Shown in pieces: positions 1 through 64,000 of a stretch of DNA of 64,000 nucleotides. Below the pieces are notes generated by a model, which worked only from the letters and a program-made list of their open reading frames with translations, had not been told where the DNA came from and ran no database searches. Made by a program: the position numbers and the translations under genes. Location of the stretch: positions 1 through 64,000 of the forward strand of contig JAYWIR010000144.1 of assembly GCA_036172245.1 (NCBI GenBank), written 5' to 3'. The DNA comes from Raillietiella orientalis (taxonomy: Eukaryota). Every line of letters starts with the position of its first letter. Positions within the stretch are counted from its first letter, which is position 1.

Positions 1-83
1 AACTGCTTGCTCAATTCTGCGCAATCTGCTTTTCGTTTTTATTTCCGGTTGTTACCATTTCACTGAGAGTTGGTTTTTTGTAG

Positions 84-522
84 GTATCCATTGTTCTTCT
101 CTTCTGTAGTAGGGGTAGTCAATGTCTCTCTCTGTGTAATAACGTCACTTTAAATGAGGATAGGATTATAGAAGATCAGCTGTATTTTACAAGTCAGACA
201 GGACCGTGCCTTCTTTATTTTGACAACACTGGAACTAATTGTGAAGTGTGGCTGAGTAATCGTAAACATCCTGCACCAAGAAGTCGTTGCAGTTTGGACA
301 TTGAGGTGAGTAAATTTTATCAGAGCCGCAAATATTTTTTGATTTCAGGTGCAGGGACCTCGTGCTTCTGAGCAGATTAATTTCTTCCTTGAGGGACCAG
401 ACCGTTCTTGTTCTTTAACTTTTTCTGGGAGAGTTGAAACGTATGTATTTTTGTGCATTCTTCTTTTCAGTTTGGTAGCTTTTGCTTCTGGCCTCATTGC
501 AATAGAATACATAGATCCTTAA
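84..522 (+). CDS. Putative host gene, last three exons (84-305, 349-440, 471-522); product unknown
   Basis: Acceptor TTTTTTGTAG ends at 83, followed by a 74-codon open exon (VSIVLLFCSRGSQCLSLCNNVTL...SLDIE). GT..AG introns at 306-348 (43 nt, GTGAGT...TTTCAG) and 441-470 (30 nt, GTATGT...TTTTCAG) keep the frame to TAA at 520-522. The second intron is stop-free and in frame, so it is less certain. Confidence 0.55.
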
Positions 523-1859
523 GACCCCTACTGTTGTGCATGGCTTCTTGAAAAGCATTGTTTAGAAGTCGTTTCTACTTTCTTCTGTTCATTATACAAA
601 ATGCGTTAACGGGAATATCTCTTTGATTTGTGTGCATCTCTGTTATGTAAAATTTTTGTGTGAATTAGCACAGGTTTCAGAAATTTTTCGGAGAGAGTGA
701 GTTTGCAATTATTTATTTCAAACTTCTCCTTGCTCCTTCTTTCTCACATCCTCTGGCAGGAATGTAATTTGCGGAAGCAAGGTTTTCTATCCTATGAATG
801 CTTTCCCGTATTTTAATGGATAACTTTCGATTCCGAACAAATGCCTGGGAATTTTTTTAGGCTCCGTCGAGGCCGGAATGTGAAGCCTGTACCTAGCAAA
901 CTGATATGCACATGGACAGCTGGAACGACATTCACTGTAAAGTTGAAGGGCTTAACTGACTAGAAGTGTTATTATTATTTAATTCGAGTAGAATAAAGTC
1001 TTTGCATTTTGCTGTTTATTTTTTTTGGAATTTTGAATTATTCTAAATAAGAAGCTTGTTGCACAGGTACCCTTTCTTTATAGGTCCATATGTGCCGATC
1101 TAGCGATAAAAGCAGAATTAAATGGACTTCTTCTATCCTCGTTTACGTTCTCGATTCCGCATCCCGCACAGAACTGATATCTTCCAAAGATATCGATGCT
1201 ACATTTTCTGTCTTTTGTGCATTTGAAAACATGTTTCATTTTTTTATGTTTTCGAATTTTATCTTACAGTTGTCATATTTTCTTATTATTCCTTTATAAT
1301 CGAAACAACTGGTTGTGTGCATTTTTTGATAAATAGTTGACTGGTTTGTTTGAGGATGTTATTATAATGTCAAACATTTAAACTCAAATTAAAATATCTA
1401 TTTAAAGATCTACTTAAATTATTAATTAGATCGTTGATTTTCATAATAGCTAACTGTTTACTAACAATTATTCTATCGCCATTATCCATTTCTCTTATAG
1501 GGTTTTGTTTACTATGACATTAATTATCATCATCCGCCACCACAACCACCGATTATTTACAATTAACATGATCATAATAATTTCAAGCTTCTTTGCATTT
1601 GATCCTTCAACTCTTTTTTCTGCACTTAATCTGCACTGATATTCAGACCATCTTTATTAGCAATATTAAAAGATACACCCATTCAATCTTCAAATGAATT
1701 CCGAATCCCGCTTGCATGAACTTATGTGCACAAACGATTCCTTACATTCAACAGTTTTATCATAGAATTCTGCATTTCCAGTCTTAACATACGCAATTTA
1801 CACATATCCTTCTTTTGCCTACCTCACATATAACATCCTTTAAGTGCAAAATGTGAAGA

Positions 1860-2268
1860 CAGTCCGTCCTTAGCGAGTCGTTAGTCGGGAAAGACTCCTA
1901 AGCCTCGCTCGACTCTCAAGAATCCTGCGAATTTGTCCGTACCTTGCGATAAGAACGTGCAAAAGGCAAAGGTAGCGAGAAAGCAACTGGCTTTCATAGC
2001 CCAACGGGAATAATTCGAAAGGCCCTCGTATCGAGCCGAGGCAACCTGAAAGACGAAGAAGCCGTCTGGATTCTTGTAGGGGGAAGCGGAGAAGAAACAG
2101 AGAAAAACAAAAGATCCTTCCCATTTACCCATCCGAAAAGTAGGAGGGGTGAGGAGGCATCCCCGTACGTCAAGGAATTCGCAGGAAAAAGTTTCCGCTG
2201 CGGTTGAGTGCGCGGTCGGTGCCGCCTGCCCCGAAAGGGAAGTTGACAACGCCGAGACCTTAAGAGGG

Positions 2269-2305
<37 letters not shown>

Positions 2306-2700
2306 GGGGGGAAGAGGGGGATCGTCGACGGTGGCACCCTCGCTGAATTTTGGAGCACGTCCAAGATGCCAGCAAAAGAGCAGGTAGAAAAAACATTTAT
2401 CGTGCACACGAAATTTCGACTCAGAGTTGGAGTCCGATGGCAGCACAAAGGTTCCCCAAGCCCTTTGGAAACCTTGGAGTGCGCGGAAACCCAAAGTTTC
2501 CAGGAGGAAGCCAGATGCCGCGAACGGTTTTCGATAATCCTCTAAGTCCAGGACAGTATTCTTTGACTCCAAAGAGAGCGCCGCGCGCGGCGTGCAGGAG
2601 AACGAGTGCGGTTGCGCTCCCCAACACGACGCGCTCCAGCCTGATGCCTCGCCGGACGAGGCGGGGGAAGCGCCGCCATTTCCGCAGCAGTAATAAGTAA
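1860..2700 (+). mobile_element. Decayed C-terminal part of a retrotransposon ORF1 (tentative)
   Basis: K/R/E/P/S-rich interrupted frame ending CCGCAGCAGTAA at ~2690, resembling the CAG-TAA(TG) ORF1 ends of other copies. No diagnostic domain seen. Confidence 0.35.
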
Positions 2701-2961
2701 GCTCGTATCCTTTCGTCACGTCCTCATGATCTGCTGAAACGTCAACGGGTTGCAGGTTGATGATAATAGGCGGTTGTTGACTCACGTACTGCGTGAAGTT
2801 CCATCTGGTCCTGCAGCTGAAGATACACGCCTTCTCCGAACAGCAAGCCGCCGATCTCTCAGGTAGGACACACAATTAACGGCAAAGCTCACAGAATGCC
2901 TGCAGAATGCTATTCCTTGTCCGGAACAGGGTAAAAGGGTAGGTGCGGAACTTCCGTTTCC

Positions 2962-3300
2962 ATGTTGCCTCCCAGTCACGGAGGGGCATTTATTATAAAC
3001 AGAACAACCGATTCGGAACAAGGGCCCCACAACGGCTAACACAACAGCGAACCGGGCGGGATGTTGACGGGCAGAACGGCTTGACTCTTCACTGCAGCAA
3101 ACGTGGATAGGGGAAAAAATAAAAACAAAAATAAAGTAAAAAAAATAAAATTAAAAAAAAAATCCTTGGAGGATCGGCAAGAGATCTCTACCTGGTTGGT
3201 GCAGGGTGCATTTACTGCAGGATGTCGTCGAGGTCCTTCATCATATTTGTTTATAGTTGAACGGTCGGGTTGCCATCCACTTGAAGCGAACTGCATATTT
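2962..3300 (-). mobile_element. 3' end fragment (UTR and terminus) of a non-LTR element
   Basis: Minus strand shows a T-rich UTR followed by TAATAAATGCCCCTCCGTGACTGGGAGGC, a variant of the shared 3' terminal motif. Confidence 0.6.
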
Positions 3301-3645
3301 AATCACTTTCCTGTCGTAGTCATCACCTTCTTCGTCAAATCATCTCCAGACGGCAAAAATACAGCGGAAACAGGAAAACGCTGCAACAGATACGGCTCGC
3401 TACTGGGCGTCCCGTAGGAAGAGGAGCCGAAAAACGAATCTGGGAAGTCGACGAAAAACTTCCACGCTACGACCCCGTGTGTCCAGCCGAGAAAACTAAA
3501 GAGATGGGGCGAACTGCTCGGTATCCGAACGGATGACCTGAAGTGGTCCGCGGTATTCACATGATCCAGGATTCTTCCCCTAAAGTGGCAAGAGAGAGCG
3601 CTGTTGCATAGAGGTTGTTGAATAGAGGTCTATCCTGCAACGCGG

Positions 3646-6600
3646 TTGAACGTAAAAGAAGACCTCGAAGGTCTTTCAGTGCTAAGTGGCGGTTGGCGAA
3701 TGGAGCTTGCATGTAGAGATGCACGCCTGGCTCAGCGCCTGCTGAACACCGTCCATGGGGTGGCCTGCTCGACGACTTTCGAGTGTGGGAGTTCCCCCTC
3801 CAGGATTCTTAGGCTGCCGTCTACTTCCTGCTTCTCCTCCTCGCTGGTGGAGGGAGGCCCCTTTTCGGCTATTGGAACTTACGTCCCGCATTCCGAGGGG
3901 TGCTTCCAACGAGGGAGATGTGCTTCCGAACCCCAGGTCGAACTCACCTGCGTGGGCCTTCTTGGGCGGAGCCAGCCTTCGCACTGCCTTGCGCGAGGGA
4001 TTCTCACGCTCGGCCAGCGTGGCCGCGAGCTCCTCCACCGCCTTCGCGAACGCGTCCACATCCTCAACGTCGGCAAGCGCGTCGCGCGTCTCACTCTCTG
4101 TGTAAACAGAGAATTCGCAGTCCGAAATCTCCGGCACAGCGGAAGCGGCGAGGAGAGGCTTGTCGTCCCGGGTGGCTGCCACCGGAACGTCTACGCGCTC
4201 CAGTGCCACCGGAACGTCTACGCGCTCCAGTGCAACCGAGCACTGACAGAGTTTTTTCGGACGCGACTTTTTCGTTTTTCGCGCGTCGGTCGCGACCTTT
4301 TCCTCTTCGACTGATGCCTTTTTTTAAGGCTTTTCCTTTCTGGCGTCAACCAGCTGCCAACCCACCTCGTCTATCGCGTCTTCGGAAGTTTTTTCTTCCG
4401 ACGCCTGTGTGGGAGGAAGGGTGGCTTGCAGCTTCTGTAGACCAGATTCTGTATTTGGTCTTTAAACCAACTTTCCTCGTGTTGCCAGCGTCTTTTAGGA
4501 AGCAGGCGGCACTGGAGTGGGGCGCTTAGGGCACACACGGCGCATGTGACCCTTTTCTCCGCTTAAGTGGCACACAATGTGCGGGCAACTTTTACGTAAG
4601 TGCTCTATTGCATGGAAAGAGTTAAAAAAAAGGGGTTTCTTTACGTGTTAGAGGCCTACCGATTCTTAGCAGACCTCGAGTTTGTGAAGCAGCGCACCAC
4701 CCTCATGCACTGTAACACGCGCTGCTGTCTGTACCCCAAATAGGCTGTCATATCCATAGAAAATCCTGCGTTTCGGCCAGAACGCGTGCACATCTTATTT
4801 CTTTAGCTCGCCATTGAACGCAGACAGCGTCATAAAGCTAATAATACCAGTGACATGGACCATAACGCTGCAGTCCATCGTCGGTTGCACTGGCAATGCC
4901 GCGCCCGCAGTACCTGCGGGATCGCGTTCTTCGTCAAGCCAGCCATCGACACTGATGTGAAGGGCGTACTCTTTGATGACGACGGTCGAGTCGACCAGCC
5001 GATTCTCAGGTGGTACGACTCGATCGATCTGATCGTCACAAACGTGTATGCCCCCAACGGCAAGCAGGGCAACAGCTGAGGAAACAGGTTGCTGCAAACC
5101 CTGAAACGCGACTATCTGGCGGAAAGGACCGTGCGAAAGGCTCACCTGATAGCGGGAGATTTCAATCTTCGCCTGCTAACAGGTGAGCCGGAAACACAAG
5201 TGAACGCGTTGAACGAGTTGTGCGCCGCCATGCGTGCGCGCAACTTGTTCGCGGGTGAGAAGGGAATGGTCCGCAGCAGCGACCACGTCTTCCTCGACAC
5301 AGACCTTTGTTTGCGGGTCGGCAAACAAGGGAAAGTTGCGTCAACGTTGTTGGACCATTCCCGGTTGAATTTCGAGATGCGGCTTCGCGACAAGGGACCG
5401 CCATCCTGGGAATGGCGTCTGCCGGGTAACTGGAAGCGACTCTCAGGTGCGACGGAACACCTTCGCGAATTCCTGAGAGGCGTCACGCTCCAGAGTCTCA
5501 CGGATTCGGACCTCCTCAAGGCCTCGGTATGGGAGTTCTGCGAGCAGTTCCCCCTGGGCCGCCTGCCCTCCAATTTCGGCGAGGGTCCTCCCAACCATTG
5601 GGCCTATTTAGAGGCCCGTAGGTACGAGCGAACCAATAATGTCAGTCGCCTGGCCGAGTACCGCGCCGGGGCCGATCGCCAAGCCTGGAAATCCGGGTCG
5701 GCCAGCTTGCTGGACGACCAGGGCCGGGAATGTTCGTCCCCGGCGTCGGTACTGCATCTCGTGCGGAGTTATTATTCCTCCCTTTCCGCCAGGGCGTCCC
5801 CGGATCAAGATGCCTCTCGGTTCTTGCTTCCGGATGCTGCCGCGGCAATAGGGGAGGAGGAGTCGTTAAGCCTCGATAAGCCTCTTACCACCGGCGAAAT
5901 TCTCGCCGGTATCAAAAGGCTCAAGAGGCGGAAAGCTCCAGGGGAAGACGGCTTGCTCGTGGAGTTCTATCAGAGCTTCGCGGAAGAGCTGGCACCCCTG
6001 CTGCTTCAGCTGACAAGGCTGATCCGAGACGAAGGCGATGTTCCCGCCTCGTTTCGGTCAGCCAGAGTGAGGCTCCTTCCGAAAGAAGGAGACCTTAGGA
6101 ATTTGAACAACTGGCGTCCGATCACGATTGTGAATACGGACGCCAAGTTGGTTGCCGGGCTATAAGCTTCGCGTCTGGGCAGGTGGCAGAATCCATAATT
6201 AGCCCGGAGCAGACATATGCTGTTCCCGGGCGAAGTATGAATGCCAACCTCTTCTTCGCGAGCACATGGATGCACGCGCAGAGGTGTCAAAAGGAAGGGA
6301 AAGGAAAAATCGGCAACTTACTTTGGGGCCGCCAGCAGGGCAGAAAATGGACTCCCGGGCGAGGAAGGGGGCCTTAGCGCTCGCAGTCGATCTCCATAAG
6401 GCGTTCGACTGTTTTGACCAGGGGCTTTTGCTGGAGCTCCTGGTTCGCATGGGCTTCCCACCCTCCTTGATTACCTACCTGCGCTCTTGCTGGCGGAATG
6501 CGATTATCACCATCTTTTTCAGTAGTCAGAAGGTGTATGGCATGCCGTTGCGGCGAGGCATCAGGCAGGGAGATAGCCTTAGTCCCCTGCTCTACAGAAC

Positions 6601-8500
6601 CTACTTTGAGTTGGTGCTGAGAGCCTACAGAGTGACTTTGGCCTCCTTGCCGAGATCGTGTCCCGGCACGCCCGCCGTAGAAGCCTTTGCCAACGACCTT
6701 CTGCTCCTGTCACCTATGTCCACCCCGGCTTCGGTGGTCGAGAAGTTCTTCGACCTGCTGAATCGAGGAACCGGGCTTCCGGTGAACAGGGCAAAGTTGT
6801 CCGTGATGCCAGTTGGTGCGGCGTGGGCAGAGTAGCAGGACTGGATCCGTTTGGGGATCCCCACGGTGAGGTGCTTCAAGTACCTTGGTGTGCCGTTGGG
6901 GGACTACTCCTTTGCGGAAGCGTGGTCCGGCTGCCTTCAAAAAGTGGAGACGGCTATCGGCCCGTTCCGAGGCGCAGGATTTTCCTGCCTGAACGGGCCG
7001 CGGTTTGGAACATGTTCGTGGCTCCTCTCCTCCGTTCCCTGCTTTTTGTTTGCACCCCCACAGAGAAGATCAAAAAGCGGACGATAGACCTCCTCCGTAT
7101 CGCCCTTTGGGGCAACGGGAGGGCCCGAGTCCGCTTGAACGACTTGTGCGCTTCGCGTCGGGACGGTAGTCTCGGCCTGCTGACATTGGAGCGGCTGGAG
7201 CTGCAGCTCCAGTTCCGGATTTCGGCACTTGTGCTGGAGTTGTGGTGAACCTGTTGGTGCATTTCTGCACGTCTCCTCCTTCAGCAAGCCACCGGCAAGA
7301 CAAGACTTACGTCGTTTCTTGCACTCCATCGAACCCGCATCAACCGATGTGGGCTTCAGCTACGGAGGGTGGCTGTGCTGGCAAGGAAATATCAAAGATG
7401 GATCACCTGTCTCCTTGCGAACGGTAGTGCCTGGTTGCAGGAAACCGTTCGTACGTCATGACAGTTCGGCATGCAACCCTGCCATCAGCAACGAAGGTTC
7501 CTGTTTGGGTGTTACAGAAGTTGCACGCTCTGTGAGATCCTGGAGGATCCTAAGAAGAGAGCGTGGTCAGGAAGAACCCCCCTCGCTGCTGCGCTGGACT
7601 CCCTAGTGGAACATCAGGACAGCGATGCTACGGCGAAGTGGGAGGTTACAATCAAAATCTCCGGGAAGGAGAAGAAGCAGAGAGAGTGGAAGACGGGCCA
7701 GCTAACTGATGCTGCGACCCCGAGTACGCCTCCTCATGGACTTCTGCGCTGGGAAGCGCTGCTGGATGTTCCGATTGAACATGTGAAGTGGCCCCCGATT
7801 CTTATGAACACTTTCATCCTCCCCCTAAAATGGCAACAGTTTCCCGTTGCAGCACTGGGGACTACCCTGCAACGCCCGTCGACACCACTGGACTTGGGGA
7901 GCGGTGGATCCCAATTGTGTAAGGTGCGGGGAACGGGAGTCCCTCCCGCACCTCCTAGTGGATCGTGATGCCCTTCGGCCCCTTTGGTTCCGCTTTGCCG
8001 CGGCCATCGGTATCCCTTGCAGCAACCCCAGGGACGCACTAAAAGCCTTCTTCGTTGCCGACGCCCTTCGGCCAGCGTCCTCGATAGCAGCCTTGTGCTG
8101 CCTTCGTGGGATCGTCGCCGCCTGGAGCACGGCGACGGGAGGACCTAGCGATCAGGAAGCCATCCAGTGCGCCTCCGAATTCCTGAGGAGGGCGTCGCAA
8201 TGGCCCCACCTGGATGTTCAGAACAAACAAGAGCTTGCCAGCATCCTGAGAGGAATGATTCGGCACCAGCAGCAACAGTGATCCCTTCCCGTTCCCTCCC
8301 ACCCTTTGTTTTTTTTTTGTTTAGTTTTTTTTCTTTTTCCCCTTTCCCCTGCTGCCTTGGTGGACCGTACCGGTCTAGAAACCGGTGAATTGGCAGGCGC
8401 CGTGGTTCTTAGCTTCTGGCTGGAGCATTGCCACAGCCATTAATAATTTGTTTACAAAGTTTATTTTTTTAATAAACGACTCGGAGAAATCCGGGTGAAA
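3646..8500 (+). mobile_element. L1/Tx1-like element, 5'-truncated, with an inverted ORF1 segment (~3750-4880) and complete 3' end
   Basis: ORF1 piece MELACRDARLAQRLLNT on plus; ORF1 remainder (MDCSVMVH...AFAKAVEELAATL) on minus; then EN/RT on plus, T-rich UTR and terminus AATAAACGACTCGGAGAAATCCGGGTGAAA. Confidence 0.85.
4880..8281 (+). pseudogene. ORF2 (APE endonuclease, reverse transcriptase, C-terminal CxxC/H motif), disrupted
   Basis: NVYAP, IAGDFN, DHVFL, KAPGEDGL, WRPITIVNTDAK, DLHKAFD, GIRQGDSLSPLL, FANDL (degenerate YADD), KYLG, GSLGL, CVRCGERESLPHLL; several stops and frameshifts. Confidence 0.92.
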
Positions 8501-8515
8501 ATCGAAAGCTTTACG

Positions 8516-8985
8516 TTGGCTAAAGCGGACGTGTTTCCTCGGTGCTCCTCGTGCCGGGAACCGTGCCTAGGTGTAGGCTTCGTGTGGTGGTGGTCGATCA
8601 GGCAGCAATGCCTGACGCGACCACCAGTACGTGTCAGGGGGCGGTGGCAAGGTCGCCTCCTGAAGAAATGGAGTGCCAGATGACGGCGGCAACGTCGCCT
8701 CTAGAGAAGGTGGTGTGCCAAGGGGCGGCGGCAACGTCGCCTTCAGTTGCGAAGGAGGTGGGGGCGTCCGCCCCCACAAAACCGTTCCCCGCTGCAGCGC
8801 GGGCGTGGAGCGCCGTCGTGTCGGCGCCATCGCCTGCAGCCGCGGCGGAGTTATCTGCCTATGTGGAAGAGGGGTATAACCCATCACTATTCTACAAGGT
8901 AGGAAATTTGTATTCTGCTGAGAGTGCGTGCGACTTTTCGATGGGGATGCGCGCTCTCGATGTTAAAGAAGAGGAGCTCGAAAAT
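8516..8985 (+). mobile_element. 5' end and ORF1 N-terminus of a non-LTR element, 3'-truncated
   Basis: GCGGACGTGTTT at 8525; AAATSP repeats; AYVEEGYNPSLFYKVGNLYS motif shared with 10701- and 52016-. Confidence 0.85.
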
Positions 8986-8989
8986 GGTG

Positions 8990-9560
8990 GGTTTCGGCCG
9001 CAGTGCGTGAACCTCACCGTACTTTCTTAATTCCTCACCAGCTGCTGACCGCGTCATGCGGCTGGTGATGCCAGTCATGTGGACCACCACGGAGCGGTCC
9101 ATTGATACCGGCAGGATTTTGCGGCCGTCTACGTTCAGCGGCGCATGGATTAGGCGGTGAGCCAAGGTGACATCTTTGCAGACCACCTCGACCCGCTGCC
9201 CGCCGCTGAGGACGGAGAGGCTGTCCAGATCCTTCTCGGTAACATTCGTGTCTTTCAACGCTTAGATGAAGGCGCGCGCTGTCCGGCCGTCAAACGAGTT
9301 GCCTACCTGGTAGACAAGCGATGGCTTGTACCCGGAGGCCTTGTATGTGGCCATCTCCGCCATGGCTTCTGCGCTGGGCGCGGCCACCATGGCGCTCCAT
9401 GTCCTCGGCGTGGCCGGGGATGATTCCGGAACGGCTGCCCCTGCTCCAGTAAGCTGTGGGGGCGAACTAGCCTCCCCCACTCTCACCTCCATCGCGGTGT
9501 CCTCTGGCGTCGTGGCCATTGGACACCGACGATGTACACAAAACTCCACACACTAGAAAG
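8990..9560 (-). mobile_element. ORF1 N-terminal fragment of another subfamily
   Basis: WSAMVAAPS...YKASGYKPSLVYQVGN and VEVVCKDVTLAHRL...MDRSVVVHMTG, homologous to the other ORF1 proteins. Confidence 0.8.
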
Positions 9561-9584
9561 CGCTTTCCTACTACCCTTTGAGGA

Positions 9585-11050
9585 GTGAAGGAAAAACACG
9601 TCCTCCAACTGGCCGTGGAGGAAGCTGGCTGCAACGATGCAGCCAGCTCCTCCGCCGCACGCTCGAAGGCGGCGTCATCGATCACGGTCTCGATGACGGA
9701 TGCCTCCGCCGGTTCGCTCCCCACGCTGTTGACATTTTCAACAGTGGGTTGCTCGTCGGTAGCAGCGATTTCTACCTTGCGGCGTTCGGCGGGGACGCGT
9801 TCCACGACGACGCTGCATTCTTTTAAATTCTCGCTAACCTGGTATTTTTTATTTTGGTAGGTGGGCTTTTTTTCGATTCGTCGCTCTTTCTTAAACTTTT
9901 TTTTCTTTTTCGCTGTAACTTCTTGCTTTCCGACACCTGACCGCTTTTGTCAAACTTTTCAGCATTCGTTGCCGGGGTGTCGGCTGAGGCCTGGACCACG
10001 GGAGTTGGTGGCACATCTTGAGCGGCAGCCTTCGCCGCCAGTTTTTTCTGCAGCAATCGCGCGCGTTTTTTTAGGTTCCTCGCGGAAACCACGCGCACAG
10101 CGGATTGTGGACACACTTCCTTCGTGTGGCCCATTCTCACGCATACCAGGCACTGTACGTTGGGGCACCTCCTTTTGAGGTGTCCCGACGCGTTGCAGAA
10201 GCCACAGTATTTAAGCTTCCCCACGTACCAGAGGTCGACGCTTTCTCCGCCGACCACCACTTTGTGAGGAAGGGTAGAGCCCTTCCGAACGGTTACACGG
10301 GCAGCCGTGAAACCGCACTGAACTGTGGTATAGTCCTCCAAAATACTAGGCTTGGTCCATACTGCATGGACCGTACCTTCTTTTCCCAACGCGGCGCGTA
10401 ACTGTTCTTTCCGCATCCGCGCGGTAACTACTAAAAGGTGGACCACCATACTGTGGTCCGCCGTAACGGGAAGTAGCCTGCGTGTCTCCATTACCACGGG
10501 GGTTTTATGCAGACGTTGGGCCAGATCTGCATGTTGGCAGATCACCTCTACGTACTGCCCCCCACTACGAATGGTGATAGCGCAGAGCTCCCCCTCCTTA
10601 ACATTGAGAGCGCGCATCCCCTTCGAAAATGCGCGCGCACCCTCAGAAGAATACAAATTTCCTACCTTGTAGAATAGTGATGGGTGATACCCCTCTTCCA
10701 CATAGGCAGATTATTCCGCCGCGGCTGCAGGCGATGGCGCCGACACGACGGCGCTGTACGCCCGCGCTGAAGCGGGAACCAGTTTTGTGGGGGCGGACGC
10801 CCTTACCTCCTTTGCCACTGAAGGCGACGTTGCCGCCGAACTCTGGCACTTCAACTTTTCTAAAGGCGACGTTGCAGCCTACACCTGGCACTCCATTTCT
10901 TCAGGAAGCGACGTTACCACCGCCCCCTGACACGCACTGTTGGTCGTGTCAGGCATTGCTGCCTGAACGAACACCACCATACACGAAGCCTACACCTAGG
11001 GACGGTTCCCGGCACGAAGAGCACTGAGGAAACACGCCTGCGCTAACCGA
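9585..11050 (-). mobile_element. 5' end and ORF1 (RRM-like region plus two zinc knuckles), 3'-truncated
   Basis: ORF 9823..10701 contains CGFCNASGHLKRRC and CLVCVRMGHTKEVC; close paralogue of 50553..52016. Confidence 0.9.
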
Positions 11051-11065
11051 CGTAAAGCTTTAGAT

Positions 11066-14000
11066 TTTCAACCGCATTTTGCCGGGGCGTTTATTATAAA
11101 ACAAACATTTACAAAGACGTGCAGTGGCAGGACCATTGCTCAGCCACGCACGAAGAAACACAGAGTCTGCCGGGTCCCCGTTTCGCAGAACGGTACGGTC
11201 CATCACGGCAGCAGGGGGAAGGGGGAAAAATAACGAAAACAAAACAAACAAGAAAGGAAAAGTTGGGAGGATGAGGGAAGGGATCACAGTTGCTGGTTGG
11301 GCCGTTGCATCCTGTGCAGGATGCCGACAAGCTCCTTCTGTATTTCTGCATCCAGGTGGAGCCATAGGGATGCCGTCCTCAGAAACTGGGAGGCTGGCTC
11401 GATGGAACCCTGGTCGCGTTGTCCTCCCGCAGCCTTGCTCCAAGGGGTGACGATCCCGAGTAAGCAGCACACAGGTGCTAACGAGGCCGCTGGCCGAAGG
11501 GCGTCGGCAACGAAGAAAGCTTTCAGTGCGTTACTGGGGTTGCCGCAGGGGATTCCGATGTCCGCGGCAAAGCAGAACCAAAGGGGTTGAAGGGCAACAC
11601 AATTTACTAGGAGGTGGGGGAGGGACTCTCGTTCCTCGCACCTTACACAATTGGGATCCACGGCTCCCCAGGTCCAGTGGTGTCGACGAACGTTGCAATG
11701 GAGTACCCAGTGCGGCAAGAGGAGAGCAGACTACTGCCATTTTAAAAGGAAAGTGGAAGTGTTCATTAGCACCGGTGGCCACTTCAGACGTTCAATGGGA
11801 AAATCGAAAAGCGCGCCCAGCGCAGAAGTCCATTGCTAGGCGTGCTCGGAAACGCAGCGTCTGTTATGTGGCCCGCCTTTCACTCTCATATCTTCTTCTT
11901 TCCGGAGATTGTAACTGAAACCTCCCACTTCACCGCAACATCGCTGTCCAGATAACCATCAGGAAGGGCAGCGCAGCAGCGAGGGGGGTTCTTCCTACGC
12001 ACGCTCCCTTCCTTGGATCCTCCAGGATCCCGCGGAGCGTGCAACTTCTGTAACCCCCAAACAGGAACCTTCCTTCCTGTTGGGAGCGTTGCATGCCGAA
12101 CTGTCCCCACGTTCGAACGGTTTCCTGCAACCAGGCACTACCGTTCAAAGGACGACAGGTGAGCAATCCTGGGTTTTTCCGATACAGCGCAGCCACCCTC
12201 CGTAGCTGGAGTCCGCATCGGTTGACCCGGCGAAGGAGTGCAAGAAACGACGTCAGTCCCGTCTTGCTGGTGGCTTGCTGGAGAAGGAGACGTGCAGGGA
12301 CGCACCAATAGGTGCACCACAACTCTGGAACGAGTGCCGACAATCAGAACTGGAGCTGAAGCTCCAGCCGCTCCAGCGTCAGGAGGCCCAGACCACCATC
12401 CCGACGATGAGCGCACAAGTCCTTTAAGCGGACTGGAGCCCTCCTGTTGCCCCAAAGGGCGATACGGAGAAGGATCTTTGTCCGCATTTTAATTCTCTCT
12501 GTGGGGGGGCAAACAAAAAGCAGGAGGCGGAGGAGAGGAGCCGCGAACGTGTTCCAAACCGCAGCCCGTTCAGGCAGGAAAAACCTGCCGCCTCGGAACG
12601 AGCCAATCGCCTTCTCTACTTTTTGAAGGCAGCCGGACCACGCTTCCGCAAAGGAGTAGTTCCCCAACGGCACACCAAGGTACTTGAAGTACCTCACCGT
12701 GGGTATCCCCAAATGGACCCAGTCCTGCTGCCCTGCCCACGCCGCACCAACTGGCATCACGGACGACTTCGCCCTGTTCACCGTAAGTCCGGTTCCCCGA
12801 TGCAGGAGGTCGAAGAACTCCTCGACCGCCGCAGCCGGGGTGGACATAGGGAGCAGCAGCAGAAGGTCGTCCGCGTGCGCTGAAACGGCCGGCGTACCGG
12901 TACAGTCGTGCCGCAGGCGCGCCAGAGTTCCCTTATACGCTCTCAGTACCAACTCAAAGTAGGTACTGAAGAGAAGGAGGCTCAGGCTGTCTCCCTGCCG
13001 CATCCCACGCCGCGTCCGCACGCCGTGCACGGTCTGCCCGCTGAAAGAAACGTTGATGAGCGCGTCGCGCCAACAGAAACGCACATAGGCCACTAATGAG
13101 GCCGGGAAGCCCAAGCGTTGCAGAAGCACCAGAACGGGATTCTGGTCGACGCAATCGAATGCTTTCCGCAAGTCGATTGCGACCGCAAGGGCTCCCTCCT
13201 TCACTTGACCATCCAACCCCTTGCCGGCTCACGCACCGAAATTCCGGCTGCGCACCAAGCTCCTCTCATATTGGAACTCTAGCCAGGTGGAAGCGTGGAA
13301 GAAGTTCGCCTCCATGCTTCGCCCGGCAACAGCATATGTCTGTTGCAGGCTGATGAAGATGTTGCAACCGGTCTTAACCGCTCTGCTTAAAGCATAGCCA
13401 GCAACTGGGCGTCCGCATTTACTCTTCTGATGGGACGCAGGCTGTACACGCTCCTCAGATCTCCTCCCTTTGGGAGGAGACGCACCTTTGCCGAACGAAA
13501 CGAGGCGGGAACGTCACCTGTTTCGCGCGTCAGCAAGGTGAGTTGCTGTACCAGGGGGGTAAGCTCAGCCGCTAAAGTTTGGTAGAACTCCGCGAGCAGA
13601 CAGTCCTCCTTTGGAGCCTTGCGCCTCTTGAGCTTTCCGATGGCCGAGAGGATCTCGTCCATCGTGAAAGGCTCGTCGACGGTCTTTCTCTCCACCTCCC
13701 CGATCGGTGAAGCGCTTTCCAAAAGCGAGAGTCGTGAGACTTTCCTCTCCGTAGATGCCCTGGCGTACAGGGAGGAGTAGTAACTCCGCAGTAGGCAGCG
13801 GATTTGGGCGGGTGCCGAATGCTCCTTGCCCTCATCGTCCAGCAAGCTGGCCGATCCGCACTGCCAGCCTTGCCTTTAGGCTAACGCATTGTATTTCGTC
13901 AGCCTGCGGATGTCGGAGGTCCTGGCGTAACGACGGGCCTGTAGGTAGGCTCGTTCGTTACATACCCCGGTCCCAAAACCCGTAGGTAGGCGGTGCAGAG

Positions 14001-16629
14001 GGATTTCGTCGCAGAACTCCTGGACCGACCGCTTGAAGCGGTCCCAATCCTGGAGTGTCCTAAGCCTGAAGCTCCGTATGAACGTGCAGAGATGTTCCGC
14101 TGCTACCGGGAACTTCAGCGAGTCCCCTGGGAGATGTCACGCTGACGAGGGGGGGCCCCTGTCGCGCGGATGAATATCGAGGACTAGCGGGCGATGGACG
14201 GACAGCTCGCACGGTAAATTGCCGCGCCTGCCCACGCGAGGGCACAGGTGCTTGTCAAAGAACACGTGGTAAATGCTGTCTGCTATCCCCGGTTCACTGG
14301 CCAACAAATTACAGGTGTGCACCTCCGTGCACACCTCATTGTCCAGTTCACGCTCGGGATTCTGCTCATATGGTTTCAGGCGGACGTTGAAATCGCCTGC
14401 AACCAGATGGGCATTCCGCACTCCTGCTTCGGTCAGCCAGTCTCGCCAAAGGGCAAGGAAAAACTCTTTCCTCGCCCTCCTGGTCATCAGGTCCGCGCTG
14501 CTCGGTGCGTACACCTTCGTGACGATCAGATCGATCGAGTCGGACCACCTGAGAGTCAGCTGGCCGGCACGACCGTGATCTTCGAACCGCAGGCCCCGAG
14601 CCGCGGCCTCGACGGCTGGCCGAAGCAGCTAGGGGACATCGCAAATTTTCGCTGTCCCACACCTGTACCATTGTTGCCCTCCGGAGATCCGTTCGATCTC
14701 TTGCGCTTGTTCTGCAGAGATCACGTGGATCTCCTGCAGCAGCGCAAGGTCGTAGGACTCCAGAAGGGCGGCTATGTCTCGTCTCCTGCAGGCGTCTGTC
14801 ATGCCGTTCACGTTCCAAACGGCGATGCGCAGACGACGGCGAGAGGAGATTCCCAACATTACTGCTGGGAAGATTAAGGAGTGGGGGAGCCCTCCTCTTG
14901 AGAGTCGGGGGGGATTTCCTTGGGATTTTCGGCCTTCTCAGGCACCCGAGGCACCTGTTCGGCCTCCACCCCCTCCATCCCCTCCGTGTCCGCGCGTAAG
15001 AGTCTCTCGGGCGACGGGTCCCGAGAGTTTCCCACGCTCATGGCACCCTCGCTTGCGGAAGCCATCTCTTCCCCTTCGACGGGGGAGACGAGCTTCCTTG
15101 GCTTTGTGGACTTACGTCCAGACTTCTTGCGCGGTGCCGTGGAAACGGAGGCTGCGCTTCCGGCCTCCACCTCGGGATCGGAAGTGGGGGACTCCTGAGG
15201 GGAGGCCGGACGCCTTACGGCCTTCTTGCCAGCCTTGGAGGGTTCTGTCTGCAACGAGGCTGCCAGCTCCTCCGCAACTCGCGCGAAGGCTACGTCATCG
15301 ATGGTGGTGTTGATGACGGACGCCGCGGCCGGTTCGCTCCTCTCGCTGTTGACTGTGTCAACAGAGGATAGGTCGTCGGTAGCGGCGAGTTCTTTCCGGC
15401 AGCGTTCGGCAACATCGAAAACGCGTTCGAGAACGACGCTGCACTCTTAAATTATTGCGCTACCCTGCTCTTTCTTCTTCTGTTGGTAGGCGATTTTCTT
15501 TTCCATCCTCCTCTCCTTCTTTGATTTTTTGGCCGTTGCCACTTGCCTCCCAGTCTCCTTGCCGGCTCCCTCAACTTCTTCGGTGTTGGTCGATGGGGTC
15601 TCGGGTGCGGCCTGGGTCTTGGGCGCGGGTGGCGCAGCCTTCGCGGCAGCTTTCGCCGCCAGCCTTTTCTGCAGAAGCCGGGCGCGTTTTTTAAAGTTTC
15701 TCTTGGAAGCCACCCGCACTGCTGCTTTTGGGCACACCTCCCTCGTGTGGCTTATTGTGCCGCATACTTGGCACTCCACATTGGGACACCTCTTTTTGAG
15801 GTGGCCCGACGTATTGCAGAAGCCACAGTATTTCGGCTTCCCTGCATACCAGGGGTCGGCGGTTTCGCCTTCGACCACCAGTTTGTGGGGAAGAGTGCAG
15901 CCCTCTTGAACGTTCACGCGCGCAGCAGTGAGGCCGTGTTGCAGCCCCGTGTAGTCCTCCAAAGGACTTACTTTCGTCCACTGCGCGTGGACCGTTCCGA
16001 ACTGTTCCAAAGCGGCGCTAACCTGTTCTTTGCGCATTCGCGCGGTGACGCCTAACAGGTGGACCACCATGCTGCGGTCCGCCGTAGTGGGGAGGAGCCT
16101 GCGCGTTCCCATCACAACGGGGGTTTTAAGCAGTCGTTGGGCCAGCTCTGCATGTTAGCAGATGAGCTCAACGTACTGACTCCCGCTGCGGAAGGTCATA
16201 GCGCTGAGCTCCTCCTCTTTCACATCGAGAGCGCGCATGCCCTTCGAGAAGGCGCGCGCGCTCTCTTAAGAATATAAATTGCCTACCTTGTAGAACAATG
16301 AGGGGTTGTACCCCTTCTCTACGTAGGCCGACAATTCCGCCGCGGCTGCAGGCGATGGCGCCGACACAACGGCGCTCCACGCCCGCGCTGCAGCGGGGAC
16401 CGATTCTGTGGGGGCGGATGCCCCCACCTCCATCACCTCCGGGGGCGACGTTGCCGCCGCCCCCTGGCTCTCCATCGCCTCTGGGGGCGGCGTTGCCGCT
16501 GCCCTCTGGCCATCCCTGGTGGTCGCGTCAGGCATCGCTGCCTGATCGACCACCGTACCACACGACGCTTGCACTGGGGGAGACTTCCTGGCACGAGGAG
16601 CACCGAGAAAACACGTCCGCCCTAGAGCG
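11066..16629 (-). mobile_element. Near full-length two-ORF L1/Tx1-like element, decayed
   Basis: 5' motif at 16620; ORF1 (~16540-14860) with CGFCNTSGHLKKRC; ORF2 starts at 14859 (WNVNG, LLQEIH, AGDFN, DLRKAFD, RQGDSLS, HADD, KYLG, CVRCEERESLPH); 3' terminal motif at 11066-11095. Confidence 0.92.
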
Positions 16630-18832
16630 CGCAAGGCGTTTGACTGCGTAATTCAGAAGCTGCTCTTGGAGTTCATGAGACGCCTTTGGTTTCCAATGCA
16701 ACTGCTGTTGTATTTGCGCGCGTGCTGGCGCCATGGGCTAACCTGCATCACTTTCAGCAGCTCCCGTGTGTATGGCATTCTACTGCGTTGGTGCATCCGA
16801 TAGGGCGACAGGTTAAGCCCGTTGCTCTTCAGAATCTTCTTTGAGTTGGTACTTAGAGCATACAGGCTCTCGCTGTCTCACTTGCCAAGCACCTGCCCGT
16901 GAACGCTTGCCGTGGCCGATTACGCTAATGACCTGCTTCTTCTGCTCCCCATGTCCACTTCGGCGTCCAGTGTCGAGCATTTCTTCGACCTGATCTGTAG
17001 AAGAGCGGGCGTAAGCGTGTACAGAGAGAAGAGAGTGGTCCTTCCTGTGGGTACGTCGTGGGAGGGGCAGTCCGACTGGATCCGCATGGGGATCCCCACG
17101 GGCGCGTACTTTAAGTACCTTGGCGTTCCGTTGGGCGCTGTCAGCGAAGCCGACGCGTAAGCGGAATGTCTTCAGAAAGCAGAGTTGTCCATCAGCCCTT
17201 TCCTTAACGGCAAGTTTACCTCGCAGGAACGGGCGACTATTTGGAACACCTTTGTGGCCCCCCTCCACCGTTCCCTGTTTTTTGTTTCGGACCCCCCCTA
17301 TGCGGCAAAACAGCGGGCTAAACGCCTGCTCAGGAACGCCCTCTGGGGTCCGGCGAGATCCAGGATCTGTCTTAAAGATTTGGTTGCTCCGCGTCGGGAT
17401 GCTGGTTTGGGTATCCTGACAATGGAGCGACTCGGACTGCAGGTGCAGTTCCGACTGCTTGCACTGTGTGCCCAGCTATGGACATCCCCCTTGTGTGTGC
17501 CAGCCCGCATTCTCCTGCGGAGATGCGCCGGCAGCGGAGGATTTCTCTCGCTTTTGCCTTGCACTCAATACAGGAAGCGGAATTTTGGGTTTTCATGGCG
17601 ACAGTTGACCGCACTTCTGAAAGCTTACTCGTGGATCTCATGCCGCTCAATGAACTTTAAAGGTTGGCAGCAGGAGACTGTTGAATCCTTGGCGGCTTTC
17701 CAAGGAATATGCCCTGAAGATCTTCGCACCCTGCGTTACTTTTTTCCACGATCCTGGGAAGAAGTACTGAAGGACGAGGTGAAGTTTTCTACCCTGGCTG
17801 CCACGCCTCTTGCCGCAGCGCTGTCTGCCCTCAGGGCTAGAAACGACAGTTGCCAAGCGGCGAGGTGGGAGGTTTTCTGCACAATAGCAGGAAAAACCAA
17901 ACTCCTTGGCGCCTCGAAGACGAGTGAGTTGGCGGACGCCGCCATTCCTCGTTCTACTGCAAAGGGACGTCTCCGGTGGGCAGAAGAACTTGCTGTCACC
18001 CCCGAAGAACTTGTAGTCCATCCACAGTGTATTGACAGTTCGCTGCTCTCCCTTGCTTGGAAACCAGCCGTGCTGCTTTTCGTTCACTGGGTTTTCAGTG
18101 CAACGAGCGTTGGCATCTTGATTCCTGGGGTCTTGCGTCTGCGAACTGCGTTCGGTGCGGATCGACGGAGTCGATTTCGCACCTACTTCTTGACTGCGGT
18201 GTTCTACAAGGACTGTAACGTAGGCTGGCAACAGCACTAATGCATCCCGTGGACACCGCAAGATACTTGCTGCGACGATTCTTCACGCCGAGCGGGCTGA
18301 CACTAAGCGCAAGGATTGCAACCATCGGTTGCATACGCGCGATAATTTCCGTCCGCGAGGCGTTGGTAATTAACGGACAGCACCAAGAGCTAATCAGCAA
18401 AGCATCCTTCTACATTGGAGCATCCGCTAGATGGCCTCATTTGACAGAGGAGACAAAAAGGAATCTCGCCGCAATACACCGCCGGTTTACACACCCTCAG
18501 CAGCGATCAACCCGGTGATCATTGCCCTACCCTTCATAACCTAATTTTGTATTTTCTTTTTACACCCGTGTCCCCATAGTCTTCGGAATATTTCAGGTAC
18601 TCATCGTTTGAATCTACGTGAGTACGGAGCCTAACCAAAAACTTGTTACCCTTCCCTCCATTTTTGTATTTTTGTTTGTTTCCCCTCATTCCTTCCATGG
18701 TGCGAGCGGTTTGTTTACCAGGCCTTTGTGCCGGTAATTTTTCTATGTTCCCTGTCGTTCTGTTGGTTGGGGAGATTGTCCCTGACCAGTTTATTATTAT
18801 TAATAAACGCCCCGGCGTGACCGGGTGATAAA
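16630..18832 (+). mobile_element. ORF2 3' half (from the RKAFDC motif onward) and 3' end of a divergent subfamily
   Basis: Starts CGC AAG GCG TTT GAC TGC; YANDL, KYLGVP, DAGLG; ORF 17185..18240; terminus TAATAAACGCCCCGGCGTGACCGGGTGATAAA. Confidence 0.88.
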
Positions 18833-19178
18833 TTTAAATCTCCGCCTGCTAACAGGTGAGCCTGGAACGCGAAAGAACGCGATGAACGAGTTGTGCACCG
18901 CCATGCGTGCGTGCAGCTTTTTCGCAAGTGAGCGGGGAATGGTCCACAGCATCGTCTGGTCGATGCAGTGGACCTCGACACCGACCTTTGTTAGCGGGTC
19001 GGGAAACGGGGGAAGCTTGCGACGACGCTGTCGGACCATTCCCGGCTAATTTTCGTGATGCGGCCTTGCGACAAGACACCGCTATCTAGCAAATGGCGTC
19101 AGCCTGGGAACTGGACGCGAGTCTCAGGTGCGAAGGAGCACCTTCGCGAATTCCTCAAAGGTGTCACGCTCCAGAGCT
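18833..19178 (+). mobile_element. Endonuclease fragment
   Basis: NLRLLTGEP...NELCTAMRA; a diverged homologue of 5160-5495. Confidence 0.8.
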
Positions 19179-19179
19179 T

Positions 19180-19500
19180 GAATTGAAACCCGGTTCGCCG
19201 GAACGCTTATTTTCTAGGATAAACCTATACAAACTGTGACTAGACCAGTAGTCCAGCCACGACCTAGAAACCTTTAGCCTGCCAGACTACCATTGCGCAG
19301 ATCAAAGCGGTCGACCTTGGCAGCCGAGACGAGGGGGAACAAAACAAAAGTAAACAAAGAAATAAACAAATCTGGGGAAGGAACGGGAAGGGAACACTGT
19401 CTGCTGGGATCACTGTCCGTGATCCTGTGGAGTATGACGGCAAGCTGTTGCTGTATGGTGGATGTCAGATGGGACCATCGCATCGCCATCCTTAAAAAGC
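19180..19500 (-). mobile_element. ORF2 C-terminus and 3' UTR fragment
   Basis: WSHLTSTIQQQLAVILHRI matches the ORF2 C-termini of other copies (WPHL...LAxILxRM), followed by a T-rich UTR. Confidence 0.7.
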
Positions 19501-19504
19501 GGGC

Positions 19505-21301
19505 GACCCATGTCCGCCCCGGCAGCCGCAGTCGAGGATTTCTTCGACCTGCTGAGCCGTGAGACTGGACTGCAGGTAAACAAGGCGAAGTCGTCGGTGG
19601 TACCGGTGGGTGCGACGTGGGCTGTACGGCCTAACTGGATTCGCTTGAGAATCCCCACGGCCAAGTACCTGAAGTACCCGAGTGTCCCGTTGAAGGACTT
19701 TTGACTCGCAGAAGCCTGGTCAGGTCGTCTCCAAAAGGTAGAGTTGGCAATCAGCCCGTTGCTGGAAGGCAAGTTTCTTCTGCATTAACGGGCCGCGGTG
19801 TAAAGCGGTTCGCGGTTCCCATCCTTCACTTCCTGCTCTAAGTGTGCCCGGGCCCCGTGACTCAAAGAAGAAGACAAAAGACCTTCTCTGTATCGCCATC
19901 TGGGGCAGCGGGAGGCCTCGTGCGTCTCTTAAGGACATATGCACTATGCGTCGTGACGAAGATCTTGGCCCCCTGACGTTGGAGCGCCTGGACATACAGC
20001 TGCGATGGCGCACCCTCGCTATCGTAGCAAAGACATGGAACACCCTCTGGTGCGCTCCGGCCCGCATTCTCGACAGCCGTGTATCCAGAACGCCTGGACT
20101 CGCGTCTTTCCTTCTGTAACCCGGCCGACAGGTCAGGAGATGCGGCCTTTTCCTTGGACGCATCCAAGCTCTGGTGAGGGAAAACGGCTAGACATTATTC
20201 AGCGTTGCCCACTTTTTTGCATGGCTGGAGGAATCCGTTGCGACCTTGGCCAAGCTGAACAACCCAGGAACGGAAAATTGTAACCGCCTATGATTCGGCC
20301 CCAACGCCGGCTGCATCTAACGGAGCACTCTAGAGTGCCCCGTTAGGAGCACGTGGGCGGAGACCATCCCTTGAGCTTTGACGCAGCTCTTCCTACGGAG
20401 GGCTTTGACGAGCGCCTGGATGCCAAAGTGGCATGTCTCCTGCCGAATTGCAGGAAAGGATACAAGGATGAGCGGTTGGACCATGGGAGAACTGGAAGAC
20501 GCCACGACCCTTAGTGCCCTCCCGCGTGGACTTTTAAGATGGAATGAGCTGCACGGCATCCCGACAAATGACCTGATGTTCCCCCCAGTTCTCATCGGAT
20601 CCAGGCTACTCCCTCTAAATTGGCAAGAGACGGCGCTCCTGCTGTTGAACTGGGGTCTACCCTGCAACGCGCGCCGCTTCCATTGGACGCGGAGAAGTGT
20701 AAGGCCTGAGTGTGCCAAGTGCGGGAAGCTAGATTCACTCCTCTACCTCATATTGGATTGCGATGCCCTCGGACCCCTTTGGGGAAGGTTGAGGACGACC
20801 CTCGGACACCCTACGGGCAGTGCACCGAGAGACATTTTCCGCCTGCTCTTCGTGCGGAACGCCCTGCAGCCAGCAGCCGCCGTCGCGGTCCTGTGCTGCG
20901 TTCGAGGTATCGTGGCGCCTTGGAGCGATGCCATCAGCGAAGATGTAGATTAAAACGAGAGGGAAGTCATCCAGCACGCAGTACGCTTCTTCCGGAGAGC
21001 TGCTTGATGGCCCCATATTAGAAGTATGCAGACAGACCTCAAGGGCTTCCTTTGACGGATGAGCCCTCCTCACAGCGTCCGATGATCACTTTTCTGCCCT
21101 CCAAATTTTTTTTTTGCTTGTTCATCTCTTTGATTCTCTTTTATGTTTTTTCCTCCATCCCCTTCCGCTGTCGGGGAGTGCCACGCCGGGCTGCGTCCCG
21201 GTGTCCTGACAGGTCGCGTGTCTAAGGCCGCAGTGGGAACATATACTACGAATTATAAAGTGTTTTTTTTGAATAAACGCACCAAGCGTACCCGGTTGGT
21301 A
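19505..21301 (+). mobile_element. ORF2 3' part and 3' end
   Basis: MSAPAAAVEDFFDLL, KYLKYP, CAKCGKLDSLLYL; terminus AATAAACGCACCAAGCGTACCCGGTTG at 21272-21298. Confidence 0.85.
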
Positions 21302-23919
21302 ACACCAAACCAGGCAGGCAGGAGGTTCACAGGGAACTCGTCGCAAAACTCCCAGACCTAGCGCTTGAAGCGGTCCCAGTTCTCAAGCGTCTGCAAGCTG
21401 AAACCTCGTATGAATCCGAGGAGATGCTCCGCAACTTCCGGAAGTTTTAGCCAGTCCTTCGGTAAGCGCCACGCAGATGACGGATGACCTCTATCGCGTG
21501 TGGGCACCTCGAGTACGATCCGGTCATGGTCCGACATTTCCGACGGTAACTTGCCGCGCCTGCCCACGGGTGAGCGTAGGTGCTGTTCAAGAAACACGTG
21601 ATCTATGCTGTCGGCCATTTCCCTATCTCCCGCGAACAAGCTGCTCGTGTGCATCTCTGCGCAATGCTCGTTCAGGCGGTCCCGAGGTGTGTCGGACGCA
21701 CCTGAAAGCAGGCGCAGGTTAAAGTCAACTGCGATTTGGTGCGCTTTGCGCACTCCCGCTTCTTCCAGATATTCGCGCCTCAAAATAAGGAAAAAGTCTC
21801 TGCTTGCCTTTGTTTTTAGCGCATCGCTGCCGCTTGGTGCGTACAGGTTCGTAATGACTAGATCGATGGACTCGGACAGCCTCATGGTCAACTGCCCGAC
21901 GCGAACCGCACTATCGAACCGTACGCCGTTTGCCGCAGCCTTGACAGCTGGACGAAGCAGGAACGCGACATCGCAAGATGTAACGGTGCTGCAAGGCCAC
22001 AGCAGCCGTCCACCCGAAATATGCTCGATCTCCGCTGCTTGGTCTGCGGAGATCACGTGGATCTCTTGCAGCAGCACCAGGTCGAACGATCCCAGGGTGG
22101 AGGCCACGTCTCGTCTCTTGCCTTCGTCGCTTAGCCCGCTGACGTTCGAACAGGCAATTCGCAAACGGCGGCAAGAGGCGATTCCCGGCATTAATGCTGG
22201 GAACGTGTCGTTGCAGCACTTGTCAAGTGACAGGAGGGAGGGATGAGTAAGGGGACCGCGGCCATCTCAGGCACTTGAAGCACCTGGGGCACAGACTCTA
22301 CCCTTTCCCTCCCTCCGGGGTCGCAGCATGAGGTTACCTCTCTAGGAGAGTCCTTTGAGTTCTTCACTTTGTTCGCACGCTCGCTTCTCTCGACTATCTC
22401 TCCCTTTTTCACGGACAAGATAATTTTGCGGGTAGCCTTCTTCGTGCGAATGGCCTTCCAGCGGGAGGTTGCGATGTCGCAGGCTGTTTTCCGCTTCTGC
22501 GTCAGAGTTCGGAATCTTCGACTTTTTGATCGATTTCGGACGTCCTAAGGCCTTTTTCGCGGATTTGAGCGGATGCTGCAAGGACACAGCGAGATCCTCC
22601 GCCGCTCGCTCAAAAGCGACGTCGTGGAGCATGCGTTCGACGACGGACGCCACCGCCGGGTCGATATCCTCTGGCATTAATTTGGTGGAGGGCTGAGAGT
22701 CGGCAGCGACGAGGGCAATTTTGCCGCTCTGTTCGACCGCAGGAATGCGCTTGATGACGACAGAGCAGCGTTTGATCTTCTCGCGACGCGGCAAATACTC
22801 GCTGCGTTTCCCGACAATTTTTTTTGGTTCCTTGAGGCTTCTCTGCCTCTTGGATTTTACTACCTGCCATCCAGGTTCCTGGCCGTTCTCCTCGAGGTTG
22901 TCCGAGTTCTCCGGCATCTCAAAGCTGACCTCTACCTGGGGCACGATAGTTGTCTTTTTAGTGGTGGCTCTCTCTCGGGTTGCCTGAACTGTTAATTTTT
23001 TGGCCGCGCGCTTCTTCGCATTCCGTGTGGACGTGACGCGGACTTGTTTTTGCAAGCACACCAGAAGAGTGTACCGGGGTTGCTTGCATTGGTTGCACTG
23101 CAAGTGGGGACACCTTTTTTACAGGTGACCTCAAGTGCTGCAATGCCCGCAGAAATTTCGCTTACCAGCATACCAGATGTCAACGGGTTCGCCGTTGACC
23201 TCTAGTTTGTTAAGTAAGGAGCAACCCACGCGGACCGTGATTTGCGCGGAAGCTACACCGCAATTCAGCAGATCGTACTTCCAAAACGGAGTCGGCCTTT
23301 TCTACAACGCATGGAAGGTTCCAAATTGATTTTATTTCTTTCGGACAGCGTCTTTGTATATTTGGAATGTGATACCGAGGAGGTGGATCACGATAGATCC
23401 ATCTTCCATGATGGGGAGGAGCTGGCGATTCCCCAAAGAAACAGGTGTACGGAAAAGACGCTGGGCAAGACTTGCTTCTTTGCAAATCACCTCAACATAC
23501 TGTCCATTACTCCTAAAGGTCATCGCCAAGAGCTCTTCCTGGGGTACTTTGAGGGAGTGCATCGCTCTCGAGAAAGCGCGCGCACTCTGAAAGGAGTAAA
23601 GGTTCCTACTTCGTAGAGTAGAGGGGATTGTACCCCTCATCCAGGTAGGCTTTCAGCTCAGCCGCAGCCGCTTGCGTTGGCACCGCAGCTAAGGAAATCC
23701 AGCTTTTTCCTAACGAAGGAGATGCTTCTGTGGGGCGGTTGCTCCCACATCCATTGATTCAGGGGGCGACATAGACGTCACCACCTCCTTATCACAAATG
23801 GTGGTCTGAGACATTGCTGCATATTCACCACCGAATACGCTGGCACACCTAGAAAAAAAAATAAAAAATTAAATTACAAACGCTCACAAGGGAAACAAAA
23901 ACCCGTCCGCTCTCTCCCG
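21302..23919 (-). mobile_element. 5' end, ORF1 and endonuclease; truncated before RT
   Basis: 5' motif GCGGACGGGTTT at 23910; degenerate zinc knuckles near 23100-23150; ORF 21358..22191 with LLQEIH, NLYAP, DFN, IDHVF, SDH. Confidence 0.88.
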
Positions 23920-24170
23920 TGGACCGGGACATAATGAATAGTTCAGTCCGAGAGTTCTGCGACCAGTTCCCTTTGGGCCGTCTTTCCTCAGGTTCCGGAG
24001 AAGAAATCAGGAATGACTGCGCGTTCCTACACGTCCGTACTCATTCCAGGAATCCCGACTTCCAAAGCCTGGCGGAATATAAAGCTGATGCTGAAAGACA
24101 GGCCTTGCGATCCGGCTCTGCGAGCTTCCTGGACGCTCAAGGTCATGAGTGCTCAGCTGCAGCACAGGTT
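23920..24170 (+). mobile_element. EN-RT linker fragment
   Basis: SVREFCDQFPLGRL...SGSASFLDAQGHECSAAAQV. Confidence 0.75.
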
Positions 24171-26974
24171 TTTCACCCGAATGAGCCGAGGGTTTTATTA
24201 CTAACATTTTTTAATTACAAAGAATTTCATAATAAAGTCATATTTCTTCAATAAAGTTTTCTTCAGCCTGGAAACGTTGCCCGACTGTTTTGAAGCACTT
24301 GTCCTTACCGACCCGAGGGCCGCTAAGGTTCTCAACACTGACGAAGGGGCGGGGAAAAACAAAAATAAACAAAAACAAAAAAGAAAACGACTGGGACGGT
24401 AATGTTCTTCGGGAGGGGGAGCGAAGGGAAGGAATCACGGTACGCCGTGAGGAGGCCTCTGCATCCGGTCACGGATGCGGACGAGTGCCTGTAAATGTTT
24501 TTCAAGTCGGCGCCAACGGCAGGCCTTCTCCAAGGAGATGGTTGCCCAGTGGACGACATTCCGACTTGCATGTCCTCTCCTTGACGCGGACCACTTGTCC
24601 AGTATTCCGCGTATGAAACAGAGCACTCCTACATACCCTGAAGCTAACAAACCGTCCCGCATCAGGAGTCGAAAAATGCTCTCCGGGTCGCCCCGCGGAA
24701 TGTTCAAGATCGAAGAGAGTCGCTCCTACATATCGCGAAGGGCAACGCACTCTATGATCAAGTGAGGAAAGATTTCTCTTTCCAGACAGTCTGGGCAATT
24801 AGCATCCACACTCTTCGGTGTCCAGTAAGACAAGCGCGCTCTGCTTAGCAGTCCCCAATGGAGCAGAAGCAACTCAGTCTCCTGCCACTGCAGGGGAAGG
24901 GTGCCGTTATACCACGACGCCGGGGGCCACTTCACCTACTCCGGAGGTACTTCGAGCAGAGAACCCCAGCGTCAAGTCCATTTGGCGGGACACTCAAGGT
25001 ACTAGCGTCCGCTAGTTCCGGGACGTTCACGCCATCAATAATTTTTTCCTGCCTCCGATGAGGCAGGACACTCCCCACGATGCCTCCTGCTGGCTGTCCC
25101 GAACTTCCCTGAGGGAGGGCAGCACTGGGGCAAGAGGGGAGAATGAGGCCCACAGAAGCTTCCGTGGGTTGCGAGCGATCTCCTGCAGTGGCTGAACAGC
25201 GTGCCTGCTTCTACGGAGGCAGGACAAGTCGTCATCGCTGGAGCCGTTGATTTTAGCCCATGCGGAAACGCATTCGTGAAGCCAGCTAGTCCAGTCCGCT
25301 GGGATGCAGGAGATTCACGGATTGTCTCTTAACAGGGCAACCAATTTCCGCAGCTGAAAACCACAATGGTTAAGCCTGCGGTCGTTAGCTACTAGGATTG
25401 AGGTCAATCCATGGCAGCCGGTTGCCCTGTGAGCCAGGAGTCGTAAAGGTGCACACCAGGGTCCGGTCCAGTACTTTCTTACAAGGGCAAGTTTACGGAA
25501 TTAAAGCTGTCGCCTTATGCGCACCAGCGTCAGGAGACCAAGTCCACCGTCCCTGTGGGAGCGCACAAGTCTTTAAGACGGACGCGGGCCTCCGATTGCC
25601 CCAGAAAGCTTTTCTAATGACGCCCCTTGTCCTTTGACGAATTTAAGGAGGTATAAAGCATGCGAAAAATAGAGGGCAAAGGAGAGGGTACGCAAAAGCT
25701 TTCCACACTGCGGCCCGTTCCTGCAAGTAAAAGTTGCCGCCCGGAACGTGCCGATCGCCAACTCCACATTTTGGAGACGGTCGGACCAGGCTTCTGCAGC
25801 GCAGAAGTCCCCTAACGGAACGGCCAGGTACTTGAAGTACCCGCCCGTGGGGATCCTTGAGCGAATTCAGTCCGACCGTCCTGCCCGTGACGTGTCCGGA
25901 AAAATGATTCATGACTTAGCCCTGTTTACCTCGAAGCCCGTCCCACGGTTCAGCAACTCAAAGAAATCTTCGAGCGCGGATGCCGGGGTGGACTCGGGAA
26001 GCAGAAGCAGAAGGTGGTCGGCATAGGCCGACACGGCAGTTGTGCCGGAACATGAGCACGGCAGGGCTGCCAAAGTCTCCCTGTATGCTCTCAGTACCAA
26101 CTGAAAGTAGATGCTGAAAAGCAGAGGGATCAGGCTGTCACCCTGCCGGATGCCGCGACAAACCGGCACGCCGTACACGTGCCGGCCGCAAAAATTGATG
26201 TTAATTAGCGCGAAGCGCCAGATGGAGCGCAGGTACGCCATGAAGACGGTCGGAAATCCCAAGCGTTTCAGGAGCTCCAGGAGGAGCTCCTGGTCGACGC
26301 AATCGAAAGCTTTACGCGAATCGACTGCGACCTCAAGGGCTCCGGGCGTCGCATCCTTTCCCCGGCTTCCCTCTCCCCGGTCAGTGAAGAGTCCAGGACT
26401 CTCCCGACCTACGTGAGCCGCGCGCTGTTGCAACTGCCAGAAGGCGCTGTCAAGGAATAGGTTGGCCTCCATGGTTCATCCGGAAACAGCGTAAGTCTGT
26501 TTCGGACTGACTACAGATTCCGCTACACATCGCATGCGTTCAGCCCAGAGTTTTGCAAGCAACTTTGCGTCCACATTTACCACAGTAATAGGACGCCAGG
26601 TGCCAACCTTTGCCCAAGTATCCTTTTTTAGGGAGGAGACTTACTCTAGCTGACCGAAACGAGTTGGGGACAACCCCGCATTCGCGGTTCAGCAAACAAT
26701 ATTTGAGCACCAGGAGAGCCAACTCTTCCCCGAAGTGTTAATAGAATTTAGCTGCCAGGCCGTCTTCCGCTGGTGCTTCGTTCTTTTTTAGTTTTTTGAT
26801 GGCGGAAACAATCTCCGCCATCGTAAATTCCAGTTGAAACGTGTGACGTTTCTCCTCCCTTAACGCAAGAGCACCCTCTGGCAGCAGACGCTGAGCAAAA
26901 GGGTTCTCTGGAGTTCTCTTCGCTTAAAGGGAAAAGTAGAAATCCCGCAAAATGCGGCAAACAGTCGCCGGTGC
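24171..26974 (-). mobile_element. ORF2 (RT to C-terminus) and 3' end; carries an uninterrupted RKAFD site at 26302-26316
   Basis: ORF 25909..26472 with DSRKAFDCVDQ, GIRQGD, YADH; terminal motif at 24171-24200; same subfamily as 52366-54519. Confidence 0.88.
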
Positions 26975-28985
26975 CGCACGCGTTTTCGGTTAGCTCCCGT
27001 GAGCGAATCCAAGAACAGTTGTTGGAAGTGTGGAAGTGCGGCCGTTGGAAGGCAGAAATGCCTGAAGACTCCGCACACCTGCGACGGGAGACGTAAGGCC
27101 CACGTCTCCTCAACCTATGGAGGTGGTGTCATGCCCCACTACAAAATCAGCCCCCGCCACCCCGGCGAGGGCGGGGAACAAGATGGCCGCGGCGGCTCCC
27201 CCGAACTTGACCGCCGAAGTACAGGCCTACATAAAGGCCTGCCCCCCTTTAGAAGGTAGGAAATCCATATCCTCCGCTTACAACGCGGAAATTTGGAAAC
27301 GCCTTCCGTAGGATGGGTATCTCTGACGAGGACATTCTGTGCTTTTCGGTTCGGAGCGGCGGGCAGTTCGCGGAGCTGATCTGCGGAGATGCAGCGCTCA
27401 CACACAAACTGCTCTGAACGCCCGTTCCGTTCGAAGGGCGGAATCTCCTCCCACACACGATATATCACTCTATGGTGATCCACCTCACTGGTACAACGGT
27501 GCGGATGACCGATAAAGCCATCCGCACTGGAATCAACAAGTTGGCGGAGATATACGCCAGGTTTTCGAAGCCCAACGCCTTTACTTATCGAGGCGCATTT
27601 AGTGGGCGATTTGCCGCATGCGTAACTCGCCGCGAAAACAAAGAACTTTTCCACAAGCTGGAAGTCAAAGACGAGCTCGGTGACCTCTGGTACGTGAGGA
27701 AGGAAAAATACTGTGGGCTGTGCATCACATCCAGGCATCTTAAAAAGAGATGCCCGGACGTCACATGCCCAACTTGCGGCGCTAAGGGCCACACAAGCGT
27801 TGTGTGCCCGAAAAACGCCGCTAAAACGCCCGAAACCCCTATTTCAAAAGAAGGGAAGAAAGCAGAAAAAGAAACAAACAGCGACGAACAGCCAAACTCA
27901 GAAGAAGCGGAACAAAAGGAACAGGAAACTTAAAAGAAGACTTCTAAACCAACCGTCGGCGAAGAAGTCTGAAAACTAGTCGCAATTAAAAAAACAAAAA
28001 ATCCAACTGCTAATAATGAAAAAACAAAAAAATCCACAATATAGAACGCGAGCAAACCGAAAAAAACCGCGAACGGCGCAAAAAAAAATACGCCGTGCGA
28101 AATCATAAAGGAATGCCCCGTTAACATCTAGCGCGTTCCGTGGATCGAACTTCGATCGGCAAACGCGACTCCTGCAACCGTCGCGAACGCCTCGGAACCG
28201 CCGCAGGAAATCTGCAGCAACCAGTTGAGTATCAGCGACGAAAAGAATTTCGCGAAGGCGGCGGAGGAACTCGCGGCCACCTTAATGCAGCCGCCTAAGG
28301 CTGCAAAGAAGGCCGTCAGACGTCCGGCGGAAGTTAAGGGCTTGGAAACTTCCGGGTCCGAGGCGGAAGCCGGAAACCCTACAACCGTCGCCCTTCCGAA
28401 GAGGAAGGCGGGCCGGAAGTCGCGCAACCCAATGCGCGTCGCTTCCCCTCAGGCTGAGGAGGAGGAGACGCGCTCGGATAGCGAGGAGGCGATGTCCGCG
28501 AGGTCGCGGGATCCCTCCATGGATAGCATCCGGTTGGACCTTCCTATCGACCTCAGTTCGGCCGCCGACGTTTCTGTCGTTGCGGAAACGCCGTCGATGC
28601 AGTTGGACATCGACCAGCCGCCTCCCGAACAGGAGGCGGCTACACAATCGCCACCACCATCATTAGCATGATCCGTTTAATCGCCTCTTGCCGGCAGGTG
28701 CGTATAGCCTGCTGGAATGTGAACGGGCTGCGTAGCGAAAGCAAGAGGCGTAGCGTTGCGGAACCCTGCGATTCTTCGACCTGGCACTTCTCAAGAGGTT
28801 CACGCCCTCAGGAGAGAAGACATTTAGGAGATCGAGAGCCTCACAGGGGGAAGGCTACTTTGGCGATCTGGTGGAGACCACTGCCGCGGAGTATCCTTCC
28901 TGCTGAAGCCGGCCGTCGCAAAGGTAGTGTCGGCCAGCTGACTCTCAGTTGATCCGACTCGATAGACCTCATCGTCACGAACGTT
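26975..28985 (+). mobile_element. 5' end, ORF1 and start of endonuclease
   Basis: CGLCITSRHLKKRC, CPTCGAKGHTSVVC, FAKAAEELAATL, then IACWNVNGL; paralogue of 54520-57006. Confidence 0.88.
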
Positions 28986-29164
28986 TCGCAGCACTTTTTG
29001 ACCGACCGTTTGAAGCGGTCCCAATCCTGGAGTGCCCGCAGCCTGAAGCACCGTATGAACGTGCGGAGATGTTCCGCCACGTCCGGGAGCTCCAGCCAGT
29101 CTTCTGGGAGATGCCACGCTGTCGAGGGGAGGCCCCTGTCGCGCGGATGGATCTCGAGAAATAT

Positions 29165-29752
29165 AGGGTTTTCCAAAACTGTAAGCGGTGCGGGGAAGTG
29201 AAAACGCTCCCGCACCTGCTCCTAGACTGCGGTGCTCTTCTAGAACTCTGGCGGAGGCTGGTTTCAGCTGTCCTGCACTAGGGGGACACCGAAAGGGACT
29301 TGATGCGCCGCTTCTTCACTTCAGGCGGCCTGTCTTTGGATGCTGTCGTTGCAACCGTGTGTTGCACCCGTGCCATCGACAAGACCCAACGAGAGTTGGA
29401 GAAGCTGGTCATCCTTCGTCAGCCCACCGGATTAGCCAGCAGAAGCATGTCCTCGGCTGCCGAGTGGGCCCATCTGCCACAGGGCGTAAGGAGAGAGATC
29501 GCCGGCATTCATCGCCGATTTTGAAAGGAAGGAACGCACTCACCAAAGACCCCTGTCCCCTGCCCACCATATTTTTATTTTCATTTTTCTATAGTACTCT
29601 ATTTGTGGTTTCCTCCCTTCCGTTTTGCACTTTTGCCATACCGACCTGCGTGTCGGGGATCCTACACCCTTCGTATCTTCTTTTCCCCTTTGTCCAGGAA
29701 CCCTGTTGCCGGATAGTTTTTAATAAACGCCCCGGCGCACCCGGGTGATAAA
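29165..29752 (+). mobile_element. ORF2 C-terminus and 3' end
   Basis: CKRCGEVKTLPHLLLDC; terminus TAATAAACGCCCCGGCGCACCCGGGTGATAAA. Preceded by a short minus-strand EN fragment at ~28990-29160. Confidence 0.8.
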
Positions 29753-29927
29753 TAGCCGCCCTCCGGAGATTCGTTCGATCTCCTGCGCTCTCACAGTGCA
29801 GACGTGTTTCCGCGTCTATCCGCGCCAACGATCATGCAACTTTGTGCCTGCGTTTTCGCTCGCACTTGTGTGTTCCTGTGCAATCTGCCAAGTAGCATAG
29901 TGCAACATAACCAGTACACAGGATAGT

Positions 29928-31196
29928 GTGGAGGAGCAAGCCACTGGATGCACTTCAGCTGCACTTGAAGTGGCCGCATCCTCCGTAATGCTTTCCTCGC
30001 CCCCGGTGAGGAGTTACGCCGCCGTTACCTCCCAAAGACCACGACCCTGCGATGCGGAGTTCCACGCATATGTGTCATCGGGATACATACGTGCACTCCG
30101 TTATAAGGTCAGTGGGCCCCTTAATGGGAGAATCGGTCGTGAGCTCAATGATGAGCTCGTCCGGATCGGCGTTCGCGAGGAGGAACTCCTTGCCATAATG
30201 CCTGCTGGCAGGATGGAATATACGAAGATTCGGTGCGAGAACGCAGCACTTGTGCAGCGCCATCTTCGTACGCCGTTGACCATCAATGGCAAGGAAGTCC
30301 TACCTACCGCGATGGACGACTCTTCTGTCGTTCAATTGTGCGAAATCGAACCGGAAATCTCCGACCGCGATGTCGTAACTGTGCTGGCGAAGTTCGCCAC
30401 CGTGCACGCTCTGTGGAGAAGGCCAAATCCTATAAAGGATTTCCCCTCTGTCCACATTGGACAAGCCTCCGCGCGGATCGCCGTCGCGAACAGGCGTGTT
30501 GTGCCTGAGCAGCTGCAGGTGAACGGCACGGTCGTTCACCTGTGCTTCATAGGCCAGAATCGCGCGTGCGAGCGGTGCGGCAAGGATGGGCACCGAATTA
30601 AAGAGTGCCCCTCTCCAAGATGCCGCTATTGCAAAGATTCCGGGCACGAAATCAAAAAGTGCCCGGTACTTGCAGGAAAAAGAGCCGCAGCGGAAATTCG
30701 TCGGGTTCAAGAGACCACTGCACGAAAAGCCGCAGCATCAAATATAAAACGTCGTTCGCAAAATCTCGCAAAAAACCACGAGCGATCCGCGGATGAAAGG
30801 AAAGCATCCCCGCCCGCAACGCCCCGAAAGGGGAAAGTCACGGCGGGGAAGCCAATTAAAAATGGGTGCGAGGGTTTGACGCGTGCCGTGCCTTCCCTCT
30901 CTGCAGAACTCACAGGCACCTCTCCGAGCCAGGAACCAGGAAATCTCCGTAACACCCTGGAGGGAAAGGTAGGAAAACTGGAAGATCGCAACAGTGCGAA
31001 GACTTCTTGCCCCGTTTCGTTGTCCCTTCCGAGTTCCGGACAGCCCCACTGCAGCGCAGGCCCCTCTGCAAAGGCTACGAAAGCCGTAAAAAGCAGCGTC
31101 GCGACGAGCAAAAGCACGCTGCATGCAGTCGCCCCATCGCCGACTCGGCAGTTTTCCCCAAGTCCCACGAGGGGTGGGGTAAATTTATTTTTCTAA
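29928..31196 (+). CDS. Retrotransposon ORF1 (gag-like, two CCHC zinc knuckles) of a distinct subfamily; open frame, element truncated at its 3' side
   Basis: 422 aa with CERCGKDGHRIKEC and CRYCKDSGHEIKKC; RSYAAVT N-terminal motif; 5' motif GCAGACGTGTTTC at 29798. Confidence 0.85.
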   Translation: MEEQATGCTSAALEVAASSVMLSSPPVRSYAAVTSQRPRPCDAEFHAYVSSGYIRALRYKVSGPLNGRIGRELNDELVRIGVREEELLAIMPAGRMEYTKIRCENAALVQRHLRTPLTINGKEVLPTAMDDSSVVQLCEIEPEISDRDVVTVLAKFATVHALWRRPNPIKDFPSVHIGQASARIAVANRRVVPEQLQVNGTVVHLCFIGQNRACERCGKDGHRIKECPSPRCRYCKDSGHEIKKCPVLAGKRAAAEIRRVQETTARKAAASNIKRRSQNLAKNHERSADERKASPPATPRKGKVTAGKPIKNGCEGLTRAVPSLSAELTGTSPSQEPGNLRNTLEGKVGKLEDRNSAKTSCPVSLSLPSSGQPHCSAGPSAKATKAVKSSVATSKSTLHAVAPSPTRQFSPSPTRGGVNLFF

Positions 31197-31294
31197 AATT
31201 TTTTCTAGAAAAACATTCACACTACAATCTCATCCATACCATTAGCACTTTTTTTTACCACTATGAAGTCCTTGGGTTCTCACAAGTTCTGCAC

Positions 31295-34200
31295 TCATGG
31301 TGGGTTTCCTACTGTTTGGTCCCGGGCGTCGTCTTCTATCCTCTTCAGGATGAATCGGTACGTCCAGGCTTGGATTTTCCCACAGTTTCTAATGCCGATT
31401 TCCCTCTTCAGGAGCCCTTGTAGGATCTCCATCGGTGGTGCGGCTCTTCTGGCTTTCCTCATTTTCCACCACCGCACAAGTATGGCGGTGATGAAGAGGG
31501 CGATGGTCGTCCTCACCATGGGATTGTAACAGGGAACATTACCATCCCCCTGAAACATCCCGGCGAGGATCTCCATTACGGATCTGTTCGTAAGTCCGAT
31601 GATCCTTTTCAGGATCAGCCAGTCATGCAGCAATGTTATACACGTTAAGAAGTGAAGTCTCGTGTCGATGTCTCCACATGCTGCGCAGTCTCGGTCTTCC
31701 CGTCTACCTGTGAAGTGCTGCAATCGGGACCCACTCTGGATTCCTCCGTGATAAAACATCAGGAGGTCATCCTGGGTGCCCGGCGGAAGGTCACTCCTCC
31801 AGAGCGTCGTGCCGATCGCTAACAGGTTGAACCGTTCACTCCCGTAGCGTTCGGTGGCTTCCTGGAAAGCACTGGTGTCACGGTCGTTTTCTTGGATAAG
31901 CCTTCGGAGGTTTGTTCTGGTTACCCTCGACCATGCGAAGTCGTTGTGGTTGAACCACACTTCGCCGTTCCTGTTGGTAAACCTTCCTAACATCATCTCT
32001 GTATACCGAAGTATACGAGTTTGATGTAGGTAGCCTCCTCGCCTTCACTCCTGGATTTGCAGTAGGGTAACTCTGGACCGCTGGTAGATCCAGCTTCTCG
32101 TGTCCGGCGGGACAGGAAGCATCCAAGGGATCACCAGAATGGACTCTTCCTGCCAGAGTTCCCTGCTTCGCGACACGATCTTGATTTGGTGTTACCGCAC
32201 CAGCCGTTGCTTCCTCCTCCAGGTCGGGTCGATTGTTATCCATTCCCCTCCTTTGCCTAGCAGCGCAGTCATCAGGCCTTTCGAGCTGTTAAGCAACAAC
32301 GCGTAGGCCCAGTGCGCCGCATACGGCCAGTCATCCCAGTGAGTGGCAATGTCCAGGATGTGTCGCGTATCCATGCTTTCTATGGAGTGTGCAAGCGACT
32401 TCATCCCGGAACCGCCTTCTTCCCTGGGACGACACAGGGGTTTTAGTCGGACTCTTGGGCGATAGTGGCCCCACAGTGTTTTTCTCTGCAGCTTGTCGAA
32501 CTCCCTCGTGGTTTCCTTGTTCATCCTCGCGAAGGCCGCCCCGAAGAGCACTTTTGGAAGAAGTACTCCGTTCCATATGTTGGCCTTTGGCTTCATGCCA
32601 AGGTCCGTTCGGGTGTACTTGGCTGCTTCCTTGGCCGTTTCCCCTAGGATCTCGGTCCACAATAGCTTCGACGCGGAGACGTCGCCAATGTAGACACCCA
32701 GGTAATTGGCCTTGACCACAGTTCGGAATCCTCTCCTTGCTAGAGTGGAAAGATCGAGGATTCCAACGGGCAAGAGCTGGCTTTTCTGGGCGTTGATCTT
32801 TAGACCGAGGCCTTGATCCATCAGGTCTACCACATCCAGAAACGCTCGTTGATTTCTCTCTTCCTTGATAAAGGAGAGTAGAACATCGGCGTATGCCAGA
32901 TGGGTAAGACGCTGGCCATCGATTGTTATGCCTTGCAGTCGTCCGCTCTTCTCGATAAAGGACGACAACGCCTCCATTTAGATGACGAACAGCATCGGAC
33001 TTAGCGAATCGCCCTGCCGGACTCCCCGTTCCATCCGTATTGCTGCCGTCTCCTGGCCGTTGACATTGATTCGGCAGTACTGGTTCTGGAGTACCACCCT
33101 CACGAAGTTGCTGAAGTGTTCCGGAAGGCCTAGCTCCTCCAGAACCTTCAGCAGGATCCCATGGCCGATGGAGTCGAAAGCCTTCTCCATGTCAGTGAAC
33201 ACCAGCGCCAGATTCTCGCCGACGTATCGGCTGAGTCCGACGGTGGCCTGGGCACACTTGACATTGTCCGACATGTAACGTCTAGGGACTGCACACGTTT
33301 GCACCGGAGAGATGAGCCTCGACATGACCTTGCCTACGCGGTTCGACCAGATCTTCGCCAACCACTTGGCATCGGAGTTCAGGATCGAGATTGGCCTCCA
33401 TTGAGCGACCTGCGTGCGGTCGCCTCCTTTTGGCAACAATCTCATCCGACTCTCGTAGAAGGACTGTGGAAGCCTTCCTTCTTCGCGGATGCAGAGGGTC
33501 AACTGGTGGAACAAACGTAGGTAGGCATGCAAGTGCTGCTGATTGTGAGTGATGGGTACGCTGTCAGGGCCCGCTGCCACGTCCTTGCGTAGTTGACCAA
33601 ACGCTCTCTTCACCTCGTCTTCGGAGAATTCCTCCTCCAGTCTGTTCCGCTGGAGATCGTCGGTCCTCTTCTCGAGGTAGCTCAGAAAGGCCTGTTGACT
33701 AGAGCGACAGAGATCTTGTCGCCTAAAGTGTTTCGTGTAATGCCTTTGAAAGGCATCCACGATGTCCTCAGACGACTGTCGCTTGTGACCGTCGTACTGG
33801 ATGCAGAAGATATCTGTTGCCAGATTTTTCTTCTCCAGCACGCCGACTTCCCCTTTTATGTTCTTGAAGACGTACCGACTCTCGTACTGATCGAAGTACT
33901 TTGCAAGTGAGCGATCTTGGATGTTCAGCTCCCAGTACGACTCCTGCCTCAAGCGCCTATCTCCGAACTGCATGTTTGCAAACAGGTGTATCCTGTGTTT
34001 CAGGCTGTCCCAGTCGTCGACTCTTCGAATTGTTGTTGCCTTCAGAATCGTCTCCAGGACAGCCTGATGTCCGGGATGGGTTTCCAACCAGGCGGGCATG
34101 CTGATGAGCGCCGCCCTGGTGCCCTGCTTCCGCCGAGAATTTTCCGATCTTAAAATAAAACGCACCAAAGGGTGATCGGACACCGTGGTCATAATGTCTC

Positions 34201-36730
34201 GGAAACCCTGGATGCGATTCTCAAGTTCGGTGCTGTGCAGGACGTGATCGATCGGCTTGTGACTTGCAGTTTGCCATACCAGTCCGAACTCGTCGGATAA
34301 CCGCCGATACGCCGTCTTTTTTCTGGCGTCTTCGGAGTGAGTGATCCCATCCAATATGTTGATATCGCCAGCAACAATCACGACGTCCTTGGAAGCAACC
34401 TTTTCACGGAGTGCTGCATGCAGCGCCTCCGCACAACGATGTTTTAGCTTGTGCGGCCCGTACACGTTCACCAGGATGAGGTGAACAGTAGCGGACCAGG
34501 CCAGTCGCACGCCGATGATTCGTCCGGGATGGGGACAGAACACTTCCAGAATAGTGAGGGCCAAGTTGTCCTTGATTAGGACCGCCACACCCTGCGTGTT
34601 CCGTTCTCCCTCGCTGACGAAAATCTGCCGGTTGAATCGCCGTTCCATTTGCTTACTAATCTCGAGACCCATCTTGTGGGTCTCCTGCAGGCACACTATG
34701 TCTTGTTGTGCGATGGTCCGCACAATCCTTTTTCTTTTTCCCTGGTCGACCATACCGTTTACATTCCAGGAGGCGATGTTCAGCCTCCTGGAGGTCGATA
34801 GGGAAGACGCCATAAAAGGGGAAGACCTATTTCTTGGCCTTCCTGAGCTTCTTCTGTCTGAGAGAGCGTGCTCTTCAGACAATGAAGAAGCAGCGGGCTT
34901 CTCGCTGCCGGCATCACTCTCTGTTCCGCTGAGGTCGAATACTTCTGCCTCCTCCGTCGAGTGTTCGCCCCGCGCGATCAGTTTTCGAGATAGCGTCTCT
35001 ATCTGGACCTTGGCGCAGAAGTTCGCCTTTACGTCGAGAAGCTGTTCCTCTAGCTTTTCGAGCTCGGTGACTTTCACAACCTGGTTGACCTTCTCCTGTG
35101 CATTGCAGATCTTCTGCAAGATTTTCTCTTGCTGGGGACCGCTCTGCACCTCTAGGACTTCATTAGCCAGTGATGCCAACTCCTCCGTAGATTGCAGTGC
35201 CTCCTGCGACACCCGAGTGGCTTCGGCTATTTCTTCTTCCGCGCCTCCCTGCGCTACCTCCATCTTCTCGCCTTCTTGCTCTTCACCTTGTAGGATGAGA
35301 GGAGTTTCTTGCTCCTTGACAAGCATCCTCCTCTTCCCTTTCTTCCCTACCTGTATGAAGCCGTCTTCCAATTCCGGGACGGCTTCTTTCACCTTCTTCG
35401 GCCTTCCTGCCTTCCGAGGCTGTTCCGCCTCCTTGGTGTTTCTCTCTCTCATGAGAGGGAGACCTCGAATCCTTCCGCAATTTGCAAACTCCGGACAGCT
35501 CCATTTGGCATGTCCGTGTTTCTTGCAGAAAACGCGCACCTCCGGCTGCGGGCAGTTTCGGACTTGATGTCCTACTTTGCCGCAGCGGAAACAACGACAC
35601 GTTGGGAAAGCGCCGGCCGTGTGGCCGAACTGCTTGCACCCGGTGCAGAATATCGGCTGTTGCCGGTAACGCACGTTCACTCCCTGGGATTGTTTGTCAA
35701 CAACGGCTAATCAAGGGATCACCGCTCCCTCTTTCAACTTCATTTTGGCGATCATGTCGCCAGAAAATATATTTCCAGAGAAGTTCTCGAATTCAAGGTC
35801 CAGAACTTCCTCATACTGCTCCAAAAAGTTCCACACCGTTAGTTGCGGTGTGAGGATGGAGATGCCGTTCAGAAACACGGTTGTGTATGGCATCTCGCCA
35901 ACACCACAAACCATCCTCCCTTGTATATTGATCCCCTTCTGGATCAATCGCTCTCTAATCTTTTCACAGTCTGTGAAGACTGTGAACCCGTTGTTTGCTG
36001 GTATGATTGCCTGTATGCGATCAAAATTCATGTCCGTTCTATCGAGGGACAGATACACCTCCCTGATATTATTGAACTTGATCAGCCCAGTCCTGAAAAT
36101 GATGGGCTTCACATTCGGCCCTAACTCCACGATCGGCCGATCCACCTTTTGGACTTTAGCGCATAGCGGTTTCCCGAATTTTCTTGGTGGGTGGACACTC
36201 GCTTGTCCAGCCGCCACCGACGCATGGGAAAAGGGCTGCGCCGCCGCAGCCGAACAAGATGACGTCTCGCCCTGAACCGCGTGGACGCCCGCGGGTCCTG
36301 CCTGGGACGCCGCCGCTCCGAGCGCAACCCTCGACGTCGCCACCGTTGCCACCGCGGGCGGCACCCTCGGCATCGGCGCCGCAGGTGCGACCTTCCCCGC
36401 CGCGAACACGAGCCTCGGCGTCGCCGCCGTGCGCACGACCTCCGCCGTCGTCGCCGCGGGCACGACCCTTGGAATCGCCGCCGCCGGCGCAGCAAAGCCC
36501 GCCGCGGGCGCGATCCTCGGCATGCTTGCCACCGTCTCGCCGTTGCCACACGTGACCTCCATGGCTTCTATGGGGAACGACGGTCTCTCCACTCCTTCTC
36601 TAGGTGCCCGCATCCTGGCAGCTGGTCTTGCTGAACGGGACCACTGCAGGTCTTTTGCCGCGATCTCCTCGGCGCTTCTTTTGTAGTTTCGTCTGGAAAA
36701 CTTCCCCTCTCCGGGCACACACGAGCACAA
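31295..36730 (-). pseudogene. Divergent L1/Tx1-like element with ORF1 and ORF2 in one frame; four in-frame stops
   Basis: Zinc knuckle CFRCGKVGHQVRNC, SWNVNG, CLQETH, AGDIN, IDHV, SDH, AGPDS, WRPISILNSDAK, DMEKAFDS, GVRQGDSLSP, YADV, YLG, CAACGDIDTRLH. Stops at 35711, 32978, 32192 and 32045 are all in the same frame. Confidence 0.9.
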
Positions 36731-36789
36731 TTAACTGATTAAGTTGTCGAGCGCACAATACTTTGAGCAGCGAAGCAAGTTCACCGACT

Positions 36790-39700
36790 CGTTAGGAGAG
36801 GAGCAATCTCCTGACTGTCAAGAAGGTGACTCCGTTGCCGCCTTTTTAAGGCGTAGCGAAAGCAACGCCCCCAGAGAACGCAGCGAAAATCCCGAAGGTT
36901 TCCGCAACTAGTGTCGCGGAAGCCTCCGAAAATCGCGAAGGCGAATGGAAGGTTGTGGAGAGGAGGAAAGAAAAATCTCCATAAAAAGCTCCGCAACCTC
37001 CATCCCTGAGCTCTTTTAAAAGAAAAAGCAGTCGCGGGAATACGAAAACACACGCGGCTTGTGACTCTTCCAAGGAAAAAGCCAGCGCCTTCAACGCTTG
37101 CAAGTCCGCTTCTGTGACCGCCGAGAAGACCATTCCGGTGCAATCGGACGGATGCAAGCGCACGTCGATCGTGCGAGCATCAGACTCCGCAAAGGAGTCC
37201 GATAACGCAGCTGAACGACGCGTAACTCGCGCGGGAGCGAGCGCCCGCAGGGCTGAAGCCCTGAGGTGTGACACACTCGCCGCGGAACGGCGAGTGCTCA
37301 CCCCGGAACCCACAGGTTCTGCACCCGGGAAGGAGCACCCGATTACGTGCAGCACAGTTGAGGCCGGTGGCGACCGCGCCCTCCAGCCCGTCGTGCTGCT
37401 TACTGCCCGCTCGCCGGGTGAGGCGAGCACCACGGCCTCGCTTTCCTAGCCGTGATGAGGGCAATCGCGTCTTCTCGTCGTGTTGCCGTAACGTCTTGGA
37501 ACGTCAACGGGCTCCAACACGAGGAGAAGAGGCGACTAGTGGCTGACGAGCTGCGCGCCTTCGACTTGACGCTCCTGCAGGAGATTCACAGCATCTCCGG
37601 AGAGCAGGCTGCCGAAATCGAACGGCGCGCGGGCGGAACGCTACTTTATAGGTGCGGCGTTGCACGTACGTGCGGCGTCGCTTTCCTCGTGCGAGGAACT
37701 TTGGAGGGAGCGTTGCGCAGCGTTCGTTTCGACACGGAAGGCCGAGTGGGACAGCTTGTACTCAAGTGGTCCGACTCGATCGACCTTGTCGTAACCAACG
37801 TGTACGCGCCGAGCGGTGCTGGACAATGGGCCGAATGGATTGAGTTCTTCGGTACCCTTCAAAGCCAGTGGCTCACTCGATCTCACCCTACTGTGGCCCA
37901 TCTCATTGCGGGGGACTTTAACGTCCACCTGCTTTCCGACAATAGATCCCACAAAAGGGAAAAGTTGCTAGCGGAAGAGATGTGCGCGTCCGTGCACGCG
38001 TGCAACTTGTTCGCTAGCGACCGTGTCATGGCAGCAACGCCGGACCACGTATACTTTGATGGACACTTGCTCTGTCGAGTGGGTCGGAGAGGTCCCGTGC
38101 CGTCCATGCTTTCAGACCACAACAGGCTCGACTTCGAGTTGCTCCCGCCAGGCAAGGGGCCTTCAAACTGTTTTTGAAGGATGCCGGCAGACTGGCTAAG
38201 CCACCCGGAGGCGGCTGAGCATCTTCGCCAGTACCTCCTCGGCTTTGCCATAAGTGAGCTCGAGGACTGGGACGATCTGAAAAGATCGGTCCGCGAGTTC
38301 TGCTGCCGGTTTCCCTTGCACCAGCTTCCGCGCGGCTTCCGAGAGGGCGTAGCCAACAGCAGAGCTTTTCTGCAGGCCCGCTCGTCTTCCAGGCGCGCGG
38401 ACGTTGGTCGATTATCCGAGTACAAGACCAAGGCCGAGCGCCAGGTCTTGCAGTCAGGGGCGACAGTTCGGCTCGACGACCAGGACCGGGAATGCTCGGC
38501 TCCAGCCGACGTGCGACGGATAGTCAGGCGCAATACTCTTCTCTTTATACAGAGGCACCGACGGAACGCAGCTTCTCCCGGCTGCTTCTGCCGATTGACG
38601 CACCTGTTGCAGACGAGGAGGAACGCGCGCGTCTTGATGAGCCCTTCACGGCAGAGAAAATTTCCTCGGCCATCTCGGGGCTCAAGAGACGAAAAGCGCC
38701 AGGCGAAGATGGGCTCCCCGCGTAATTTTTTCAGTGTTTTGCGGCGGAGCTCATCCCCCTGGTGCTCCAACTCTCGTCGCTGATGCGAGACTCGGGCGAT
38801 GTCCCCGCCTCGTTTCGCTCAGCGAAGGTGCGTCTACTGCCGAAAGGCGGAGATTTGCGCCAACTGAACAACTGGCGTCCGATCACATTAGCGAATTCGG
38901 ACGTCAAGTTGTTCTCAAAACTTTAAGTGGCGCGGATGGGTAGGATCGCGGAATCCTTGGCAAGTCCGGAGCAGAAGCTCGCTGTTCTTGGGCGGTCCAT
39001 GGACGCGAATCTCTTGTTCATCTGCACATGGCTGCAATTGCAGCATTGTGTGGCGGTGGATCGTCGTGCGGAAGCAACGCCTTCGATCTTCCACCGACGA
39101 AGGCGCGAAACGCAAAGGGAGACACCGGGAGCCTTGGCGGTTGCAGTCGATCTGGACAAAGCTTTCGATTGCGTGAACCAAAAGCTTCTTCTTGAGCTTT
39201 TGAAATGTCTGGGTCTTCCGGCATCCCTGTTGGCGTACTTGCGCTTCTGCTGGCGCCACGCAATTCCATCCATAGTTTTCAGTGGCTGTCGCGTGTACGG
39301 CGTGTCGGTACGACAAGGAATTAGGCAGGGTGACAGCTTAAGCCCACTGCTCTTCAGCATCTATTTTGAATTGGTGCTGGAGGCTTACAGGCTGACGCTA
39401 GCCAACCTGACGAGCTCCTGTCCAGGTACGCCGGCCGTGGCAGCCTATGTCGACGACCTGCTTCTCCTGTTGCCCATGTTTACCCCGGAGGCATCGCTTG
39501 AAGACTTCTTTGAGTTGATTCGTCGCGGTGCGGGCGTGAGCGTTAACAGGAGTAAGTGTATGGTTGTTCCGGTGGGTGCGACGTGGGAGGGTCAGTCCGC
39601 CTGGATCGACCTGAGGATCCCCACGGGCAGGTACCTCAGGTACATTGGCGCTCCGTTGGGCGACTTCTGCATCTCAGAAGCGTGGTCGGACTGCCTTCGG

Positions 39701-39838
39701 AAGGCAGAGCGTGCACTTGGCCCGTTTTCAGGAGGCGAGTTTGTCTTGCCGGAACGGGCCTACATCTGGAACACCTTCGTTGCCCTCCTCCTCCGCCCCC
39801 TGTATTTTGTTTGTCCATCCCCCCAGGAAGTCAAAGTC
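36790..39838 (+). mobile_element. ORF1 C-terminus, endonuclease and RT; truncated at both ends
   Basis: SWNVNG, LLQEIH, AGDFN (ORF 37452..38177); DLDKAFDC, GIRQGD, YVDD (ORF 38927..39841). Confidence 0.88.
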
Positions 39839-39899
39839 TGAGCGCAGCGCCTTCTACGCAAAGCGTGGTGGGGCGCTGCGCTCAGACTGTGGGAGTGTC

Positions 39900-41525
39900 C
39901 TCCGTGGGAGTCTCTCGGGCGACGGGTCCCGAGAGTTTCCCACGCTCATGGCACCCTCGCTTGCGGAAGCCATCTCTTCCCCTTCGACGGGGGAGACGAG
40001 CTTTCTTGGCTTTGTGGACTTACGTCCAGCTTTCTTGCGCGGGACCGTGGAAACGGAGGCTGCGCTTCCGGCCTCCACCTCGGGGTCGGAAGTGGGGGAC
40101 TCCTGAGGGGAGGCCGGACGCCTCACGGCCATCTTGTTAGCCTTGGAGGGTTCCGGCTGCAACGAGGCTGCCAGCTCCTCCGCGGCTCGCGCGAAGGCTA
40201 CGTCATCGATGGTGGTGTCGATGATGGACGCCGCCGCCGGCTCGCTCCCCTCGCTGTTGACAGAGTCAACAGAGGGGTTGTCGTCGGTAGCGGCGAGTTC
40301 TTTTTCGTAGCGGTCGGGCATACGCTCGACGACAACGCTGCATTCTTTAATTTGCTCGCTTGCCTGCTGTTTTTTCTGGCGGTAGGCGAGCTTTTTCTCC
40401 ATCCTAATCTCGTTCTTTGATTTTTTGGCCGTAGCCACCTGCCACTCAGGCTCCTGGCTTGTTGCCTCGACTTGTTCGGCGTTGTTCGCCGGGGGCTTGG
40501 GTGCGGCCTTGGCCTTTGGCGCAAGTGGCACAGCCTTCGAGGCAGCTTTCGACGCAAGCCTTTTCTGCAGATGCCGGGCACGTTTTTTAAGGTTTCTCTT
40601 GGAAGCCGCCCGCACTGTTGCTTTAGGGCATACCTCCCTCGTGTGTCCCATGGTTCCCCATACTTGACACTGCACATTGGGATACCTCTTTTTGAGGTGG
40701 CCCGACGTATTGCAGAAGCCACAGTATTTCGGCTTCCCCACATTCCAGAGGTCGACGGTTTCGCCTTCGAACACCAGTTTGTGGGGAAGAGTGCAGCCCT
40801 CCCGAACGGTCACGCGCGCAGCAGTGAGGCCGTGTTTAAGCCCCGTGTAGTCCTCGAAAGGACTAACTTTTGTCCACTGCGCGTGGATCGTTCCGTATTC
40901 CTCCAAAGCGGCGCGAACCTGTTCCTTGCGCATCCGCGCGGCAACACCTAACAGGTGGACCACCATGCTGCGGTCCGCCGTAATAGGGAGGAGTCTGCGC
41001 GTCCTCATCACCACGGGGGTTTTAAGCAGTCGTTGGCCAAGCTCTGCTTGTTTGCAGATGACCTCAACGTACTGACCCCCGCTGCGGATGGTCATAGCGC
41101 TGAGCTCCTCCTCTTTCACATCGAGAGCGCGCATGCCCTTTGAGAAGGCGCGCGCGCTCCATAAAGAATATAAATTGCCTACCTTGTAGAACAATAAGGG
41201 GTTGTGCCCCTCCTCTACATAGGCCGACAATTTCGCCGCGGCTGCAGGCGATGGCGCCGACAGAACGGCGCTTTACGCCCGCGCTGGAGCGGGGACCGAT
41301 TCTGTGGGGGCGGATGCCTTCACCTCCATCGCCTCTGGGGGTGACGTTGCCGCCGCCCGCTGGCTCTCCATCGCCTCTGGAGGAGGCGTTTCCGCTGCTT
41401 CCTGGCCATCCCTGGTGGTCGCGTTAGGCATTGCTGCCTGATCGACCACCGAACCACACGACGTTTCCACTGGGGGAGACTTCCTTGCACGAGGAGCACC
41501 GAGAAAACACGTCCACCATAAAGCA
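39900..41525 (-). mobile_element. 5' end and ORF1, 3'-truncated; same subfamily as 14860-16629
   Basis: ORF 39854..41230 with CGFCNTSGHLKKR; closely matches the 14874-16115 translations. Confidence 0.9.
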
Positions 41526-43529
41526 GGCAAAGCGTTCGATTTTCACCCGGATTTCTTCGGATCGTTTACAAAAAAATAAACTTTATAAAGTAATTATTAA
41601 TGGCTGTGGCAATGCTCCAGCCAGAAGCTAAGAACCACGGATCCAGCCAATTCACCGGTTTGTAGACCGGTATGGTCCACCAAGGCAGTAGGAAAAAGTG
41701 AAAAAACAAAAAAACTAAACAAAAAGAAACTCAGGGTGGGAGGGAACAAGAAGGGAGCACTGATGCTGCTGAGGCCGCATCATCCCTCTCAGGATGCTGA
41801 CAAGCTCTTGTTTGTTATGAACATCCAGGTGGAGCCATCGCGACGCCCTTCTCAGGAATTTCAAGGCGCACTAAATGGCGTCCATATTGCTAGGTCCTCC
41901 CGTCGCCGTGCTCCAGGCGGCGACGATCCCACGAAAGCAGCACAAGTCTGCTATGGAGGACGCTGGCCGCAGGGCGTCGGCAACGAAGAAGGGTTTTAGA
42001 GCGTCCCTGGGATTGCCGCAAAAAATAACGATGGCCGCGGCATAGCGGAACCAAAGGGGCCGAAGGGCAACACAATCCACTAGGAGGTGGGGGAAGGACT
42101 CCCGTTCCACGCTCCTTACACAATTGGGATCCACCGCTCTCCAGGTCCAGTGGTGTCGACGGGCGTTGCAGGGGAGTCCCCAGTGCTGCAACAGGAATGC
42201 CGACTCTTGCCATTTTAGGGGGAGGAGGGAAGTGTTCATAAGAACCAGGGGCCACTTCAGATATTGTATCGGAACATCGAGCAGCGCTCTGCAGCGATGA
42301 AGTCCCTTGGAAGGCGTACTCGGGGTCGCAGCATCAGTTAGCTGGCCCGTCTTCCACTCTCTCTGCTTTTTCTCCATCCCGGAGATTTTTATTGTAACCT
42401 CCCACTTCGCCACAACATCGGTACCAAGGGGTGCTCCACATCTTCGCTGCGATGGCGAGGGTTCGCCACCGCAGCTGGAATTCCACGCGCTCCAGCGTCA
42501 GGAGTCCAAGGCCGCCGTCCCGACGCGGAGTGCACAAGTTATTCAGAATGACTCGAGGCCTCCCTTTGCCCCAAAGGGCGATACGGAGGAGGTTCTTCGT
42601 ATGCTTTTTGATCCTCTCTGTGGGGGGGCAAACAAAAAGCAGGCAACGGAGGAGAGGAGCCGCGAACATGTGCCAAACCGCGGCCCGTTCAGGCAGGAAA
42701 AACCTGCCGCCTCGAAACGGGCCGATAGCCGTCTCTACTTTTTGAAGGCATCCGGATCACGCTTCCGCAGGGTAGTGGTCTTCCAACGGCACACCAAGGA
42801 ACTTGAAGTACCTCACCGTGGGGATCCCCAAACGGACCCAGTCCTGCTGCCCTGCCCACGCCGCACCAACTGCCATCAAGGACGACTTCGCCCTGTTCAC
42901 CGTAAGCCCAAATCCTCGATTCTGCACGTCGAAGAACTTCTTGACCGCCGAAGCCGGGGTGGATAGAGGGAGCAGTAGCAGGAGGTCGTCCGCATATGAT
43001 GAAACCGCAGGCGTTTAGGCGCATTCAGGTGGCAGGTGCGCCACAGTTTCCCTGTACGCTCACAGTACCAACTCAAAGTAAGTACTGAAGAGCAAGGGGC
43101 TCAGGCTGTCTCCTTACCGGATGCCACGTCGCACCGGCACGCCGTGAACAATATTCCCGCTGAAAGTTACATTGATTTGCGAATCGCGTCAGCTAGAGCG
43201 CAGATAGGCCAATAATGAGGCCGGGAATCCCAAGCGTTGCAGAAGCTTCAGGAGATTCTGGTCGACGCAATCGAATGCTCTTCGCAAGTCGACAGCGATT
43301 GCAAGTGCTCCCTCCCCCATTTGAACATCCGTCGCATGACTGACGGACTCACCGGAATTCCCGGTGCGCATCCAGCCTCTTTCGTGTTGGAGGTCTAGCC
43401 AGGTGGAAGCGTGGAACTGGTTCGCCTCCATGCTTCGCCCCGGAACAGCATACGTCTGTTCCGGGCTGATGAAGGCGTTTGCAACCCGTCCCAAACGCTC
43501 AGCTCAAACCTTGGTTATCAACTTGGCGT

Positions 43530-46500
43530 GCGGACGTGTTTTTTCCGCGCTCCTCTGCGCCTGTTGTAAAGCGTTCTTTTTCGGTAGTGTTTGTGTGTGG
43601 AGCATCTGCGGTGTGCAATGGCAGAAATGCCTGAGGACACTGCGATGGAAGTCGGCGGGGGAGAAAATTGCTACTCTCCCCAACCTTTTGAGGTGGGGGC
43701 AACCGCCCCCACGGAGAAGAGAGCAACCGCTCCCTTGAAAAAGGGGGCAACCGTTTCTCAGGAAACGAGGGCTACTGCCACCTTGAAAAAGGGAGCGGGT
43801 GGAGCTGACGTGCAAAAATGCAAATCTGGCTCAACGCCTGCTGAACACTCCCATCGCTCTGGAAGGCCGAAAGGTCTTCCCTGTAACGGAGGACCGCTTT
43901 ATTGTTGCCCACCTTACGGGTGTAACTCTTCGCATGACCAAAGCTGGCGTGCAGGAAGAGTTACAAAAACATGCTACGGTGCTTGCGCTCTGGGCCAAGC
44001 CCAACGTCTTCCAAACATACGAAAGACTGTTCAGTGGCATGGCTGCAGCGCGTTTGACGGTCCACGAAAACGGTGGGCTGCCCCACAAACTCGACGTCGG
44101 CAACGAGGTCGTCGCCGTCTAGTACGTGGAAAAGCCCAAGTACTGTGGGCACTGTGATGCAACAGGGCACCTGAAAAAACGGTGCCCCCACATCCAGTGC
44201 TTCCACTGCGGCGAAAAGGGCCACCTACGAAAGGTGTGTCCTAAACGCGAAACCCCGGCTCCCCCTGCTTTGAAAAAAGCCAAAGGGAAACGCGCGGGGC
44301 GATCGGACAAGCCTAAGGAGGCACCCGAGAGGCGGAACCCACAGCCAGAGCCCGAACCCGTGCAGCAAGCGTCGGTCGAGGGTACTCCGGACGACGCTGG
44401 AGAGAGCGAGGGCTGGCATAAGGCGAAGCCTAAAAGTAAAAAATTAAAGAAAACCGAAGAACCGACAGCGGAACCTGCGACATCTTCTTTAAATTGGAGA
44501 CAACGCCGCGCGTTGCTCCGCGAATGTTCGGTCGCTTTGGAGCGAGTGGAGATCCATGAGACCTCCACCGGGGGAGATATCTCCCGCCTCGTTGGCGCCG
44601 AAGCCGCGATCGAAAAAGGCGAACCCTCTGTGCAAACAGAGGGGGAGCCGAGCGACGCGCTCGCCGCAATCGAGGACGCCGCTTTCCAGCAGGCGGCGGA
44701 AGAGCTCGCGGCCGAACTCGCGGGGTGTGAGAACTGCGCGCGAAAGGCCTTGCGAAGGCCGGGCGCCAGCAAGGCACCTCGGACAGGTGACCACGAACCG
44801 GATGCCGGAAGTGCGTCCTCGTCCGCGGAGGCGCCTCCGAAGAAGACTGGACGGAAGTCCAAGAATCCCAAGAGGCGCATCCCGACAAAGAAGGAGGGGG
44901 ACGCACCGGCATCCGAGGGGGAAGCCGGCAGCGTGGGAACGGAGGGAGGGATTTTCCCACCCTCCGCTACCGAGCAACTGGAGACCCCCATGGAGGAGGG
45001 GGATAAGGTGAGTGATTGCCGCCCTTTCCCATTGGTGGAACCTGTCCAGGAGATAGCCATGGAGGAGGGGGAGCAGACAGCTGACAACCGCTCCCCCCTG
45101 CCGTCCAACGCAGCCGACGAATCGGCCCCCATGGAAGAGCGGGAGCAGGTGCGTGAAACCCGCCCCCTTCAACCGTTGCGGTCCGCCGAGGAATCGGCCC
45201 CCATGGAGGAGAGAGAACCGGTGCGCGGTGATCCCGTTTTTCCATCCGTCACGCCCGAGCAGGTGGCGGGAGCCATATTGCCACTTTCCCAAGAGTAACA
45301 CCTGGGCTCGCCTGTCGCCGTCGATTACGCGTGGCCTGCTCGAACGTGAACGGGCTGCGCGACGACGGCAACAGAGAGGACACGGCCGCCACCCTGCGTG
45401 ACTTCGACCTGGCACTCCTGCAGGACATCCACGTGATCACCGCAGAGAACGCCCAGGAGATCGAAAGGATCGCAGGGGGACGGTTGATGTGGCAATGCGG
45501 CACCCGATACACCTGCGGCGTCGCGTTTTTTCTGAAGCCGGCAGTCGACGCAGCCGTGAAGAGCGTGCGCTTCGACGAAGCCGGTCGTGTCGGCCAGCTG
45601 ATTCTCAAATGGTCCGACACGATCGACCTCGTCGTAACAAATGTGTACGCTCCGAGCGGTCCTACCAGGTACCAAGATCGTAAGGCGTTCCTGGAAACCC
45701 TGAAGCGCGACTGGCTGGCGGAAGCGAACGTGCGCGTGGCTCACCTGATAGCGGGAGACTTTAATCTCCGCCTGCTATCAGGTGAGCCACACGCACAGGA
45801 GCGGACGGCTAACGAGTTGTGCGCCGCCATGCGCACGCGCAACTTGTTAGGGGATCTTTCGGAAATGGTCAGCAGCATCGACCACGTCTTCCTGGATGTC
45901 GACCTGTGTTCACGGGTAGGCAAACGGGGGAAAGTTGCGTCGGAGCTGTCTGACCATTTCCGGTTGATATTCGAGGTGTGCCCGCGCGACAAGGGCCCCC
46001 CATCCAGGGCGTGGCGTCTGCCTGGGGAATGGACGCGACTCTTAGGTGCGAAGGAACACCTTCGGGAATTCCTGAGAGGCGTCACCATCCGCAATCTCAA
46101 TGATTGGGACCTTTTTAAGGCCTCGGTCCGCGAGTTTTGCGAGGAGTTCCCCTTGCACCTCCTGCCCCAGGGATTTGGTAAGGGCATCCGTAACGAACGA
46201 GCGTACTTGTATGCCCGTCGTTACTCGAGGACCCCCAATGTCCGTCGCCTGGCAGAGTACCGAGCCGGGGCCGAACGTCAAGCCTGGCAATCCGGATCGG
46301 CCAGCTTGCTGGACGACCAGGGCCGTAAGCACTCGGCTCCGGCTAGAATACGGCACCTCGTGCGGCGTTTATATTCCTCCCTTCACGCCAGGGCGCCCCC
46401 GGACCAAGATGCCTCTTGGCGCTTGCTTCCGAACGGTGCCCCGGCAATAGGGGAGGAGGAGAAGGAAAGCCTCGACGAGCCTTTTACCACCGGCGAAATT

Positions 46501-49093
46501 CTCGCCGGTATCAAAAGGCTCAAGAGGCGGAAAGCGCCAGGGGAGTACGGCCTGCCTGCGGAGTTATTTTAATGCTTCGCGGCAGAGTTGGCACCCCTGG
46601 TGCTTGAGTTGACAAGGCTGATCCGAGATGAAGGCGATGTACCCGCCTCGTTTCGGTCAGCCAGAGTGAGGCTCCTTCCGAAAGGAGGAGACCTCAGGAA
46701 ACTCAGCAGCTGGCGTCCGATCACAATTGTGAACACGTACGCCAAGCTGATCGCCGGACTGTGGGCTTCGCGTCTGGGTCAGGTGGCCAATTCCATAATT
46801 AGCCCGGAGCAGAATTACGCTGTTCCCGGGCAAAGTATGGAGGCCAGCCTCTTGTTCGCGAGCACATGGTTTCATGTGCAGAGTAGTAAAGAAAAGGAAG
46901 AGAGAAGGATTGGCAGCCCCGCTTTGGGGGCGTCAGCCGGGCAGGGACAGGACTCCCAGGTGGGGAAGGGAGCCCTAGCGATCGCAGCCGATCTGCATAA
47001 AGCGTTTGACTGCGTGGACAAGGATCTCCTGCTGGAGCTCCTGGGACGCATGGGCTTCCCTCCCTCCCTACTGACCCAGCTGCGCTCTTGCTGGCGCAGC
47101 GCGCTGATTAATATCTCTTTCAGAGGTCAAATGGCGTACGGCGTGCCGGTACGGCGGAACATACGGCAGGGCGACAGCCTCAGTCCCCTGCTCTTTAGCA
47201 CCTACTTTGAGTTGGTGCTGAGAGCGTACAGGGTGACTTTGGCCCCCTTGCCGAGCTCGTGTCCCGGCACGCCCGCCGTTGCAGCGCACGCCGACGATCT
47301 TTTGCTTCTGTTGCCGATGTCCACCCCGGCGAAGGCGGTCGGGGATTTCTTCGATCTGCTTAGCCGCGGGACCGGACTGCAGGTCAACAGGGCGAAGTCG
47401 ACGGTGGTTCCAGTCGGTGCGGCGTGGGCTGGGCAGATGGACTAAGTCCGCTTGGAGATCCCCACGGCGAGGTGCTGGAAGTACCTTGGTGTGCCGTTGA
47501 AGGACTACCCTCCTGCGGAAGCGTGGTCCGGCTGCCTCCAAAAAGTGGAAACGGCGATCGGCCCGTTCCTGGAAGACAAGTTTCTCCTTCCGGAACGGGC
47601 CTAGATATGGAACGCGTTCGCGGCTCCTATCCCCTGCCCCCTGCTTTTTGTTTGCCCCGTCCCCAGAGTGTTGAAAATACGGACGAAGGACCACCTGAGA
47701 ATTGCTCTTTGGGGAAGAGGGAGGCCCCGAGTCCCGTTGAAGGACTTGTGTGCTCCACGTCGGGATGGCGGTCTGGGCCTCTTGACGATGGAGCGTTTAG
47801 AGATTCAGCTGCGGTGGCGAACCTTCGCCATCGCAGCGAAGTTATGGAGCACTTCTTGGTGCGTTCCAGCCCGACTCCTTGCCAGCCGTGTATCCTGGAC
47901 GGAGGGTCTCGCGTCCTATCTTCTCTGCCGTGGCAAGAAGATCAAGAGATGCGGACTTCTCCTGGGACGCATGGCAACTCTGGCTAAGGAAAACGGCTGG
48001 ATAGTATGAAGCCCCGCCAACTCCTCCGCATGTCTGGAGGAGACAGCTGGCACGTGGGCGAAGATAAAGCAGCAGAACGGAGAGATGTGGAACTGCGTGC
48101 GACGCGGCGCCTATTCCCTCTGCACTCTGCGGAAGATACTCCAGTGTCCCGCGAGAAGCACGTGGGCAGAGACAACCCCCCTAGCTACGGCAATGCCCTT
48201 CCTGAGGAGGGCGCTCTCGAGTAGCCGCAAGCCTAGGTGGCAAGTCTCCTGTCGCATCGCAGGCTAGGAGAAGTTGATCAGCGGCTGGTCCACGGGTAAA
48301 CTGGCGGACGCCAGTACCCCTAGTGTCCAGCCGAGAGGACTGCAGAGATGGGGCGAGCTACTCGGCATCCAGCCGGATGACCTGAAGTGGCCCTCGGTAT
48401 TAATTGGATCTAGGATCCTCCCCCTGAAGTGGCAGGAGTCGGCGCTTCTGTTGTTGCATTGGGGTCTACCCTGCAACGCACGCCGTTACCACTGGACCAG
48501 GGATCGAGTAGATCCTACCTGCATCAGGTGTGGGGAACGGGAAACTCTCCCCCACCTCCTTGTTGATTGTGCTGCACTCCGACCCCTGTGGGAACGTCTT
48601 CGTGCCTCCCTACGGATCCAGGAGGGCAGCCAGCCCAGAGACGTTTTTCGGTTTCTGTTCCTGCATGATGCATTGCGTCCAGGCGCTTTTCTGGCTGCAC
48701 TTTGCTGCGTACGCGGGATTGTGACGTGCTGGAGCAACGTCGGAAGACCGAGTCACGACAGGGATGCCGTCGTACTTGCAGTCTGCTACCTGCGGTTGGT
48801 GACCAGATGGCCCCACGTGGGAATTATACGGACGGACCTCGAGGGCATCCTGCGAAGGATGGACCCTTTTCCCAGTGGTCAGTGATCCTTCCCCAACCCT
48901 CCCAAATCTTTTTGTTTTTATGTTTTATTTTTCTTTTTGTTTTTCCCCCCACCCCTTTCCGCTGCCGAGGAGAGTCGCGCCGGTCTGCGTACCGGCGACC
49001 CGGCAGGTCCAGTTGAGTTGGCCGTAGTGGGGCCTCGTACCACGAATCAAAGAGAATTTTTAATAAACGCCCCGGCGTGACCGGGTGGCAACA
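43530..49093 (+). mobile_element. Near full-length two-ORF element with a 13-bp target-site duplication
   Basis: Starts GCGGACGTGTTT; ORF1 with CGHCDATGHLKKRC and CFHCGEKGHLRKVC; ORF2 45331-48885 (AGDFN, DLHKAFD, HADD, CIRCGERETLPH); terminal hairpin 49069-49089; flanks ATCAACTTGGCGT (43517-43529) and ATCAACTTGGCAT (49094-49106). Confidence 0.92.
44985..45225 (+). repeat. Coding tandem repeat, ~72-bp period, four PMEE-type units in the ORF1 C-terminus
   Basis: TPMEEGDK / IAMEEGEQ / APMEEREQ / APMEEREP spaced 24 aa apart. Confidence 0.75.
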
Positions 49094-50552
49094 ATCAACT
49101 TGGCATCCGCATTCACTATTGTGATGGGACGCCAGTTGTTCATGCTCCTCAGATCTCCTCCCTTAGGGAGAAGCTGCACCTTTGCCGAACGAAACGAGGC
49201 GGGAACGTCACCTGTCTCGCGTATCAGCAAGGTGAGTTGATGTACCAGGGGGGTTAGCTCAGCCGCGAAAGTTTGATAAAACTCCGCGGACAGGCCGTCC
49301 TCCCCTGTAGCCTTTCGCCTCTTGAGCTTTCCGATGGCCGAGATGATCTCGCCCATCGTGAAGGACTCGTCGAGGGACTTTTTCTCTTCTTCCCCGATCG
49401 CAAGAGCGCCTTCCGGAAGCAGGATCCGTGAGAAATCCCGCTCGGGAGGCGTTCTTGCGTACAGGGAGGAGTAAAAACGCCGCAGCAGACCGCGGATCTG
49501 AGCGGTTGCCGAATGCTCCTGGCCCTGATCTTCCAGCAAGCTGGCCGATCCTGACTGCCAGGCTTGCCTCTCGGCTCCCGCTTTGTAATCCGTTATCCTG
49601 CGGATGTCGGGGGTCCTGGCGGAACGGCGAGCCTGCAGATAGGCTCGTTCGTTACGTACCCCGTTTCGAAATCCCGCAGGTAGTCGGTGCAGAGGGAACT
49701 GGTCGCAGAACTCCTGGACCGAACGTTTACAGCGGTCTCAATCCTGAAGTGTCTGCATCCTAAAGCTCCGTATAAACGTGCGGAGATGTTCCGTCGCGTC
49801 CGGGAGCTTCTTTCAGTCCCTTGGCAAAGGCCACGCTGACGAGGGGGGGCCCCTCTCGCGCGGATGGATTTCAAACACGATTGGTCGATGGTCGGACAAC
49901 TCGCACGGCAACTTGCAGCGCCTGCCCACACGAGTGCACAGGTGTTCGTCAAGGAACACGTGATCGATGTTGTCCTCCATCCCTGGTACACTGGCCAACA
50001 AATTACAAGTGTGCACCGCCGCGCACACCTCGTTGACCAGGTCACGCTCGTGATTCGTCCCATGCGGTTTCAGACGAACGTTAAAATCGACTGCCACCAG
50101 ATGGGCATTCCGCACGCCTGCCTCGGTCAACCAGTCGCGATGGAGGGCAAGGAAAAATTCTTTCGTGGCCCTCCTGTTCGTCAGGTCCGCTCCGCTCGGG
50201 GCGTAAACGTTCGTAACGATCAGGTCGATGGAGACGGACCAGCTGAGAGTCAGCTAGCCGACACGACCGTGATCGTCGAATCGAACTCCACGGGCGGCGG
50301 CCTTGATGGCGGGCCGAAGCAGGTAGGAGACACCACAACTTCTCGATGTTCCACACCGATACCACAGCCGCCCTCCGTAGATGCGTTCGATCGACTGCGC
50401 TTGTTCTGCAGAGATCACATGGATCTCCTGCAGCAGCACAAGGTCGAACGATCCTAGAATGGCGGCCATGTCTCGTCTCCTGCCGGCGTCTGTCATGCCG
50501 TTCACGTTACAAACGGCGATGCGCAGACGACAGCGGGAGGAGATTCCCGGCA

Positions 50553-52016
50553 TTACTGCCGGGAAGATGACGGTGAGAGGGAACCCGCCTCTTCCGACGC
50601 GGGTGAGATGACCATTAAGGTTTCAGCCTCCTCAGGCACCTTGGGTACCTTTCCTGCTTCAGGCCCCTCCATCTCCTCCGTGTCTGTGGGTGGTGGTCTC
50701 TTCGGTGACGATTCCCGGGATTCTCCCACGCTCATGGCATCCTCGCAGTCGGAAGTGATCTCCACGCCTTCGACCTGGAGAGGGACTTTCCGGGGTTTGC
50801 TGGACTTCCTTGCAGCCTTCCGGCGGGGTGCCGCGGAGATGGAAACTTGGTTTCCGGCCTGCGCTTCGGGGTCGGAAGTTACCGACTCCTCGGTGGAGGC
50901 CGGACGCCTCACTGCTTTTTTGCCAGCCTTGAAGGGTTCTGGCGGCAACGATGCAGCCAGCTCCTCCGCCGCACGCTCGAAGGCGGCGTCATCGATCACG
51001 ATCACGATGACGGACGCTTCCGCCGGTTCGTTCCCCACGCTGTTTACATTTTCAACAGTGGGTTGCTCGTCGGTAGCAGCGATTTCTACCTTGCGGCGTT
51101 CGGCGGGGACGCGTTCCACGACGATGCTGCATTCTTTTAAATTCTCGCTAACCTGCTGTTTTTTATTTTTGTAGGCGAGCTTTTTTTCAATTCGTCGTTC
51201 TTTCTTCGACTTTTTTTTCTTTTTCGCTGTGACTTCTTGCCATTCCCACACCTGATCGCTTTTGTCGATCTTTTCGGCATTGGTTGCCGGGGTGTCGGCT
51301 GAGGCCTGGACCACGGGAGTGGGTGGCACAGCTTGAGCGGCAGCCTTTGCCGCCAGTTTTTTCTGTAACAGCCGCGCGCGTTTTTTTAGGTTCCTCGCGG
51401 AAACCACGCGCACAGCGGATTGTGGACACACTTCCTTCGTGTGGCCCATTCTCACGCATACCAGGCACTGTACGTTGGGGCACCTCCTTTTGAGGTGTAC
51501 CGACGTGTTACAGAAGCCACAGTATTTTGGCTTCCTTACGTACCAGAGGTCGACGCTTTCTCCGCCGACCACCAGTTTGTGGGGAAGGGTAGAGCCCTCG
51601 CGAACAATTACACAAGCAGCCGTGAGGCCGCACTCAACTGTGGTATAGTCCTCGAAAGGACGAGGCTTGGTCCATACTGCATGGACCGTGCCTTCTTTGC
51701 CCAACGCGGCGCGTAACTGTTTATTCCGCATCCGCGCGGTAACTCTTAAAAGGTGGACCACCATAATGTGGTCCGCCGTAACGGGAAGGAGCCTGCGTGT
51801 CTCCATTACCACGGGGGTTTTATGCAGACGTTGGGCCAGATCTGCATGTTGGCAGATCACCTCTACGTACTGCCCCCCGCTACGAATGGTCATAGCGCAG
51901 AGCTCCTTCTCTTTAACATCGAAAGCGCGCATCCCCTTCGAAGAGGCGCGCGCACTCTCAGAAGAATACAAATTTCCTACCTTGTAGAATAGTGATGGGT
52001 GATACCCCTCTTCCAC
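50553..52016 (-). CDS. Retrotransposon ORF1 (RRM-like region, zinc knuckles, acidic tail); N-terminus frameshifted off
   Basis: 487-aa open frame with CGFCNTSVHLKRRC, CLVCVRMGHTKEVC and DDAAFERAAEELAASL; its stop overlaps the ORF2 ATG (TAATG). Confidence 0.85.
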   Translation of the reverse strand: MEEGYHPSLFYKVGNLYSSESARASSKGMRAFDVKEKELCAMTIRSGGQYVEVICQHADLAQRLHKTPVVMETRRLLPVTADHIMVVHLLRVTARMRNKQLRAALGKEGTVHAVWTKPRPFEDYTTVECGLTAACVIVREGSTLPHKLVVGGESVDLWYVRKPKYCGFCNTSVHLKRRCPNVQCLVCVRMGHTKEVCPQSAVRVVSARNLKKRARLLQKKLAAKAAAQAVPPTPVVQASADTPATNAEKIDKSDQVWEWQEVTAKKKKKSKKERRIEKKLAYKNKKQQVSENLKECSIVVERVPAERRKVEIAATDEQPTVENVNSVGNEPAEASVIVIVIDDAAFERAAEELAASLPPEPFKAGKKAVRRPASTEESVTSDPEAQAGNQVSISAAPRRKAARKSSKPRKVPLQVEGVEITSDCEDAMSVGESRESSPKRPPPTDTEEMEGPEAGKVPKVPEEAETLMVISPASEEAGSLSPSSSRQ

Positions 52017-52365
52017 ATTGGAAGATTATTCCGCCGCGGCTGCAGGCGATGGCGCCGACACGACGGCGCTATACGCCCGCGCTGCAGCAAGGACCGGTTT
52101 TGTGGGGGCGAACGCCCCCACCTATTTCGCCTCTGAAGGCGACGTTGCCGCCGCCTCCTGGCACTCCACCTTCTCTACAGGCTACGTTGCCGCCGCCACC
52201 TGGCACTCCATTTCTTCAGGAGGCGACGTTGCCACCGCCTCCTGACACGCACTGGTGGTCGTGTCAGGCATTGCTGCCTGATCGACCACCATCACACACG
52301 AAGCCTACACCTAGGGACGGTTCCCGGCACGAGGAGCACCGAGGAAACACGTCCGCTCTAGCCGA

Positions 52366-54519
52366 CGTAAAGCTTTCGACTGCGTCGACCAGGAGCTACT
52401 TCTGGAGCTACTGGAACGCTTGGGATTTCCGGCCGTCTTCCTGGCCTACCTGCGCTCCTGCTTGCGCTTCGCGCTTATCAATATGAATTTCAGCGGCCGG
52501 CACGTGTTCGGCGTGCCGGTTCGTCGTGGCATCCAGTAGGGTGACAGCCTAAGCCCCCTGCTCTTCAGCATTTACTTTGAGTTGGTGCTGAGAGCATACG
52601 GGGAGACTTTGGCAACCCTGCCTAGCTCGTGCCCCGGCACGCCTGCCGTGTCGGCCTATGCCGACGATCTTCTGCTCCTGCTTTCCGGGTCCACCCCGGC
52701 ATCCGCGTTCTAGGATTTCTTTGACGTGCTATACCGTGGGACAGGTTTCCAGCTAAACAGGTCGAAGTCGTCGTTGCTTCTCACCGACTCTACGAGGGCC
52801 GGACGGTCGGACTGGATCCGCTTGGGGATCCCCACGGGCAGGTACATCAAGTACCTTGGCGTTTTGTTGAGGGACTTCTGCTCTGCAGAAGCCTGGTCCG
52901 ACCGTCTACAAAAAGTGGAGCTGGCAATCGGCCCGTACCGGGACGGCAAGTTTCACTTGAAGGAACGGGCCACGGTATGGAACGCTTTCGCGGCCCCCCT
53001 CCTTCTCCCCCTACTTTTTGTGTGTCCTATCCCGTACCAAATCAGGACACGGACTAGGGGCCTTATACGGAAAGCCCTCTGGTGCAACCGGAAGCCCCGC
53101 GTCCGGCTCAAAGACTTGTGCGCTCCAGGCAGCGACGGTGGACTTGGTCTCCTGACGTTGGAGCGCATGGAGCGACAGCTCCAATTCAGAAAACTTGCCC
53201 TTGTGGCAAAGTTTTGGACAGCACCCTGGTGTGCAACGGCAAGACTCCTTGCTCACAGGGCAACCGGCGGCTTTGGATTGACTTCAATCCTGGTAGCCAA
53301 CGAACGCAGCCTGAACCATTGTGGTTATCAGCTGCGGGATTTGGTTGCCCTTCTGAGAGACAACTCTTGGATCTCCTGCATCCCAGCAGACTGGACTACC
53401 TGGATTCAGGACTCCGTTTCCGCATGGGCGAAGATCAATGGCACCAGCCATGAGGACCTCTCCTGTCTCCGCAGAGGGAGGCACGCTGGTCAACCACTGC
53501 AGGAGATCGCCCGCAGCCCACGGAAGCTTCTGTGGGCCTCCTTCTCCCCTCTTGCCCCGGTGCTGCCCTCCATCAGGGAAGTTCGGGACAGCCAGCAGGA
53601 GGCATCGTGGGGAGTGTACTGCCTCATCGGAGGCAGGAAGAAATCACTGAAGGCGTGGACGCCGAGGGAACTAGCGGACGCTAGTACCCCGAGTGTCCCG
53701 CCGAACGGACTTTTAGGCTGAGGCGCGCTGCTCGAACTATCTCCAGAGGAGGTAAAGTGGCCCCCAGCGTCATGGGACAACGGCACCCTTCCTCTGCAGT
53801 GGCAGGAGACGGGGTTGCTTCTGCTCCACTGGGCACTTTTAAGCAGAGCACGCCTGTCTCGCTGGACAACAAGAAATGTGGATGCTAGTTGTGCACAGTG
53901 CGGGGAAAGGGAGACCTTCCCTCACTTGATTCTGGAGTGTGTTGCCCTCCGCGAAATGTGGGAAAGACTCTCGTCGATCCTCAACATTTCGGAGGGTGAC
54001 CCAAAAATTTTATTCAGACGCATTCTGACGCGAGAGGGCTTGTCAGCCTCCGGGAGCGTAGCAGTACTCTGCTGCATACGCGGTATCCTGGAGAAGTGCA
54101 CCGCGTCTAGGAGAGGAAGGACCAGCCGGAATGCCATCCACTGGGCAGCGATCTCCTTGGAGAAAGCGTGCCGTTGGCGCCGACTTCAAAAACATTTGCC
54201 AGCACTTGTTCGCATCCGAAACCGGATGCTAAGGCCTGCTCACGGCGCACCGTGATCTACTCCCTCCCTTCCCCTCCCCAAAAAAACATTGCCCTCCAGG
54301 CGTTTTTCTTTTTTTTGTTTTTGTTTCCTTTCATTTTTCCCTTCCCGGTGCCAGTGAAGGAACTTATCGGCCTCCGAGTCGATAGGGACAAGTGCTACTG
54401 AACTTCTGAACTGAACGTCTGACGTCGTAAAAAGGAAAATTTTAACAACATAAACTTTATTACAAAATTTTGTAATGTTAAAATTTTAGTATTTAAAGCC
54501 CCGGCTTACCCGGATGAAA
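52366..54519 (+). mobile_element. ORF2 3' half (from RKAFDC onward) and 3' end
   Basis: Begins CGT AAA GCT TTC GAC TGC GTC GAC CAG; YADD at ~52657; ORF 52726..53721; CAQCGERETFPH; terminus GCCCCGGCTTACCCGGATGAAA. Confidence 0.9.
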
Positions 54520-57006
54520 AACCTGCGACAGGAGACGTGAGGCCCACGTCTCCCCAACCTATGGAGGTGGGGTCATGCCCCACCAGAAAATCAGCCCCCG
54601 CCACCCCGGCGAGGGCGTGAAACAAGGTGGCAGCGGCGGCTCCGCCGGACGTGGCCGCCGAAGTACAGGCATACATAAAGGAAAGCTACAACCCTGCCCT
54701 CCTTTACAAGGTAGGAAATCTTTATTCTCCGCTTACCACGCGGAAATTTGGAAACGCCATCCGTGGGATAGGAATCTCTGACGAGGAGATAATTTGCTTC
54801 TCGATTCGGAGCGGCAAGCAGTTCGCGGAGCTGATCTGCAAAGATGCAGCGCTCACACACAAACTGCTCTGAACGCCCGTTCCGTTCGAAGGGCGGAATC
54901 TCCTCCCACACACGGTGGATCACTCTTTGGTGATCCACCTCACTGGAACAACGGTGCGGATGACCGAGGAAGCCATAGGCACTGAAATCAACAAGTTCGC
55001 GGAGATCTACGCGATGTGGTCGAAGCCCAACGCCTTTACTTATCGAGGCGCATTCAGTGGGCGAGTAGCCGCACGCGTAACTCTCCGCGAAAACAAAGAA
55101 CTTCCCCACAAGCTGGAGGTCAACGACGAGCTCGTCGACCTCTGGTACGTGGGGAAGGAAAAATACTGTGGGCTGTGCAACACATTCGGGCATCTTAAAA
55201 AGAGATGCCCGGATGCCACATGCCCAACCTGCGGCGCGAAGGGCCACACTAGTGCTGTGTGCCCGAAAAATACCGCGACAACGGCTTCAGCCCCTTTAAC
55301 AAATGGGGGGAAGAGGGCAGAAAACAAAAAAACGAGCGACCAGCAGCTGACCTCAGAAGAAGTCGTGCAGAAGGAGCAGGAGCCTCAAGAGAAGACTTCT
55401 GAGCCAACTGCCGACGAGGAAAACTGGAAAGTCGTTTCAAACAAAAAAGGAAAAGAAACACACAAAAAAACAAAAACTCCAAGAAAAAATCATAATAATA
55501 CAAATCAGAACGCGAGGGTTCCCAAAAAACCCGCGGTCGGCAAACCAAAAATTTTGCCGCGCGAGTCCATAAAGGAATGCCGCGTTACAAGCGAGCGCGT
55601 TCCGTCGATCGAGCGTCGATCGGCGAACGCGACTACCGCAACCGTCGCGAACGCCGCGGAACCGCCGTAGGAATCCTGCGACAAACACGCGAGCAGCAGC
55701 GACGAGAAAAACTTCGCGAAGGCGGCAGAGGAACTAGCGGCCACCTTAATGCAGCCGCCTAAGCCTGCAAAGAAGGCCGTCAGACGTCCGGCGGAAGTTA
55801 AGGGCCCGGAAACTTCCGGGTCCGAGGCGGAATTCGGAAACCCTCCCACCGTCGCCCTTCCGAAGAGTAATGCGGGCCGGAAGTCGCGCAACCCTATGCG
55901 CGTCTCTCCCCCTCAGGCTGAGGAGGAGGAGATGCGCTCGGATAGCGAGGAGGCGATGTACACGAGGTCGCGGGATCCGTCTATCGACAGCATCCCGTCG
56001 GTCCTTCCTATCGACCTCATTCCGGATGCAGACGTTCCGGTCGTTGCCGAAACGCCACCACCGCAGATGGACAACGATCATCCGCTTCCCGAACAGGAGG
56101 CGGCAATACGCACGCCACCACCATCATTAGTATGATGCGTGGAATCGCCTCTTGCCGGCAGCTGCGTAAAGTCTGTTGGAATGTCAACGGGCTGCGTAGC
56201 GAAAGCAAGAGGCGTAGCGTGGCCGACACCCTGCGACCTTTCGACCTGGCACTTCTCCAAGAGGTGCATGCCCTCAGAGCAGAGGACGTCCAGGAAATCG
56301 AGAGGCTCACAGGGAGGAGGCTACTTTGGCGTGGTGGAGGAGACCACTCCCGTGGAGTGGCCTTCCTGCTGAAGCCGGCCGTCGCCAATGCGGTGCGCAG
56401 AGCACAGTTCGACGAGGAAGGTCGAGTAGGACAACTTGTACTCAAGTGGTCCGAATCGATCGACCTCGTAGTTACGAACGTGTACGCGCCCTGCACCACC
56501 CACAGGCGCGCAGAAGGCACTGCGTTCTTGGAAGCCCTGCGGCGAGACTGGCTGGCCGAAGCAGGCGTGCGGCGAGCGCATCTGATAGCGGGAGACTTCA
56601 AAGTCCGCCTGCTGTCGGAAGCACCCGACATAAGAGCACAATTGGTCAACCAGTTGTGTACGGCTATGCACACACGCAACTTGTTAATCGATGAAGCCGG
56701 GGTGAGAAGCAGAATCGACCACGTCTTCCTCGATAACCACTTGTGTACGCGGGTGGGGACTCGAGAAGCAATTGCGTCGAAGCTGTCCGATGACCCTCGG
56801 CTAGTAATCAACATCCATCCGCGCGACAGAGGTCCACCCTCCGAAGCGTGGCGCCTGTTCGGGGACTGGTTGCGACTCGCAGGAGCACGCGAACACCTGC
56901 GCGCATTCCTGAGTAGTTGTAAATTGCAGACTCTCGCTGACTGGGACAAAATAAAACGCTCAGTCCGAGTGTTCTGTGACCAGTTTCCCCTCCATCAACT
57001 TCCTCC
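54520..57006 (+). mobile_element. ORF1 and endonuclease, truncated
   Basis: CGLCNTFGHLKKRC, CPTCGAKGHTSAVC; ORF 56132..57040 with WNVNG, LLQEVH, AGDF, IDHVF. Confidence 0.9.
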
Positions 57007-60000
57007 AGGATCTCGCTGTGTCCTTGCAGCGTTCCCTTAAATCCGCGAAAAAGGCCTTAGAACGTCCGAAATCGATCAAGAAGTCGAAGATTCCGAACTC
57101 TGACGCAGAACCGGAAAACAGCCTGCGACATCGCGGCCTCTCGCTCGAAGGCCCTTCGCACGAAAAAGGATAACCCCAAAATTATCTCGTCCGCCAAAAA
57201 GGGAGAGATAATCGAGAGAAGCAAGCGTGCGAAGAAAGTGAAGAACTCAGGGGACTCTCCTAGAGAGGTAACCTCATGCTGCGACCCCGGAGGGAGGGAA
57301 AGGGTAGAGTCTGTGCCCCAGGTGCTTCAAGAGCTGGAGATAGCCGCGGTTTCCTTCCTCGTCCCTCCCACCTGTCCCTTGACAAGTGCTGCAACGACAC
57401 GTTCCCAGCATTAATGCCGGGAATCGCCTCTTGCCGCCGTTTGCAAATTGCCTGTTGGAACGTCAGTGGGCTAAGCGACGACGGCAAGAGACGAGACGTG
57501 GCCTCCACCCTGGCATCGTTCGACCTGGTGCTGCTGCGAGAGATCCACCTGATCTCCGCAGACCAAGCAGCGGGGATCGAGCGTATCTCGGGTGGACGGC
57601 AGCTGTGGCGTTGCAGCACCGTTAAATCTTGAGGTGTCGCGTTCCTGCTTCGTCCAGCTGTCGAGGCTGCGGCAAACGGCGTACGGTTCGATAGTGCCGG
57701 TCGCGTTGGGCATTTGACCATCAGGCTGTCCGACTCCATCGATCTGGTCATTACGAACCTGTACGCACCAAGCGGTAGCGTCGCGCTAAGGACAAAGGCA
57801 AGGAAAGATTTTTTCTTTATTCTGAGACGCGAATATCTGGACAAAGCCGGAGGGCGCAAAGCGAACCAAATCGCAGGTGACTTTAAACTTCGCCTGCTGT
57901 CAGGTGCGTCCGACACACCTAGGGACCACGTGAACAAGCTGTGCGCAGAGATGCACACGAGCAGCTTGTTCGCGGGAGATAGGGAAATGGCCGACAGCAT
58001 AGATCACGTGTTTCTTGAACAGCACCTACGCTCACCCGTGGGGAGGCGCGGCAAGTTACCGTCGGAACTGTCGGACCATGACCGGATCGTACTCGAGGTG
58101 CGCCTACGCGATAGGGGTCATCCGTCATCTGCGTGGCGCTTACCGAAGGACTGGATAAAACTCTTGAAAGCCGCGGAGCATCTTCGCCGATTCATACGAG
58201 GTTTCAGCTTGCAAATGCCTCAGGACTGGGACCGCTTCAAGCGCTGGGTCCGGTGGTTTTGCGACGAGTTTCCTATGAACCTTCTGTCTGCCTGGTTTAG
58301 TGTTGCAAACTGTGTACGCTTGGGGCATTTATTCAGAAAAAACTCTCTATAATTCGTAGTATAAGTCCCACTGTGTCCTTAGTCACGCGACCTGTCGGGA
58401 CACCGGGAAGTATCCCGGCGTGGCACTCCTCGACAGCGGAAAAAGATGGAGAAAAAAACAAAAAGCAAAATTAAAGAGATAAATAAGCAAAAAAAAAAAT
58501 TTGGAGGGCAGGAAGGTGATGATCGGACGCTGTAAGGAGGGCTCATCCGTCAAAGGGAGCCCTTGAGGTCTGTCCGCATACTTCTTAGATGGGGCCATCA
58601 AGCAGCTCTCCGCAAGAAGCGTACTGCGTGCTGGACGACTTCCCTCTGGTTCCAATCTACATCTTCGCTGCTGGCATCGCTCCAAGGCGCCACAATGCCT
58701 CGAACGCAGCACAGGACCGCGACGGCGGCTGCTGGCTGCAGGGCGTCCCGCACGAAGAGCAGGCGGAAAACGTCTCTCGATGAACTGCCCGTAGGGTGCC
58801 CGAGGGTCGTCCTCAACCTTGCCCAGAGGGGTCGGAGGGCATGACAATCCAGTATAAGGTAGAAAAGCGACTCCCGCTTCCCGAACTTGGCACACTCAGG
58901 CCTTACACTTCCCCGCGTCCAGTGGAAGCGGTGCGCGTTGCAGGGTAGACCCCAGTGCAACAGCAGGAGCCCCGTCTCTTGCCACTTTAGAGGGAGAAGC
59001 CTGGATCCGATGAGTACTGAGCACGCGGGAGGGCTCTAGGGGTCGTGGCGTCTGCCAGTTCTCCCATGGTCCAACCGCTTATCCTTTTTTCCTTTCCTGC
59101 AATTCGGCAGGAGACATGCCACTTTGGCATCCAGGCTCTGGTTGAAGCCCTCCGTAGGAAGAGCAGCGTCAAAGCTCAAGGGATGGTCTCCGCTTACGTG
59201 CTTCTGCCGGGACACTCTAGGGTGCTCCGTAGGGTGCAGCCGGCGTTGGGGCCGAATCACAAGCGGTTCCAATTTTCGGTTCGTGGGTTGTTCAGCTTGG
59301 CCTATGTCGCAACGGATTCCTCCAGCTAAGCGTAGGAGTTGGCGTGGCTGCATATCGTTTAGCCGTTTTCCCTCACCCGGTTTTGGATGCGTCCATGGAG
59401 AAGGCCGCATCTCCTGACTTTTCGGCCGAGATACAGAAGGAAAGACACGAGTCCATGCGTTCTGGATACACGGTTGTCGAGGATGCGGCCCGGAGCGCAC
59501 CAGAGGGTGTTTCATGTCTTTGCTACGATAGCGAGGGTGCGCCATCGCAGCTGTATGTCCAGGCGCTCCAACGTCAGGGGGCCAAGATCTTCGTCACGAC
59601 GCATAGTGCACATGTCCTTAACAAACTCACGAGGCCTCCCGCTGCCCCAGATGGCGATGCGGAGAAGGCCTTTTGTCCTCTTCTCCAAGTCACGGGGGAC
59701 AAGGCACACAAAGAGCAGGAAGCGAAGGAAGAAAGCAGCGAACCCGCTTCACACGGCAGTCCGTTAAGGCAGAAGAAACTTGCCTTCCAGGAACGGGCCG
59801 ATTGACAACTCTACCTTTTGGAGACGACCTGACCAGGATTCTGCGAGTCAAAAGTCCCCCAACGGGACACTCGGGTACTTCAGGTACTTGACCGTGGGGA
59901 TTCCTAAGCGAATCCAGTTAGGCCGTCCAGCCCACGTCGCACCCACCGATACCACCGACGACTTCGCCTTCTTTACCTGCAGTCCATTCTCACGGCTCAG

Positions 60001-60376
60001 CAGGTCAAAGAAATCCTCGACTGCGACTGCCGGGGCGGACATGAGCGGCCCGCTTTCTAAGGATGACGACGCGAAGGCCCCATCTGACATCCACCATACA
60101 GCAACAGCTTGCCGTCATACTCCACAGGATCACGGACAGTGATCCCAGCAGACAGTGTTCCCTTCCCGTAACTTCCCCAGTTTTCTTTATTTCTTTGTTT
60201 ACTTTTGTTTCGTTTCCCCTCCCCTCGGCTTCCGAGGTCGACCGTTCCGGTCTGCGCACTGGAAGCCTGGCAGGCTCAATGTTTCTAAGTCGTGGCTGCA
60301 CTACTGATCCAGTCACAGGTTGTATGGGTTTATTTTAGAAAATCAACGTTTCGGCGAACCGGGTTTCAATTCAATT
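57007..60376. repeat. Diverged inverted duplicate of the composite block ~19175-22600
   Basis: Same element fragments in reverse order with the same internal junctions (e.g. ORF 21605..22246+ matches 57260..58000-; 19274..19489- matches 60063..60338+). Confidence 0.88.
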
Positions 60377-63300
60377 TCTGGAGCGTGACGCCTCCCAGGA
60401 ATTCGCGAAGGTGTTCCGTCGCACCTGAGAGTCGCTTCCAGTTACCCGGCAGACGCCATTCCCAGGATGGCGGTCCCTTGTCGCGAAGCCGCATCTCGAA
60501 ATTCAACCGGGAATGGTCCAACAACGTTGACGCAACTTTCCCTTGTTTGCCGACCCGCAAACAAAGGTCTGTGTCGAGGAAGACGTGGTCGCTGCTGCGG
60601 ACCATTCCCTTCTCACCCGCGAACAAGTTGCGCGCACGCATGGCGGCGCACAACTCGTTCAACGCGTTCACTTGTGTTTCCGGCTCACCTGTTAGCAGGC
60701 GAAGATTGAAATCTCCCGCTATCAGGTGAGCCTTTCGCACGGTCCTTTCCGCCAGATAGTCGCGTTTCAGGGTTTGCAGCAACCTGTTTCCTCAGCTGTT
60801 GCCCTGCTTGCCGTTGGGGGCATACACGTTTGTGACGATCAGATCGATCGAGTCGTACCACCTGAGAATCGGCTGGTCGACTCGACCGTCGTCATCAAAG
60901 AGTACGCCCTTCACATCAGTGTCGATGGCTGGCTTGACGAAGAACGCGATCCCGCAGGTACTGCGGGCGCGGCATTGCCAGTGCAACCGACGATGGACTG
61001 CAGCGTTATGGTCCATGTCACTGGTATTATTAGCTTTATGACGCTGTCTGCGTTCAATGGCGAGCTAAAGAAATAAGATGTGCACGCGTTCTGGCCGAAA
61101 CGCAGGATTTTCTATGGATATGACAGCCTATTTGGGGTACAGACAGCAGCGCGTGTTACAGTGCATGAGGGTGGTGCGCTGCTTCACAAACTCGAGGTCT
61201 GCTAAGAATCGGTAGGCCTCTAACACGTAAAGAAACCCCTTTTTTTTAACTCTTTCCATGCAATAGAGCACTTACGTAAAAGTTGCCCGCACATTGTGTG
61301 CCACTTAAGCGGAGAAAAGGGTCACATGCGCCGTGTGTGCCCTAAGCGCCCCACTCCAGTGCCGCCTGCTTCCTAAAAGACGCTGGCAACACGAGGAAAG
61401 TTGGTTTAAAGACCAAATACAGAATCTGGTCTACAGAAGCTGCAAGCCACCCTTCCTCCCACACAGGCGTCGGAAGAAAAAACTTCCGAAGACGCGATAG
61501 ACGAGGTGGGTTGGCAGCTGGTTGACGCCAGAAAGGAAAAGCCTTAAAAAAAGGCATCAGTCGAAGAGGAAAAGGTCGCGACCGACGCGCGAAAAACGAA
61601 AAAGTCGCGTCCGAAAAAACTCTGTCAGTGCTCGGTTGCACTGGAGCGCGTAGACGTTCCGGTGGCACTGGAGCGCGTAGACGTTCCGGTGGCACTGGAG
61701 CGCGTAGACGTTCCGGTGGCAGCCACCCGGGACGACAAGCCTCTCCTCGCCGCTTCCGCTGTGCCGGAGATTTCGGACTGCGAATTCTCTGTTTACACAG
61801 AGAGTGAGACGCGCGACGCGCTTGCCGACGTTGAGGATGTGGACGCGTTCGCGAAGGCGGTGGAGGAGCTCGCGGCCACGCTGGCCGAGCGTGAGAATCC
61901 CTCGCGCAAGGCAGTGCGAAGGCTGGCTCCGCCCAAGAAGGCCCACGCAGGTGAGTTCGACCTGGGGTTCGGAAGCACATCTCCCTCGTTGGAAGCACCC
62001 CTCGGAATGCGGGACGTAAGTTCCAATAGCCGAAAAGGGGCCTCCCTCCACCAGCGAGGAGGAGAAGCAGGAAGTAGACGGCAGCCTAAGAATCCTGGAG
62101 GGGGAACTCCCACACTCGAAAGTCGTCGAGCAGGCCACCCCATGGACGGTGTTCAGCAGGCGCTGAGCCAGGCGTGCATCTCTACATGCAAGCTCCATTC
62201 GCCAACCGCCACTTAGCACTGAAAGACCTTCGAGGTCTTCTTTTACGTTCAACCGCGTTGCAGGATAGACCTCTATTCAACAACCTCTATGCAACAGCGC
62301 TCTCTCTTGCCACTTTAGGGGAAGAATCCTGGATCATGTGAATACCGCGGACCACTTCAGGTCATCCGTTCGGATACCGAGCAGTTCGCCCCATCTCTTT
62401 AGTTTTCTCGGCTGGACACACGGGGTCGTAGCGTGGAAGTTTTTCGTCGACTTCCCAGATTCGTTTTTCGGCTCCTCTTCCTACGGGACGCCCAGTAGCG
62501 AGCCGTATCTGTTGCAGCGTTTTCCTGTTTCCGCTGTATTTTTGCCGTCTGGAGATGATTTGACGAAGAAGGTGATGACTACGACAGGAAAGTGATTAAA
62601 TATGCAGTTCGCTTCAAGTGGATGGCAACCCGACCGTTCAACTATAAACAAATATGATGAAGGACCTCGACGACATCCTGCAGTAAATGCACCCTGCACC
62701 AACCAGGTAGAGATCTCTTGCCGATCCTCCAAGGATTTTTTTTTTTAATTTTATTTTTTTTACTTTATTTTTGTTTTTATTTTTTCCCCTATCCACGTTT
62801 GCTGCAGTGAAGAGTCAAGCCGTTCTGCCCGTCAACATCCCGCCCGGTTCGCTGTTGTGTTAGCCGTTGTGGGGCCCTTGTTCCGAATCGGTTGTTCTGT
62901 TTATAATAAATGCCCCTCCGTGACTGGGAGGCAACATGGAAACGGAAGTTCCGCACCTACCCTTTTACCCTGTTCCGGACAAGGAATAGCATTCTGCAGG
63001 CATTCTGTGAGCTTTGCCGTTAATTGTGTGTCCTACCTGAGAGATCGGCGGCTTGCTGTTCGGAGAAGGCGTGTATCTTCAGCTGCAGGACCAGATGGAA
63101 CTTCACGCAGTACGTGAGTCAACAACCGCCTATTATCATCAACCTGCAACCCGTTGACGTTTCAGCAGATCATGAGGACGTGACGAAAGGATACGAGCTT
63201 ACTTATTACTGCTGCGGAAATGGCGGCGCTTCCCCCGCCTCGTCCGGCGAGGCATCAGGCTGGAGCGCGTCGTGTTGGGGAGCGCAACCGCACTCGTTCT

Positions 63301-64000
63301 CCTGCACGCCGCGCGCGGCGCTCTCTTTGGAGTCAAAGAATACTGTCCTGGACTTAGAGGATTATCGAAAACCGTTCGCGGCATCTGGCTTCCTCCTGGA
63401 AACTTTGGGTTTCCGCGCACTCCAAGGTTTCCAAAGGGCTTGGGGAACCTTTGTGCTGCCATCGGACTCCAACTCTGAGTCGAAATTTCGTGTGCACGAT
63501 AAATGTTTTTTCTACCTGCTCTTTTGCTGGCATCTTGGACGTGCTCCAAAATTCAGCGAGGGTGCCACCGTCGACGATCCCCCTCTTAAGGTCTCGGCGT
63601 TGTCAACTTCCCTTTCGGGGCAGGCGGCACCGACCGCGCACTCAACCGCAGCGGAAACTTTTTCCTGCGAATTCCTTGACGTACGGGGATGCCTCCTCAC
63701 CCCTCCTACTTTTCGGATGGGTAAATGGGAAGGATCTTTTGTTTTTCTCTGTTTCTTCTCCGCTTCCCCCTACAAGAATCCAGACGGCTTCTTCGTCTTT
63801 CAGGTTGCCTCGGCTCGATACGAGGGCCTTTCGAATTATTCCCGTTGGGCTATGAAAGCCAGTTGCTTTCTCGCTACCTTTGCCTTTTGCACGTTCTTAT
63901 CGCAAGGTACGGACAAATTCGCAGGATTCTTGAGAGTCGAGCGAGGCTTAGGAGTCTTTCCCGACTAACGACTCGCTAAGGACGGACTGTCTTCACATTT
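60377..64000. repeat. Right arm of the near-identical inverted repeat; runs to the window edge
   Basis: Reverse complement of 1849-5494 apart from a 50-nt indel, one 27-bp repeat unit, a homopolymer length and a rare substitution. Confidence 0.95.
61640..61720 (+). repeat. 27-bp tandem repeat, three copies (two copies in the left arm at ~4177-4230)
   Basis: CTGGAGCGCGTAGACGTTCCGGTGGCA x3, encoding LERVDVPVA. Confidence 0.9.

Follow-up and report, generated by a model that had tools for sequence, protein, structure and literature searches.

LINEs that insert at a specific target are models both for safe-harbour insertion and for the joint choice of a site by endonuclease and RNA. To our knowledge, the targets of such elements comprise host multicopy genes, repeats, DNA transposons and LTR elements. 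The R2 element combines a restriction-like endonuclease with an HDV-like ribozyme. As cited in PMC4494074, its transcript carries upstream target sequence, and target-specific 5' joining is reinforced by this co-transcription. For the Tx1 clade, the portion of PMC4494074 drawn on here describes Tx1L in the DNA transposon Tx1D, Tx1-Mar in Mariner-N4_AMi, and Tx1-8_Crp and Tx1-4_AMi, which target LTR retrotransposons, with SINEU-3 as a SINE partner. Tandem copies around one copy of the target are a described signature of Tx1-type elements (PMC4494074) and of R1 (PMC5932611), which in insects targets 28S rDNA and, in the corresponding passage of PMC5932611, forms a tandem array with 33-nt rDNA duplications between copies. 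The Cryptococcus LINE Cnl1, in turn, inserts preferentially within itself and builds nested subtelomeric arrays (PMC9942834, in the part that concerns its insertion).

The window analysed here, a 64-kb stretch of DNA, holds nested LINEs in a decayed state, of the type that pairs a reverse transcriptase (RT) with an apurinic-type endonuclease (APE). One family of about 5.5 kb, designated E, ends within the window on a recurrent 15-nt site that reads R/G-K-A-F-D on the opposite strand, at five of five 5' ends and three of three 3' ends. The earlier note had listed five such sites, and their coordinates and letters were confirmed at all five. The peptide opposite the adjoining E copy is RKAFD at sites #1, #3 and #5, RKALD (one change) at site #2 and GKAFD at site #4. 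The spacing of exactly 9 nt between the site and a GCGGAC-type motif, also claimed there, recurs at all five 5' ends, the motif being GCGGAC in three cases, GCAGGC in one and GTGGAC in one. BLAST searches of the window with the 5' 200 nt of E as query returned no 5' ends beyond the five that adjoin a site, and searches with the 3' 215 nt returned the three expected 3' ends (8500, 11066 and 41541) and no others, each touching a site. Three junctions (#1, #2 and #4) are head-to-tail pairs of E copies in which the site is the sole spacer. At the remaining two the site runs on in frame as RT sequence, namely RKAFDCVIQKLLLEF... at 16630 and RKAFDCVDQELLLEL... at 52366.

Features of the window that bear on family E (coordinates refer to the whole 64-kb stretch)
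Feature	Position	Strand	Evidence and remarks
E1, 3' part of an E element	4882..8500	+	Self-BLAST (4982-8979 against 14576-10585) and tblastn; own RT with uninterrupted KAFD site at 6398-6409; 3' end ...CCGGGTGAAA at 8500, with poly(A) signal, hairpin and tail
Site #1, RKAFD	8501..8515	-	Sole spacer between E1 3' end and E2 5' end
E2, 5' 464 nt, subfamily Ea	8516..8979	+	Cut at 8979/8980 against element X
Internal E segment, nt 56-65 from the first base past the site	8571..8580	+	Same position in all five copies
X, 5' fragment of another LINE	8980-9605	-	
E3, 5' 1.44 kb, subfamily Ea	9612..11050	-	Cut at 9612, where it meets the 5' terminus of element X (GAGGACGTGTTT)
Site #2, RKALD	11051..11065	+	Sole spacer between E3 5' end and E4 3' end
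E4, complete E, 5,564 bp, Eb-type 5' end	11066..16629	-	Own endonuclease and RT; uninterrupted KAFD site at 13154-13165; decayed reading frames
T2, downstream RT half of another LINE lineage	16630..18832	+	Begins exactly at the R codon of RKAFD (site #3, 16630-16644) and reaches its own 3' end; 3' tail GATAAA
T0, nearest relative of T1, empty-site control	24165..27076	-	Uninterrupted site at 26302-26316
G, nearest relative of T2, empty-site control	37422..39838	+	Uninterrupted site at 39155-39169; terminates in a palindromic rearrangement junction (39835-39890)
E'', 5' 1.63 kb, subfamily Eb	39895..41525	-	
Site #4, GKAFD	41526..41540	+	Sole spacer between E'' 5' end and E' 3' end
E', complete E, subfamily Ea	41541..52365	-	Two pieces, 41541-43529 and 49094-52365
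F, full-length LINE nested in E' and splitting it	43530-49093	+	13-bp duplication
T1, downstream RT half of the T lineage	52366..54520	+	Begins exactly at the R codon (site #5, 52366-52380); own 3' end ...GGATGAAAA

Searches of the window with a degenerate KAFD codon pattern (at most one mismatch) yielded 16 matches against 9.85 expected, with 3 of 100 shuffles reaching 16, and the bare count of KAFD motifs is not above chance. The signal lies instead in the constant offset and orientation at every E end. Besides the intact copy of the site in T0, which had been reported before, the site is uninterrupted in six more RT genes that were absent from the earlier note (at 6398, 13165, 33184, 39158, 43281 and 46999). 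Of nine RT genes spanning the site in the window, two are thus interrupted, and the seven unhit ones include all three of E's own, which counts against a target-specific reading. The constancy of the offsets also bears on the reliability of the assembly. The region consists almost wholly of repeats, and one public run (0.07 of sampled words) gives no piece spanning the stretch, as might be the case if the junctions were false joins in a collapsed repeat region. The offsets are, however, identical at five junctions whose flanks are 8-37% diverged, a 15-nt site is too short to mislead an assembler, and the junctions agree with proper element termini (poly(A) signal, hairpin and tail), and we consider such an artefact very improbable.

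RVT_1 (Pfam) matches E copies at 6203-6832 and 12347-13228, Exo_endo_phos (Pfam) matches fall only in families neighbouring E, and the endonuclease and RT of both E4 and E' align by tblastn to an intact 910-aa ORF; on these matches, E encodes an RT together with an endonuclease of the APE type. Among solved relatives, human L1 ORF2p matches the sister family F best (E-value 2.6e-38), with R2 at 2e-11, and the zf-RVT and zf-CCHC domains found in neighbouring families fit L1/Tx1 elements generally. The RT comparison, whose references include no Tx1 sequences, shows likeness to the L1 superclade only. No Rfam family reached its gathering score anywhere in the window, and no ribozyme family was found at an E-value <= 10 in 8400-9000. 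The consensus fold at the E 5' end consists of nested hairpins and not of a double pseudoknot, and an HDV-like or other self-cleaving 5' ribozyme was rejected on the covariance models and this fold.

L1 twin-priming products consist of a sense segment running to the 3' end and, joined to it, an antisense segment that extends to the extreme 5' end. The two RT junctions match this geometry, so that the 5' part of E in antisense and the downstream part of the RT in sense could be taken as a 5' inversion arising in one retrotransposition event, and as long as the nested F is unrecognised E' seems to stop about 200 bp short of KAFD. Yet E4 is complete, with its own RT, KAFD site and 3' end, and E' is complete after removal of the nested F and its 13-bp duplication. 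The RT halves, moreover, belong to other lineages than E, and breakpoints produced by twin priming should not return to a single codon. As E4 and E' are complete, twin priming is refuted for these copies, and we give this explanation next to no credence.

To delineate the relationship between the two interrupted RT genes, their sequences can be compared with those of uninterrupted copies. The RT halves of T1 and T2 are 63.3% identical, against 81% for the adjoining E parts, whereas T1 shares 81.8% identity with T0 and T2 has its closest relative in G, both of which are uninterrupted. The maximum-likelihood tree groups T0 with T1 (UFboot 74) and G with T2 (UFboot 78), with moderate support at both key nodes, and a constrained T1+T2 clade was rejected by the AU test (delta lnL 50.4, p-AU 3.2e-10). 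Since T1 and T2 are only 63% identical, each is nearer to an uninterrupted copy and their joint clade is rejected, they represent independent hits on the same codons, each with an empty-site relative, which bears out the earlier note's description of two clearly different subfamilies at these positions. Beyond these two, no RT hit is certain to be independent, and the data are confined to a single window of 64 kb.

The same comparisons speak to the possibility, already raised in the earlier note, that a single ancestral insertion gave rise to all five junctions, which were then copied as DNA by segmental duplication and recombination. Large DNA duplications are present in the window (1849-5494 against 64000-60377, 97.9%; 20586-22598 against 59019-57007, 90.7%), one BLAST alignment spans junctions #3 and #5 (13402-17497 against 49096-53233, 75.4%), and rearrangement junctions exist, such as the palindrome at the end of G. 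This scenario is nonetheless disfavoured by the gap in identity between the RT halves and the adjoining E parts, by the closer uninterrupted relative of each RT half and by the rejection of the T1+T2 clade, and we regard it as decidedly improbable. By sequence identity, the three tandem junctions join an a-type 3' end to an Ea 5' end, a b-type 3' end to an Ea 5' end and an a-type 3' end to an Eb 5' end; because they combine different subfamilies, they are not copies of one junction.

A target duplication of about 15 bp, proposed previously, was not borne out. The window contains no single E insertion with both RT halves, and the sites flanking E4 mismatch at 5 of 15 positions and those flanking E' at 4 of 15, above the expectation for a simple duplication. 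The E-related element F carries a 13-bp duplication from an ordinary insertion, indicating that duplications of such size are normal in this clade. No RT upstream half adjoins an E 3' end in the window; each of the three arrays breaks off within an E copy that lacks its 3' part (464 bp, 1.44 kb and 1.63 kb), so that the opposite flank of a hit RT gene is out of view. In a public run, one contig (depth 2) passes from a T0-like copy, left at 26313 within the site, into E at about 8428-8434. The joint lies 73 nt short of the E 3' end, which agrees with an E copy that is truncated at its 5' end and occupies the same site. No relatives turned up when three public contig collections were scanned with patterns.

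Six positions vary among the five sites, five of which are codon third positions (hypergeometric P = 0.002), and the variation among the sites resembles that of coding sequence. The site type goes with the downstream element, whose 5' end adjoins it, suggesting that the site is probably carried with E as a 5' leader rather than being a simply duplicated target. About 60 nt inside E lies a segment that is complementary to the site and resembles the sense RKAFD codons (GTGTAGGCTT in Ea; GTGCAAGCGT or GTGGAAACGT in Eb). Across all five copies, 42 of 45 cells between site and internal segment are paired, against 22-40% when the segments are slid, and two pairs are altered on both sides between Ea and Eb (compensatory changes), a covariation that rests on two lineages and is reached by 25 of 500 shuffles. 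Folds of single sequences are unremarkable (z -1.1 to -1.4). The tie between site type and adjoining 5' end, and the complementarity to the internal segment, are new here.

These observations would also suit a reading in which the 15 nt are the first bases of E, a fossil leader, and T1 and T2 inserted beside E 5' ends, being 5'-truncated exactly at KAFD as their cDNA annealed to the leader over 15 nt of homology. The site co-varies with the adjoining subfamily and pairs with the internal segment, behaving as part of E; an RT upstream half is nowhere seen beside E; and for R2, 5' joining aided by homology is an accepted mechanism (cited in PMC4494074). Such a history, however, requires that LINEs of two unrelated families, which differ in their 3' tails, each landed only a few bases away from an E 5' end. 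It would also give those two E copies, as upstream flanks, the 5' end of an element Y and the endonuclease region of an F-like element instead of the site, yet three of three E 3' ends lie on the site, and the run contig joining a T0-like site to a leaderless, 5'-truncated E does not fit. We hold this reading to be improbable.

The reading that we prefer, and consider probable, is that E is a target-specific LINE of the L1/Tx1 superclade that enters, antisense to the host RT, the 15-16 bp that in related LINEs encode R-K-A-F-D, the RT motif A to which the catalytic Asp belongs. Recurrence at the same RT codons and site-spaced tandems match the signature known for target-specific APE LINEs from the relevant passages of PMC4494074 and PMC5932611. 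What stands of the targeting originally claimed is that the same codons are hit, antisense, in two RT genes of different lineages, each with an uninterrupted nearest relative, and that head-to-tail pairs are spaced by the site; a strict 15-bp duplication is at most putative. Mechanistically, the E endonuclease would nick the RT-sense strand directly after the D codon (...TTCGAT^TGC...), and the freed 3' OH would prime reverse transcription at the 3' end of E RNA (...GGGUGAAA, 22-23 nt past AAUAAA). At its start this RNA would bear a 15-nt leader, namely the site as copied in transcription from the one upstream of the donor, followed by 9 nt, and the leader would sit in the basal stem of a predicted 5' hairpin of about 80 nt, a stem that may have a role in the process. 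Annealing of the leader cDNA to the cut target would set the 5' junction, and a copy of the site would remain on each side of every insertion, so that later insertions would build head-to-tail arrays with one site copy between elements. The host RT gene would be split within its active site; as had been claimed, insertion cuts RT motif A and obviously inactivates the host copy.

A further possibility, which we advance tentatively and think unlikely, is that E behaves as a hyperparasitic LINE and recognises the most conserved RT codons of its relatives partly via RNA: the sense-like RKAFD copy in its 5' UTR would pair with the antisense site, be it in a carried leader or on the opened target DNA itself. 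Guide and site variants of Ea and Eb would then have co-evolved, target choice in an APE-type LINE would be RNA-assisted, and the target could not easily mutate away, since E would be reading the most conserved RT codons. 

We found no description of an RT-motif target in the full-text literature searched, the coverage of which leaves out most subscription journals and Repbase Reports. If true, target-specific insertion of E would be a clear case of a retrotransposon that exploits and inactivates competitors at a sequence immutable without loss of function, and the targeting of sibling RTs would explain the build-up of LINE-only nests and arrays. The complementarity between leader and internal segment leads to a testable idea, namely that the 5' junction is set by a 15-nt stretch of homology to the target at the start of the RNA.

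Compared with these known systems, the proposed E leader shares with R2, as far as the cited passage goes, the idea of a 5' junction fixed with the aid of target sequence at the start of the RNA; E differs in showing no ribozyme family match and a predicted nested hairpin in place of a double pseudoknot. With R1 it shares an APE, a strict site, tandems formed by repeated insertion at the same site and a target kept in the junction (PMC5932611, in the passage on arrays), but the R1 target is a host multicopy gene and its spacer 33 nt, whereas E targets the RT gene of a competitor or relative with a spacer of 15 nt. Like Cnl1 in the part of PMC9942834 noted above, E has a preferred target within LINE copies that leads to arrays; Cnl1, however, enters its own copies in tandem orientation near telomere repeats, whereas E enters RT motif A codons in antisense, in two clear cases in other lineages. 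The Tx1 clade is similar to E on the account in PMC4494074, comprising APE-type LINEs with a short target inside another transposable element, often in opposite orientation, and tandems that enclose a single target copy of about 16 bp. The pairing between leader and internal segment belongs to E and is absent from the Tx1 descriptions in that portion of PMC4494074, and the E target is neither a DNA transposon, an LTR element, an snRNA gene nor a microsatellite, but the coding catalytic motif of sibling LINE RTs.

Nearly all of the 64-kb stretch, which has a G+C content of 55.7% and an N count of 0, consists of decayed LINEs. Pfam matches to Exo_endo_phos, RVT_1, zf-CCHC and zf-RVT were obtained in many of its stop-to-stop frames, one of which, of 910 aa (32981-35710, minus strand), is still open. 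The LINE families found here have in common the 5' terminal motif GCGGACGTGTTT, beyond which lies a small hairpin whose loop is CTCCTC. Their 3' ends consist of AATAAACG, then a hairpin of the CCGG type and a short tail specific to each family, and lack a poly(A) tract. The best-preserved LINE, of family M (31298-36730, minus strand), presents a 339-aa frame, then the open 910-aa frame, which encompasses a zf-CCHC, an endonuclease and the start of the reverse transcriptase (RT), where the KAFD site (33173-33184) is intact, and then two more frames. Searches of protein databases identified no relatives of this 910-aa ORF above 38% identity and, for ORF2 of family F, a single 68% relative on a 2.9-kb metagenome contig, all others being at or below 26%; the closest solved structure to ORF2 of F is human L1 ORF2p (E 2.6e-38, versus 2e-11 for R2). 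Pattern scans with the 5' motif returned six loci in metagenome contigs, none of them similar to the 64-kb stretch by BLAST, two loci in prokaryote genome contigs, both bacterial, and one in viral contigs, on the same contig as one of the metagenome matches, and the matches in these three public collections were taken as chance.

Self-comparison and end motifs defined six copies of a LINE family designated E, of which F is the sister family. BLAST searches of the 64-kb stretch with the first 200 nt as query detected five E 5' ends and no others, and searches with the last 215 nt detected three 3' ends and no others, reading ...GGGTGAAA (terminal ...TGAAA). The first 460 nt separate the copies into two subfamilies, Ea (E2, E3 and E'; 88-92% identity among themselves) and Eb (E4 and E''; 92%), with 76-82% identity between them. 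At the 3' end, identity over the final 250 nt is 87% between E1 and E' and 64-70% between E4 and either of these.

Copies of LINE family E in the 64-kb stretch
Copy	Position	Strand	Extent
E1	to 8500	+	3' part
E2	8516-8979	+	5' 464 nt
E3	9612-11050	-	5' 1.44 kb
E4	11066-16629	-	complete, 5,564 bp
E''	39895-41525	-	5' 1.63 kb
E'	41541-52365	-	complete; split by nested F

At each of the five E 5' ends, exactly 9 nt precede the GCGGAC-type motif, and immediately upstream of these is a 15-nt sequence whose opposite strand encodes R/G-K-A-F/L-D, corresponding to the RT motif A codons that include the catalytic Asp. Each of the three E 3' ends leads directly into such a 15-nt site window, which at three junctions (8501, 11051 and 41526) is all that separates the 3' end of one E copy from the 5' end of the next, while the site windows at 16630 and 52366 continue in frame into an RT. 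These junctions had been described in an earlier note, and its coordinates, letters and offsets were borne out in every particular when checked in the sequence. Across the 64-kb stretch the site is uninterrupted in seven further RT genes, three of them E's own, and interrupted in two of the nine that cover it. Six positions vary among the five site windows and five of these are codon third positions (P 0.002), as would be expected if the windows derive from, or were matched to, coding sequence of more than one gene. No RT upstream half adjoins any of the three E 3' ends in the 64-kb stretch, nor was a common 3'-flank target found there among F-like copies or among copies resembling another LINE family, H. 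Site specificity is seen solely for E, and possibly for the family (T) of one interrupted RT. Both T-family 3' ends (...GGRTGAAAA; 54512-54540 and 24150-24175) are followed by ACCTG(C/T)G, which at 54521 coincides exactly with the 5' terminus of a further LINE, Y (plus strand); a second Y copy starts at 27077, against the interior of an uninterrupted T-family relative (T0), and T may prefer a site at a LINE 5' end.

The independence of the junctions was assessed on an 840-nt alignment, from the K codon onward, of nine RT genes. The RT half interrupted at 52366 (T1) shares 81.8% identity with T0 and 63.3% with the half interrupted at 16630 (T2), whose nearest relative is the uninterrupted gene G (66.6%). 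On the maximum likelihood tree, T0 groups with T1 (UFboot 74) and G with T2 (UFboot 78), both pairs falling outside the clade formed by E and F. The earlier note had named descent of all junctions from one insertion as the outcome that would speak against its reading. This descent is contradicted both by the rejection of a tree forced to unite T1 and T2 (50.4 lnL units worse, p-AU 3.2e-10) and by the mosaic of subfamilies, since the three tandem junctions combine differing subfamilies and therefore are not copies of one junction. The tree, the AU test and the identities thus indicate two separate hits, one on T1 and one on T2, with codons and orientation in common; for an element of ~5.5 kb, we estimate the chance of this to be on the order of 1 in 10,000. 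Both T1 and T2 reach their own 3' ends, which fits pre-existing copies that were cut. The most serious rival reverses this order, with T1 and T2 landing beside E and being truncated at KAFD via homology to the E leader; it requires two unrelated families to have landed within bases of an E 5' end, and it leaves those E copies without a 5'-side site, whereas a site is present at each of the three E 3' ends. Twin priming is excluded by the completeness of E4 and E', each of which has an RT of its own, and misassembly is unlikely given five junctions with diverged flanks. A public DNA sequencing run, with 0.07 of sampled words present, yielded 532 contigs, most of them less than 90% alike to the 64-kb stretch; one, a single weak record at a depth of 2, has a joint between a T0-like copy, broken within the site at 26313, and E at ~8428-8434, 73 nt from the E 3' end, a structure consistent with a 5'-truncated E occupying that site in a different copy. 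No other joint was of use, and neither coverage depth nor the parts left uncovered were informative.

Together, these results support in its core the conclusion that E is site-specific for the RKAFD codons of related LINEs and forms arrays. The two separate RT hits and the mixed-subfamily tandems uphold this part of the interpretation put forward in the earlier note, whereas its details, a clean 15-bp duplication and membership of the Tx1 clade, are not yet supported. The putative nick would lie on the RT-sense strand, following ...TTCGAT, with an expected duplication of 15-16 bp. The site windows at 41526 and 52366, within one array, differ at 4 of 15 positions, and those at 11051 and 16630, within another, at 5 of 15; arrays grown solely by repeated insertion into a duplicated host site should carry matching windows, which these do not.

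The type of site window follows instead the element whose 5' end adjoins it, with an Ea-type window (CGTAAAGCTTT...) at 8501, 11051 and 52366 and an Eb-type window, bearing C at position 3 and G at position 9, at 16630 and 41526. RNAalifold on the five copies pairs the site window with an internal segment (E nt 56-65) located 57-65 nt further in (GTGTAGGCTT in Ea, GTGCAAGCGT or GTGGAAACGT in Eb) that resembles the sense RKAFD codons minus two bases. The pairing holds in 42 of 45 alignment cells, versus 22-40% with the partner slid, and both diagnostic positions are compensated on both sides; the control is weak, as the score was reached by 25 of 500 shuffles and only two lineages are represented. 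Single-sequence folds of the 5' 85 nt of E gave z values of only -1.1 to -1.4. At the analogous place (43566-43576), the 5' UTR of F carries GTAAAGCGTTC, which reproduces the (R)KAF codons perfectly in sense and pairs with F's own 5' terminus, while GGAAAGCGCTTTC occupies the corresponding position in LINE X (9490-9605, minus strand). Such a KAFD-like segment may, judging from these sequences, be older than family E. Because the window type follows the element and the window pairs with the internal segment, the E transcript would start at the site window, a copy of the site that lies upstream of the donor; this leader would then help to fix the 5' junction through homology.

Past the first hairpin, the E 5' UTR (8516-8660 and four homologous regions) contains a conserved long stem-loop whose tetraloop is GCAA or GCGA (alignment columns 87-133) and then a third hairpin, closed by a GNNA-type loop of four bases (columns 141-160), and some pairs in these hairpins have changed on both sides. 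No Rfam family reached its gathering score in the 64-kb stretch, these hairpins included, and within 8400-9000 only snoRNA and miRNA matches at chance level were obtained. An HDV-like double pseudoknot fitted manually to the E 5' end was rejected, as it lacks P2 and its candidate pairing is missing in Eb.

A full-length F (5.56 kb, 43530-49093, plus strand) lies antisense within E', flanked by a 13-bp duplication, ATCAACTTGGCRT (43517-43529 and 49094-49106). Read antisense, this duplication corresponds to the N-A-D-A-K-L codons of a further conserved motif in the E' RT (WRPITIVNADAKL). This nesting is a single event; F-like 3' ends at 21304 and 2955 (duplicate at 62936) have unrelated flanks. 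A 3'-cut E copy terminates all three arrays: the X 5' terminus truncates E3, a rearrangement joins E2 to X (8979/8980), and E'' (minus strand, cut at 1.63 kb) meets G (plus strand, broken 680 bp beyond KAFD) at 39835-39890 in a perfect 16-nt inverted repeat, GTCTGAGCGCAGCGCC ... GGCGCTGCGCTCAGAC, a palindromic joint that is a rearrangement junction of the fold-back type. The 3' cuts of E2, E3 and E'' look like later rearrangements. At the DNA level, a 3.6-kb inverted duplication with 97.85% identity (1849-5494 and 60377-64000) occupies both ends of the 64-kb stretch and is far younger than the LINE copies inside it. A second one, with 90.7% identity (20586-22598 and 57007-59019), bears on both arms the same joint of an F-like 3' end and an antisense E-like linker region, and these two joints therefore represent one event.

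Tx1 elements themselves form tandems that sandwich a target copy. Passages of PMC4494074 place the sites of Tx1 families inside DNA transposons and LTR retrotransposons, often in opposite orientation, describe tandems sandwiching a 16-bp target copy for SINEU-3, a SINE partner of Tx1, and cite work in which a similar leader-aided setting of the 5' junction is accepted for R2. Tandems separated by rDNA duplications are described for R1 in part of PMC5932611, and nesting of Cnl1 within itself in part of PMC9942834. No description of an RKAFD-codon target was found in the full-text literature covered, which takes in little of the subscription journals and Repbase Reports, where an earlier description is possible. 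In its behaviour, E is like the target-specific APE LINEs Tx1 and R1. Unlike Tx1, R1 and Cnl1, however, it targets the codons of a catalytic motif in the RT genes of sibling LINEs, and it shows an apparent pairing between leader and internal segment.
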